Part shown: positions 1 to 64,000 of the stretch, in pieces
Layout of the letters: each line of letters opens with the position of its first letter
Numbering within the stretch: position 1 is the stretch's first letter
Assembly (NCBI RefSeq): GCF_006345805.1
Contig: NW_021831287.1
Coordinates: 186,001 to 250,000 of the forward strand
Length of the DNA stretch: 64,000 nt
Direction: 5' to 3'
From: Octopus sinensis
Taxonomy: Eukaryota
Position numbers and translations under genes: made by a program
The notes under the pieces: model-generated
Told to the model about the DNA's origin: nothing
The model's input: the letters and a program-made list of their open reading frames with translations, nothing else
Databases searched by the model: none

Positions 1-370
1 AAATTACTGAATGAAGCCCTGAACTTTAAATTAATGTTTTTTCAAACATGCCGTTCTTCCTTAGGGACACATTTGTTATATAAAAGTTAATTTATTTCGG
101 AAAATATTAAATGGTTATTTAAGCAGTGATTAAATCCCAAGACATAATAAAGTGGTAAAGTGTATCACCCATTAAATGAGGAGATCGATTATTTCTAAAA
201 AAACAATTAAAAATAAAATTTTGGGATAGTTTTAGTACATTTTAACTCAAATATACTCGAAATAAAAATTATCTTACTTTGTACGCTGTGAATCATGTCT
301 GTGAATGGTCAGGTGGGGGTCCCATCTTTTGGAGAGAGGTGTTAGTATCACTCAGGAATTTGTGCCATAA
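1..370 (+). CDS. Putative 3' end of an unidentified intron-containing gene (runs off the window)
   Basis: Open frame from base 1 (KLLNEALNFKLMFF...). A plausible last micro-intron (322-347, gtgggg...agag) gives ...HVCEWSGVSITQEFVP* at 368-370. No homology recognised and the internal splicing is unresolved. Confidence 0.25.
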
Positions 371-494
371 ATATTTAATAATTCCCAAATATATTGTTGA
401 AAGATATATCAACAAATATAATTAAATTAGTATTATAAATAAAGATGTTTATTTTGTAAAAAATAATAACTCCTTGGCAACACTAACCAAATCA

Positions 495-2610
495 ATGTTC
501 TCAGCCAGACGCGGCAACAAATACGACATTCCAGTGGAGCATTTGGACTTTACATACATAGAAAAGTGCTCAAATGTTGGAGAATTGGAAAAAATATATC
601 TCGTCTTAAAGTAGTCAAATTTATAGCTAAAAAATAAGAAATGGAGAAGAAGGTTTTTATGAGGCGTTGGAACAGGCTTGTGTAAATAAAATACGCAAAT
701 TAAATCCAAAAAGGTTTTTATGATTACTTTAATTTATTTTTATTAATTAAAATTTATTATTTAGTAAAGTATTAATAAAGGATAACCCAATTGGTAATAA
801 ATTTTCACTCGAAAGACCAGAAAGAAACGAAATAGAGGCACAAATTAAGGTTCTAAGCATATATGACTGAAGGAATGGCAAAAAACCACAAATTCTACAA
901 CCAGACATGTCAGCAAAGACTACCCAATAAGAGAAAAAGTATAAAAATATACAAAATCCTCAAAAGAGAGATTTTCATGAAAAAAAGTACAACTTGTGTG
1001 CCAATTCGATCAAAATTCCAACCAAAACAGACCAACTGGGCCAACAGGAGGCAGTGGCCAGGTCAGAGGGACTCAGGGAGAAGGGCAACGAGGTACTGCC
1101 GACTGGAATGACTGCAGGCATTTCGTTGTGGGGAGTTTGTGGAGGCTCTTGAATATTACTCGGCCAGTTTATCCTATTTTGAGAACCATATGGCAGCCAA
1201 TAACCGCGGATTGACATGTAAGCCCGCCAAAATTGATTCAAAATGGATAGATTTGAAAATATGTAGATTTAAGGAAGCTGTTGATGACTTTGATTTTGTC
1301 CTCTTAAAAGATCCTGACAACCTTCGAGCTCTGTTTAGGAAGGGAAAGTGCTTATTAGAGTTGAAAAACTATGAAAAAGCTCAAAAATGTGTTGAAAAAT
1401 ATCTAGAAAGGCAACCTGAGGACACCCAGGGTCAGGTACACCACAAGAATAACTTTATGTAGGATCTTTTGAATAAAATAAAAAATTCAAAAAATACTAT
1501 CACAAAATCAACTGGAAAAAAACTAAAAATAATCGAAGTGGAGAATACTACTGACATTTCTAATTACAGCGAATTATACGACAGGGTTAATCAGGAAGAA
1601 ACTGCAAATAACTACGAAGGTGCAGTGGAGATTTTGTCCTGGATTTTTGCCCTTGAAAAAGGGTCTTCGCCCTGCAGAGATCTCCTCTCACGACGGGCCA
1701 CTTTCTACACTCTTTTGGACAACCATTGGGCTGCCTTGGCAGACCTTTCCTACCTCATCGAGCAAAATATTGAAGACAGTGAAATTTACACACAACGAGC
1801 AAAATGTTTTTATAAAATAGAAAAGTATTATTTATTATTAATTTATTTTTAGACATTGTCTAGCCTACAATGATATAAAAAAATCTTTAGAATTTAGTTC
1901 TGGTGATGATTTTGGCGGGAAAAGTTTGTTAAAAAATATTTCCCGCGAATTAAACACAATTTATGGCAAGGATTGGGAAAAGATTGCCAATTCAACGACT
2001 TTTGGTGAGGAATTGAAGAAAAAAATGCGGGAAAAATTATTCGTTCCAAATCACCCACCAAAAATAATCGAAAAAATTTATTCCGAAATAAAATCGGCGG
2101 GAAATGACCTAATTCGTCAAGTTAGGCATAAAACTAACTTCAGGGGAATCCATTAGGGTCAATTCCTCTGTACAAAAAGTGTCTAAACTTAAAAACAGAG
2201 GATTTATCAGCAGAACTTAACATTTCTTTAAGCTACCTCCAAACAAAGGAGGTCTGTGAGTCAACTGACTTGTCTAGTTCGAACTGGCAGCCCAGCACTG
2301 TTCGAATGTCCTCAGAAGAAGTCCCAGGAATGTGAAGGCTCTCTATCGAAGAGCATTGGCCCTCAAGGTTGTCTTTTTTCTAATCTTTTAGGAACTAAAA
2401 AGACCTTTAGAAGCTCTAAAGGACCTGAATATTCTCCTTGAAGTAGACCCACACAATGTTTGGGCCACAACTGAACGGAAGAACATTTTAGAACAATCGA
2501 ATGTTCTAGAATGTTCTAGAAACAAAGATTGTATAAATGCTGTCTCAAATGGATTCAAAAAAATAGAAATTCGGGATGTTGAGGACTCCGAAGATGAACC
2601 CTGGACTTGA
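495..2610 (+). CDS. SPAG1: Sperm-associated antigen 1-like TPR co-chaperone (dynein assembly factor), multi-exon
   Basis: Spliced N-terminus KYDIPVEHLDFTYIEKCSNVGELEKIYLVLK|NGEEGFY matches the SPAG1 N-terminal signature. Three TPR clusters follow (EKGNEAF..., ALFRKG, KALYRRALA). Introns include 611-638, 714-764 and 1218-1250. Stop TGA 2608-2610. Confidence 0.85.
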
Positions 2611-2716
2611 TCCTTTCTAATTTTTCTTGATTTTTTAATTAGTAGATTAGGTACTTGTTTTTTTAGAAAAATGTTTTTTAATAAATAATTATAAGTTTTG
2701 TTTGTTGTGGTGTTAA

Positions 2717-3166
2717 ATGGATTGTCCTTATGATTTACCTAATTTGTCTTCAATATTTGAAGACATCAGCCTACTAACACCTGGTGACATTTTATACAGG
2801 AATGGTTAAATATTTAAGTGATAAAAGACTAGCAGTGGAATTGGGATCTAAACATGGCATTAATTTGGTCGATGGTGGACTCACAAAGTTCGAATCTCTC
2901 AAATCAAGACTCCAAAAATTAACAAAAAACTCAGAATTTGACGAAATTGTTAGCGAAATAAATTCCAAACTTAGTCAATTTGAAGATAAATTGTCTTCAA
3001 TTTAGTTCACATTAAATTATTGTTTAATAAATATCCGAATATAATTCCCCAAGTTGGGTTATCTTAACATAAAAAGATTTTACCATTGCCGTTGCTTTTT
3101 TGGCTTTTATATCGCTTTTGTAACGAAAATAAGATTTTCTTGGAATGTGTCCTATCCATAATATAG
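2717..3166 (+). CDS. Small hypothetical spliced gene (weak resemblance to the RPAP3/SPAG1 C-terminal domain)
   Basis: ATG 2717 follows a TTGTGGT motif. Removing short GT-AG introns gives MDCPYDLPNLSSIF...LQKLTKNSEFDEIVSEINSKL... The 3' exon structure and end are uncertain. Confidence 0.4.
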
Positions 3167-3638
3167 TCGTCTCTCAAACATTCGTATTATTAGTTAAAGA
3201 CACCAGGCACTGCTTTTGTTGCCCACACTGTTGATTAAAATACGGTAAAATATCCGTTGATTTTTACTTTTTCCTTGTCCCAATTTTATTAAAAAAATAA
3301 TTTTTTCTAAAAGATTCCAGAAATATTTTTTGCATTTTTGAAATTTTTGGGTTAAATTATTTTTTGATAAAACTTTTAAAACCAGGGAGGACAGTTACGA
3401 AAAATATTATTTTGCCATTTTTTTGTTTAAATTATTTTTTTGAGGATAGAAATCAATTTATCAATCAGGAATTTACGGAATTAGATTCTCTGTTTTAATT
3501 TTTTGGACAATAAAAGAATATTTCATTAAAAATTAAATAATTAATTATTTATCTATTTAAAATCAAATATCGGCAAACCTCAATGCATATCTCAATTTAA
3601 ATTAAACAATATCATTCTTGGTTACACTTTAAAAATAA

Positions 3639-6299
3639 ATGCCCAATGACGTATTACGAATCAATATCCTCAAAGGAAACAAAGAGAAGAGAACTTTCCG
3701 AGGACCTGCCAGATCAATTTCCTCAATAAAGGACACAGACCTTGCTCGGAAACAGCGTCCAAACTATGCTCAACTCGACCGAGAATATAAAACTGACAAA
3801 GAAAACAATTTTATTGAAATTCAAAAACATTGCTTAAAAACTAAAAGCATTTTTGTCGACTACGATTTTCCCGCGGGTCCTCGGTCTCTTGGGAACTTAC
3901 ACACTCAAAGAATTATTTGGAAAAGACCCCAAGTTAGGACTTTTAATTAAAATTAGAATTTTTGTAAAAATCCTGAATTTTTTGTCGACGGTTTTTCCAG
4001 ATTTGATGTGACCCAAGGAGCAGTGGGTCAGAATTTAAATTCACGATTAGGCGACTGCTGGCTTTTAGCAGCAATCCAATCTCTGTCCCAAAACAAACTC
4101 CTTTTCCACCAAGTGGTCCCCGAACAACAAAATTACTACCAAGACTACTGCGGAGCATTTCATTTTAATTTTTGGAGATATGGAAAGTTTTTTTTAATTT
4201 AAAAAATATATTAAGATGGACTGAAGTCATCGTGGATGATCTGCTGCCAACAATCAACGACAAACCGGTTTTTATGCACAGCAAAACTCCTAACGAATTT
4301 TGGAGTGCTTTACTGGAAAAAGCCTACGCAAAGCATTTTTTGTGTTTTTTTAATTTAGACTGATGGGCGGATATGACTCACTTCAGGGCGGGAATACCAT
4401 CGAGGCAATGACCGACATGACTGGAGGGATTAGCGAAAATATTCTCTTGAAGTCAGTCGGGAGTGATTTTTTCTATTTTTTGATGGTCGCCAAAGAACGT
4501 GGTTCGCTTTGTGGGTGTGCCGTTGATCCGGTTTTTTGTATTTTTTGAGAATAAGAATGTTTATAACTGTCCTGAAGAAAGGCTTCCAACTGGGTTGGTG
4601 ACTGCCCACGCCTACAGTCTTACGGACGTGAAAGAGGTTGAGGGGTTGGGTAATGGAAGGTCAAAACTAAAAGCGGGAATGTTGTTCAGTTATTGAGGAT
4701 TATGAATCCTTGGGGGTCTGTGGAGTGGAAGGGTCATTGGAGTGATCATTCGATGGATTGGAATCTTGTGGACAGTTCTGAGCGGAGAAAGCTTGGAATT
4801 GAGTTCTCAGAAGATGGAGAATTTTGGTTAGTTTTTTAATTAATTAACTTAATTGCCAATTAGTACATAAACACCACAAAAACAGTCACGTTGATAAATT
4901 ATATTAATTAAAAATTAGTACATAAAAATCAAAAAAATAGTTATTTTTTAATTGTTAATTTATATTTTTAAGGATGTCTTACAAAGAATGGTTGGCCAAT
5001 TTTACCCGTGTTCAAATATGCCACTTGGGCCCAGACTCACTGACCATGGAGGACTCGGCCAAGTTCTCGTGGAAGAGTTGGAATGCCACAATCGAACACT
5101 CTGCGTGGGTGAGGAGAGTGAATGCCGGAGGATGTCGAAATTATGCCAGTTGAGACACTTTTTTTAGTTTAGACACATTTTGGACAAATCCTCAATATTC
5201 TGTGTCTCTCACGGAATCGGACAATTCGTCGGGGGATACTTCCACCATGATAGTCTCCCTTCTTCAAAAACATGATCGGAGTAGCAAAAAATCACTTTTA
5301 AGCATCGGATATTCCATTTTTCGGGTAGAAGGTCGGGGAAATTGTAGATTCCTTCAAATATGCTCAACGAAATGCTCCCAAAAGAGTTTTTTGTAAGAAA
5401 CAAGTCGGTCGGACAGTCGGCCTCTTTCGTCAACCGTCGCGAGATCTCCGAACGACACGTGTTACCCGTAGGTCATTACGTAATCATCCCATCCACTTTT
5501 GAGCCATACTATGAAAGTGAATTTGTACTTCGAATTTTTTCTGTCAAAAAAAGCTCGACTCGGTTTTTTAGAAATGTAGTTATTTAAGGGAATTGGACAT
5601 ATCTACGCAGATTAAACCAGAGGTTGGTTAAACACGGTTTTTCTAGCGGCCTCCGAGACCCTTGATTGGCCAGTCGGATGTGCTGAAGAAGGCTTTTTTG
5701 TCCTTTGCTGGATCCGATGGGGTGGTCGACGCCTTCGAATTGCAGCAAATAATAAACATTCTTTTTAAAGGTCGTTTATGTGCTGAGTGTAGATTTGAAC
5801 ACATGTGAGGTCAGTTTAGAGGCTGCTCGGGCCATTGTGGCTAGTTGTGATGTTTTATTTGTTTTATTATTTCTAGGAGAATTCGGACGGGACTTTGGGG
5901 TTTGAGGAATTTGTAGAAATGTGGACAAAATTGCAAGAATGGAGGGTTTCCAGTGTTAATCTGATTCAAGACTGTGTTTAAAAGACATGACAAGGATAAC
6001 AGTTATTCTCTCGACAGTTCCGAATTCAGAATTGCTCTGAAAAGTGCTGGATTTAATTTGAGTAATGCACTCATTTCGAACATAATAATTCGCTATTCTA
6101 ATCGGAATGGAGCCATTAATTTTAGTGATTTTCTTCTCTGCATGTGTCGAATTGTCCGTTTTTATAGTTATACTGAGGTGAGGTCACATTTAGATTTGTT
6201 TGAGAAGTTTTATAAAAATGGGGATGCCAGATTTTCGCTTGACGAGGTTTTCTGTTTTGCCAAATGGTCTAGTTCTTGTCACTCAGCACACTTTTCTAA
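3639..6299 (+). CDS. CAPN: Classical calpain (CysPc + C2-like + penta-EF-hand), 17 exons
   Basis: Catalytic triad motifs QGAVGDCW, HAYS and NPWG; also [30 protein letters not shown] and EF hands. 16 introns reconstructed: 15 of 22-29 nt (one GC-AG at 4333-4358) and one of 146 nt (4827-4972). Confidence 0.93.
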
Positions 6300-6847
6300 T
6301 ATTCACTTTAATCATAATATTTAACAATCTTAAATAGGCAACAAATTATTTTATTGGATGTTTTTATCTCAAAATAATTTTGAGATTTGATTTTTCTGGT
6401 TTTTAAGTTTTAAATTTTTATTTATCACCGGGAAAACCAGCCAAATGGGCATGAAAGCATAAGTATACACACAGTAACGAATTTGGCCTGATTTCCACCA
6501 TTAACTAACATTTTCCATAAATCAAAAATATGTCAAAAAATCTTCTGTATCCATAAAATCCTCTGTATTCAATTATGCACATTTAATGCTTTCAATTAAA
6601 AAATTTTTTTGCTCTTAATCTACCATATTACTTTGGGAAGTGCATTTTCTTTGTGGTTTTATAATTTTATTCCCCAATTGTGGATGGACTGAAAATTTGG
6701 CATTTAATGTCACTGGTAAAAGGCGGAACCACTCCAAAGTCGGAACCCGAGTTGTTAATATGAATAAACAATAATTTTTTGATTTAATTTTAATTGGAAA
6801 ATCATAATTTGTTAATTATTTTGATTATAATTAAATTACACGTTACA

Positions 6848-7250
6848 ATGGTTTTTTTGGACTATCAAAAGAAATGCTTTCAAAAATAAGATTTATAAAG
6901 ATTCCGCCTGTTTAGACGAAGGACTGTCAAAGATAGAACGCCTTTTCATCAGAAGTTCCTCGAAGATTTTGCAATTTGACGAAGAAAAAGCTTTTATTTA
7001 TAAAAAAAAGGGAAAATTTTGAGCTTTTTAAAACTGACGAAGCTGAATTAAAGGTGAAAACTATTGAGGTAAACGCATTGATTAGAATTTTAAGGCTGAG
7101 CACAATTCTAACCATTTTGGTATTAAAAAAGGATAAGCTTCTTACTTTATTAGCATCTAAAATATATAGAATAAAACGACCAGAAGTTTGTAAAGTAATC
7201 GGATTCAACCAATCAATAAAGATATGGATATCATCCACCAGCGAATGAAA
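6848..7250 (+). mobile_element. Degenerate Ginger-type integrase N-terminal fragment
   Basis: H..NHFG-I.K...SKIYRIKRPEVCKVI resembles the HHCC region of the integrases at 35.8 and 44.0 kb. A probable 26-nt intron gtaaacg...ttaag is present. Confidence 0.45.
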
Positions 7251-8447
7251 CAATCACTTCTGACATTATCTTAAAATACTGAAAAAATTAAATCAAGATT
7301 TAAATATTCGTTATCAATTAATATCGATTAATCAAAGGGAAGGCCACGTTCCCCTGTAAAAAATTGTTTATGACTATAACATGGCCGTACATGAGACAAC
7401 TCGACATGTAAACTTTTGAAGTTTTTATGCGAGTTGGACATCATGATTTAAAAAGTCATGACGATGGTTCAAAAAAATCATTATAATTTTGTAGATAAAA
7501 ACGTTTATAATCGAAAAAATGCAGAGTATGACAAATATTGCAAACCCTATCCTCACAAAACAGAAATTTTCTGCTACATTTAATGTTAATATAATTTTTA
7601 AAACGTTGATACGATTAGGGCGAGAATAAAATATTATAGAGGAAGACCATAGTTTCATCTGACTGTTTCGCATTTCTACAGTCTAAATTGGCAGGCCCAA
7701 ATGAATAAGAATCCTCTTGATTCGAAAACATTTTAAATTATTGCGTTTATTTCTCGATGTCGCGCTGATTTGTTGAAACTCAAATCATTTAGCTTTTTTG
7801 GTCGACAAGATCGCCGTTGTGGTTAGGGATTTTAGTACCTTCTTAAAATTGGGGACTACAACTACCCAGTTTTACAGATGTTTCAATCCTCGACATTTCA
7901 CCTCAAATCTGGCAATAAGTAAACGCATTCATGATCACGTTTTTCCCCAGACTATCAGATCTATTTCTCTTTTTTTCTCTGCAAAACAGATTAGTTTTCT
8001 TCACTTGTTTACTCTGGTGGCTGCCTACTTTTGTCAAATTGTGATGACGTGAATGTCTCCAGACAATATCGAATCAATCTTTCAACCTCTAAGCATTGAC
8101 CTCTAAGCCGTCTCCTATCGTGGGTCTGCAACTTGTGAAGACTCTTCGTTTTAGTTGTTCGCTACCAAGTTCTTGTAAGGCCATTTATCACAAAAATAAT
8201 GTGAGGTTTACATTTAAATACTCAGAAATGTGATATTGTATGATTAGTTTCTATTCTAGATTTCCGTAGTTTTATGATTTACCCTCCTAATTTAGCACGG
8301 AGTATTAAACTATGGAAAAGTATATTTAACTACCTAAAAGTACATAAATTCCACAATTAAAGTAGTACTGTCAATAAATCTCGAGTCGAGAGGTTCCATA
8401 TGGCTAATGTTACATATATATGAGTGATTGATATACTACTACGACAA

Positions 8448-9068
8448 ATGTTGTATATCTTTGCAGTAATGAGTGCTGTAATGCCTAAAAGTTGTATATT
8501 TAAACATATTTAATAAAGAGTGCTTTAATGGAAAGTGTTACACTTATTTCAACAAATTATTGAACTATCATAAAGCAGATGCTGATTGCAAAAAACGTGG
8601 TGGCGTATTGGCCGTGGTTGATTCGAAAATTACTTACAAATATATATATGGTAGACACTTCACTGTGATGCCAAGACAATTTTGTTAAAAAGGAAAAAGG
8701 ACCTTTTTACATTGGACTTAATGACATCAAAAAAGAAGGGAACTATCGAGATTCCTACGGACGAAAACAGGTATTTCCACAACTTTGATCGAGTCATTGT
8801 TTTATTGGCTCAAAGGACAACCCAACAGTAAGCAAAATATTGAGGATTGTGTCGCGTGGATTTCATCATCATATTTTTGGAATGACATTGTGTGCCGTCG
8901 TCAACTCAAATATTTATGTGAAACAAAAAGTTTATTTATTTTTGTTATTTTCAAGTTCTTCCAACAATACCTCCCGTCTTTGGAAATATGACGAATGTGA
9001 CAGCCAATGGGGAGAACAACAAAATGCAGTCAATGATTTATTTAGAAAATAGCATCGAATATAACTAA
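8448..9068 (+). CDS. Secreted single-domain C-type lectin
   Basis: Hydrophobic N-terminus, then CFNGKCY, A..DC...GG.LA, YIGLND, W..GQPN...EDC, WNDIVC....YLCE after removal of 23-28-nt introns. The last exon is uncertain. Confidence 0.85.
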
Positions 9069-9111
9069 TCCTGATTCTACTTCACTAACATCATTCGGTT
9101 ATACTAATAAA

Positions 9112-12100
9112 CTAATTTTGATTGTTTGAGTTAGGTTTATTGAATAAAGGAAGGAAAACTAGTTTATAGACAAATCGACAACAAGTCTGTCCATGTCTAC
9201 AATTTCTGAGTACTGATTGAGTAGTGGGACACATCGAATTCCTAAAATTATAACATAAAATACCCTTTCGAATAGAACTAATTAAATATGTAGCTTGTCC
9301 CAACAGTTTTTTGGTGTTTGGTTGATGATGTAGTTCAAAGCGAAGAAATGACAGTTCGGGAAATTTAATTTCAAAACGGACAGGATTCCACATGACCACA
9401 CTTATCAATTTTTCAGATACTTTTTGTGACAAAAAATGAAAACCCGGGAAGGGAATGACTACTTTTTTGCAATCACAGGGACATCCGATTGTCCGGATGA
9501 CCAAATATATGACCTGACCTCCTCTGAGGAACGTCGGGAGTACTTTCATTGCAAACAGCACCTCAAAAATATCAAAAAATCATACCCTCACAAAAATAGT
9601 CATTTTTATATTCAAATTTTCAGTTTTTTGGTTGAGGGAAATTGGTTTGAGGAGATATCCACATCTGAAATAACCAGATACTCTACCTTCCGTTGTCTGA
9701 GAAGAGTGCCTGGTTGAGTTGCATGGGTAGGTCCCCGGTCTGGTAATTCAAAGCGACCATTTGGCATCCCAAAAGCCACGGACCGACCGGATCGTAGTTG
9801 GAAGAGTCGACTCTGATTCCGCCTGGGTAGACACGAATTAGAATTTTATTGGTCAGTCTACAAGTCAAGGAAAATATGGATTTTTGAAAAATATATTAAA
9901 AAAGGATATTCTTTTATTCTTTCTGGGAATTTGAATACTCGATTAGAGGTGAGGGAGTGCATTTCGTTATACTGGTGGTCCGCCTCTGCAGTTTATGACC
10001 AATTCACACTTTTTGGGTCGAAACGTTTGGATGAACAATAAATTATCAAATCAGAGAGTTCTTTTGCCAAATACTGAGTTCCTCTTTTTTCTTTTTCTTC
10101 AAAAATTTCATTTGAAGTAATTTTTTCCAACCAAAGTGAAGGACATGAATATAATTTTAATTTCAAATACTCTTTCTTCTCCGGTGGGCTGATATTAATA
10201 ATACTCCCCTCCACTGCCTCATAAAACCCTTTATACTTTGCACATCAGATAGTCTTAAATCCTTCATATACAAATAACGAAATCCCTGCTCTTCGTGATA
10301 GAGAGCATCATGTGCTTCCGCTTTCGAATCGACGGGAACGGCATTTTGTCGAGGAAAGTACCCACAGTATTGGCCGAGAGTGTCCCCCAGTTGCCTATAA
10401 TCTCCCACGTGATTTCTAACCAGCCCGGGAAGACTGTCGAATCCTGTACATTGAGAATATAGCTGTCCTTCCTTAAGTACAACTCCTTAGATTTGCCCCT
10501 TGGGTGGTCTTGATTACTTTAAATGCCCTTATCTGAGATTAACCATCTCAAATACTTTTTCGAGTTGATTTATGAATTTTGGGGTCAGGGGGTGGGTTAA
10601 ACACGTGTTTAAATAAATCGGGGTTCGTTCGAACCTTTTGATGACCATCATCATATTTGGGTACGACCTGGTCCCCACTTTATACACGTGTTTATCCATG
10701 GTCACAGACACGTGTTTGAGTGCATTATTAGCCCTGGTCATATAAGTTTTGTAAAACTACCAAAAACTCAATATTAATTTTTTTGGTGTCTTTCCATTAC
10801 GTAATAAATATGATCCTTCTTTTCGAGTATTTTCAAAAATGAGGACCATTTCGTCCTTGTCCATATAGGGGTAATACCATCTAGAATATAGCCCTGTCCT
10901 TACTTGTAGTCAATGTGGTTCTCCACTTGGGGTACTGGCTGAGTCAATTTTATTTGACTGCACTCAAAAGTGGAAATTTTTATTGCATTTTTGGTGTAAT
11001 ATTCGATTAGGAAATACAAATTTGAGAATATTTGGTCATGTTTTTCAAGTTTATATGTAATAGAATCTGTGTTGTGAAGTTGGCTAATTTTTATGTCCTC
11101 AACTCGATTGCTCATCCTACGAATGAAAAGAGACGTGGTACAGAACTGACAAATGGAGAGAGTCTTCAAATATGTAAATCAGAAATGCCCCCGTCCCCAA
11201 AAAAATATACGACAGCACAATTTCCATTGCAGTCGGGGGACTCAGGACTCCATGAAACCACATTTCCTGTTCGTAAAATTGATATAACTCATCTTCTTGT
11301 AGATTGTGAGGACCTTCTAGTTTGGAGTGGAGCCAAATGAGTTTTTGGCGGGAAAGAAAAAAACAGCAGTTCACCCAATCCTTAAATGTTACAAAATCCG
11401 AGACCTTGTGTCCTGGGTATCTGATCATGCCACGTGAATCGAGGAGGAGGTTGGACAACTCGTCATCGTCGAGTCCTTCTGAGTGCTGTGTGGTTTGAAT
11501 TTTTTTATTTTTGATGATTATTTTGCGGTAGAGAGAGTTGGGGGATGGGAGAGTGGACTCCCCCATTTGAATAGGTTTTTTCAGTAGTTTATCTTTAAAA
11601 ACATCTCTAAACTGTCGAGCCACTACTTTCTGCTGCTCCAAATTGAGATGACACTCAATTGACAAAATAAGCGGAAAATTTGAGTGAATAAATGCATGTT
11701 GATCGATTGCTTCAAGTACTTCCAAACACGTGCATTTGGAGGTCAGTGTATGTCCGTGGTATATCAAAGGAAGATTGTCGGGACCATTCCAGAGGTCGAC
11801 TAACATAAAAAATATATTCAACGTTCAAGACATCGACAGCCCAGTTGAAGACAGCGGACATATGACTCGGCAGTAGATTCGGAGGTCAGTTGGTCCCCAG
11901 TTAAATATCTACATTTGCTTACTGAAGGGTCACGTGTTGTGAGATGAAGCAATCCAGTATTCGTTGAGAGGACGATTCATGTTGTGATGGAGAGTTTTTC
12001 TTTTGGGATCCATTAATCCATTTTTGTCAGAAAAAAGTGGAATAAGTCCCCCTCCTGAAGAATTCGAGGATTTTTGGACAAGTTTTGATATTTCTTCATT

Positions 12101-12828
12101 TTGTTCTGAACTGAGATTGCTCTAAAAAATAAGTTGATTTTTTACAAGCAAAGAAAATGACAGATTTTGAATCGAGGACAGGAATTGACTCATTTCGACC
12201 TGATTGGTCGGTAAATTTAAAAGAGTCATGAGATTACGTAATTGAAATGTTGCCTCAAACGTGGAACATCGAATACAGTCTCTACTATTAGACCTCATTT
12301 TTACATCGGGGATTGCTTAGTAGCTGAGACTATTTGATTGTACAACCACCTTCCGATCATTCTTTTTCCGCAAATATTAATTCGATGTGAGTGTTTTAGA
12401 CTTGTAGATTTTGCTGTAAGTGTTTCTAGAGCACTCGTAAGTTGGTATAAGTCATATTTTTGACCAGTCAACCAAATATATTTTGTGAGGAAACAGTCCC
12501 CGAATATGATGGTCAGTCCATTCTCTTTGGGGACCCCCACCATCTCGTACTTCCGGCCACTAATCCCTCTACGTATTTCCTTGATTTTATTCAACTGAAC
12601 TACACATAAAATAATCAAATAAACGACTTGTTTGATTTATTGCTAACGAAACATGATCTTTGAATACAACCAGTGCTCCTTTTGGGTCGAAAAACACGAC
12701 CACATCGACACATGAGGGGACCATTCTAAGTGTAAATCCCTTTAATATAAAAGTAGATATTCTCTATTTTTTGATTTTCATAAAAATACAGTTTTTGTAT
12801 CTATACAGCGATTTTTTGAAACAAACAT
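9112..12828 (-). CDS. PLCG: Phospholipase C gamma (PH-EF-X-SH2-SH2-SH3-Y-C2)
   Basis: X box SSHNTYLTGDQL...GCRCLELDLWNG...IYHGHTLT; SH2 domains (WFHG, WYYP); divergent SH3 (GW.LGD...GYFP); Y box [15 protein letters not shown]...[11 protein letters not shown]; C2 domain. Start codon approximate. Confidence 0.92.
9858..9909 (-). other. U12-type (minor spliceosome) intron in the PLC-gamma Y box
   Basis: 5' ATATCCTTT and branch box TTCCTTGAC. Removal to AG (9858) or to AC (9852) restores the reading frame; retention gives an in-frame TAG. Confidence 0.8.
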
Positions 12829-14477
12829 TTCTCTATGCAATTAGATTGATTTTGGATAATTTAATTTTAGTAATTTTCATAGCAACATTATCATTACAGT
12901 TTTTATAAATTAATCCTGATTGTAAATCGAGCACATCGGAGTACATTAAGGTCGTATAGAAAATCCTAATTTTCTTTAAAAAAAGGAAATGACTCCTCTT
13001 TTGATATGTAGTAATCTATTTTATAAATATTATACTTAAAATAAAAATTTTGCGGGTTTTTACGCTGGAAAAGGAAAGGTATAAATACAGAACAATAAAA
13101 ATGAAAAAATAAATACAAACTTCTATTGCTCGCCACTCCGTGAATTTCTCAAAGAATTTTACGATTTTTAACTTAATTTGATAAAAATATAATAAGCAAA
13201 TAGAAAACTAGCAATAAAATAACTAATTATTTTTCTTAAATTGATTTTTGATGTTTGAAAATTACTGTTTTATAACCCTTTTTTTGGAGTGCCTTATTCA
13301 GGGGTCGGTATTAGAAATACACAGTAAAACTTCGATTGCTCGCTACATTTTAGTAAGTATCTATAAATGGAAATTATAACCTGAATTTACTATTAAACAG
13401 GGCAAGGAATGTAATTATACACAAATCTCATAACCCAAGGCCGTGAAATTAATTCTAAAAAATTATTCAGTTTTATAGGATCAAACATTTGGCAAAAGGA
13501 TAAAAAAGACCACTAACTACCGTTCATAAAATCAGTCAGCTTACTACGTGATAGTCGTTATTAATGAGGAGAAATTGATATATATATATTGAGGAGAAAT
13601 TGACCATAGAAAATAATAAAAAAGATATAATGGCGTGATTTCTTATCTGTTACTTATGTAGCGTTGTTTTGTAAGAGGAATGGAAAAGTATCGCTTGCTG
13701 GAAAAAGTTTTAAATGTACACAATATCGAAAATTACAATTCATAGATATCGGTCGATTAAAGGATCGATCAACATAACTTTCGAAAATGACACTGAGATA
13801 AAAAGTGACAATTCGGATGGTTAGTTAATATTCGCAATTGCTTTAATTTTCCGCTCACTGATGTGAAATCTTCATATTTCAAAAAATGAACAGGAAAATG
13901 TATTTTGATCAATCAAAACATTCATTTAAAATTGTATAACTGAAATCCTTTCGCATAGTATGGCCAAAGTTCAGATGGACGATAAAACCACGAAGAAGAC
14001 ACTTATAAAAAAAATTTTAAAAATCAAATAACATAAATTGTCTAGATTGTTTGTTAATAAAAAATACCTAATAAACAGAAAAGAATTTATAACTCAGCCA
14101 TACTATAATTATTTGATGTTTAAAACAATAATGTTGCAGTGAACTTTAAATTTATTTCCAAAATGTACAGATAAACATTCAAGCTGACAGAATTTGCAAA
14201 AAATACATTTCTGCCTACAAATTCACGTAAATTTCTGCGTTTTAATGATTGGTGAAGTATTTTGAATTTTCGGTAACGGCCTAGTAACAATGAAACATAT
14301 AGCCACTGCTTTTTTAATTTTAAGATAAAAAATTTCGTAAAAATCAATCAATAATGCCAGGCTTGAAATTTTATTATCAAAATGAAAATCTGATTAAATA
14401 AGATTAGCTAAAAAATAGATAATTAATGAACACAAAACCGACTAAAAAAACTTTAAAAAACACCAAAAAATCTAATA

Positions 14478-15209
14478 TTAAGCATCAGTCACATTAAGAA
14501 AGCTACTAACACGGGAAATAATTCCCTTTCCCATCTTCCCCATGCCCCCAATCTTGTTCAACCCAACAGAAGTAAGCGTTAAATTTGCCATTCGATCACG
14601 GAATGCCGCCAATCCCCCTCCCAACACGGCGGTCGACTCAGAACTCCTCAATCCCCCCTTCACCACTCCTCTCCGCCTTACCATTGGCCTACAACTCAAC
14701 GGAGCCTTCAAATCTCCAAAAAACTCATCATAAAATTTGGCAGGAAAATTATTTTCCAAAAAACTAAACTTTGGGTACCCCTCAAGTGCGCGGGGAATCC
14801 GAAAATAAATCTCATTTCGGAAATATACGAAGGAAAAGGGACTCCTTCTGACACGCTCTTCCTCCTCACTGAGGAACTGGGAAAAGGACTCGTCGGACAT
14901 GATCACTTGGAGACACCGGGAGAGACATTTTTCGGTCAATAAAATAATTTTTATTTCCGAAGATGGGTTTATTAGACATTCTTTTATTTTTGAGGTCATT
15001 TGAGTGTCGAGGGGGATTGGAATTATTTCAATCTGAGTATGAGTGGTTTATGGTACTTTTATAGTGTTTTGAGTGTTAGAGAGAGTTGTTAGCTTAGTTT
15101 TGATTTGCTGGGCTAGGGTGGTGTCCCCTTGGAGGCACATTAGTGATATTATGTGCTGGATTGGCTTCATTTTTAAAGGTTCAAAGTTCTCGGTGGACGA
15201 ATCCTGCAT
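14478..15209 (-). CDS. Hypothetical protein with TIR/SEFIR-like pattern, 2 exons
   Basis: ATG 15209 and a 24-nt intron (gtacca...ctcag) join to ORF 14478-14999. The pattern ISLMC..D..LAQQIK.KL...KIILLTEKCLSRC...FVYF...IPRAL resembles TIR-fold motifs (inference). Confidence 0.55.
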
Positions 15210-15369
15210 TCTTGAAGACCACTAGAACAGATTGTAATTAATTATTTAATAAAAAAATTTATTTATAAAACAAGTTATTAAAATATTTAATTCTATTAAT
15301 AAACGAGAGATTCTCTATTTTAAGCACTAAATTTTTCATTGTATTCTATATTACAGTCCGTCCTATAAA

Positions 15370-15765
15370 GGAGGCACAGTATCACTCAATAGAAGCTCAG
15401 ACTGAAGTTTTAGCTATGAATAATAAATCGGACAGTCCTGGGTTCGAATCCGGGGAGGCTAGTTTTTCAGCTGGAGTCAATTATATCGTTCCCCTGCCAG
15501 AGAGGCAAGTCCTTCTGGCACGACACAGTTGAAAATGAGGATCTCTTACCCTACGGTCTGTTGGAACTACTAATCGGATATGGAAATGCTCAGAAGTCAC
15601 TTAATGCCTACCGAAAAAGGACTTCAAGAACTCTGATCGTCGTCCCAGACCGATCACTGTGGGCAGGATTAAACCTTTCAGAAGGATCTCCGTCGCTTGA
15701 GGAAGTGAATCGGGGATTATAATAGACTGATTTACTTTGGCCCTTTGGTCAATAAACGTCTAAAT
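15370..15765 (+). mobile_element. tRNA-derived SINE-like element (tRNA-Phe-like head with a probable 19-nt tRNA intron)
   Basis: AGACTGAAG[19 nt]ATC...GGTTCGAATCC (B box 15441-15451). The 5' acceptor/D arm is decayed. A GC-richer body with hairpins (TGCCAGA/TCTGGCA; TGATCG/CGATCA) ends in AATAAACGTCTAAAT. Confidence 0.55.
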
Positions 15766-15934
15766 ATCCTCGAATTGCGGCCAAAATTCGAGGTTTTCCT
15801 AAAAATTGAAACATCCGATTATTAATGGTTCTAATTTTTTAATGCTTTTTTGTGCTATATTTACTTATTTGTGAAATAAATGTGCCATTTTTGCATAGGG
15901 AAAAATAGAGAATATAACAAATATATGCTCCCTA

Positions 15935-18900
15935 TTAATAATCTTTCCCGTGTGAGGGAGCTCCCGATTTGATCTCCGACTTAAATTGGGAATCACCAAA
16001 GAGGAGACGCCTCAAATCAGTCAAAAAACAAAAATCATTCAATCGAAGGAGACCCCCGACTATGTCGCCTTTTCTGATGAGTTTCACTTATTTGGTCAAA
16101 TTCACATTAATAAAAGAAAATTTTAATGTTTTATTGGAAAGATTTTGCATAAAAATCAATTCATGTTTTCATACCCGGTGAGGACATGTAGTTCCAAGTT
16201 GTTCGACTTGTCCCGAGTTTTTATTACCATAAAACTAAAAGATGACAAAAAAACACAACCCCTTTGATCCTAACAACCTAAATTGCCTTGATGGGTCATA
16301 AATTCTTTGTATGACTTGATTTTTATAATTTTTTCCAATCACTCCGTGTCTATGCACTGCCAAAATTCCGTTCGAAATGAGCACTAAAATGGTCATTTTT
16401 TCAAACCATAGTCATCCACCTCCACTTCGAATGTTAAAATGGTCGAACTAACTCTTAATCCATTAAAGTCATACACAACCCCCCATTCTTGTGATAAAAT
16501 AACCAAAAAACCTCTAAAACCAACAAAAATCGTGTTATTTGACAACTGCCCCACAAAAATTGCTTCCATTTTGTTATAAATTCCTATTTTTACCACAAAA
16601 ACGTGACCTGTGACGTCACTTGTCTTATCATGGACGACTCCCCAGCCAGTATGGAGGTTCATGTCGACATAATCAAATTCAACACTCAACTTATCGTCCC
16701 TGCTTTGTTAAGAATGAGGCTACTTATTGGTGGGACTGACTCCAAAGCAGAAGAAGGGGTAGGTGGCAGTAGAGGACATCAGAGGTTCCCCAATACGGTT
16801 GAGGGACCGGGGGATGGAGGCACAAATGAGCTTGAAATAAGGCCAGGTCCCCACTTTTATGAGCATGTATTTTCGGTATGGAAGATACCACTGCATGAGG
16901 ACGATTCTGTCGGGCATGGAACACATTAAATAGTCCTCGTTGTTGTTGGGACTTCGGAAGGCTCGGCATATCTCAACGTCCTTCGTTCCCTCTACTTTGG
17001 TGTAGACTCGGCTGTGTCTGGATTGATGAGGAGTAATGACCTGATTTTTGATAGGTTAAAAATGTCGCCGCGTTTTGAAGGTTTTGTACGTTCGCGGACT
17101 AGTCGAGCCAGGTCTGCCATGTCGATAGTATAAAGTTGGGATCCTGTGGCTAAAAGATTAGTGACATTTCATTATTAACTCGGCGACGTCATAACAAGAA
17201 TGACATCATACATATTAATATGTAGCCATAGACATGGTTTGTTTAATATCTGGTTATAAGTGATAGTAATACTTTTCGTGGTGTGAATTCGCCCAATATG
17301 CTCAGACTGGCTAAATATAGCCCGTCTTGTGTGCCCATTAATAGATTTTGTTCTGTTTATAAAAAAGACACCAACCATGTGTTTCGCAAGTTACCCACAA
17401 TTCTGTACATAAAATACACAACGAAAGATTCTCGCATATTTTGATGAGTCCAGCCCCCATTTCCACAGGAGGTGTCGTAGGGATCCCCACAGACTTGACC
17501 AGCTTGCCAATCATAATAAATATTACTTTAATCTGCTTTCTCCAGTCCCAAAAGTAACAAATCCCACTATCTTTAAGTGGTGGAGGATCCTCAGAGTTGT
17601 GCTATCTATTACTACCAATATTTACAATCTGGACAAAGTCAGTATTCCTGATAGTATCAAAAAACTCAGATCGATCCTGTAAATAAAAATACGTGACTTA
17701 CTGAGATGTTAGGAGACTTGATTGTAGTCGGCTTTGGCATGTCCTTGACAAGTTCCTCTAAAGATAAGCTCATAATATTCTTACTGAGGGCGTCCTATAA
17801 TCCAAAAGAGTTAGATTAGTAGGGAAAGGATACCTTCTTGAGGAGATCCACTAAAATTAGTCAATAAATGAGTACATAGTCCTTCCTCTTGTTCGCCCAT
17901 TGTCTACAGGAATCACCACAAATATAAACGTGACGATTCCTTAATTGTCGAGAAAGTTGTGCTTTATAAAGTGCTGCCCCACATTGGATAGACAAGGCAG
18001 GGTTTTTTAGGAAGGGATACTTTGATTATATTACGTAATACTTACATTGAGACAGTCCGAGGCTGTTGGGCGGAAACGGACGCTTTTATTGAGTGCTTTT
18101 TTGATAAAGGAGTTCATTTCCTGAGACCTAAGAGATCTCTCAATCCTTCGACCATTTTGAAGGTTCGCGGACAGTAGGAGACCTGTAGGAATTCTTAGAG
18201 ATGAGATGGAGAGCCGCGAAAGGGTGAAGGTCATAATTAGGGGGAACACGGTCTGCCAATTCGATAGTAGTGATCCCCACACTCCAAATATCACATGATT
18301 TGCCATATCCCCCCTGTCGGTCTGCCGCGATCACTTCAGGGGCCATCCTGTAGATTTACTCCAAGGACTCACCAATAAGGGGTACCGAGGACTGTCCTTC
18401 TCTTGGCTGCAATACTCGATATTCTGGCCGAGACCCCAAAGTCGGCTTTCTTTGATCTACGTAGGCAAACCTAATTTAATTTCCCCAGTACTCGTGAGGA
18501 GAATATTTGCTCCCTTGTGTAATAAAAATGACACAACCTTGATGTCCCGATGGATTTGATTGCAGGAGTGCATATATTCCAGTCCCCGAACAGCTTCTCG
18601 AATGACATAAGCAATCATCAATTCTGGGAGTGACCCGATGGCTGGAATAGTGAGGACATTCAACCGTAAATGACATCTTCCATGGACCCTCCTTCGCCCA
18701 ATTCGAGACAAATCCACAGCACAGATCGACTGGAATTAAACAAGGATAATACCACAGAAATGCTTCATAAATACAAATTATGTTTTTATGCTTGCATTTG
18801 TCGAGAATATCAATTTCGTTTTTTACTATTTCAAAATCGTCTTCTTTTTCTATTTTTATTGACTTTAAGGCGTATGTTTTTCCTGTATAGTTGTGTCTCA

Positions 18901-19009
18901 CCTACGAATTTGTCGATTTGAAAACTTTGAAGACTTCTCCGAATGTTCCACAGCCTATTTGGCAAATTATGTCGTATTTGGATGTCGGATTAAGATTCTT
19001 TATATCCAT
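15935..19009 (-). CDS. MAP4K: MAP4K (GCK-I; MAP4K3/5-like) kinase with C-terminal CNH domain
   Basis: [21 protein letters not shown]|GANILL, ADFGVSA, GTPYW|[18 protein letters not shown]; CNH-like LMQWY.P..K.MLIK. Many 23-26-nt introns. The 3' end is approximate. Confidence 0.9.
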
Positions 19010-19229
19010 ATTAAAGTGTAACACCAAATTAATAATTTATTTATTATTCGGTCTTCCGGGTTGGAATTTATAATTATTTACTGAAACTATAATTTTTAAT
19101 TAATATATTATTTTTGTGCTACTTTCTAAGATTCATTGCCAAATATTGTATTAAAAATTAACATTAATTTATTAATATAAAAACTGCAAAATCTATTTTT
19201 TATGTTCGTTATCAAAATTTAGAGTTATT

Positions 19230-21400
19230 TGCTTCTTCAATGGATAACTTATTCATATGACTTTTAAGAAACTTTGAAACAACTCCATCTCATGTCAACA
19301 CAATTAAAATAATCTTTACTTTTGCGGAATTTATAAAACAGAATTGTTTTATTTCTTTTTTAAACTATCTTGTGAATTTTAAATGATTTAAAATAACCGA
19401 AAAAGCATTGCATGCTAGCTATGCTGTAGACGAGACCGCTACCAAAAAGATGAAATAAAACACTCTCAAACTGTTATTTTGGCTCTACGCAAAGTAGTGA
19501 AGATAGTGTTTGAAATTGCTGCCGCTTAGTTCGATTGAATTTCTATTTCAAATACTTTTATGAGCAGACGGATCAAGGATTCCAGTTTGGTTCGGCGAAT
19601 AAAAAACTCTGAATTTTTTGCACTTCAAATGCATGAAAGCTCATGGGAGAAACGCAGGTCTTTTACTATTTGTAGAATATGCGTTCTGTAAGCCAAATAA
19701 AATGTCGTTAGGGTGCCGCGCTCTCTAAAAAGTTGGGAACTACGGTTGTAAAGTAATTCCTACTCGGATTAAATTTATTTTTTAATCTTATCATACACAA
19801 AAATGTCAGGTTTATTGAATTGGACTTTTGTTTCATTCATGATTGACGTGTCGACTCCGATTTCGACATTTTGAGTCGACATTATTGACATATTCGAATG
19901 TCCTTTTAATTTCCTGCTTCGTTTAATTCCATAAATTAGACATAAGTCAAGATGGATACACTTAACCACTTAATTATGTCTTTGAAAATAATCACTTTTA
20001 CCATCCTATCAAACCGCTAGATAGTCAACAGTCTGCTTGCTTTTTTAGCAATGGATGCAAAGTGATCCCGCGTATGCAAAAACAAATTCTTGCAAAAGAC
20101 AGTACAATGCTTCGCTCCGTAGACCATTGTTCTTTTTCGATAGCCATTGCGAAGAAGTAGATAGGCCGATATTTGCTTCCTTCATATATTAAACTTCACC
20201 AAATGTAGTGATTTGCAGCTGATTCGGCAAAGCAAAAGTTTTCTTTGAGCGTCCTTAAGTGAATCAATGTTTTGATTTCCTCCGCCGACAGCTGTATATT
20301 TGGAGGCAAGAAATTCTGCGATTGTGGCTAAGTTCTATTTTTTTGTTTTAATTACTTGCAGAATACCCGACCTCCTCAGACAGATAGTCGACTGTTTTTC
20401 TAAACTTTTTAGAAACTTGAAGAGTATTAATTAGCTTTTGAACGAAATTGAGGCAAGTACTCTTCTCTCCTTATTTACAGGCTGGAGATGTAACTTGAAA
20501 GTCGTAAGTAATCGCCTTATCTGTTGATCAATTTCATTAAATTCGTGTGGTTCGAGATTATGTCTCGATCCGAGCGGTTACCGATCAATCAAAATCACTC
20601 AATGTCAAATTAACTTATTTTATTAATAAATCAAGAACAATTATTATTTCTAACTGTTATCTAACTTCTTGAGTCGTTTTCCATGTAGTTTCATTAGTGA
20701 TCTATCACTATTTTCCACATTGACAAAATTGTTAAACAATTTTACAACATCGTAAAAAATCGTAAATACCCCTTACAGAATGAAAACGCCGTTATAAGGG
20801 GAACAGTTTGGCGATCCGCCAGGCTTTTTGCTAATATTCTATTTTGAAAATCAACATTCTTTTTGAATAAAACTCTTATCGCAAAGAAAAAGAACATGTT
20901 ACCAAGGAACTAACTAATCTAAACGAAGTCATGTTTCTCTTTTTTTTTAAAGGCAGGTTTTATAATATAAGATAAATACTATGCCTCCAGTGTTTAATTC
21001 ATATTTTTACACATTCACTCCCATCTTCCTGTTTATTCTCTTATAATACGAAGAATCCAAGTTAACTTTTTGAAGTTGAATTCATCTTTGTGAAATCATT
21101 ATTTTGTTTCAATAGAACTGAAAATTTATAAATATTGCATTCTTTAACAACTTGGCGAATGATCTCTCTTTTCAATATAAAAAATCTTCGCCTACATATG
21201 GGTTTCAAAGCATTATGTCCACAATGATTGGCTTCATTAATTTTATTTCTTCTAAGCTCTTAGAAGCAATTACGAGCTTGTGTAGGCCGTTTACATCATT
21301 AAGATATATTTTCCCCTTTTTAATTAGGAAATTTTCTGCTTTCTTGAGTTTGGCAATCCGTCAGGCTGTTTGCTAATATTCTATTTTTAAAATAATCAAC
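19230..21400 (-). mobile_element. Degenerate RLE-type (R4/Dong/NeSL-like) non-LTR retrotransposon
   Basis: RHN.VVKCIHL and NKPDIFVYDK...EVGIT restriction-like endonuclease motifs, with many stops and frameshifts. Confidence 0.65.
19440..19745 (+). mobile_element. hAT (Buster-like) fragment inserted in the LINE
   Basis: SNT..SRRI..., FFALQM.ES motifs; terminus GGTGCCGCG...AAGTTGGGAACTACGG. Confidence 0.5.
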
Positions 21401-21661
21401 CTAATTATTGAGTATAGATCTCAAAAAATTATATTCATCTTGATCTTTTACAAACAAACGCTGAGTCGACATGAAAACTAAAGACAAAGTTATGCTAGCG
21501 TGGATAATATTTTATCTCGGTAAGTATGATATGCCTGCAAAAAATTATTTACATTTTTTGAAATAAACAAAATAAATGATAAATGCAAATAACGGCAAGA
21601 ATAATTCAAATTAAAAAAAAATATGATGCTTTTTGTAGAATATTTATGAATTTGACGTAAC

Positions 21662-21917
21662 TGTTAATTATATTAATAAATTAAAGGGTTGATGCTTTAC
21701 TGGGCAAGAGACTGACGATATCGAGAAAGAGTTCGAGCGTACGATTGCGAGGGATATCTCGATTCGCGGGCGTCGCCTGTGAGTGTCGACACCCGAGACC
21801 CGATCTCCTAAACGAAACTGATAGACAGGTACACTGACAGGTAAATGACAGGTAGATGACAGGTACACAGGTGTCAAAGTCGCTTGCTGGCCTCGGACGC
21901 GCGCTCGGCTCGCGACA
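21662..21917 (-). mobile_element. Candidate solo LTR (TGT...ACA, 256 bp)
   Basis: Minus strand starts TGTCGCG and ends TTAACA, with AGTAAA near the 3' end. A ~150-bp diverged second copy is at 28465-28610. No TSD seen. Confidence 0.45.
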
Positions 21918-22179
21918 TATTGATTAGTCCGATATAATAACTATAGGGATAATGCATATTTATTATTAAGTCATTCTAAAAAATATGACAACTGTCGACA
22001 GTGAAGCTTTTTGCTTAATACATATAAGTCAATTATTTGAGAGAAATGACAATTTAAAATGTCAAATCACGGAAGTCCTATTTTTGAACGAATAGTAATT
22101 TTTCGTAACTTTAAGCAGCTAAGTAAATCAACACTTTCGGTACCCCCAACATCATCTGGCCTGCCTTCTCATTGACACT

Positions 22180-22402
22180 AACAAGTGCCACTTGGCTCTT
22201 TAACAGTGTCATTCTACAGGAACTGTATTAATACGGGCCACATATAAGGACATTAACAAGTGCCACTTGGTCTTTAACGATGTCACTTTACTGGAACTGT
22301 ACTAATACGGGCCACATATAGGGACACCAACAAGTGGCACTTGGCTTATTAACAGTGTCACAGTATTGAAACTGTACTAATACGGGCCGCATATAGGGAC
22401 TA
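22180..22402. repeat. 74-75-bp tandem repeat x3, possibly inside a non-autonomous Helitron ending in CTAG at ~22536
   Basis: Units start at 22181, 22256 and 22330. Each contains the palindrome CAAGTG-S-CACTTG. Downstream is a GC-rich stretch followed by CTAGT. Confidence 0.8.
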
Positions 22403-22623
22403 CAAACTCTTCTATGCCAACAGTATACACAACCATGTGTTGTGAACATACATTGGTCTGGATGGTACTACAAACTCCCAAAACTGTGACTTTCTCAAAC
22501 ATAAAGCCTATATCCGTAACCCGGTTCAGCGACTAGTAATAACAGACATAATCGACCAATATCGATCATTACGTAATAAACACGTGAAAATAAATATAAA
22601 TTGGCCAAATAAAACAATATAAA

Positions 22624-23293
22624 ATGTCTCTATACTTACTACTGCTACATATCACACTGGAACAAGAGATATCTGACTGTAGTCTTAGCTGTAGTAGCAC
22701 ATTATTAAAATGTCGAATGTTGGGGGTTTGTGAATGTTACTATAATGACAAAGTCCCCAGTAAAAAATGCAACATTGAATGCAAAAAATGTCTAGATATG
22801 AGATTTGATGACTGTTGTGGTTGTTTGGGTATAAAAATCGAATAAATATAAACTTTAGGAATATGTGAACACACTTTAAAAGACGGGGAAGAGCAGTCGA
22901 GGTCAGGATCTTGTATAAATCCATCTCGGGATAGATTTGACGTGTTCTCAATGATGCAAGACAGTCGTTTTATTACAGAATCCTACGACAAATTGTTGGA
23001 TCTTGACTACTCTCCTGAAATAATCGAAAAAATAAAAAATTCTATGAATATTCCAGTAGAAAAAAGAACATGTAAAGTCATTTATTGGACAAAATGTGTC
23101 ACTTTTCAAGAGTGTGTTGAACTTTGTCAAAACATTGGGGCCTTCGGGTTTATGGGGTGTTTTTATTGGCAGGTATCGACTCTTCCGGAATGGTTGTTGT
23201 GAGTGTTCGGGGAGGTACTGTATTGGGTATGGATCGAAAGTTGTGAGATGTATTGAATGCACAATAAAAAAAGATTCATTTAGTGAACTTTAG
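22624..23293 (+). CDS. TWSG1: Twisted gastrulation (BMP modulator), 3 exons
   Basis: Signal peptide; Cys pattern C...CSS...KC....CEC...C..EC..CL....DCCGCLG|IC; C-terminal C.V.Y..KC....C...C...GA.|YR.F.NGCCEC....C.GYG....C.EC. Introns of 30 and 25 nt. Confidence 0.9.
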
Positions 23294-23376
23294 TTTTTTT
23301 AATAAATTATATATTAAAATATATTTTAAATAATATATTGTTTATTAAATAAGTACATTTGTTTCTTGTGGTACAG

Positions 23377-24021
23377 ATGTATGGAAGAGAATCCAATTTA
23401 TTTGATTATGACTTTTTAAACGAATTTGAAGATATAAACTCATCAAAAAACAATCCAAAAACTCAAACCCAACCTCCTACAGACCCTGAAATGGACGATT
23501 TTCTACTTCCTTACTGCGACTCATATGAACCACCACCAGAAATACCATTTCCCGCCAAAAAATCGTCCCCCACTGTCGAGGTCCCCCCTGAAGAGACCTC
23601 AAATCTTATCCCCAAACCAACAGAAGCCCCAATTTTATTTCCAATGGAGGAAAACAAGGGCACTTTCTGTTCAGATGCCTTTGGAGAACGCAAGAAAAAG
23701 GGGAGACTTCGAGCCACGGCAATCCCACCAAAAATTTTCCAAAATAGGCGGGAAAATATCGACTTTTCCCGCCAAAATATATTATCGAATGATCGATATT
23801 ATAGTGTGCCTGTAAAATTGGCAGTTGCCTGTCCAAAGGAGAACACGCCTGACTGTTTTGAAAGGTCATTTGCTGATTACGTAATGTCTCGGGACAGGAA
23901 GGGACCGTTTGTGAGATATCCGAGGATATTTCCTAGGACTACTCACCGCATTTGGGGGGTCGAGGATCAGGGGAGGAAGGTCATTAGACTCACTACAAGG
24001 ATGCCACGTCGTACAATATAG
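23377..24021 (+). CDS. Hypothetical Pro-rich protein, single exon (~214 aa)
   Basis: Uninterrupted ORF with coding-like GC content between AT-only spacers. The ATG follows the TTGTGGT motif. No family recognised. Confidence 0.65.
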   Translation: MYGRESNLFDYDFLNEFEDINSSKNNPKTQTQPPTDPEMDDFLLPYCDSYEPPPEIPFPAKKSSPTVEVPPEETSNLIPKPTEAPILFPMEENKGTFCSDAFGERKKKGRLRATAIPPKIFQNRRENIDFSRQNILSNDRYYSVPVKLAVACPKENTPDCFERSFADYVMSRDRKGPFVRYPRIFPRTTHRIWGVEDQGRKVIRLTTRMPRRTI

Positions 24022-24518
24022 TTGATTATTGTTTTTATTGAATATATGTTGGGTTATTTTTTAGTTTTTTTTTACTTTTTTAATTTATTATATTAAATAA
24101 GTATTTAAATTAATCACAGGTTGGATTATTATTTTTGGATTAAAGGAAAATCAGGCTGGTTAAAATACGTCACCACCTCAACTAAAAGATATCACGTTGA
24201 ATGGTGGATGAATATTTTAATTCTAAAAGTTTATTTAAAATTAATTTTTAAAATAATTTAATTCATTTTGAAATAAATAATAAAATAGTTAAAATATGTA
24301 TTTATAAGTAAAATTAATAACCAGAATAGTCACTTTTGATTTTATTAAAATAATTCAACTATAAAATTATAAAAAATAATTATCACAAAAATGCGGGAAA
24401 TTTTTTAATTTGGTTGATCAACCATGCTGTTGTGTGGACATAATTATCTAATTGCAAAATATTAATTTTACGGTTAATAAATAAATTATTTAAATTGAAA
24501 ATAACGAAAGTTCATGAA

Positions 24519-26645
24519 ATGATGAATTATTTACTAATAATAAGTTAAATTATCCCATAATCTTGTAGTTTTTTCAAATTCTGCCCTTTCTTCAAGCTCT
24601 TGTAGTCCCATCCCTAAAACCCTCCAGATTTAGGAAAGATCTACAACTACGAGGGCCATTCCTACCACCTATCAAAAACCCCCGAAAACAGCGACCTAAT
24701 AAACTGTATTTGTACCTCTGCTGGCTTCTATTGGATCGACATATCCACCAAAGAGGAAAACCAGGCCATATCAAGTACTCTCAGCCTCTATCTCTTAGGC
24801 ATCCTCACCAACGATATGGGACTTGGTCTCTACCTCTCTAACCCTACAAAAGTCGCCTATCAAACCTACCAGTACGGAAATGACATGGTTAACCAGCCTT
24901 TATAATTTTTAGAAATATTCAAATTGGGGTACCAATGAGCCACGTGGAGAGGAACAGGTGGTTATCCAACGAAGATCAGGTCATTGGATTACTGTGGATT
25001 ATTTAAATAAAAAATATTTCATTTGTGAGTCTGGTGGGTTTATTTTTATTAAAAAATAGATTCAATTTCTTCAATGGGTATAAATATTACAACAAACAAA
25101 ATTCTTAATCGTATTTTATATAAAATGATTTAAAAATAGTGCCTAGTGATCATATATTATCATTTCGGAAACATACATATTATATATTCTCCTATTTTCG
25201 GTCATTTAATACAATAAAACAAATTTGTTCACAACTAAATGGATATCCATTTATACCCAACGACGCTGAGGAAAATTGTGCTATAAATGGTTAACCATTT
25301 TTTATAATAAATTATAGATTATATTGGCGGGAAAAGTTTTGTTGGATTAATAAAAAATAAAAATAAATTTGTGAGTGTTAAGAATTATATTACGGATTAT
25401 TTACCGTGGGAAAATTACGGAAATAACGGAAAGGATTGTGTGGTGGTTAGCCGTGAATATTTCCTCAACCGGGACTGTGGGGAGGAGGCCTTTGTGGTAT
25501 GTGAAACTGGTTTTTTGGCGGTTAAAAATATTTCAGACCGAATCGAGTCAGGAGCCAACCCCACAGAATGTTCTCGAACAAATAAAATAAGTAAATTTAT
25601 TTATATATAAATAGATTTTTTTGACCAACAATTAAGACGGGGACCACTAACTTACCACGTGTTTAATTATGGGAGTCAAAGTACTGAGGCGATTGACATT
25701 TGTCGACTCAGAAATGAGGAATTGTACTCCCCAGAGAACAGAGATGAGGATTGTGCAATTATGGGTTTATTAATTTATATATATTAAATTAGAAAATGTT
25801 AATTTTCCTGTTTTTTTAAACATTAATGGAAATTTGAATAATTTGGTTGGTTCTTGTGGGTATTTTAGGTGTATACAAACTGGGAGGCGGGGTACCCGAA
25901 TAGTGACCCCTCTTTTGGCTGTTCCTACAGCCATTTTGACCTACAAAAATGGCAAAATTCAAAATGTGGATATTCCAGTTTTATTTGTGTGGGAAAAAAT
26001 CTAAACCGCGGGAAATATATTCAGTGTAGCAACAGGCTCACCAGGATCCATAATTCCGGGACTTTTGCGGTTTCCGTGAACAACGTGACGTTATATGAGG
26101 CCAACTTGGGGTACTATGATTCACGGAGACTTTGTTCTTCCCGCGGAAAAACGTTATTTAATATTTCTTCACCAGAATTCCTCACCAAATTTAGTTCAAG
26201 TAAATTTTCCCTCCATTTTTTAAAGTAATGAATAAAAGCGCGAATATTTTGAATCAATTTATGTGGAATGGGAGTGTGTTGACGTGGGTCGATGTGGCCC
26301 CCGAGGGAGTCCCAAATTGGGGACCAGGTGAGCCCAGGGTGTTGGACGACAAAATCACGTGTGTGGTCATCGATGCCAATGGAGAGTGGAGGACCGACTA
26401 CTGCACTGCGGACTACACAACAACGTGTATATACGAGGATATGTCACTGAGGAGGGAGAACAAAAAGACTGTAAAAACGTACTTTTTTGGACTTTTGGGA
26501 TTGTTGCTGGCATTGTTGGCCATAATGCTCTTTATTATTAAGAGTGGGAATTTATTTTTATATTTTAGAAAAAAATCAGACTAAAAAATATGTCCCGTTC
26601 AAAAAAGATTCCAAAAAATCTCGCTATTTAACCGTTAGACTTTAG
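24519..26645 (+). CDS. Type I membrane receptor with about four C-type lectin domains (mannose receptor-like)
   Basis: Signal peptide; repeated YSNWGTNEP / YLPWEN..DCV / YTNWEAGYP / NWGPGEP..CV...GEW...C motifs; TM FFGLLGLLLALLAIMLFII; short basic tail. Many micro-introns. Confidence 0.82.
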
Positions 26646-26750
26646 ATATTAATTTATTAATCTAATCTATTATTAATTAAATAAATATAATATTAATTAA
26701 ATAAATTTATAAAGCAGTTGTTTTCTTGTGGTACCTAGTGGTCGTTTTTT

Positions 26751-27368
26751 ATGGTCGTTAAAAATTCACAAAGACGTGACAGTTCAAGCAGATCATGTTC
26801 TCGAAGCTCATCTCCTAGTTCTGGGAGTTCTATCTCTTCATCTTCTGGTTCAAGTCGCAGTAGTTCTCCAGGAGCTAAGGCGGCAATTGCTGCTGTTAAA
26901 AACTCTCCCAGACAACCCACTAAAACCGAGAGAAAAGCCCGCCAATCTCCAATCAAGAGGGAAAGGACCCCTCCAATGAGACCCTTGAAGGTCTACGTCT
27001 CAGGACTGACCCAAAATGTGAACAAACTACATATTGGGGAGATATTTGGAACATGTGGAGCCATATTGAGCACAGTAATGCCAGTGGATCCAATTCACCC
27101 TGAATTTTCCCGCGGATATGCATATGTGACATTCGAGACCCCTGAGAGTGCAGAGGCAGCTGTAAAGATGCTGAACAGAGGACAAATTGATGGGCAGAAC
27201 ATAAGTGTGTCCCTCATGCAGAATACGAGGACTGCTAGGAGGTCTCCTGTCCATTATAGAAGGCCAATGTCCCCTGTGAGGAGGTATCGGTCTCCTGCAA
27301 GAAGGCGTTATTCTCCCCATAGGAGAAATAGGGCTCGTGTTGGTGGAAGTCGTTCTTCTTCTCGATGA
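26751..27368 (+). CDS. RNPS1: RNA-binding protein with serine-rich domain 1 (EJC/ASAP component)
   Basis: Ser-rich N-terminus; RRM KVYVSGLTQNVNKLHI.EIF...SRGYAYV.F...A..A...GQIDGQ; RS/P-rich tail. Uninterrupted ORF. Confidence 0.92.
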   Translation: MVVKNSQRRDSSSRSCSRSSSPSSGSSISSSSGSSRSSSPGAKAAIAAVKNSPRQPTKTERKARQSPIKRERTPPMRPLKVYVSGLTQNVNKLHIGEIFGTCGAILSTVMPVDPIHPEFSRGYAYVTFETPESAEAAVKMLNRGQIDGQNISVSLMQNTRTARRSPVHYRRPMSPVRRYRSPARRRYSPHRRNRARVGGSRSSSR

Positions 27369-27471
27369 TTTGGTATTAATTAATTTTTGTTCCTTGTTTC
27401 TATTTTTTGAATTTTGTTTGACCCACTAGAATTTTATTTTTAAATGTATTTATTTAATTTATTTTGTTGTG

Positions 27472-27592
27472 GTGATAACTGTTGGGGTCATTAGTCAGGT
27501 CGTTTAATTTGATTAAACTTTTCGCGCTTAATTAATTTTGTTTAGCACGTGGTTTTTTAATTGACGTTATTGATGACGTTCTGACTCCAATT
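27472..27592 (+). ncRNA. Candidate structured small RNA (unassigned)
   Basis: Closing stem TTGGGGTCA/TGACTCCAA (or AGTCAG/CTGACT) enclosing three hairpins; TTGATGA and CTGA boxes near the 3' end; downstream T-run. Confidence 0.4.
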
Positions 27593-28252
27593 ATTAAAAA
27601 GTTTTTTTATTTTTAATAAATAAAATAAATAAATGCCAGTGTAGGTCTTTGAGTAAGGCTCCATAAGGATTGAAGAGAGGGAGGAAGGAATGCTGTGTGG
27701 TGGGAAATATTAGATTTTATTATTTAAAAAATTGATACGGAGTTTAAGTAGGGCTATTGGGGAAACCTGAGGGTGGTAATGAGACTGTTGAATAAATTAG
27801 GAACCGACCATATAAAACTATTGAGAAGAAGTTCTATAACTTCAAACAATAATAAATTAATAGTTAATCAGAAACTAAGCAGATCTCACTCCAGCTCGCT
27901 GATATCCACTCTCATTCTCTTGGAAGAAGAGTCTACTTCCAGCTCCCTCTTACTCCCCATTAGCACATCTGATTCAACCATTGCAACTTCTTTAGCATTC
28001 ATTGGGTCGTCTTCATCTTTGCATGCCATCTCCACATATCGGTTGGAAGCAGAAGCGTATTCTTCACCAGATACCTTCATTCCGTGCTTCAGCGTAAACT
28101 ATCGAGAATAACTAGTCTTTAATTTTGACATAAAGTGAGAGGCCTTAATAAGTTTTGCTTTTGAAATTGATTGTTTTCTTCTGTAGGTTTTAATTTGTTT
28201 TGTAGCTCTTTAGTTATTCTTACTACTCTCAATATTATAAAGTTCTATAAAA

Positions 28253-28324
28253 GGGCATTTAGCTCAGTGGTAGAGCGTTCGACTGCAGATCGAATGGTCG
28301 GGGGTTCGATTCCCTCTGTGCCCT
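28253..28324 (+). tRNA. trnC-GCA: tRNA-Cys (GCA)
   Basis: GGGCATT-TAGCTCAGTGGTAGAGC-GTTCGA-CTGCAGA-TCGAA-TGGTC-GGGGG-TTCGATT-CCCTC-TGTGCCC-T cloverleaf followed by a T-run terminator. One T:T mismatch at 7:66. Confidence 0.93.
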
Positions 28325-28464
28325 TTTTGTTTTTTAAGAAATAATGAATTTCATAGTTTTTTTATTTAAAAAGGAAAAACAGTAAAATAGATATTAATTT
28401 CTTTTACTGGGTTATTAAACATAATTTTTTAATAACAAATATGGATTTAATCAAAAAGGCTAAT

Positions 28465-28860
28465 TCTTTACTGGGCGAGAGGCTGACCCGATAGAGAGAG
28501 TTAGAGCTTACTATCGCGACATATATCCACTCAAAAAACCATCTCGATTTGCAGGTGTCGCCTGTGAGTGTGGAAATCCAAGACCCGATCTCCTGAACAA
28601 AGCTGATTGTCTTTCCCCCAATGAACCGGACGTTTCAACTACAAATAAAAGGACTTGGTACATCTCCACAAATGAAGAGTACTTCCGTATCTTTTTGATT
28701 CAGCAGTTGTGACGATTGATCCAGGGGCGGATGCCGACATCATCAGGTTCTTTTTCTTGTAAGTATTTGTTATTCGAAAATAACAAGCTCTTGAGACACT
28801 TTGGTGCATGGTAGGTCCTCTTCCAGACAGAACCCATTTAGCACGTAACTAATCTCCTAG
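28465..28860 (-). mobile_element. LTR-retrotransposon 3' remnant (copy of the 21.7-kb repeat plus a purine tract)
   Basis: Similarity to 21695-21822; polypurine-like TGGGGGAAAG; an upstream GPY-like motif in decayed frames. Confidence 0.4.
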
Positions 28861-30083
28861 AATGTTTAACAGATATTCGAATTAATGATTAGTTTAAAAC
28901 TAAATTAATTAGTCAATACTGACAATTCTAAGCATGTCTTATTCTATGTCGATGTTTGTTTTTACGCCGATATTTTTACGAATCTGACAAATTGTGCATT
29001 AAGTTTTTAATTTTTATATTCAATTATTAACCTATTCATTATTTTGTCGCACTTTGTGCCTTTCTTTACTTCATTTTAAGATTAGAGTAAAATTAAAAAA
29101 AATAAACTTGTAAAAATCATTATTTCATCAGAAAATAATAAAAAGAAGAATTCTAATTTTACGAGTTTTTTCAAGCAATCAAAACAAATCGTTCAATACC
29201 TCATGTAAACCAATTCTGACATTTTTGATAGTTTACTAATAAAAAGAGTCCACAGCAGTCGATAACAGCTGTGAGTACATAAGATAACCCTTAAATGCCA
29301 GGATAATATGCTCAGCCGTTTTCAAGTCGCCGAATTGCGGCATGCTATATTAACTGGGGAAATCTTACAAAGCAGTTTTGCAATATAAATTTATTCAAAT
29401 CATTAAATTTCCGAAGAGTTAAAGCAGACGGAATACCTTTGTATTTCGGACTCTTTCGAGTTTGCCCAAAATACCAATCTTCTTCTAAGCACAATCAAAC
29501 TATTTGTATATGTAATTTCTATTCCTGTTTTGTATGAGTCAGTATTCTTTTCCATTATTTATACCTTTTCCAACGAGACATGCCCCATGTAAACTTTTAC
29601 ATTCAGCATCATCCAAGATTCCTATTTTGCGACACACTTATACCACCTTTTTACAAATATTTTGGTATACAAAATTCAATCCCAAAAAGACCAATTTGTA
29701 GTAATGTTTTTAATATCATTAATTAAGAAAAGTGAGTAAAAACATATTTGTGATTTGTACTGAATTTTTCTTTCTCTGTATTTTTCTTTCCACTAAAAAG
29801 TAGTTTCATAAATTTTTCAAGGATAAAAGTACTGTTCAGTCGTGCTGACGCCCTCATTTTTAATGACATATTCATAAACATAATAAACGAGCCTGCCTCC
29901 ACATCCACAATGCTCACAGCAATCAAACACGTTTTGTTAACTAAAACTAGCCTTGCTTGATTGCATGTTGACTTTCCAGACCTTTTAATCCAAAAGTTCG
30001 AAATTATTGTAATTCGCAAAATCATTTTATTAGGACTGAAAGTTGCATCTACAATCTTACTTCAAAATTTTGAAACTTCAAAC

Positions 30084-32177
30084 CAGGGTTGTTTGATTTA
30101 AATCAGTGATTCTCAAGTGCAAAATATTTTATTTTTTAATTTATATTATTAAATTTTATAAATAAAAAATTATCGGTTTTTTATATGTTGTGGTGATGTC
30201 GAATTCAAAACGTTTTCGAAAAATTTCCGAGGAAAATAGGATTTTTCAACACATCTAGGAAGAAAAATATTTCTTTATTGAGGTCAATGGAAAGGCTCTT
30301 TGCCTAATATGCAATTCTATTATTGTAACTTTAAAAACGTATACCATCGAACGGCACTATTCTTTATGGCTATTTAAAGCGGTCATCTACTTTCAAAAGT
30401 GGCACATATTCGTCTAATATTAACCTGACATAATACAAAATTAGTTACCTATTAGCTAAAAATATGAAGCTTTATTCTGATGGCAAATTATATAAAACGG
30501 CAAACTGGTTTTTGTGGACTTATGAATAAATGGAGGTGTGATAGTAACTGGACTCCAGTATTATGGCATCATTGCATTATTCATCAGGAAAACCTAATTT
30601 TCAAAAATATTAAAATGCAAAATGTTTCTCAAGTAGTGATAAAAATTGTCAATTGAATTCGGGCGAACGCTTTGAATCACCGAAAATTTAAAACATTTTT
30701 AACTGAAATTTTTTCAAAATTATTTGCGCCCCCTGTAATTTTTTTAATTTGCGGCCACTGAGTAAAGAAGCTTGAGAATCACTGATTTAAATCATAAAAA
30801 ATCAAAAAATCATATAAAATTGTTTAAAGTGATTAAATGTCTAATAGAAAGCATAATTTCTTGTTGGTTCACTTCGATAAACATTATTCCTGAAAGACTG
30901 CCAGTCGAGCCAGATGCCGTAATTGCGGGAAGGAGGTATAAGCTCTTGTATTTCGGATGAGGAAGTATTATTTGTTATTCCGAACTAATTTTGATATCTT
31001 TGAAAATTCGTCGAAAGTTGAAAGTTTTTTAATCCGCGATTTGTCTCTGAGAATGAGGGACTAATCATTAATCAATTTCATTACTACGATGACGTTATCG
31101 AAAAAAAATTAATAGATATTAAACTCGCTAAATACTTATATTCTACTAACACTCCTTTTGCTGTAGAACATCTCGAATTTGTTCAATTTATCAAAATGCT
31201 TCTTCTTGGCTATCTTTAACCTTCTTGTCATCAAATTGGTGGTTTATTGCTTGATCGAGTGTACGACCAACTACATGAAAACTGTCGACAAAGACTCCAG
31301 GAGAAAACACTGTTTATGATCCTGGATATGTGGAGAAACATTCATAAAGAACCTGTTATTTGTGTTTCGGTTGTAACATCGGATGGAGAGAACCATCTAA
31401 TTTACACTGTGGATACCTCTGGACATAGATTAGATTCTGCCAAGTCTGCAGAGCAACGGTTTGGATGTAAAATCGGGAGTCTTGTGCTGCCAATATGCTA
31501 AAATGAGGCGGATAATGATGAAAATTATTATATATGGTAGCTCGCCACATTATCTCAACCTTCTTGCTAAAGATGTAGACATAGCTGACGTTAAAGAAAC
31601 CATCTTAAAAATAAATAATTTCGAAATGTTTATCTTTCAGCAGCCCGATACACATCTGCTGGAGAAAAAAAACTTGTTCTTTCGATTTATGTTCGCTGGA
31701 ATACTATCAGATTGTTTTGGACCTTATCTGGATGATAGGTCTATAATTTTGAAAATTTTTTGAAGAATACAGATCCGATATTGATAGAGATATTGCTCTT
31801 AAAGTTCAAAATATTTGCCTAAAACGCCGTATGGGAGAATATTTGCGGCTGATTAAACCAATTGCTGTCGCTTTAGACAAAATGCAAAATGATTTTACGA
31901 AAATTAGTCATACTGTAGAAATTTGGAAAGAACTTGAACAGACTTATTTGGTCTATAAATGTACGGCTATTTTAGAAAAGGTGAAATTTTGAGTTGATCA
32001 AGCATTAACACCTTTCAACTTACTTGTGATTCTTAGACCAGCCACTTCAACAGGTGCAATAGAACGAATTTTTTCGACTTTTAGATTCATACATTCAAAT
32101 GTTCGAAATAGCCTTAGAATTAAATTAAATCAAAAAATCCTGTTTAAATCAAAAAATCATAATTTTTAACAACCTTG
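30084..32177 (+). mobile_element. Decayed hAT transposon (outer)
   Basis: Termini CAGGGTTG...CAACCTTG; 8-bp flanks CTTCAAAC/TTTTAAAC (6/8 match); transposase remnants D.W.NI..EPV, H.LNLLAKD, ERIFS. Confidence 0.7.
30104..30784 (+). mobile_element. Internally deleted hAT (SPIN/GTF2IRD2-like) nested in the outer hAT
   Basis: TIRs CAGTGATTCTCAAG / CTTGAGAATCACTG; perfect 8-bp TSD ATTTAAAT; KALCLICN and HCIIHQENL motifs. Confidence 0.9.
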
Positions 32178-32185
32178 TTTTAAAC

Positions 32186-32700
32186 GGATGGTTACAAAAT
32201 TTTCCAAAAATGCATGGATGACTGAAGATGCGTTTAGATATTGGCTTCATATGATTAATGATTATTTTTATCACAAAATTGGAAAATTATTCTCTACTAG
32301 ACAATGCTAGGCGTCATAATAATCTGGAATTTTAAACATAGAATTATTTTTTCTACCTAAAAATACAACTCCTATACTAAAGCAACTGGATTGTGGAATT
32401 ATCAAATCTTTCAAAGACCATTATTCCACATCTTTAATAAATTTTATGTTTCACTGACAATCAAGAATTTTTTATTGAGTCTTGAAGAATATAAATTTAC
32501 GTCAAGTTGTATTAGTGATTTCTGATTCATAGACGGAGGTTCCATCAGAAACTACTGTTGGGATAAAGTTTCTGTAAACACAAATCCGAGGATTTTAATG
32601 GTCATTTCATTAATGAAAAAAATGAAAAGCTATCTTTTTGATACTGAACTGATGCAACTATAAGAACAGCCATTGATAACAAAACAAAGTTAAGTAATAA
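32186..32700 (+). mobile_element. pogo/Tigger transposase remnant
   Basis: NAWMT, LDNA..H, FLPKNTTP.L..LD.GIIKSFK, similar to the transposase at 59.4-60.8 kb. Confidence 0.75.
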
Positions 32701-32799
32701 CTTTAACTTTGTCTCCGGATTGTTTCAAAAATTTTTGTAATTTTATAAAATAATTAATGTGCAATTTAGTGGGTGTTTTAGTAGCCAAGAACTGCAAAA

Positions 32800-34362
32800 A
32801 CAATGTATTTTAAGGCAAAAAAATTGTTATTGAATATCCGCTGGAGTTTTTATTCCGAGAGAATGGCGAGTTGCAATGTCAACTTTGCTTATGCACAGTC
32901 AGGTGTGAGAAAAGCATTTTGTGAATTCTCACCGAGAATCGAAGAAGCACTCAAATTTATTAAGTTTTTACAAATTAATATATTTTTTTAGAGAATAATT
33001 TCTATCACAGCCTTGTTTGGACGAGTTACCCAATGATGACTGGTCAATGCAAGTCACTAAAGCATTTATTCAATGCGATATACCCTTGCATAAATTGACT
33101 ATGCCTCCTCTAAAGAATTATTCAAGAATACTTCTTTGCCTCTTCCTTCCCCAATACAAAGCAAGAATGTGCGTTAAACAATTGAAAACTGAATATATTG
33201 TATTATTTCAAGAAAGTTTAGGTTCATGAAAATATTAATTTTTTAGAAATCAACTTGTATTCGCCATAAGTGACGAGGTCACTATTCGTAGTCAAAAATT
33301 TGTTGCAGTTTTAATGGGGATACTTAAAAATCCCGATAAAACTTATTTGATTTCTTTCGTAAAATTGATAAAACTTCTACCAAAGAAACAATTATTCAAA
33401 TTGTTGACGATACGATTAAATGCGTTTTAATTGAAAGACAAAATTTCCTTCTCCTAATAACAGATTCCGCTAAATATGCTAGCAGGTTTTAATTTAACAT
33501 ATAATTATAGCTGGAAAAGTTCTTAAGCTTTTATATCCAAGGTTATTTCACGTAACTTGTGCTGCTCATCTGATGCATAATTGTTCAATGAAAATCAGGA
33601 CTATTTATCCTGAAATTGATTCTCTTATTGCATCAATTCAAGCGGCAATAACAAAAAATAACAAGAGAAAACGACTATTTAATGAAATTGGAATTCCCCC
33701 TCATGTAGTTTTAACTAGATGGGGTACTTGGCTAACTGCTGCATTTTATTATGCAAAAAATTTAATACATGTGATAAACATTTCAAAACAATTCCTGATG
33801 ATGGAATCATTGTTCAGGCTGCAAAATAGCCTAAGAGATGAATCTCTAGTAAAAGCTTAAGTTCTATTGTTAGAAATTATTCGACAATTCCAGGTAAACT
33901 AGTTTAATAATAGCAGAATTATTGTGCAAATTTGAAAGTTCTCACCCTCAATAGAGTTAGCTTACAAGAGCTAAAGAATTTAAAATTTGACGACGAATCA
34001 GATATAATTGAAAAATATTTGAATGAACGATTACAAAAAAATGATTTATGTCAAATTATAAGAATGACAAATTCATCAATTTCTCCTGAAGAATATTGTA
34101 TGCTTTTAAAGTGTCAGCCTTCATCCTCTTCCATAGAACGATGCTTCTCTCAAATTAAAAACTTTATGAGGGATAACAGAAATTTTAATATTGAAAATAT
34201 AGAGAATTATGTTATATGTTTGTATAATAAGATTCTTAAGTTAAAATTTGTTAGGTTAAAATTTTTGTTTTATAGGTTAAAATTTGGTTATTTTTAGGTT
34301 AAAAAGTTAAAATTTTTAGGTTAAAAAAATCGAAGTTTTTAGGTTAAAAAAAAATTGCCCTA
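32800..34362 (+). mobile_element. hAT-related (CGGBP1/DUF659-like) transposon with micro-introns, decayed
   Basis: TDSAKY...AG..LK..YP.LFHVTCAAHLMHN, PP..VLTRWGTWL, SSSIERCFS. Introns at 32964-32991, 33222-33246, 33486-33510 and 33894-33916. GCCCTA terminus with TAGGTTAAAA subterminal repeats. Confidence 0.75.
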
Positions 34363-34387
34363 TTTATAATCAACAAAGATAGTTTTA

Positions 34388-35980
34388 TGTCACGAGCCTA
34401 GGTCGTTACCGAGCCTAGGTCGTTACACTTATGGACTTAGAAAAAATTCAAAAAAATAAAAAAAAATTTGAATCAATTTCAAAATCGACTTTGTCAAAAT
34501 AAATATTATAAAATGACAATACTTAAAAATGGATTGGATGCCAATTTTTCGATGATAGAATTTAAAAATAATGCCAACTAGACCGTGCTTTAAAAAACGA
34601 TTCCCGAACTAAAAATAAATTTTAATTATGAATTGCTATTTTTTTCAAATAAGAAAAATTTCAAAATGCTTTAAATTAGAAAAATACGCAGAAATGTATT
34701 TTTATTCGAAAATTTGTCTATTGAATGTTCGGTCATGAATGTTTCTCTGCTAATTAGGTTTTGAATTTTTTTATTAACAAAACAATCAATTATGTTATTT
34801 AAATTTTTTTATTCTTTTCATGAATGTCTTCTTAGTAGTTCCATCATCCATTTGAACTCTGACCATATTATGCGGCAGGATTTCAGTTTTGTACAAACTT
34901 CTCCGTATGGACTTTCCAATTTTTTGAGTGCAGTGAAGGATTGGTACCATAATCCTTTTGAATCCTTATCTACAATTTAAATAATTTGAGTTTACCTTAT
35001 CTCCAATTTTAAATGAATATTTTGACCGATGAACACCCATTCTCCTGTTCATTTTTGGAAATATGGAGATGTCACATCGGTGGCGGAAAGTTGAAAGAAA
35101 ATTCTATGTTTTTCGAATCTATTCTATATATTGCGAATTTTTAACTAACCATCTGAATTGTCACTCTTCATCTCAGTGTCTTTTCAGGAATAAGTTGTTC
35201 GATCCTCTAATCCCACGATATCTATGAAATGGGAATCCTCCTAAAAATGAATAATTTTAAGAAAACCAGTAGAAGAATGTTTACTTAAATTATAAAAATA
35301 AACAGCTTCATCTATATACTTCGTCGTCCAACACTTATCTTCATCATTAGCCATCATTTAGATAGCGACCTTGTAACCGTTTGGTTAAAACGCTCGATGA
35401 TCCCTTGACTTCTGGGATTTTTGGCCTACTGTGTATCTGTTGAATGTTGAAGATTCACACAAGGCAGCACATGTGGATTTTTGAATTCAGTTCCATTATC
35501 CGATTGCAAATATTGACACGGTCCAAAACGTAGAAAAATTTTTTTGAGATTTTCAGCAACGTCAATTCCGCTTTTTATGTTTTAGGTTTCGAGTGAATGC
35601 GAACTTCGAGTAGACGTCAAAACCGTTAAAAGCCATGCTATAGTTTCATTTGTTTGTTTAAATCTTTAATTATATAATACAAAAAATTGATACCTCTTCA
35701 GATCAATAAGTCCATCTGGAATTTTTCATTGGGACGATTGGCAATCACATGATTTTCTTCATCCCCTACTTTCAAGGGAGTTGAAAATTGCAAATTTCAC
35801 AATCGGCAACAATTTTTCGGATTATTTGGTCGTTTTAACAGTGAAATATTTTCATGGCACATGTTCTCAAGAGTGTTATTTCCACAATGCGAAACGAGAT
35901 GAATTTGGCTAGCCACCAATTTCATAGAAAAATAAGCGAAATGTCACGACCTAGGCTCGGTAACGACCTAGGCTCTGACA
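34388..35980 (-). mobile_element. Ginger-type DNA transposon with ~40-bp TIRs and a decayed intron-containing integrase
   Basis: TGTCACGAGCCTAGGTCGTTACCGAGCCTAGGTCGT at 34388 and its inverted copy ending at 35980. Integrase motifs HCG.N.LE, DVYSKF, LQSDNGTEF, HSRP..P.SQG.IERFN. Confidence 0.85.
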
Positions 35981-36116
35981 AGTTATGTACACAATAATAG
36001 CAAATTTTTATACGATTTTTGGGACAACCTCTATTTTTAGAACAGCCACTTGATGTTCCAAACGGAGATTCGACTCTAAATGGGATAACAAAGAAAATTC
36101 TTTTTTTAATATTTAA

Positions 36117-36160
36117 TGTCACAGTCCAGACATGAGCCACGCCGGACATGAGTCACTTTT
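36117..36160. mobile_element. Orphan Ginger-like terminus
   Basis: TGTCACAGTCCAGACATGAGCCACGCCGGACATGAGTCAC has the same TGTCAC start and internal direct-repeat layout as the other Ginger TIRs. Confidence 0.45.
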
Positions 36161-36499
36161 CAAAAATTTATAAAAATAAATAAATAATTATTAAATAGAT
36201 ATACCTTACTCCAACTATACCATATTAGTGTTTTTTATGTCTTTTTTGGATTAAAGTTCATATTATTTACCCCCAAATAACAAACATAACGCATTTTTGA
36301 CCCGACATAACGTTTTATCGGTACTGTTGCATTTCATCCTGCACGAAAATAGCCTCTAAATGAATTAATGCAAATTTTTATGAATACTAGATCGAAAATT
36401 TAAAAAATTGAACTATGCCGAATTTGTAAATTTTATTCTAATTTTTTTGAAAAAAATTTGAATTTTTTACCGGCTTGTGGAGATGAATGATACAGTTGT

Positions 36500-37020
36500 C
36501 ATGCGAAAATTTGCAAAACTGAAGGACTAAGAACTTCCCCGTTCTGAAATGGAGTCAGTTGCTTTTCTTCAAGAGGTTGGAATCTTTCCCAAAGAAAACA
36601 AATGTCAAAAACAGAATTTATGACTCTTCTCCAACAGCAGGAAAAACAACATGGGTGTGCTATAAAATGGGTGTCGAACATATATAGTTCTATTAGAAAC
36701 AGTAAAGAGAACCTTACAGTTAATCACAAGTTGCCATAATTCGTTATAAATTGCAGGACGAAAATTTTGTAGATCGAGCACAGGTGCACATACACAGAAT
36801 GTTGAGAGGTTCAGATAATAATTATATATGAAAAATAAGACTGTTGGGGTGCGCAAAATGACGCAAAAGAGACAAAGTGGGACCCCGCGTCACTTCATGG
36901 GTGATATTTTGCAGGTATCAAACTCCTAATACATTTATAGAATTTTATGGAGAAGGCAAGGAGCCATTTAGAAACTCCTTCGATGAGCTAATAGATGCCT
37001 CGTCAAATGTTTATCGATTA
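36500..37020 (+). mobile_element. Merlin (ISXO2-like) transposase remnant
   Basis: FLQEVG..P....C...W.C....C....SIR N-terminus; TGAHTQNVER; GTPR...EF.WRR after a 26-nt intron (36915-36940). Confidence 0.65.
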
Positions 37021-37419
37021 ACTTGAATTTTTTTATTAGAAACAATTTTAAAATATTAAAAATTATTTTTTTTAATTTCCTTAGCCGACTAAAATTTCCC
37101 CCTCTTCATTTTCTAAATATAATGTGCCTCTGTCCTGTTTTATCACTCTGTATGCATATGTATCTATCTGGTCATACAGAGGATATTTTCTTGTGTTTTC
37201 ATTTATATCTTGATCCATCCGTAAAAGTGCGTAATCTCCAACTGATATTCCCTTTTCATCAAATCTCCATCTTCTCCTTTTTTTCATTTTTTCCCCGCAC
37301 TTTCAAAATTGTTAAGTACGTCTTCTTGCATTTTATTTACTTTTTCGCTTTCTTGATACCCAAAATCTACTTCTTCGTATTCATTTTCTCCTTATCGTAA
37401 AATAATTTCATAATTACCA

Positions 37420-37765
37420 GTTCCTTGTCCCCAAGTTCCCGATGGAAGGGAGAGGAAGAGCCTTTAACCAGACACCGCTGCCTTCACAGCGATCTTCACG
37501 GAGGCAAGCGACACAGTGTTGATTGGAGACATGAAGGAGGCCTTCGAAAATTGCCTGACAAGAGATTTCGTCCCATTGACGCTGGACAGATTAAGAATTG
37601 GGCAGCTTCGAGGCAAACCGAGCCTCCACCGACCACAGGCGGCAGAGTAATTTTCAGACAATTTCCGTTCGGAGAGGTTTCTAAGAACGATGTCTGAGAG
37701 AGTACGAGAAGCATAGTGAGCGGATAGGAATGCAGGGAGGGCAAGATCGGAATAGGGATGCAGTC
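37420..37765 (-). mobile_element. CRE-like non-LTR retrotransposon fragment
   Basis: DLALPAFLS... region homologous to GIRSCRDLSLPCYLSS at 46.2 kb; GC-rich relative to flanks. Confidence 0.55.
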
Positions 37766-38545
37766 AAAGCCATCAGATGATCACGAAGGTTTCTTTTTCC
37801 GTAAACTTTACGTATTTGAGATTTAAGAAGCATCTACAAGAGAAGCACCGTCCTTGCAAAAATTGGAAAAGTGGCAAGTTTTGAAGTCTTTTAACAGAAG
37901 CAAAATTTGTATCACATTTCATATATTCCCATAAACAGCTGTCGGAATGTTTTTATTTGAATATTGTAATATTTCTAAAATCCTATTCGTTTGAAGTTTT
38001 TGGACTATATTCACTAATTTTGCAAGGATCTGAATTGAAACGAATGCGTATTTTTTGATTTCAGCTTTTTTAAGGATTTCAAAAAATTAGAAAGAAAATT
38101 TTAAACATAGAAAGAATTTTTTATTGAAAAATTCTTTTTTTTATTTACAAGGACAGTTTTTGTTTGAAATTGTCTACTTGAGTTTAAAAGGACTTTTCTA
38201 AGTTTATTTGAGAATTTCGCAACAATTAATATTAGCCACAACCACAATAAATTATAATTTGAGAACATTCTTCCCCCTTCAAGAGTATATGACAGTTGTA
38301 CAAGACAGAATGAGACGGAAAGAAAACCTGGTCAACCCCAGGAATGTCTCTAAAATTGAATTCCAGAAATCATCAAACGACTGTTTGCCAAGTTTCGATA
38401 AGATTCTGTTTAATGAGAACAGAAATAAATAACTTTTCCAAATGAATAACTAATTCTCTGATTTATTAGACGAATTCTTTTATTTTTTAATTTTTGGTAT
38501 TTTTTGAGAACCAGTGTTTCTTAATTAATTTATCTTAAATTAACT

Positions 38546-38930
38546 ATGGATGGTTTTGAAGTAATAAAGAACATAAGTCCTGATAATGTTAGGTTTTATT
38601 CTAGAGTTTTGCAGGGACAACTTTACTGTGGTTGCTGCTGATACTAAAGTGGACGCCGAGTTCAGTTTATTAAATATGGCAAGTCCTCTTCTCACAATTA
38701 CTACAGATAATCTGAAAATAATAAATCTGAGTAACTACTTGTTTTTAGCTGAAAATGGCCAGACTGAGGACGTCAGTTACTTTTGTGACCATATCTTAAA
38801 GAATATTTTTTAATGGACACTAATTCTTTTAATATTACTGTCCAGGGACTGAGATGAGTGTTTACTTTACAGTCAACTTTATCAGAAGAAAGATTGCGGA
38901 CACACTTTTCGTATTTGCGTTTATAAAGTA
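38546..38930 (+). pseudogene. Truncated, divergent proteasome beta-4 (PSMB2-like) pseudogene
   Basis: F.VVAAD......LLNM...KI..LS....LAENGQTEDVSYFCDHILKNI...EMSV...VNFIRRKIADTL aligns by eye with the PSMB2 N-half. It has an in-frame stop or frameshift and no C-terminal half. Confidence 0.6.
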
Positions 38931-38999
38931 AAAAAAGAATAATAAACACGTTTTTAGTAACAAAAATTTGTTCAGTCTTATATAAGTTTAAATAAAAAA

Positions 39000-40282
39000 T
39001 AGCACAAATTTTGACGTCTAGTTACCCTAATAATGATAAATTCAGAAATCAATGATGAAAAAATTATTGAAATTGTAGATTTGAAACAGTTTTATTTATG
39101 AGTCAAATATTACCAATAAATTCTTCAATCCGCCATTTTCTCAAAATTTTTCGAATCGGACAAATTCTCGAATCTGCCAGATTTTTGTTAGCGAATCCAC
39201 CATATTTCTCAATTTTAAATAATTTTTTAAATTAATTTTACAGGTAAATAATTAATTTTTTAACACGTTTTCATTGTTTATTGCTGTTTTCATGAAACGT
39301 AACTGTACACGATTAAAAAATAAACAAAAAATTGTCATTTTCAAGTTCATTGAATCGAATATTGAATTACCTTCCATAAAAATTTCTGAAATTTTTCTGA
39401 AATATATAATGTACTTATTTCTGTAGATCTATTGATGATCTGAGAGAGCAAATGTGTTGAATAACTTAAGATCTGAAATTTATCGTAAAGAATATTTAAA
39501 GTTTAGTGAAATTAACAATAATACAAATTTTTGGATTAATTCAATGGATGCTAAAGTAGCCATTTTGATCGATGAAATTATTACTGAGAATTAAACTTTA
39601 AAGATGCAATATTATATATATTGATTCGAAAAATTATATTGGTTCGAAAAATTATTATATGATTCGAAAAGTTATTATATTGGTTCGAAAAATTATTATA
39701 TTGATCCGAAAACCCTATATTCAAACATTATGATGCATGGAACAAGATTGATTGTTTTTTAAAATTCAAATGCTTTACATATGCAAACTGGATTCAAGAC
39801 ATTAAAGTATAAATTATGAAAACCCTGCTGTAATTGAAAAAGACTAATATATTCTAGAAAAATGAACATAAGTGATCCTTTAGAAGAAAGGCTTTATATT
39901 GAAATTGACTACAATGAAAATTAAGAATTTGATTTGAATGATTTTGAGACAATAGAACAAGAAATTGATGGTGAAAAACACCTTGTAGAAAGTCAGAAAG
40001 GAGTAGTTTTCACGTGGCTTTTTAAGCTTTAAATAAATCAAAAAATTCTATAATCAGTAAGAAATAAAAAAAAGTAAAAATTCTTCGATGTCGAAAATCC
40101 CGAATCCATTGAAAAGCTTGGATCATCAATGATCCGAACTCTAAAAAATCAAAAATTACTGATTTTTTTGTTATAAATAATTTTTTGCTTTACATTATCA
40201 ATAGACGAATGAATCAATAAGTCTCTCGAATCCCCCAGATTTTGCCGATCCCCGAAATTGGCAGATTTGAGAGAGCTTACTG
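39000..40282 (+). mobile_element. Highly decayed pogo/Tigger element with an internal ~20-23-bp tandem repeat (39612-39712)
   Basis: Terminus GAGAGAGCTTACTG|TA; repeated TTGGTTCGAAAAATTATTATA units. Confidence 0.5.
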
Positions 40283-40496
40283 TATTTTTAATTTATTGGT
40301 TATTATTGTGATTATATTCGTTGTTAGATCTAAACAAATGAAGGCCAAAATGTGCATTTAGTCACTTCAAACTATAATTTCGACTTGTTCCGTAAATAGT
40401 TGATTCTTATCTCATCTGCCATGTCTGTAATTGATAAATGTCTTATTTTTTTCAAAAAAACTATTTAATAAACGAAAATAATTAAAAGAAAATAGA

Positions 40497-40920
40497 CTAA
40501 AGTAGTTTAGGTCTAAAACTGTTACTGATCGAGAAGACGTTGCCCCTCAGGATCGCAATGGAAATTCTTTGAAACAACCATTGCTTCACCCGAGGCTCTC
40601 GTTGTCTTCTGGCAATCAGTTGTCCGATTTTTCCAACGAGATCCTGGGGTTTGTTGGTCATTGCTCCGGACGTTTCAAAGAAGATCGGATCAGTGGCTAA
40701 CTTTAGAGAAGAATCGAGCGATTGAAGCATGCCAGATTTTATGGAGCAGTTTGATGTTCGCAGCAAATATAGAATTCTTGGAAACATAAGGTTTATTCTG
40801 AGCATGAAAAATCCAAAGTAAGTATCAAGCAGGATGAGTTTATTTGTAAAATCAGTGACCCATTTGGATTTCTCATATAGCCTTCTTGAGTTGGCTTTGG
40901 CCATCTTCTTTTTTATATCT
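40497..40920 (-). mobile_element. CRE-like non-LTR retrotransposon C-terminal fragment
   Basis: PRILYLLRT and PIFFETSG...WLFQRISIAILRGN, the typical CRE-clade C-terminus. Confidence 0.7.
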
Positions 40921-41459
40921 CGTAATGATTTTAACTTATGATATACAAAAAAATAAAGTCAGCAATTAATAGAAATATTATTTATTTAATAAAGAGTTTT
41001 TTAATTATTTTTTCAACAAATAACGAATAACTTTAATGGTTTTAGCGTGTTGTTCTTGTTGTCTTTGTATGTGGCTATCCTTTTTTTGTTGCTTTCGTAT
41101 AAAATATATTTTGTAAATTTTTTTATTGATATTCCTTTGATCTTACAAGTTTTGTAATTTACTGATTTTGAATAGCGATGTGATTTTTTAAATCCTGTTA
41201 TTTTAAATTTATTAATCTTGTATAACTACAAAATTTGTATTTATCGTTTGGAAGTATTGTTTTTACACTTATTGTATTATTTTTATTCACATCGAAGCGA
41301 TTTCTACATTTTTTCAATTTATATTATGTCACGAGCTGGACGCGTTACCGAGCCGGACGCGTTACACTTGTGGACTTAGAAAAAAAAATTTTTTTAATTG
41401 TTTTAATTTATTGTAAAAAAGAAAACAAAGAGAAACGAGAGTTAACAAGAGGACTTCTG

Positions 41460-41620
41460 ATTGAGAAACAGTAAACAGATATTGGTGTACTTTGAAATCT
41501 TTAATTCTTCTGCTCTGCGAGAAGCAGGGCCAGCTGCGACAGCTGAAGGAGGAAGATTTTGTTCGGAAAAGTGTCTGAGCAAGTTGCATCCCATATCAGC
41601 GATTTTCTAAACTCGAATGG
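41460..41620 (-). mobile_element. CRE-like restriction-like endonuclease fragment
   Basis: PF...KSLIWDATCSDT...A..AE motif. Confidence 0.65.
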
Positions 41621-41699
41621 GAAGGTGGATAGAAAAAAATTGAACATAAAATTCAACTTTAATTTCTCAGGTGATTTTGTCAATAAAAAATTAATAAAT

Positions 41700-43385
41700 T
41701 GACAAATACCGAAGACATAGCAAATCTTCTGGTCTTTTCCAACTTTTTCACAAAAATGCTACTTTCTTTGGACCTATACCATCCTTGATAGCCATATATC
41801 AAGAATGGCTCAATACATGTAGAATACACAAAAAGGAAAGTTCGAGTCTTTAATTATGTCTTCGAGTCTAGAGTTCATCTGTGGTCCTAAATTTACTGAT
41901 TTATTTCTTAACCAGGCATTGTGTTCCTGTTTTGTCCTGTTACACAGATACTTGTTGATCGCATTGTAGTATGAAGGACTAATTTCCTCTATCGGATATA
42001 AATAAGTATATCTATCATATATTATATTTCGTTCGAACCAGTCTTTGAAGTGTTCGATTTCATTCCCGATCGGTTTTCCTCGGTACCGGACAATTGATCT
42101 ATCAAAACAATTGAGGGCAGCGTCTCCTTTATTAATTTCGTCTTTCTCGTCAATTGTATGTGTTTGCCGGTAAAGACGAGTCATGTCATCTTGATAAGAA
42201 CTATCCTTCGGATTAAAGACTACAGTCATGTCGCTGTAGTCTGCTTCTTCAAACAAATATTGGACAGCATTTCCATATTGTTTAGACAATATAGAAGTAG
42301 CCCTGCCAATAATGTAGTTGTCCTTTCCCTTGGCAATTTCTTTTCAAAATTTCTCTTTTCTCTTGATCACTCAAGTTGGCATGAAGAACTTTTTTTGAAG
42401 AGCTTGTTTAGCGCGTTGATCGCTTTGATCTGCTCAATGGATTTTTCTTCTATTTGTATTTCGTTTTTATCTTTATTTCTCTCATTTTATCGTCAGATGA
42501 AAATAAAAATCTTATGTATCGTATTTACCTCTTTAAACAAATACCGAATTGAATTGTTTATTTTCTATGTAACAAACTCGTCACTAGATTAAAAGGGGGA
42601 GAGAAGAGCCAAACGAAACCAAGGAGACGGAAGAACCAAGTTTGTCTGCTGATTGGGGTCAACTCTAATGGGACACCAGATGTCCCTTCTATAAAAATAA
42701 CGACCCCTGCACCACTATTTATTTAAGTGATGCAACAGTTTTTCAATGGATCGTACCGATCCCTCCAGCTCTGGGGTTAGTTTGGATTTTAAGTTAAGCC
42801 ATGTGCCAGTTTAATGGCATAATCTCCGCGTTTTCTCCAAACTTCGCAGCTTCCGAACCATCCTTGAGATCCATAGATCAGGAAGGGTTCTATACACGCA
42901 GAGTATACGTATAAACGTTTCCGGTTTCAGCTGGAATCGCATCAGAGCTTTCAACATTTGGGTAGCCTTGTTCTTTATCTTCCTTATATACATCTTGAAT
43001 GAACCAGTTGCATCCACAACTATCCGAGGTATTTAAGATCATCAACAAATACCGAACGAACGAACAGATTTTATTAACTTAGCAACCAAAGAGAAGAGTT
43101 ATATGAAAAGGTTTTATTAAAATCGAGACACCGAAAGCCTCCTCCTTGCTTTCCTTTTCACTTCTCATGCCCTTTGCAATGAGCAGAGGACTTGCCGAAT
43201 GTTTTGAGTTTGTTCGTCTAGCTCTCTGGGGCGATCCTGATCAAGCCGTAGCTTATATGCCAGTTTAATCGCAAAGCGCCTTGTTTTCTCCAGTTTGGTG
43301 ATTATGCGATTTCTCTCGTCTGTAGGGTACCAACCTTCATGTCCATAGATAAGGACTGGTTCTACTATGAAATGGAATATCACCT
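41700..43385 (-). mobile_element. Three non-LTR RT thumb-region fragments, one fused to an unknown ORF (41810-42289)
   Basis: (C/I)(I/V)EP.LIYG..GW......LEKTRR.A occurs at ~41.75, ~42.85 and ~43.3 kb; KYLG..D upstream in the middle copy. Confidence 0.65.
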
Positions 43386-44236
43386 AAACAGTTTGAAAAT
43401 GTGACAATTTAACCTGTAGAAGAATGTTTGGTTAAATTGTAGAAATATACTGCCTCTTTAATATGCTTTGTCCAACATTTTTCTGAAGATTCCGACATCA
43501 TTTTAGATAAGCTTCTCGTAATTGTTTGATTTAACCGTTCAACAATTTCCTGACTCCTGGGGTTATTTGGCCGGCTATGTATTTGCTGAATTTGGAATTT
43601 TTGACAAATCTCCTGTATGTAAGAATTTTTAAACTCTGGTCCGTTTTCAAAAAATAAATCTTAAGTTGTTCCGCAACTTCTTTCCCACTCTATTCCGCAA
43701 ATTCCTGGTGTAGGCATACTTAGAATAAACGTCGATAATTGTGAGTAACCATGAATATAACTCATTACTTTGTTTGAATCTGATAAAAATAAATTTTAAA
43801 ATTTTCTACCTCCTTAGATCTATCAAATCTATCTGATATCTTTCATTTGGAAGATTTGTAACAATATGATTTTGCTCATCGCCAACTTTTAATGGTGTGG
43901 AAAAACGGCACACTTCACAATCTGACACTACTTTCCGAATAATTTCCCTTTTTATTCCGAAGTAACTGCGCATGCAATGGTATTCCAAGCTATTGTGTCC
44001 ACAATGGATCTGCTTCGCGACCAAATCCATCTCTTGAGTGTTGTCTGTGGAAATAACCAGCTTATGATCTCCACACGGTTGTCTCAGTAAAGTCGTCCAT
44101 TAATAAGAATAAATTTTTCCGCCTTCTTTCTCAACCGGTAAATACGATGTCTAGATTTATGAGAACAGGTTTCAGAATCCAAAATTCGACACAAAATGTC
44201 GTATTCTTCGGAATTTTTGATGAATGAACGAGACAT
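43385..44236 (-). mobile_element. Ginger-type integrase remnant with two 30-nt introns
   Basis: HCGHN...C.VC, YQIDLIDLRR|F...WLLTIIDVYSKY, HSRPNNP..Q.IVER. Introns 43780-43809 and 43385-43414. Confidence 0.8.
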
Positions 44237-44324
44237 TAACAAGATAAATATTAACTGCCAAATTTATTCTCTGAAGCAGTTGTTGATGAAATCCACCTTT
44301 TTATTGATTGATTGAATCTTAATG

Positions 44325-45138
44325 TCAAATTACCTTGTATCTACCTTTCAACTTGACCTTGTATCCAAGGGGCACGAGGTCTACCAAATATCTGTTTAGT
44401 GCCGAACTCGAGGCACGTCGCATGCATTTTAGAATTTTTAAATTCTCTACCATTGTCGGTATGCAGAATTGTTGGTGGTTGATATGAATAAAAAATTTTC
44501 CGAAACAATTCAGTAATCTCTTCTCCATTTTTTGTCTTTGCAATATCAACAATTCCAAATTTGGAGAATGAGTCAATGACCACAAGAATCTATTCATTAA
44601 TTTATTGATTCTTACCCAAGAATAACCATCATTTTTTGAAGAATACCGCCTAAGATCTATTAGATCCGCGATATATCTATCGCGCGGATTTTTAGCAATG
44701 ATTGGAGTGACTGTAGGTTTAGTAGCCATTGTTTTTTTGAAAAACAATAGCTACACCGACGAATGATTGCAGAAATTTGGTCTCTAGTGCAATTGTAAAA
44801 AGTTCTTCTTAAAATACTGAATAGTCGGTTTCGTCCAAAATGATATTTGTTATGTTCAGCCTAAAAATAATGATGTAGACACGTTTTTTTATTAAATTTA
44901 TTTAATAAATAAAAATATTAATTATTTATAAAAATTATATAGATTTTTCATTTAATCTTCATAACTTTATGATTTGTATATTTTTCTGACATGTATTAAA
45001 AAAATTAACGCGTCAATTAAAAAAATATAAAAAAAAGATGTTTTTCTTTTTTGATAAATAGTCTATATTTTCAGTTTGGCTTGATTTGGTTAGAGTCGAT
45101 CCACTCCTGTCGCCCAGGCTCACGTACCGACCGTGACA
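44325..45138 (-). mobile_element. Second Ginger-type integrase fragment with 5' terminus
   Basis: ADLIDLRRY...YSW|ILVVIDSFSKF...LHTDNGREF...GRPRAPWIQGQVER; 26-nt intron 44590-44615; terminus TGTCACG on the minus strand at 45138. Confidence 0.8.
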
Positions 45139-45188
45139 TATTATTTTATTTAACCCAGGAATCACCAACAGTCAATTAGAGTAATTAA

Positions 45189-45420
45189 TTAGGTGATTTC
45201 AACAATCCTCAAGATCTTTCTCAGTGTTTCCCGATGTTGGATTCTGGACCCAACGCAAGTGCGGAACGGACGAAGAACAGTTCTCGTAACGAATTGAATC
45301 GGGGTAATGTTCTTCTGATTGCTAATTGACATATAATGGTTTTTTGACAGTTGGTCCTGTTTAATGGTCAAGAAGCCCTTTTCATCTTTCTTGATTAGGA
45401 GGTCAAGCGGACTTGGAAAA
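45189..45420 (-). mobile_element. Possible Penelope-like RT C-terminal fragment
   Basis: LDLLI......T....KNHYM...R..RTC......E.L.KI resembles the PLE thumb region. Confidence 0.4.
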
Positions 45421-45799
45421 ATATTGTTCAAATTGGAAATTTGCATTATGCTATTTTGTATTACACGTACAAGAAAATAGATTTCACTTTTTGTTTTTAT
45501 TTTCTTTCACAAAATTTATCAACGATTTGTATTTTGTGATATATGTGTGGCCAGGTCGCCATGGGCAGGAACTTTAAAAATTAATTAATTGACATTTATT
45601 GTCATTTTTTGGACGAGACTTCAACACCGACATTTATGAGTGAATCGGACGAAATTGTAACTATTTCTTGTCAAAAAATAAAATAATCAATTTTTTCAAA
45701 TCAAGGATTATTTTTAATTTCAAAGGAAGGCCGCATATTCGTTATTCTTATTTATTTTTTTTAAAAGAAGGAATCAAGAAAATGAGAAGTTAACTAAAT

Positions 45800-47530
45800 T
45801 AGATGAGTCGCCGAGCGGATGGACAGGCAATTTCCACGTGACGATATCCGCTGAAAAAGTCAGCTCGTTTCACAACTGTCGTGACTCCTCCTCGAGATGA
45901 TTAAACCAATCTCTGAGAGGAGTTTGAGAGCTTTTTGGCCAATTACCCCACTGGTTTTGAAAGCCAGGGGGACGAAGCAACAAGGCGAATATCTTCAGTT
46001 ATGTGCGAACAATATAATATTATCTCAGTTCCTTTGAGCAGATGGAATGTCCGGGACTTTAAGCCTCCGAGAAATCCACACGTTGACACCAGCCGTATAT
46101 TCCAACAACTCGCACTGTTCAGAAGAGGGAAAAAGAACAGAGTTGACGAAATTAGTGGAAGCGGACAACGAAGATAGGTAACACGGAAGAGATAAATCAC
46201 GGCAAGAGCGAATACCGATGCCCTCATAACGAATGGGCAAATTAACACGCAGCGTATCACCGGATTTGAATTTTATGTTTACCAGTAGCTCAAGGGCTTT
46301 TGAAACCAGATTATCGAGGCGAGATAAGTATTCTTGTTCGAGGGATTTGAATAATCTTATTTATTATCTATGAATTTGAATAATTTTATATTTTTGACAA
46401 TTTTTTGATATGATGTTTTTATAAGGCTAATGATCCATAAAGTTTTTTTTCTAATTTTCTGACCTTTTTTTCCCTACTTTTGTGCAGTGGTTTCATATTT
46501 TGAATATATGTTTACTACACACAATTATTATTAATAGCACTTTTACGGACCAAAGATGTTGTGCTGATCAAGGTCGTTTGTACCAGTCATAAAATTTTTT
46601 TAACATGAGAAAGAGAACAAATAAGTGATAGGAAAATACACATACTGCAACTTCGGCTGCCGGGGCTGATAAGGGATATTTATAAGCTCACACTTGCTGG
46701 CGTTTACTTCCAGTCCAATTTCAAAAAGGGTGGGAATTATGTTGAAAATATTTTCAATCACAGTATCAGCAGTTGCATGATCGAGATACCACAGTTTGAA
46801 AGTAGAATCGTTTGGCGTACGGCAGAGTCAATACTGAGGCTAAAAACTGCTTTACCCTTACGGAAGACGTAACTCGTCGATATACATCGTGCGTACTCTC
46901 CTCTTTTACTTTTACATACAACCTGGGACGTAAATTGTATCACCACGTCGAATCTTCTTGCGCTGTTATTCGCAAAGTAATTTTCATTACTATATTATTT
47001 ACAAGTCAATTTTGCAGCTGAGAACATCATTAGTACGACGGTAGTCTCGATAGTGTCAATTCTATCATTCCTTGGAATTGTATGGTTATCACTACACAAA
47101 AACGCTTTATGTAGGGTAGATCTAAAATTCGGGAGATTAGTTGTTGATTCATCCCAAAAGAATTCGTTGAAAGCACAACTGTGATTTGAGGGAATTTCGT
47201 CTGTATATAAACGTCATGAGCTCGGTCTTCATACTGTCCAAGACCTTCTTTCCAATCAATAAATTGATCAGGAATCGGAAGGCTGTGTATTTCAAGCGAC
47301 TCATATGCGTTTATGAGATACGAGATTCCGCCACTGTTATCCCAATTGAAAGAATAAATGCATGCGAGGATCTCCTTTATAAGTACTTTCACATCCAGTA
47401 AGGATTTTATGAAGTGGAATGGCCGCATATTCGTCGAGGCCGGCAGGTGCTCGCGCTTGAGTAGATCCAAGATCTCAGGTGTCGTAGGCAGTATTGTGCC
47501 GTTGTTGGAAATAGCGCAGAAAACTCCCAT
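45800..47530 (-). mobile_element. Fragmented CRE-like retrotransposon (pre-RT, RT core, post-RT)
   Basis: LLKREH.P...I.SF...SGG (47.4 kb); WYLD...IGLEVNASKCEL (46.7 kb); LPIRY.GIGIRS..DL.LP.YLSS (46.2 kb). The pieces are colinear on the minus strand. Confidence 0.7.
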
Positions 47531-48806
47531 TATTTTTTTAATTTGACATGTTTTATAGTAATTATTTTTTGATAGTTTTATAACTTTTATAATAAAATCG
47601 TGTGTTTTTTTACCAATTTTCTATGAATTATATTTATGAATTTCAAATAAATATGATTGAAAATGGTCTTTGATTAAAAATGTCAAATTTGATATGGAAA
47701 AAAGTGATGAGACTATCAAAAAATATGAATTTTTTTCTGCAATAGATATAAATAATTATCTTCTGGTAGCTTTTTTTGAACTGGTTGATTAGTCTTGATT
47801 TTAATAAAATTGATTAATAAATTCTGATTAGTATCATTAAAATTATCAGGTCGTTAAGAATATAATCAGGCGTATAACACTAGGGAGAAGTATCATAATG
47901 AGATGCTGTTTTTCATCAAAAGGCTTCGGTGAACTATTTGTAATAGATATAATTCGCACAAATATTGCGAAATCCTGAAAAAATGTCTGTTACGTTCGGC
48001 ACTAAATTAAATTTGACACAAAAATGGACATTCAACAATGGAAAAAAACTAATTATTCTAACTAATTCAGAATTGGAACGTCCATTATCTTCTTTTGTTT
48101 TATAATTTTTCTTTTTATTGTAATGCAGATGATTAAACCGCTAAAAGCTAGACATCTCATTCGAAAATCAAAGGCCAGGCTATACAATTAGGAAAAACGT
48201 TATGTCACATTCAGGGAGGAATATAACTAGTGATTACTGTCTTAAAATCGGATTAAAATTGATAAGTCTATTCATAACACGTCCCTATTGTACTAGAAAA
48301 GTTTAAAAATGCCCCTTAGTAATATAACTGGACATGAATAGCTTTGCTTAAGGACTAGACTAGTCCACAACTGGTTTGTGTGGTGAAAGAGAAAATTTTC
48401 GAATATTTTTGATAATTTTACTAATTATAAGTAGAATATAATTAAGAAATGTATTTGGCAAGAACTACGGCATGAGGAAACATACCGCGTAGAAACCAAA
48501 ATTTTTTGTCTCCGTTTTATAACATCATTTAAGAAAACGATACAAAAACGGAACATGTAACAAGAAAAACAATCACGTGAAACATTTATAAATTTTATTT
48601 ATTTAATTAATACAAATTGTAGTAAAAATATATAATAATTAAATGAAAAATATTATTTATCTAGATAATTCTTTTGTTTTCATTTATAAATAAGATTATC
48701 TCATAATCAAAATTACTAAATATAAATTAGATTTATTTAAAAATAATTAAAAATAATAATAAAATATTAATAAAATTAATTTCGTAATAAACATTACATA
48801 ATTTAA

Positions 48807-49995
48807 ATGATAACAGTAAATTCAGTGAGTTTTGGCAACAATGAAAGGTACCCGAAACTAGTCCCCTAATCACTCCCAGTGTACTCTCATTGGGGACAAC
48901 CTTCGGATACAGGACATTCACCTTCAAAAGTCATCGTCCCCTCGTCCAATTCCACTCAGAAACAATTAATGACATTGTTTTATTTGAACAAATTACTTCA
49001 CAAAATTTCGCGCTCTTTGTTGCTCAAAATAATCGGCGCCTTGTGGTATGTTTATCACTCGAGACCCACATGATCCTCAACTCATTTATTTTCCCCACAA
49101 CCGTCCATTCAATTCGCGCCAATTCTACTGTACCTTTTATTTAAATATTTAGATTTTCGCGGTTAAATTTGGAGCAAAAATCGATATTTTTTCAACAAAA
49201 AAAATATGTCAAATCACATCTTTTTCTGTCGATCCTGAATCAGGTGAGGATGCCGTGGCGATTTGTTCTTCTTGGATTGCCTTTTCGGGGACCAAGGGTC
49301 ACCTCACTGTCCTCCAAGTGGGCAAGAATGACCCCCAAGAACTCGTCTGTTTTGAAGAAAGTATTGGAATTGTCAATTTTTCCCACTCCCGTGATTATTT
49401 GGCAGTTTCTACCACCACGGTGATTTCTCCGTGATTGACCCGACAGGGGGTTGTTATCAAAGTTTATGATCCGGCCAAGAATACACTTCTTTTTCAGTTT
49501 GTAAGAGGACTATTCAGGCATGGCGGGAAAATTTAAGTAATAGAAATGTAAAAATGACTTCTTTGACATTTTGCGGAAAATATTTGGTAGCGTCGTCCGA
49601 AACGGAGTCCGTTCATGTTTTTGACTTGTCGGAAGAGAAGAGAGATGAGTCTGTCTGGTGGACATTGGCAAAGACTTCTTTGAGTTTTCTCCCCTTCGAG
49701 ACAGCCAAAATGGTCACATGGACTCGAGCTGTGGCCACAATTCACCTTCCCTGTGAGGCAGGACGGGTTACAAGGACTCGTGCTTTTGAGTTGTTTTTGT
49801 GTGGTTTGTATGTGTAGACATAATGGGGAAATGTTTTTGTATGTTTTTTCTGGATTGGGGTGGTTTTATTGCTTTGTTGTGGATGATTGTTATTCGGTTA
49901 GACAAATTGAGTCACATTTTTTGTTGTATCACATTTTTGATTATTTTTTTTGTAGAAATAAAAAATACTGGGTTAGTGGGGGAGACACCTTGTGA
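48807..49995 (+). CDS. WIPI: PROPPIN / Atg18 family (WIPI1/2-like)
   Basis: VSFGNNES.LSLGT..GYR.F; EQITS...ALF; YLAV....G.VIKVY....LFQFVRG..R....SL.F...YLVASSETESVHVF; RAVATIHLP. Micro-introns include GC-AG 49518-49543. Confidence 0.85.
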
Positions 49996-50199
49996 TTTTT
50001 TTGACCATATTCTCATATCTTTTTGTAAACTTCATAAATTTTTGTATTTGAGTAATAATCTATTTTTTATAAACTCTTTTTATGAAATTAGTTAGTTTAA
50101 GGATGTGCCTGAATATTGTGTATTTTTACTTAAGGTTGAACATTCACTAATAATAGAAATCCGGAATAAAAATATTTTTTAGTAATAAGTTTTATTCAT

Positions 50200-51050
50200 T
50201 ACAAATACCAAATATGTCAGCCAGATAATATACTTTAAGCATGAAAATATCGCTATTAAATAAATTGGCAAATTCGGTCGACCTAATATTTCGTAAAAAT
50301 AAACTAATATCATTTCACAGCTCGGAAACCCGTGATAGTTCTTTACTTCTTTATAACCAGCGTACTTCAGTATCAAATAAAACCACTAGTAAAGCAAATA
50401 TGTTTTAAATTCTTTGCAGAGTATTTAAAAAGTCTAATTTGTAGCCTTACCTTGAATTAAATTCACAATTTTGACTGTTGAATCAAATACAATTTTTTAG
50501 CTTAAATGGGAAAGTTTTGTAGCAACTGAATATTTTCAAATGATGCAGTGTTTCATAATTACATGTGGTGCTATTTCTTTCACCAATCTGACAAAACTAA
50601 AACGCTATTTTATCATAGCTGGTGACCAATCTCTACAAATATATTCAACTTTATCCCAGTGAATACAATTGTTACGTAAAAAGCCAAAAAAATCAAGAAT
50701 ATCATTAGCCGTTGATCTCGCAGTTAATTCCAAACAAAATAAAGTCGTCATGAATTAATTCTCTGTCGACAAAACGAACAAATGCAACAAAATCATTTTT
50801 AAATGTTATATCAATAGATTTATCCAATTTTATACTAATTATTCATGTGCTGCCATTTATTTTCATAAAAAGTTGTTCCAAAAAATTACAAAACATGTCT
50901 CGTTTTCGATTCGTAATCATATTATTAGATAAAAGTACATTTTTACATTTTTGTAAAACATTTTAATACGGTAGGTTTATTAAATTTTTTCTGGAAGAGT
51001 GAGATACTTTGTTTTTGGCAATAATTAAGGATATCTAAAATGGTTATCTA
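50200..51050 (-). mobile_element. Decayed hAT (Buster/ZBED-like) transposase
   Basis: LSNN.I..R, C.D.SPAM, HVIMKHCII motifs with stops. Confidence 0.65.
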
Positions 51051-51710
51051 TTGGTCCAAATCAAAAATTACTAAGTTTCCAAATTTATATTTAGTTTTCT
51101 GCAATAAAACTTTTGGCAGTGTCAAAATTTGTGTGAGTTTTTTTATTATATCTAAGCAACCAAAAGTTGAGCTAAAAAATCAATAATTGACCTCCACAAA
51201 GTCAACAAAATTGATCCAAAAAGAGAGGAAAATTGACCAGAATGTAGGCCTAAAAAGAAGTTCTCGAAATGACAAAAAATTCTATCTTCGTTAAAAAGTT
51301 TTAGAATTTCATTCGAGTTCAATCTCTTTGATATATTCATTTATTTTACTTTTATCATCGTTTTCATCGAGTTTTTACAAAAAATTCAAAGGTTTTTGGA
51401 TTTAAAAGTTCCTCGATTCTAAAAACATCAACGATTGGGGAATATCTCAACATTTGCACATCAAATCGTATCATCCACAATCTGACAAATTTATGTTGAT
51501 ATTTGAATTCTGAAGATAACTTGAATCCGATAATATTGAAAAAAATGATTAAGGCAGGATTCCTTAGTTTATCTAAATATATTTAAAGTCTCTAGAAGTA
51601 ATTTTGATAAATTAATTTATAATTAAGTCAATTTAAATTTTATTTATTAAAATTGTTTATTATTTTATTTACAATAAAATATTATCTTTGTTCTAGTGGT
51701 GATTCCAAAA

Positions 51711-52358
51711 ATGAGAAAAGAAAGAGCGACATGTTACATCTGCAAGACCACTGGTTACAAAGAAAAGATGTTGGCATGTAAAGACTGTCGCCATTGCTGT
51801 TTTGTCACAATCTAACCCATCAGACCACTCCCAATGTCTCAATTACTCCCCAGAACTAACTCAAAATGCAAAATCCTCTCCATGGCAATGTTTTAGCTGT
51901 AAAACATGTGTCATTTGTCTTGATGTTACCTATGAAGAGGATCTATTAGTTTGTGATCGATGTGACTTGGGGTACCACACAACCTGTCACGTGCCTCCCC
52001 TGGATGGGCCACCAAATGGTCCTTGGGTGTGCCAAAGGTGCTGTCAGGGAGACTCAGACTGTTCAGAATGGTCAGTTCAGGAGGTAATAAACCCGTCTAA
52101 CCTACAGGTAGCAGATTGGATAAAGAAAAATGGATTTCCAGGTGAGGCAGAGCAGTTTATTCACAATGTTTGTAAATATGGCTAGATTTGTAGGAGATTG
52201 ATGGAATGGCTTTGATCTTTCTGAAGAGATCGGATGTTTTAAAAGGAATGGGACTCTTGTTAGGGCCAGCCTTGTTGATTTATGAGTGTATTGAGGCACT
52301 ACAAAGAAGGCGTTTTCTTACTGATAGTCTTAGAAAAACTATTACCGATTCGGCTTGA
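51711..52358 (+). CDS. Double-PHD finger plus SAM-domain protein (SAMD1/SAMD13-like SAM), 4 exons
   Basis: C..C...C..C...|H..CL...WQC..CK.C..C...LL.CDRCD.GYH..C..PP....P.G.W.C..C; SAM WSVQE|VADWI...GF..EA..F..N|EIDG.AL..L.R.DVL....LGPAL.IY. Confidence 0.85.
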
Positions 52359-53099
52359 ATGATTTTTTTAATTTTTTTGGATTTAAGTTTTATTTTAAAG
52401 ATCGTAAAAGTATTTGATTAAAGCTTGTATTTTAATTACTTTTTACTTTATAAACAACTAAGATAAGATTCGAACCTACGATATTATGGTTTGTAATAAC
52501 AACGTACAGTAAATTATTTCAAATTTGACATTTTTGGTTTTGTCAAATTTTCGGCAAATTTTGGATTTAATCAATACTTTAAAAAATTTTAGAAACTTTT
52601 CGTTGATAAAAACTACCAGATTATTGAATTTTAATGAAATAATATTCAATTTTCATTTTTTGATAGTTTGGATTTTTTCTTTAAATCTATTAATTGCTTT
52701 AATAAAGACAATATCCTCTTCGTTTTCAATATTTTCATGAAGATACTTATCAATTTTTATTAAGTTAAATGCTATTTTATTCTTGTTTAAAATTTTCATT
52801 TCAGTAGCTTCTTCATGGATGAGTATCTCACTTTCATAATGGTGTTATTTCTTTATTATCTATCGCATTTTTTCAGAATAATTTATTCACATAAATTCTT
52901 GAATTTCAATCGGAATGTAAATATCCGTCTTGTATAATGTTACTTTGACAATCCTCAGATTTACTAACGGTGTGGTTGTATCCGATGTTTATATAATTCA
53001 GATACCTACATGTGTCAATACAATATCCGCCGTAGACCTCCCTCTTCTGAACCCACTTTGTCCCACAGACAAAAATTTGTCCACGGTAGGAGATATTGT

Positions 53100-54010
53100 A
53101 TAAAGGACAATTAACCACAGTAGTTTTCGTAGAGATGTTAAGAGAATTATAGGTCAGAAATTTTCTCAACCACATACTGGGAGTAGACCTATCCAGGGCG
53201 TTTGACTCTGTTCGCAAGGGAAAATTTATACAGCTATTGGAAACATTGTTAGATGAGGACAGCTTGAGAATGATACGTGTCCTAGTTGCGAATACTGATC
53301 TGGAAGTGTGGGTTGGCTCGGAGCACTCTTGTAAATTCAAAACACACATTGGCATTCCACAAGGTGATCTCCTCTCCGATCCTATTTTTCATCTATCTGG
53401 AAGCTGCTCTTCGTGATCTGAGAGCTAAAATTGGCCCAAACACCATCATGGAATTAATATATGCGGACGACATAGATTTTGTTTCAGAAGAGATGAATGA
53501 TATCAAAATTCCACTTGAATACGCTCCTGAAGTATTTGGAGAGTGGTTCTTGAGAATGAATGAACAAAAGACTGAGTTCATTACAGTCACACGAGAAAGT
53601 AAATTTTCCTGAAAGATATGGAGGAGATCAAGAAAAGTCGGGTCACTGCTTGGTGACTGGGAAGATGTCCAACGAAAAAAGATATTGTCAACATTAGCAT
53701 TGAAGAGGCTCAAATCGACATGGCTAAGTTACGCGCATCTCTCAAATCCCGTAAAAGTACGTTTGTAAAATGCTTTCATCCTGCCCATTTTACTATAAAT
53801 CACAGGAACATGGGGACTGAATCAGAAATGTATAGAAAGTCTCAATGCTTTTCACAAAAAACAACTCAGGTCATTACTGAAAATACACTATCCAATAAAG
53901 ATCAAGAACCAAGACTTATACTCAGCTTTCAAAACAGAACAATTAGATGCAACTATCACTAAAAGCCGATGGGGACTCTTTGGCCACATACCTCAGTTCC
54001 TGCTAATGAC
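53100..54010 (+). mobile_element. Non-LTR retrotransposon RT remnant
   Basis: DLSRAFDSV, G.PQGD.LSP.LF.IYL, YADD, N..KTE motifs with frameshifts. Confidence 0.8.
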
Positions 54011-54342
54011 ATCATGGAAACATACTTTCAATGATAATAAATATTAATGCATCGTTCAATAATGCGCTTAAAAATTTAAAAACATTAGAAAATACCTTTT
54101 GCTTTTATTGAATCCATACAATCAACAAGTTTTTCACCAAGTTGAAGTAATTTAACTTTTTAATTGTTTTTGTAGATGAATTTTTAGTTCCGAATTGTTC
54201 TAGAATTGACTCACAACTCTTTAAAATAACGTTAACTGTATAATATACAATTTATACAAAAAAAATATATCGGCAATTTTTTTGGGATAATAATCTTATA
54301 ATTCAATATTTGCACTTTTTGTTGGATAGTGAGTCTGTATAT

Positions 54343-55579
54343 CAGTGGTTCCCAACCTGGGGTCCGCGGAGCCAGTTTTGGGGTTCCGCGAAATTTATTA
54401 TATTTATTTAATAATAGTTTTTAATTATTAAAATATATTAAACATCCACGCTTATATCTTGTTTCTCTTTTGAGTTAGTTGGTCAATTTTATAAAATTTT
54501 TAATGAGAAACAATAATTGCATAAGAGATTCCAAAAAATATTCAAAAAAGGTTTTTTTATAATTATAATTTCAGAAAAGAAAATGTGATGAAAGCTACCT
54601 CTCATATGGGTTTTCTCAGAATGGATCTGATTTACCACATACGGCAGAATGTGTAATATGTCATCATATAATGCCTAACACATCTCTTGTTCCTGCCAAA
54701 CTATCAAGACATTTATTGATGAAGCATTCTCATTTAAAGGATAAAGATATTTCCTTTTTTCAAAACAAATTAAATGCATCTACAAGGTGCAAGTTGGAAA
54801 CGTCCAATTTTGCGAAAGACGACAATTTAAAATCTTATGAAGTATATAATTATTTTAATCAAACAGGTGAGTTATCTTGTAGCACGTTGTGGAGAGGCAC
54901 ATACAATTGCCGAAAATCTTATAAAGCCATGTTAAAAAAAATCATCGAGTGTATTTATGGCGAACAAATGTCTAAGAAACTGGATCTTGTTCCTTTGTCA
55001 AATAATACTATTTCAAGGCGAATTCAGGAACTTTCGGAAAATATTGAAACACAGTTACTAATTCGTTTGAATAATTCGAATGGTTTCGCTATTTAAATTG
55101 ATGAATCAAAGTTAAAGTAATACCAGCAAATCTAACATCAATTGAATATGAACATCTTATTGATTTGACATCAGAATCAGCGTCACATCAGTTCAATAAA
55201 AATGAATCCCTTTTTAATTTTTGGAGGGGATACATTTCAAAATATCCAGATATCTCAGAAAAGGCTATACGTAAACTATTACCTTTTCCAACGACTTACT
55301 TATGTGAGTCTGGGTTTTCAATATATACATCCACCAAAACAAAATATAGAAATAAACTTAATGCTTCCGCTGATATGAGGATACAGTTGTCAACAATAAC
55401 TCCTAACGTTACACAACTATGCTATGATAAAAAATTAGCTCAATGTTCACATTAAAATTGTTTTTTGTTATTACTATTGTGTTTTAAGTGAAATTATAAT
55501 AATTGAATTGAAAGGGGTTCTGCAAAAAATAAATTAGCTCAAAAGGGTTCCGCGAGCACCTTAAGGTTGGGAACCACTG
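54343..55579 (+). mobile_element. Internally deleted hAT Buster/Charlie-like element with micro-introns
   Basis: TIRs CAGTGGTTCCCAACCT / AGGTTGGGAACCACTG; perfect 8-bp TSD CTGTATAT; BED finger, LSNNTISRRI and FPTTYLCESGFS. Introns 54551-54574 and 54842-54866. Confidence 0.92.
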
Positions 55580-55807
55580 CTGTATATCAACCACATGAAT
55601 CACAACAAAGAATAATGATTTTTTCAAGAATTAAAAGATAGTGACAAATTTCCACTACAAATTAAAAAATTTCTTCAAAAATTGGCAAAATTAGTAAATT
55701 TAAGAGATTTTAATGATTCAAAAAATGACCAAATGAAGAACAAATTAAATGTTAAAGAAATTAGAATTAAGATAATTAGAATTGATTAGGCTAAGTCGAT
55801 TCAGTAT

Positions 55808-56283
55808 TTACGCCTGTATGATTGGAATATTCGAATTCCTTTTGATGACCGTTTTCATTTCCTCATCTTCTTCTCCTTCTTCTATATTGTCGTCACCTTC
55901 CTCATTCTCATCTAGAAGACATATCCACCACATTCTACCTTCTTCTAAATCTTCCGATTCCTCTTCTTTAATAGTCAATTCATTTTATTTATAACCTTCA
56001 TCGGACTCTTCCTCTTCATTCTCTTCTCCTTCTGAGTCTTCAACCTCTTCTGTCTCCTCTGAATCTTCGACTTGGTTTGAGTCGTCGATTTCGTCTTCTT
56101 GCGCATGAAGAGAATTAGTTGAATTATTGGTGACTTCTGGAGGGGCTTTATTTTATTAAATGTAATTTAACTTGAATTATTATTTGAAATATTTGCGGGT
56201 GGTCTTGAGGCACAAAGGACCTTTATTTGTATTATTATAAACTAATATACTATTAACAATACATGAATAAGCAAATATTTCAT
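55808..56283 (-). CDS. Secreted Asp/Glu-rich protein (~119 aa), 5 exons, absent from the ORF track
   Basis: Four GT-AG introns (30, 26, 30, 27 nt) join MKYLLIHVLLI|VLCASRPPANISNNNS|TPPEVTNNSTNSLHAQEDEIDDS...EEESDE|EEESEDLEE|DENEEGDDNIEEGEDEEMKTVIKRNSNIPIIQA*. Confidence 0.8.
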
Positions 56284-56791
56284 TTTAGATATGAATTACA
56301 ATAAAATAGTTTATATACCACTTTTACTGCCATATGTTATATAAATGCTCTTTGAGTGTAACACGTGTAATCAAGTAGAACCTATTTTTGCTATGGGAAT
56401 TTATGTCAAAAGCTCTCGATATATCAATCTGGAGTTTATAAAATCTTGAACAACTTAATAACATGATTATATTATTTTTACCTTAGTTCGCTTGACTTTT
56501 TCTTTTTAATACTTAAACATTGGCTTTTCTAATAGTAATAAATAAAAAATGATTCTATTGTCAAATCACATAGCGATACAAAATTCTGTGATTGTGGTCA
56601 TATGGATTTTTCTTTTTTGTTCAGCCTACAAAATTGCTACTTTTCACAAGGAAATTAACTTTTGCCTATTGAAATCCAAAATAAATATGTGAAACCGAAA
56701 AAAGGGTGAAGCCATCACAGGTGTCAACAATGATAATTGCCATAAGTCGCCATAAAATAATAATCCACATTAAAATAAGTACGTCAACCCA

Positions 56792-57060
56792 ATGTCCAAT
56801 ATCAGGATGTTTGTTAAAGATGATGCAGATTACAACATACTGAAATCTATCCTTAACAGGAAAGACGTGGAAGTTAGAAAGTTTCGACTAAAAAAAGCTG
56901 AAAATTTCATTCTTATTGACAGAAATACTAATCGACTCCACAAAATTGTTACTAATCGACTCGAAATACTAATTGACTGATTTAACAAACACAGAAGAAA
57001 TGAAAATCATTCCTGAAAAAATTTACAAAACAAACCATTGTGAGAATAATGCCCTATATG
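56792..57060 (+). mobile_element. Ginger integrase N-terminal fragment
   Basis: MSNIRMFVKDDADYNILKSIL...RLKKAENFILID resembles MSRSFIKNSEEYDILCRIL...RKKAEKFILI at 44.2 kb. Confidence 0.6.
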
Positions 57061-58020
57061 TACTTTTCAGAAAAGATTTTTCGTAATCACGCGAAACACA
57101 TGAAGGAATGGATCGATCAAGATATGAATTTAAAATTGGAGACAGTACATTCAATTTATAATTACTTAAAAGATTTGTATTCAGATAAACCAGGGGTCGG
57201 CAGAATTTCCGACTTCACGAGCTGGATTGTAAAAAATTATTGGTCTGTGGGCCGGATAATTTTTTTTACTTATTTAAGACTAATATTAATAAAAAATCGT
57301 TTTAAGAACATAATCAGACTGCAAATCTATAAGTTCCAATTGATAGATTTCTGATTTCTACATCGGAAGGTATAGAAAACATGTTAAATTCGTCTGAATG
57401 AGCTTTAAATTCCAAAAATCGAGATGAAAATTGTGATTTCAATTTGATAAGGACATCTAAAAAATCGATCATTTGATTTTGGTTCTTTTTAAATTTGGGA
57501 AATGAATGAAGTTTCGATTTTCGAATTGACAAATCCATAAATTAATCTTATTTTCAAATGCAATAATGTGAGAATATATGTGACATGTATCAGCAGATTT
57601 TTTCCTTATACAGTGACTCCTCTGAAATTGGCCATTTTTGGTTCCACGTGTTTTTGTGGTCAATTCGAGAAATGGCCAATTTGAGAAATAAAATCAATCT
57701 TTTGTGTAAATTAAATTTTGAATAAGAACAACTTTTATCCAGAAAATTTTAAGTAATTAAGCATTATTAATGTTCTTAAAGTAGAATTGGATGCCCATCT
57801 GCTTTTTTTGAGTTTTAATGACATTTTCCTTATAGCGCCTTATGGATGTAATCAATTGAACTTCATGTTCGTTCTCAATGTTTTTTAGGAGGTCGTTTTT
57901 AATTTTAGTTAACTTAACCACAATGTCTTATTTGTCAATTGAATCATTGGATTCTACTTCATTGGATTCTACTTCAGCTTCTACTTCTTCTTCATCTTAA
58001 TAATAAAATGGTATGGTGTG

Positions 58021-58051
<31 letters not shown>

Positions 58052-58076
58052 GTGTGCACACCAACTTCAAATTGGC

Positions 58077-59150
58077 AATACGATGTCCTCGACTTACATG
58101 ATGAGGTCCTTAAAACCTTCCCCCCAAAAAAAATTAAAAAAAAATTTTCTGCATTTTGGTTAAAATGAACAACTACGATGTCCTCGACTTACATGATGAG
58201 GTACTTAAAACCTTCCCCCCAAAAAAAATTAAAAAAAAATTTTCTGCATTTTGGTTAAAATGAACAACTACGATGTCCTCGACTTACATGATGAGGTCCT
58301 TGAAACCTTCCCCCCAAAAAAATCAAAAAAAATTTTCTGCATTTTGGTTAAAATGAACAACTACGATGTCCTCGACTTACATGATGAGGTCCTTAAAACC
58401 TTCCCCCAAAAAAAATTAAAAAAAAATTTTCTGCATTTTGGTTAAAATGAACAACTACGATGTCCTCGACTTACATGATGAGGTCCTTAAAACCTTCCCC
58501 CCAAAAAAAATTAAAAAAAAATTTTCTGCATTTTGGTTAAAATGAACAACTACGATGTCCTCGACTTACATGATGAGGTACTTAAAACCTTCCCCCCAAA
58601 AAAAATTAAAAAAAAATTTTCTGCATTTTGGTTAAAATGAACAACTACGATGTCCTCGAATTACATGATGAGGTCCTTAAAACCTTCCCCCCCAAAAAAA
58701 ATCAAAAAAAAATTTTCTGCATTTTGGTTAAAATGAACAACTACGATGTCCTCGACTTACATGATGAGGTCCTTAAAACCTTCCCCCCAAAAAAAATTAA
58801 AAAAAAATTTTCTGCATTTTGGTTAAAATGAACAACTACGATGTCCTCGACTTACATGATGAGGTCCTTAAAACCTTCCCCCCAAAAAAATCAAAAAAAA
58901 TTTTCTGCATTTTGGTTAAAATGAACAACTACGATGTCCTCGACTTACATGATGAGGTCCTTAAAACCTTCCCCCCAAAAAAAATTAAAAAAAATTTTTT
59001 TGCATTTTGGTTAAAATGAACAACTACGATGTCCTCGACTTACATGATGAGGTCCTTAAAACCTTTCCGCCAAAAAATCAAAAATTATTTTCTGCATTTG
59101 ATTAAAATGAACAACGTTAATGTCCTCGACATTCATGATGAGGTCCATTA
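58077..59150. repeat. 93-96-bp tandem satellite, about 11.5 copies, inside the Helitron
   Basis: Unit AACTACGATGTCCTCGACTTACATGATGAGGTCCTTAAAACCTTCnAnTTAnTTTTCTGCATTTTGGTTAAAATGAAC. Length variation lies mainly in homopolymers. Confidence 0.97.
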
Positions 59151-59277
59151 AAAATCTCACGTATTAAGAATATCCTTGATGAAAACGACAGCGAGAATAT
59201 TAACATGATGAACTCCCATTATTCGCGATAAAGAAATTCAATTCATCTTATGATTTTCTCTTTTAAAATAATGCATA

Positions 59278-61018
59278 CAGTCCGACCCCCAAATGGGGCA
59301 CCAAGTGCCCCAAAATGCGGGGGTGCCCCAAAAACAGGGGTTTGTTATTTTTTTAAAAATTAAACCATTAATAAACATCAAAAAACATTTTTACTAAAAT
59401 ATTCAGTTATTTTCTTTTTATTTGTAGAGTTTTGTCTGATATTGTTCGTCAATTTCAGCCGAAAATCAAAAAATCTCGGAGCATACTTGGTGCAACATTA
59501 GAAATTTTTTCTTCTAAATTGTTAAGCAGATCTTTTGTTTTTGCTACGACATTTTCACTATTTTCGGTTTCTGAATATGTATCATAAACATTATTGTTCA
59601 TGTCTTCGCATTCTCCATCAATTGTTTCGTTAACAACTTGATCTAAATGTTCATCTGTTAGACAGTTTTTTGTTGCATAAGAATCACGGTTCCTGTCGAT
59701 TTTCTTCCAACAATTAACAATACTTTTAGCATCTATTTTCTCCCATCCTTTTGAAATTAGCATCATAACCTGACGCAAATTTAATTTACCAATAGAATGT
59801 GTAAAATCGTTTTCGAAATCTTGAAAACATAAAAATTCCATTAAGAAAGAGGAATAATAATCTTTAAAAATCTTGATTATTCCCATATCCAAAGGTTGTA
59901 AATAGGGCGTTGTATTTTTCGGCAAAAATAAAAATTCGATGTTCGAACATTCGGCAGTTTTATGGCATCCCGCATTGTCAAGTATTAATAATATTTTTCT
60001 GTTGTTTTTGCAAAACGATTCATTTATAAGTGTAAGCCAACTCATAAAAGTCTTTCCAGTCATCCATGCATTTTGAGAAGATGAATACAATAACCCAAAA
60101 TCTTGAACATCAAAATTTTTTAGACACCGAGGTTTTTTATATTTTCCAATAATCAATGGATTAAGTTTTTCCCCGATTAAACTGCAGCATAGAAGAACAG
60201 TGAGTCTTTCTTTCCCTTGTTTATAACCAAAACACGGTTCGCCTTGTTCAACAAATGATTTTTGAGGAGTTCTTTTTATAAAAAGCGCAGTTTCATCACA
60301 ATTAAATATATTCTCAGGTCCATATTTTAATACTTTCTGGTCATATTTTTCAAAATAATTTTTCACATAAGATAAATCACATGAAGCTTTTTCACCACAT
60401 ATTGACTTGAATTGAAGTTCATGCCGCAATTTAAATCTATCAAGCCACCCATTGGAAGCTTTAAAAGAAGTAAATCCAATTTTTGAAGCTGTAACTAAGG
60501 CAATTTTTTTCAAAATAGGGCCTGAAATCGGAATTTTATCTACGCGTAGTCTTTGAAATATTTCAAAGACTTGATCATCAAATTTATCTTTATCGGCTTT
60601 AAATGTGTCATATTCCTCAGAAATAGTATTGCCGTGTTGCAAGAAAGGTACAATATTTCGTTTTATTCTTGATATTGTTCCTTTACTTGTGTTGTACTTT
60701 TTCATTAGTTGCCTCTCAGATAAATTTTTCTTCAAAATTTCTTTAGCAATCTTCAATTTAGTTTCGTAATCCATAACCACAACAATAAATATAAATTGAA
60801 AATAAAACAAAAAATAATTAATTTATTATAATTTTATTTTATTTTTAATTCCTTATAAATGATTTTATGGTGCCCCAAAAATTCCATAATTTTTTATCGA
60901 TTTTTATTTTTTTTCTGCCAAAATGTACTTTTGGAATAAAGTGCCCCAAATTGCGGGGGTGCCCCAAAATCCGAGGGTGCCCCACCCCTGGGGTCTGCCC
61001 CATTTTGGGGTCGGACTG
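59278..61018 (-). mobile_element. pogo/Tigger element B, near-intact
   Basis: TIRs CAGTCCGACCCC(C/A)AAATGGGGCA, TA TSDs, subterminal GTGCCCCAAA repeats. Confidence 0.95.
59455..60774 (-). CDS. pogo/Tigger DDD transposase (intronless)
   Basis: HTH (FKASNGWLDRFK) and catalytic NCDET / LDNAGCH / LQPLD. A probable 1-nt homopolymer frameshift shortens the extreme C-terminus. Confidence 0.93.
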   Translation of the reverse strand: MDYETKLKIAKEILKKNLSERQLMKKYNTSKGTISRIKRNIVPFLQHGNTISEEYDTFKADKDKFDDQVFEIFQRLRVDKIPISGPILKKIALVTASKIGFTSFKASNGWLDRFKLRHELQFKSICGEKASCDLSYVKNYFEKYDQKVLKYGPENIFNCDETALFIKRTPQKSFVEQGEPCFGYKQGKERLTVLLCCSLIGEKLNPLIIGKYKKPRCLKNFDVQDFGLLYSSSQNAWMTGKTFMSWLTLINESFCKNNRKILLILDNAGCHKTAECSNIEFLFLPKNTTPYLQPLDMGIIKIFKDYYSSFLMEFLCFQDFENDFTHSIGKLNLRQVMMLISKGWEKIDAKSIVNCWKKIDRNRDSYATKNCLTDEHLDQVVNETIDGECEDMNNNVYDTYSETENSENVVAKTKDLLNNLEEKISNVAPSMLRDFLIFG

Positions 61019-61227
61019 TATACCATTCAAAATTAAACCTATTATCATATTTGACTTTGACAGAATGTGCAATTACAGATTGCACGACCTTGAATAGAGT
61101 GTGCAATTAACAGATTTTGAAAAACACTTTGATAGTTGAAACCACATTAGCAAAATCATTAACACAATTTACCACCAATTGACAGCGCAATCAGAAGAAT
61201 TTGCGTAAAAATATTAACTATTTAGTT

Positions 61228-61466
61228 AAGTTTTTCGTAAAGATAGAATTTATTTTCGGTATGCCTCATTTCCTAAACTTTTTTATTATTCAAAAATAAT
61301 TTTTTCAATAGATAACTGAAGGAGGGAAGACGACCTTAAGAAAAGAAGTTTTTCGTAAAGATAGAATTTATTTTCTGTATGCCTCTTTTTTCCTAATATT
61401 TTTTATTATTCAAAAATAATTTTTTAAATAGATAACCGAAGGAGGAAAAACGAAGCTGAAGAAAAA
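61228..61466. repeat. ~118-bp direct repeat x2 within the Helitron
   Basis: AAGTTTTTCGTAAAGATAGAATTTATTTTC... starts at ~61228 and ~61346. Confidence 0.85.
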
Positions 61467-63806
61467 ACGGTCAGCTTAAGGTAATTAAATCTTATTTGTG
61501 TGTCGCTTTTTTGGCTGCTGCTACTCTGCCTGCCGCATCTCCGGCTGCCCCATTTCCGCCAGTGGTTTGTCTAATCAAGGTCACTAAGCTAAATCTCCGG
61601 ACTATAAAGGCTCTTAAGCATTATCTTAACTGGCTGTTAAAAAAATTAGACAGGTTGTTGCCGTGGCGGCAGAGATTTTTTTTGTTTATACTTTTTTACA
61701 AATTTTTAAAGTTTTTTCATTTCTTTTGTTTTTAAATTATTTATTTTTATTTGTTTTTTTTTATTTTTTTGTTATTTTCTACAAATTCAACCGGATTGAA
61801 TTTTTAAACTCCTTAGATCCCTCTGGAATGCCGAATCATCTTTTAAAGTTAAAGATAGGCGTTCCAGTGGTTTTATTACGAAATCTTGCGCCACCTAAAT
61901 TATGCAACGGAACGAGGTTAGTTATCAAAAATTTGATGGCTAACGTAATAGAGGCGACGATATTCACAGGTAAGTATAGAGGTGAGGATGTTTATATTCC
62001 ACGAATTCCGATAATTTCTGATGAATTACCATTTAGATTTAAAAGGCTGCAATTTCCTTTGAGGATGAGTTTTGCAATGACAATAAACAAGGCCCAGGGA
62101 CAGTCATTAAAGGTAGTTGGGTTATTTTTAGAGAGTGAGTGCTTTTCACATGGACAGCTGTATGTGGGATGCTCGAGGGTAGGCAGAAGAGAAAATTATT
62201 CATATATGCCAAGGAAGGACGGACGACAAACATCGTTTATCAACAGGCGATAGAATAGGGTTACATTAAACCAGGTAGTTTTATACATCTACATAAACTT
62301 ATAGTTGTTTGATGAAACAGGCCCTCCGCAGGAGCTAGGTCGCGGTGAGCGAGGCGAGCTGCCGAGCTAGTTTTTTATATTTTCAATATCCTCAACGTCT
62401 TGAAATGTATCATTTTCAGAATATTCAAAATTAAGAAATTCTTCGACTTCTAAGGGATCAAAAATGTCAGTTTTTTCTACTGCAATATCTTGAACTTCAA
62501 CTACATGATTCTTTTTGAATGGGTTGCTTAATATTCCGAAACAATTTGCAATCGTTTTTTCAGACACATCTTCCCAAGCCATTTTTACGAAAATTACAGT
62601 ATCCTTTAGAGTTAACTTTTTGTAGGAACTGTATACTGAAATATTTTGCTGTTCCAACAAATCAGTCAAATACATTAACTTGTGTCGAGTAAAATGTGTT
62701 TTAAATGTTTTTATTATACCCAAATCCACAGGTTGAATAAGACCAGTACTATTTGGAGGAAAAAACAATATTTTTATGTTATCCAAATTTGATGGAACAC
62801 AATGTGAAGGACAATTGTCCATGAGAAATAAAATTTGCTTTTTTTCATTTTTGAGATGGTAATCAAAGTTAGTAAAAATTGTTCCTGTCATCCAAGCTCG
62901 TTTTGAGCTATAATAATCAATGAAACATTTATAGTCAAGATTTAAAGCATCTTGGCATTTTAGGTTTCGAGATCATCACAGGTTTCAATTTATGATTTCC
63001 ACTCATATTTGAACATAGCATAATAGAAACAAGATCTTTGAAATTTTTATATCCTTGAAATCTGTTTCTACAAATACTCTTCGAAGGAATCAGCTTGTAA
63101 TGCAATCCCGTTTCGTCCAAGTTATAAATTTGATCGGCATTATAACTCTTTGATATTTCTATGAATTTTTCGATAAATAAGTCGACATCTACTGGATCAT
63201 TAGTTCTCATTTCTCCATGTAACTTGGTCATTCGAAAACCATGCCTCTTTTTGAATTTATGAAGGTATCCATTTGAGTTTTTAAAATTATCCAGTTTTAA
63301 TTCAGCTGCGAATCTATCAGCCAAATACTGACATGAAACATCTTTATTTTGATTTTTATAAGTTAAAATCTGTATTTTTTGATAAAAAGTGAGACGAGTA
63401 TAATTACCACGAGAATTGTTCGAAGACATAAAATAACTGAAATTTTATTAATTTGCAAATTATATAAAATATGTTTTAAAATTTATGGTCAATTTGAGAA
63501 TTGGCCACTTTCAATGGAAATTCGAATTTTTCTTAAGATAATTTTATAAGTGTGGTCAATTTCAGAGGTGGCCAATTTCAGAGGAGTCACTGTAAATTCA
63601 AATTCAGAGCATTAAAATGAGAAGTAATGTCAACCAGAAATGCAAATTATGCAAGCTATTCAGGATCACAAAAGTATGAAGCATCAAAATTTTTTACTTT
63701 CAGAAAATAATCGTACTTCATTATGCGAAGAAAACAATCGCTTCAACATCTATCCCCTGCTTAGCCATCTAACATTAGTGTGAAAGTATTATTGGCTTGT
63801 AACATA

Positions 63807-64000
63807 CAGTCAACCCTCGTTAATTTGAAAAGTTCAATAATCCCAATTTTTTAATTGAAATTATAAATTTTCTAACTTTTTCCTGCCAAATTTGATTCAA
63901 GGCTCCTAAAATTCAATAATCCGCGATCCGAATGCTAGTGTTAATATAATTTCGGATTAATTTTGTTTATTTTTATTAAAAAATAATTCTGTTGATTAAT
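63807..64000. mobile_element. Terminus of a further pogo/Tigger-like element (runs off the window)
   Basis: TA|CAGTCAACCCTCGTTAATT truncates the hAT transposase. Confidence 0.55.

Follow-up and report, generated by a model that had tools for sequence, protein, structure and literature searches.

Results

A U12-type intron in a PLC-gamma gene

The window analysed here, 64,000 nucleotides of the unplaced contig C7758 in an Octopus sinensis assembly (G000; 2.72 Gb, about 30 chromosome-scale contigs), carries on its minus strand a PLC-gamma gene, identified by its Pfam X and Y domains, its top named homologues, which are PLC-gamma, and its aligned SH2 and SH3 regions. Nine GT-AG introns of 22-27 nt (median 24 nt) are common to two spliced alignments of the gene; 3-4 more predicted gaps (23-88 nt), on which the alignments disagreed, are excluded from this count. 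The region around the intron described below contains the following features, all on the minus strand:

9164..12217: PLC-gamma gene over its aligned length, 5' end not fixed; nine GT-AG introns (22-27 nt); two spliced alignments
9986..10009: neighbouring ordinary GT-AG intron, 24 nt; alignment
9910..9985: upstream exon with the Y-box helix region, which lacks about 5 residues relative to homologues; alignment
9858..9909: U12-type intron of 52 nt in its preferred AT-AG reading, phase 2; sequence, host register, sister introns
9901..9909: U12-type 5' splice site ATATCCTTT; identical 9 letters in the host orthologue
9864..9872: U12-type branch site TTCCTTGAC, predicted branch A 9865; motif, also in the host intron
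9858..9859: AG as preferred 3' end (branch A -8); HMM scores
9852..9853: AC as alternative 3' end, giving 58 nt and a branch A at -14; in frame, aligner choice with one of two homologues
9687..9857: downstream exon, PI-PLC-Y domain; Pfam PF00387, E 5e-23

RTATCCTT and TTCCTTRAC are the recognition sequences of U11 and U12. The preliminary description of this DNA had proposed a U12-type 5' site at 9909 and a branch site within PLC-gamma, and the proposal is confirmed by the motifs, by shuffles, by a contig from another study and by the host orthologue. The pair of ATATCCTTT and TTCCTTGAC occurs once in the 64-kb window, and none of 100 shuffles contains any. Retention of the intron leads to an in-frame stop, and no GT-AG alternative fits the frame among GT/GC-AG introns of 15-109 nt starting within 150 nt after 9985, both as had been claimed. 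A GC-AG intron of 103 nt does fit; it was rejected, as it removes 17 conserved codons and has the bottom score among 11 candidates.

A contig from run X4, which bears another host label and comes from another study, differs from the window by 15 letters and 0 gaps over 9740-10050, and is about 92% alike over 9740-12130. Among the 12 of these 15 differences that were listed, none falls in the 5' motif, the branch motif, the AG or the AC; one lies within the 52 nt and two within the neighbouring 24-nt intron, and the changes in the flanking exons are mostly silent. Run X1, possibly the source sample, reads 9855-10050 unchanged. A sequencing error at 9909, named beforehand as a possible refutation, is excluded because the X4 contig spans the intron without a listed motif change; X1 likewise reads the 5' motif unaltered. 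Elsewhere in 4000-18500, runs X3 and X5 contributed pieces interrupted by gaps of 24 and 97 letters, of which the 24-letter gap lies inside PLC-gamma (piece 11356-11668) and fits a 24-nt GT-AG stretch at 11404-11381. None of these pieces bridges the U12-type intron, and X2 and X5 gave no match over 9730-10050.

The PLC-gamma gene of the host itself, on chromosome-scale contig C17 (G000:C17:22643350), has a 1,599-nt AT-AC intron with ATATCCTTT, TTCCTTGAC and a branch A at -13. It interrupts, in phase 2, the codon eight positions ahead of the RxYP Arg. Read with AG, the window intron falls in that very codon, and seven whole codons remain between the junction and this Arg; read with AC, it splits the codon six positions ahead and leaves five. 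Gene, codon, phase, 5' motif and branch motif are thus all shared with the host intron, which differs in its AT-AC ends, in its branch distance and in being about 30 times longer. Because the host has a U12-type intron at the same codon and phase, the minor intron of PLC-gamma is old and no chance motif; this also answers, in the affirmative, whether the orthologous intron is U12-type in another animal. The comparison supports an ancestral intron position, and on sequence grounds the stretch is likely a real, ancient U12-type intron that has been miniaturised.

Likely dicyemid origin of the window

Dicyemids are tiny parasites living in cephalopods. A 5-mer model trained on the window gave negative scores for 44 of 44 chromosomal training loci (leave-one-out) and scores of +11 to +36 for stretches of C7758, C8999, C9489, C12467, C6303 and C1794; when retrained, it scored C8703 and C12470 at +16 to +32. 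The separation is imperfect, with one coding-rich host locus at +5.1 and one unplaced locus at +3.9. The unplaced contigs that score as parasite, called window-like below, are C7758, C8999, C9489, C12467, C6303, C1794, C8703, C12470, C9061, C12762, C8591, C9300, C8829 and C12463.

On one of them, C9061, which is not the contig of the window, lies a Pax6 paired box 98% identical to Pax6 of Dicyema acuticephalum and at most 79% identical to the other 119 sequences listed. The nine PLC-gamma introns (22-27 nt) fall within the size range of about 22-30 nt for Dicyemida. Since composition, the Pax6 marker and introns of 22-27 nt as published for dicyemids all point the same way, the window is likely Dicyema DNA within the host assembly. 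Two Pax6-like genes (C9061, C12762) and a higher GC content near C8999:26000-35999 may reflect a second dicyemid species or paralogues. The window itself has a tRNA gene at 28253-28324 on the plus strand, its sole Rfam match, and open frames at 54569-55096, 59455-60822 and 61630-63444 that we take, from their motifs, to resemble DNA-transposon and helicase remnants.

Minor introns in four further genes

Four more genes on window-like contigs contain U12-type introns of 51-61 nt, bringing the number of genes to five with PLC-gamma:

HSBP1: AT-AC, 51 nt, branch A at -9; the Pfam register leaves exactly one residue
MCTS1: GT-AT, 61 nt, branch A at -8; top of 7 in-frame ends against all three homologues, next AG out of frame
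GGPS1: AT-AC, 55 nt, branch A at -8; the human register, given gapless exons, leaves room for exactly one residue
C8999 gene (ARHGAP39-like): AG at -9 (54 nt) or AC at -12 (57 nt)

The last gene presumably is ARHGAP39-like, judging by its motifs; Pfam assigned no family to its two junction exons. Against the PDB, neither the HSBP1 exons nor the second MCTS1 exon had more than chance matches. MCTS1 is present in near-identical copies 27 kb apart (L070 and L098; G000:C12467:208142 and 235327), which share an identical U12-type intron and show a difference 12 nt past the branch motif that leaves the protein unchanged under GT-AT. The distance between the first intron base and the branch A is 43, 45, 46, 48 and 54 nt in the five genes. 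Minor introns (51-61 nt, n=5 genes) are therefore about twice as long as major ones (22-27 nt, n=9).

These introns were found with patterns demanding near-perfect motifs. The strict pattern, with 12-42 nt between motifs, matches 31 times in G000 (control 24), ten times on unplaced contigs and five times on window-like ones: the window intron, one locus each on C8999 and C9489, and a C12467 gene in two copies. All five are in sense orientation at an exon edge, where about 0.6 would be expected at the host rate in 65 Mb, a hand estimate that takes the D. japonicum genome size given in PMC6736024 as a proxy. Other spacings yielded nothing window-like, either at 0-11 nt (22 matches, 1 unplaced, host-like) or at 43-72 nt (18 matches, 2 unplaced, both host-like). 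A variant branch pattern gave 30 matches, 5 of them unplaced: one is window-like (C1794), two contigs are host-like and C9304 is unscored. Looser patterns added no locus: one produced 299 matches, the first 100 listed all on C1-C4 and mostly a host repeat; another 106, with no new window-like locus among the 100 listed; a third 43, whose 8 unplaced matches are the five known ones and three host-like ones. In the host repeat (C1-C4 and others) the U12-type 5' and branch motifs stand 5 nt apart, which produces many spurious pattern matches.

The PMC11347168 supplement records minor introns for human HSBP1 and mouse Mcts1, the match being by gene and not by position; it has no rows for PLCG1, PLCG2, GGPS1 or ARHGAP genes, and it lists responsive introns only.

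Elsewhere in the window, at 17795-17833 on the minus strand, a 39-nt GT-AG intron begins with a perfect U12-type 5' site, GTATCCTTT, lacks TTCCTTRAC and exceeds the 22-27-nt introns in length. It may be a minor intron part of the way towards becoming a major one, or a minor intron whose branch site is a variant.

The 3' end of the PLC-gamma intron

Of the two in-frame acceptors named in the preliminary description, both hold: AG closes an intron of 52 nt with the branch A at -8, and AC one of 58 nt with the branch A at -14, at the cost of two codons relative to AG, the frame being kept in either case. The same description suggested that AT-AG ends may be used. We regard AT-AG as the probable choice over AT-AC; the host register, the sister introns and the HMMs favour it, and the protein alignment is undecisive. 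The sister introns favour AG in that those ends that homology fixes (AC, AT and AC) sit 8-9 nt from the branch A.

With an HMM of the PLC-gamma set, the AG reading scores 115.6 bits and the AC reading 113.8; with one of 46 distinct PLC segments, the scores are 41.8 and 36.8 bits. The AG reading places an Ile on the conserved hydrophobic column -10, where 37 of the 46 segments have Phe. In the six bases between AG and AC, the one X4 change seen is at 9854; silent under AG, it fits the AC reading equally well, being intronic there. Pairwise spliced alignment ended the intron at AC (58 nt) when run against one homologue, and at AA (61 nt) against a second. Under the PLC-gamma HMM, readings of 34, 28 and 19 nt, in which the branch motif becomes coding, and one of 46 nt, which ends in the branch motif, outscore AG; those with a coding branch motif score higher because the region is about 5 residues short under AG. 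Protein alignment was dropped, as too weak, as a judge between AG and AC.

Counted from the Y-box helix Met to the RxYP Arg, the AG reading has 25 residues against 30 in the host and most PLC-gamma homologues (29, 31 and 33 in three of them). The earlier claim that the AG reading matches the PLC-gamma spacing thus stands from the junction downstream and fails upstream of it, where by alignment about 5 residues are lost, whichever acceptor serves. The shortening shows no gap in X4, which makes it a deletion common to at least two parasites.

That the same minor intron mainly ends at the AC (9853-9852; AT-AC, 58 nt), or that both ends are used, is the alternative that survives best, though we hold it to be clearly the less probable course. 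AT-AC is the canonical pair, found also in the host, so AC would be the ancestral end. The distance of -14 is near the published branch-to-3' optimum of 11-13 nt, nearer than -8, and AT-AG is termed disfavoured (PMC3584512). The ARHGAP-like intron is equally ambiguous, with AG at -9 or AC at -12. For PLC-gamma, the pairwise aligner picked AC with one of two homologues; the Asn-Lys pair that attracted it is Asp-Gln in X4. Against the AC end, all three sister introns with a fixed end have it at -8 or -9, the HMM scores are lower by 1.8 and 5.0 bits, and the intron would be moved by two codons relative to the host, with the helix then 7 residues short.

Components of a minor spliceosome

The preliminary description inferred that a working minor spliceosome is kept. 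Genes for three of its snRNAs occur on window-like contigs, all above the Rfam gathering score:

C1794: U11 gene, 118 nt, 63.2 bits
C6303: U12 gene, 128 nt, 56.0 bits
L095:4487-4573 (G000:C8703:380486-380572): U6atac gene, 87 nt, 51.7 bits
L096:1537-1648 (C12470): second U6atac copy, conserved only in its 5' half, 39.6 bits

The window-like U11, U12 and U6atac are about 70% alike to those of the host. They lie on contigs other than that of the window, to which they are tied by 5-mer composition only, and more than one dicyemid species could be present. The U12 keeps an Sm site and the branch-pairing box GUAAGGAA, which is complementary to TTCCTTGAC; its loop that binds 65K, which we take to be CUACUUU, is present. 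In the U6atac the AAGGAGA box is kept and the distal 3' stem-loop that the Rfam model contains is missing; GGC replaces the AGC triad in both copies, while the host U6atac has AGC. Beside the GGC, the parasite U6atac has a C at the last position of an AGAGA-like box. These two positions are presumably base-triple partners and may have changed together. The U6atac core is predicted to form 9 pairs with the U12 5' end, at -10.0 kcal/mol, compared with -3.1 kcal/mol for the host pair and -6.0 and -8.9 kcal/mol for the crossed pairs.

A U6atac pattern requiring the AGC triad had 58 matches, of which the two unplaced ones are host-like; it missed the parasite gene because the parasite triad is GGC. 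The host accounts for 43 of the 45 Rfam matches to U6atac above cut-off, mostly chromosomal and many flanked by repeats (e.g. L001-L008); the chromosomal copies are likely retrocopies. Chromosomal U6atac, U11 and U12 matches were all counted as the host's, and none was credited to the parasite.

For U4atac, an Rfam search that scored 51 of about 95,000 candidates gave three matches, each on a chromosome-scale contig, and a pattern search gave 89 matches, 14 of them unplaced, of which seven were scored and all seven are host-like. SNRNP48 and CENATAC were found only on chromosome-scale (host) contigs, in exon-wise searches that are weak for short, fast-evolving exons. Window-like zinc-finger matches in the SNRNP48 search (C8829, C12463) have two tandem fingers and are, we assume, GTSF1-like.

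The organism thus likely has its own U11, U12 and U6atac, and from these we infer that the parasite would have a complete minor spliceosome. The three snRNAs bear out that part of the original suggestion, and U4atac, SNRNP48 and CENATAC, which these searches did not find for the parasite, leave the rest of it less firmly founded. The same gap is what speaks for a relic, that is, for an incomplete minor spliceosome with the intron spliced by the major machinery or mostly retained and the gene truncated; the loss from U6atac of the distal 3' stem-loop, described as important for its targeting (PMC5855946), would fit as well. We consider a relic very improbable: the three snRNA genes retain their pairing boxes, the changes in U12 and U6atac are predicted to be mutually compatible, the motifs are intact across five genes, the exons around the PLC-gamma intron have diverged from X4 mostly by silent changes, and the component searches may miss short exons that evolve fast.

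Discussion

We propose that an ancestral minor intron in PLC-gamma is removed by the parasite's own minor spliceosome and cut at the AG 8 bases past the branch A, a reading to which we give a probability of roughly two in three. U11 would pair with the 5' site, and the GUAAGGAA box of U12 with TTCCTTGAC, bulging A9865. The AAGGAGA box of U6atac would then replace U11 at the 5' site, while U6atac pairs with the 5' end of U12. The 3' end would be set mainly by distance, 8-9 nt past the branch A, with AG, AC or AT tolerated. It is scarcely credible that a shorter non-canonical intron is excised instead (e.g. 34 nt, AT-AT, 9909-9876) and the branch-like motif is coding: such a reading has the top HMM scores (121.1 and 44.5 bits) since it restores the missing length, and comes closer in length to the major introns, but it has neither branch motif nor AG, an identical branch motif stands at the corresponding place of the host intron, the two-motif design recurs in four other genes, and a perfect 9-nt motif is unlikely by chance.

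In the proposed history, an intron once kilobases long would have been cut down to about 50 nt as the genome shrank, and the distance between branch A and 3' end would have fallen from about 13 to 8 nt, the ancestral AC being exchanged for AG with the exon edge fixed. Shrinkage probably stopped near 50 nt because U11 and U12 bind jointly and need room between their sites, a steric limit. The preliminary description spoke of a length floor about twice that of major introns; the twofold ratio is observed in these five genes, and a floor as a general rule is not supported, since minor introns of Blastocystis have a median of 39 nt (PMC10639083), so that the limit of about 50 nt is lineage-specific at most.

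A broader reading, about which we are evenly divided, is that dicyemids, whose introns are about 25 nt long, run a stripped-down minor spliceosome, with its ruler reset to 8-9 nt, the last base nearly free and minor introns of at least about 50 nt. Its snRNAs would be the 118-nt U11, the 128-nt U12 and the 87-nt U6atac with GGC and with the distal 3' stem-loop missing, and it may lack 48K, CENATAC and a recognisable U4atac.

The minor spliceosome has been lost in fast-evolving nematodes, myxozoans, oikopleurids and tardigrades, according to the text of PMC10639083. Dicyemids are among the most reduced animals, and its retention in them, if true, would be a counter-example to such losses. They would offer a natural minimal system, with a few genes, snRNAs of reduced length and, in one and the same gene, minor introns double the length of major ones, in which the required U11-U12 distance and the way the minor spliceosome measures the 3' splice site become testable. 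The passage from AT-AC to AT-AG at a fixed exon edge is the proposed intermediate of subtype switching. The parasite contigs sit inside a host assembly, and such introns would escape annotation tools.

We found no report of dicyemid minor introns in the literature searched, which covered neither subscription papers nor external data tables nor preprint supplements. The available texts of PMC2222250, PMC6543705 and PMC6736024 mention neither minor introns nor the minor spliceosome, and 'minor' and 'U12' occur 0 times in that of PMC13644364; no mention of Dicyema was found in PMC10639083 (main text and one supplement file) or in the PMC11347168 supplement.

Ultra-short introns are themselves established for dicyemids (PMC2222250, PMC6543705, PMC6736024, PMC13644364), with a published mean of 26.2 and median of 27 nt, and the major introns of 22-27 nt described here resemble them. 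The closest likeness to the PLC-gamma intron is found in AT-AG U12-type introns (PMC1557818: 11 in human, 8 in mouse; NUP210, USP21), which have RTATCCTT, TTCCTTRAC and the AT-AG pair, need no pyrimidine tract and switch with AT-AC between orthologues. The window intron differs from them in its 52 nt and in a predicted branch A 8 nt from its end, not 11-13, and non-canonical ends affect 1 to 3 of 5 genes here, compared with about 4-5% in vertebrates. Blastocystis (PMC10639083) likewise has miniature minor introns, many with AT starts, in a compact parasite genome; unlike the present organism it is a stramenopile, and its 253 minor introns, compared with those of five genes here, are shorter (mean below 42, median 39 nt) than the window-like ones. 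In Arabidopsis, U6atac also has GGC in place of AGC (10.1101/825604), a precedent for which the triad was dropped as a novelty; the window-like U6atac differs in its 87 nt and in the missing distal 3' stem-loop. The U12 class, AT-AG ends and tiny minor introns were therefore already known; the novelty lies in the phylum, in the short distance from branch A to 3' end and in the compact form of the snRNAs.

Follow-up and report, generated by a model that had tools for sequence, protein, structure and literature searches.

Why do transposase genes of several DNA transposon lineages in one stretch of genome contain very short GT-AG segments, and where did these segments come from? The question is raised by a 64,000-nt window (the whole stretch that was analysed) from the Octopus sinensis assembly GCF_006345805.1, contig NW_021831287.1, positions 186,001-250,000 of the forward strand. 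Cut-and-paste transposons of five kinds carry GT-AG inserts of 19-35 nt at two dozen sites at which their sampled relatives have none. Judged by alignments and trees, the best joint explanation is probably that the inserts are ordinary spliceosomal introns in a host whose own introns are tiny; resident transposon lineages would have acquired them singly, and transposition as DNA would have preserved them. The origin of new spliceosomal introns is open, partly because there are few genes with a known intronless starting state. Transposase genes supply such a state, in that sampled relatives are without these introns. Trees give an order to at least 24 sites across four groups, and to a further one among relatives of Tigger, inside a single genome that also supplies its own controls in its retroelements and intronless families.

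The DNA of the window is likely that of a micro-intron animal, probably a dicyemid parasite, co-assembled in the 2.7-Gb genome. All 12 aligned introns of the PLC-gamma gene of the window host fall within 22-27 nt (median 23.5 nt), a trait that fits the Dicyemida and also the myxobolids. In a PLC-gamma tree, which held no dicyemid row, the window host forms a long branch with no supported neighbours. The introns of Dicyema sp. have a median of 27 bp (PMC6543705). The accessible parts of the papers on ultra-short introns in dicyemids and myxobolids (PMC13644364, PMC6543705, PMC6736024) describe GT-AG introns with a median of about 26-27 nt and weak signals in a repeat-rich, compact genome, as here. 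They concern host genes, whereas the introns described here interrupt transposases at places where the sampled relatives have none. In the same parts, "transpos" at the start of a word occurs nowhere in two dicyemid intron papers and once in the myxozoan paper.

Table 1. Features of the window and their putative micro-introns (positions are those of the window; entries marked "new" were missed by the preliminary description)
Feature	Position	Strand	Details
Ginger C-clade fragment	6924..7203	+	26-nt intron 7069-7094, site 76
Host PLC-gamma gene, aligned part	9165..12037	-	introns 22-27 nt; host standard for intron size
hAT-19/CGGBP-like transposase gene, decayed	32785..34362	+	right terminal repeat 34352-34362; 98.6% identical to intact copy L022
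hAT intron 1	32964..32991	+	28 nt, phase 1, site 60
hAT intron 2	33222..33246	+	25 nt, phase 2, site 138
hAT intron 3	33486..33510	+	25 nt, phase 1, site 219
hAT intron 4	33894..33916	+	phase 1, site 348; 23 nt here, 24 nt and in frame in intact copies
Ginger element A	34388..35980	-	terminal repeats TGT..ACA; transposase integrase-like, decayed
Ginger A candidate C-terminal intron	34970..34995	-	26 nt; new; weakly supported (by one reference); sister copy L263 has a comparable segment (4/14 references)
Ginger A intron	35241..35266	-	26 nt, phase 1, site 281; new
Ginger A intron	35664..35693	-	30 nt, phase 2, site 147
Merlin element with internal deletion	36320..37010	+	right end approximate; family with at least 6 micro-introns
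Merlin intron	36730..36756	+	27 nt here, 30 nt in fuller copies; new
Merlin intron	36809..36839	+	31 nt; new
Merlin intron	36915..36940	+	26 nt, phase 1
Ginger element C	41327..45138	-	TGT..ACA ends, 5-bp target duplication; nested insertions including Ginger B
Ginger B intron	43384..43413	-	30 nt, phase 1, site 281
Ginger B intron	43780..43809	-	30 nt, phase 2, site 147
Ginger C intron	44318..44344	-	27 nt, phase 2, site 239; new
Ginger C intron	44590..44615	-	26 nt, phase 0, site 158
Buster-type hAT, internally deleted	54343..55579	+	terminal repeats, 8-bp target duplication
Buster intron 1	54551..54574	+	24 nt; upstream of alignable region; removal puts ATG in frame
Buster intron 2	54842..54866	+	25 nt, phase 0; called by 4/4 references; in 9/10 copies
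Tigger B	59278..61018	-	intronless, young multi-copy family; comparison case

All 11 segments listed in the preliminary description are present. Ten have GT..AG ends exactly where it had placed them, the four Ginger segments being on the minus strand; the one given as 43385-43414 exists, but its coordinates were off by one. Five further segments, one of them a candidate, had been missed (Table 1). Decay or homopolymer errors affect the copies in the window, the hAT copy having 13 frameshifts relative to an intact one, and intact copies were therefore analysed instead. The BED-like finger and the DDE, CxxH and RW motifs are the named motifs of hAT transposases. The BED-like C2H2 finger and the other three form invariant alignment columns, across which the intact copy L022 aligns. 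After removal of its four segments, each of which was called by at least 13 of the 14 reference proteins, L022 aligns to residues 1-454 of an outside homolog without a stop or a frameshift. Pfam gave no match for three exon pieces, and the hAT-19/CGGBP-like label is based on motifs and ends. The four-intron family has short terminal repeats; 25 of its 28 loci are at least 99.4% identical and 19 of the 28 show an 8-bp target duplication. According to the accessible part of PMC8097297, hAT-19/CGGBP-like hATs share the BED-like finger, the hAT catalytic motifs and the 8-bp duplication. That paper treats introns as a sign of domestication, whereas the intron-rich family here is mobile.

Across the sampled families 91 putative introns were mapped (median 26 nt, range 19-35, 78% AT), which occupy 24 sites spread over hAT, Ginger, Merlin and Buster; one further site lies in Tigger relatives. 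The count leaves out calls with fewer than nine votes (hAT, Merlin) or fewer than seven (Ginger), redundant copies, and locus L053, which had picked up a neighbouring element. Ends of the U2-type spliceosomal kind, GT..AG or GC..AG, were found at the required insertions. The aligner forces such ends, so their conservation is partly built in; this is offset by a control with a splice-signal-free aligner, which placed an insert of identical length in 33 of 44 pairings of a site with a reference. For Buster it did so in neither of two, choosing 16 and 22 nt, the frame class of 25. A shuffled insert had GT..AG within 3 nt in a mean of 3.0% of cases. Together with the frame restored in intact copies, these alignments bear out the original reading of the segments as insertions and not coding sequence. 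In size the transposon introns match those of the host, being slightly longer than the 12 host introns (p 0.003, with rows that are not independent). LINE-like elements, which keep open frames of up to 990 residues, served as a control and yielded just two calls, both of 18 nt and in decayed copies (13 loci, 3,747 aligned residues). No copy exactly lacking an intron was found among the 28 loci of hAT family A or the 10 of Buster; the deletions that do occur remove exon sequence as well.

The hallmarks of Merlin are an IS1016/IS1595-type transposase, GG termini and an 8-9-bp duplication. The Merlin elements here align to PF12762-positive frames, with GG..CC ends and duplicated flanks in three loci (L141, L142, L147), and a family with at least six introns stands against single frames on the chromosomes. 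Buster elements are known by a ZBED5-like transposase and an 8-bp duplication with central TA; such a duplication flanks the Buster elements here, and their matches are named ZBED5-like or BED-type (49-57%). Once Buster intron 1 is removed, 6 of 9 copies gain an in-frame ATG; this putative intron is less well supported than Buster intron 2. Tigger B had been called intronless, correctly. It has 14 loci at 99.3-100% identity, 11 with both ends and at separate sites, and lacks the one intron common to two Tigger relatives.

The Ginger transposases have an integrase-type (rve) DDE core (PF00665, E 6.3e-11) and, in translation, an H2C2 finger; their nearest named matches are microsporidian proteins. 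Two copies measure 1.6 kb (L267) and 2.0 kb (L167) between TGT..ACA ends with TGTNR termini, which leaves no space for a reverse transcriptase. A 5-bp target duplication flanks both and also the window element at 41327-45138; the flanks are unmatched in Ginger A and L318, and the scan found no ends in 9 of 12 loci. By domain, ends and a 5-bp duplication as in TDD-4/5, these elements look like Ginger2/Tdd-type. TDD-4 has introns. The Ginger2 duplication is 4 bp in animals and 5 bp in TDD-4/5 (Bao et al. 2010, PMC2836005). In the accessible part of that paper, Ginger1 and Ginger2/Tdd share with the present elements the integrase-like transposase, the H2C2 finger and the TGT..ACA ends. Ginger1 genes in Hydra have 0-4 introns there and Ginger2 intron numbers do not appear, whereas five Ginger lineages here carry disjoint micro-intron sets.

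Whether such introns were gained in place or inherited can be read in part from trees. Among 36 outside hAT loci, 22 span the four sites and none of these has an intron there; the loci are distant, from unknown eukaryotes and partly redundant, and the true donors are not among them. Three have clean long introns of 71, 318 and 346 nt at other sites, and thus the hAT group gains introns in other hosts too. The multi-intron hAT families form one clade (92/93), within which site 348 is restricted to (C,(A,B)) with support 100/100. Site 323 is shown in family E alone, both copies of family F being interrupted there, and site 142 is restricted to family J, as a clean 31-nt insert against an intronless sister group. 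Locus L214, considered as an intronless twin of family J, was rejected because its deletion covers the site. A single clade for all of this genome's own hAT families has a p-AU of 0.079. Two intronless or nearly intronless hAT clades lie deep in the tree with no close outside relative; if they are residents, residence does not force gain. In the Ginger tree the copies with introns fall into five lineages that share no site with one another; two of these lineages are sister groups (support 98). Three intronless loci cluster with outside proteins. Where a site is shared, the introns of different families agree in codon and phase, and their interiors are unrelated (56% identity against 55% when shuffled; exon flanks 67%; 327 pairs). 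Change inside the introns has thus reached saturation among families; most gains are therefore old, and how they came about can no longer be read from the sequence.

Disjoint sets in sister Ginger clades and later sites nested within clades favour repeated gain over shrinkage alone. The preliminary proposal of repeated de novo gain is accordingly supported, also by the 22 outside loci, with the change that most gains are old rather than current. It is unlikely that the introns were acquired elsewhere or earlier as ordinary long introns and then only shrank with the host genome. Saturated interiors do make the shared sites old, outside hAT relatives and the Ginger1 genes of Hydra (PMC2836005, in part) do have introns, and the accessible part of PMC4158355 reports that loss dominates in CACTA transposases. 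Against this, none of the spanning hAT loci and no pair of sister Ginger clades has a site in common, and sites 348, 323 and 142 are nested within clades. The oldest gains may nevertheless have taken place in ancestors of the host, before its introns shrank, and to those sites the shrinkage reading may apply. The CACTA study likewise mapped intron positions on a transposase tree across families; there loss prevailed with one clear gain, whereas gain at many sites in five groups is the simpler reading here (PMC4158355, in part). TLEWI, the bivalve Tc1-like elements, also gained spliceosomal introns in a normally intronless transposase group. As described in the accessible part of the report (bioRxiv 10.1101/656579), they are low-copy, without terminal repeats and domesticated-looking, whereas the families here keep their ends and inserted recently.

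Intron-bearing DNA transposons and dicyemid micro-introns are thus already published. For the breadth across superfamilies in one genome, literature searches, largely outside subscription journals and Repbase reports, located no precedent, and they listed no paper that deals with introns of dicyemid transposons. Such elements pass for dead pseudogenes in pipelines that set a lower limit on intron length, and active families in micro-intron genomes would be missed. Two things limit the value of the system: the age of most introns, which hides their origin, and splicing, which is inferred from sequence.

How an insert would become an intron can be outlined as follows. A spliceosome needing little beyond GT..AG over about 25 nt could rescue some small AT-rich insertions, such as repair filler or local duplications, that would otherwise break the gene. 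A rescued insert would fix in a master copy and pass on through later family splits; its interior would drift to saturation, with the ends retained because transposase must still be made. Most gains would then be carried along neutrally instead of licensing expression. No sign of such an origin was seen, similarity of introns to their own flanks being 12.0 against 11.8 when shuffled; in a tandem-duplication test against own flanks, 4 of 91 introns had p <0.03, where about 3 are expected. On the exon side, G at -1 occurs at 17 of 24 sites against 5 of 12 host introns (Fisher p 0.15), and AG at 11 of 24 against 1 of 12 (Fisher p 0.03). At site 219, G stands at -1 in 10 of 11 intronless relatives, but at the other five sites in 0-3 of 11, which gives no consistent order of exon signal and insertion. 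Spread by an introner-like mobile element has this AG enrichment on its side and, in the accessible parts of PMC9860276 and PMC12130899, introners in diverse eukaryotes that place many new introns in one lineage, as here. Introners are transposons turned introns and mutually similar, whereas the present introns lie inside transposons and have no sequence in common across superfamilies (the best similarity score is 26, while the maximum of shuffled sets averages 27; 1,901 pairs). Age could have erased a signal, but such an origin is very unlikely. A more ambitious proposal is that a minimal spliceosome makes introns directly, and at a high rate, out of random 20-35-nt insertions, that resident DNA transposons accumulate introns with time in the host, and that spliced lineages outlast and out-radiate intronless newcomers. 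This is doubtful; if true, the youngest single introns would show intron birth without an introner.

Ordinary introns gained by residents also have to be weighed against readings in which the segments are something else or serve a purpose. The frameshift-rich window copies might raise the suspicion that the segments are insertions left unspliced in dead copies, or that assembly or alignment created them. This is extremely improbable, since the segments are common to families with recent independent insertions (the duplication-flanked hAT loci), keep codon and phase across families with unrelated interiors, and are absent from LINE-like elements. Regulated retention of one intron acts as a germline/soma switch in the P element. 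By analogy, retention here would give protein for some introns, 27 of the 91 being multiples of three and 9 of these free of in-frame stops; but sites differ between clades and no conserved intron sequence was seen at shared sites, which makes a switch highly improbable. The elements also offer a natural test of whether introns shield mobile DNA from silencing. Selection for introns because splicing licenses expression, or protects from surveillance of intronless RNA, would agree with the large radiations of intron-bearing clades (21 and 11 rows in the Ginger tree), with Piwi-domain genes on four small contigs, the window's own among them, and with silencing of intronless elements by HUSH in human cells (PMC8770142, in part). 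A TASOR-like domain (PF12509) had no match in this genome, and the controls were equally blank. Such selection is nonetheless improbable: one intron would do and families carry up to six, and clade sizes are biased by the queries, sampling having begun with intron-bearing ones. Copy ages speak against the strict form. Splicing as a requirement for expression, the strong form of the earlier licensing suggestion, is not supported, two intronless families having multiplied recently in the same genome, and its companion, that intronless families are recent arrivals, is unproven given the two deep hAT clades that are intronless or nearly so. Tigger B is as young as the four-intron hAT copies, and the intronless hAT family is likewise multi-copy, at 95.4-98.6% identity.

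All 11 of the short GT-AG segments listed in the preliminary description were found, ten with exact GT..AG ends and one shifted by a single base, and the same span holds five more. Because the window copies are decayed, other copies were collected from the same genome assembly and a spliced protein-to-DNA aligner was written for testing. An intact copy (L022) of the window's CGGBP-like hAT family, once freed of four segments of 27, 24, 25 and 24 nt, aligns to an outside homolog across that protein's residues 1-454 and shows neither stops nor frameshifts. Since the spliced aligner imposes splice ends, a second version was run without this rule; in 33 of 44 site-by-reference tests it still required an insertion of identical length. 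In shuffled inserts GT..AG within 3 nt was available in only 3.0% of cases on average. Judged from sequence, the transposon micro-introns appear to be real.

The retained introns number 91 (63 Ginger, 22 hAT, 5 Merlin and 1 Buster), with a median length of 26 nt and a range of 19-35, and represent 24 independent sites. Most gains are old, since at shared sites the intron interiors of different families resemble each other no better than shuffled sequence does (56% versus 55% identity) while the exon flanks keep 67%. No sequence likeness was found among introns of different superfamilies, nor any excess similarity of introns to their own flanks. One Ginger C intron contains a 10-nt copy of the exon immediately upstream, likely a local duplication within an old intron. 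The exon ends in G at 17 of the 24 sites and in AG at 11; this enrichment may be either a cause or an effect of the gains. One review ties such ends to new introns and notes conflicting results (PMC3488318).

For the hAT elements, 36 outside loci from metagenome contigs were compared. The 22 that extend across the four sites are all uninterrupted at these positions; three loci (L174, L184 and L191) carry ordinary clean introns of 71-346 nt at two other sites. In a tree of 40 rows, a subset of an 85-row set, the multi-intron families of the octopus assembly form one clade (support 92/93). Transposase sites 138 and 219 are common to the whole clade, and so is site 60 wherever a family has coverage. 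Only families (C,(A,B)) (100/100) have site 348, families D and E being continuous there, and site 323 is shown in family E only. A second clade has an intron only in family J, a clean 31-nt insert relative to its intronless sister group, and a third is intronless. A single clade of all hAT families from the assembly gave a p-AU of 0.079.

Ginger elements from the assembly (42 rows, FastTree) have at least one intron call in 39 rows and none in three. The earlier observation that Ginger A and B share two intron positions and C differs is borne out by the tree, in which the 11-row A/B clade (support 93) has sites 147 and 281 and the 21-row C clade (support 99) has sites 76, 116, 158 and 239, with 356 added in a subclade. 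The sister of the A/B clade (4 rows, support 99) has sites 122 and 167, a further pair has 47 and 137, and another copy, L318, has one in-frame 24-nt insert at site 286. The single, family-specific introns of L318 and of a hAT copy, L208, begin with the same eight bases, which may be chance. The three intronless Ginger-like loci (L168-L170) cluster with outside proteins, two of which are labelled microsporidian, a possible lead for horizontal transfer among parasites. TGT..ACA termini with 5-bp target duplications occur in three Ginger elements and match the Ginger2/Tdd description (PMC2836005).

In fuller copies of the window Merlin family, five introns are each supported by 9 or more of 12 references, and inspection adds a sixth. 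Merlins on the chromosomes and two other Merlin families on small contigs are single frames. Three chromosomal Buster-like copies are continuous at the position of the Buster intron. Two Tigger relatives have an N-terminal intron in common, which is absent from Tigger B and a third relative. A LINE-like control (13 loci, 3,747 aligned residues) gave just two 18-nt calls, both in decayed copies.

Features of the window and their coordinates
Feature	Position	Remark
PLC-gamma gene	9165-12037	12 introns of 22-27 nt, each supported by 4 or more of 8 references
tRNA-Cys gene	28252-28325	
Additional decayed hAT-like element	31000-32140	weak DUF659 match
hAT element	32785-34362	family of L022
High-copy repeat	43045-43365	a different repeat, many copies (92-99%); splits Ginger B right after second intron
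Ginger C intron	44318-44344	contains the exon copy
Buster intron	54842-54866	called by 4 of 4 references
Tandem array	58017-59167	units of about 95 bp; adjoins Tigger B
Tigger B	59278-61018	intronless
Pif1 helicase fragment	61630-62250	likely from a Helitron

The absence of introns at the four sites in all 22 outside hAT loci that span them and the clade-specific sites support repeated de novo gain of micro-introns by DNA transposons, as had been proposed. The four-intron hAT family is young, with at least 99.4% identity in 25 of 28 loci and 8-bp duplications in 19 of 28, which makes splicing and expression of its gene very likely. The accompanying idea that splicing licenses expression found no support, as intronless Tigger B (14 loci, 99.3-100%) is equally young. 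An intronless hAT family is multi-copy too, and introns are thus not required for transposon spread; a softer benefit to spread might still operate. Neutral gain and retention is the best reading. A spliceosome with minimal needs would likely rescue some small insertions, and rescued inserts would be retained since the elements move as DNA; the mechanism of insertion is one that we infer.

The P element is a further intron-bearing DNA transposon. Introns in Ginger1, TLEWI and CACTA elements are already in print, as are dicyemid micro-introns. The literature searches made here turned up no publication that describes transposons of several groups repeatedly gaining micro-introns in a genome of this kind.

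The window is gene-dense, though the assembly measures 2.7 Gb. Dicyemids inhabit cephalopod kidneys. The short PLC-gamma introns, the occurrence of near relatives of the window elements on small contigs only, and two protein matches that carry an octopus label from their source point, together with this habitat, to the window as likely dicyemid DNA co-assembled with that of the octopus host. Published reports further suggest this, since introns of such size are, among animals, reported only from myxobolids and Dicyema (PMC13644364). In the PLC-gamma tree the window gene is only a long branch. The assembly likely contains a second animal genome, of the micro-intron type. With the Buster query, the large chromosomes match at no more than 47% identity, and the small contigs to which the close relatives are confined are unplaced. 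A Piwi-domain match lies on the window's contig (G000:C7758:66767-67039), with more on three other small contigs.
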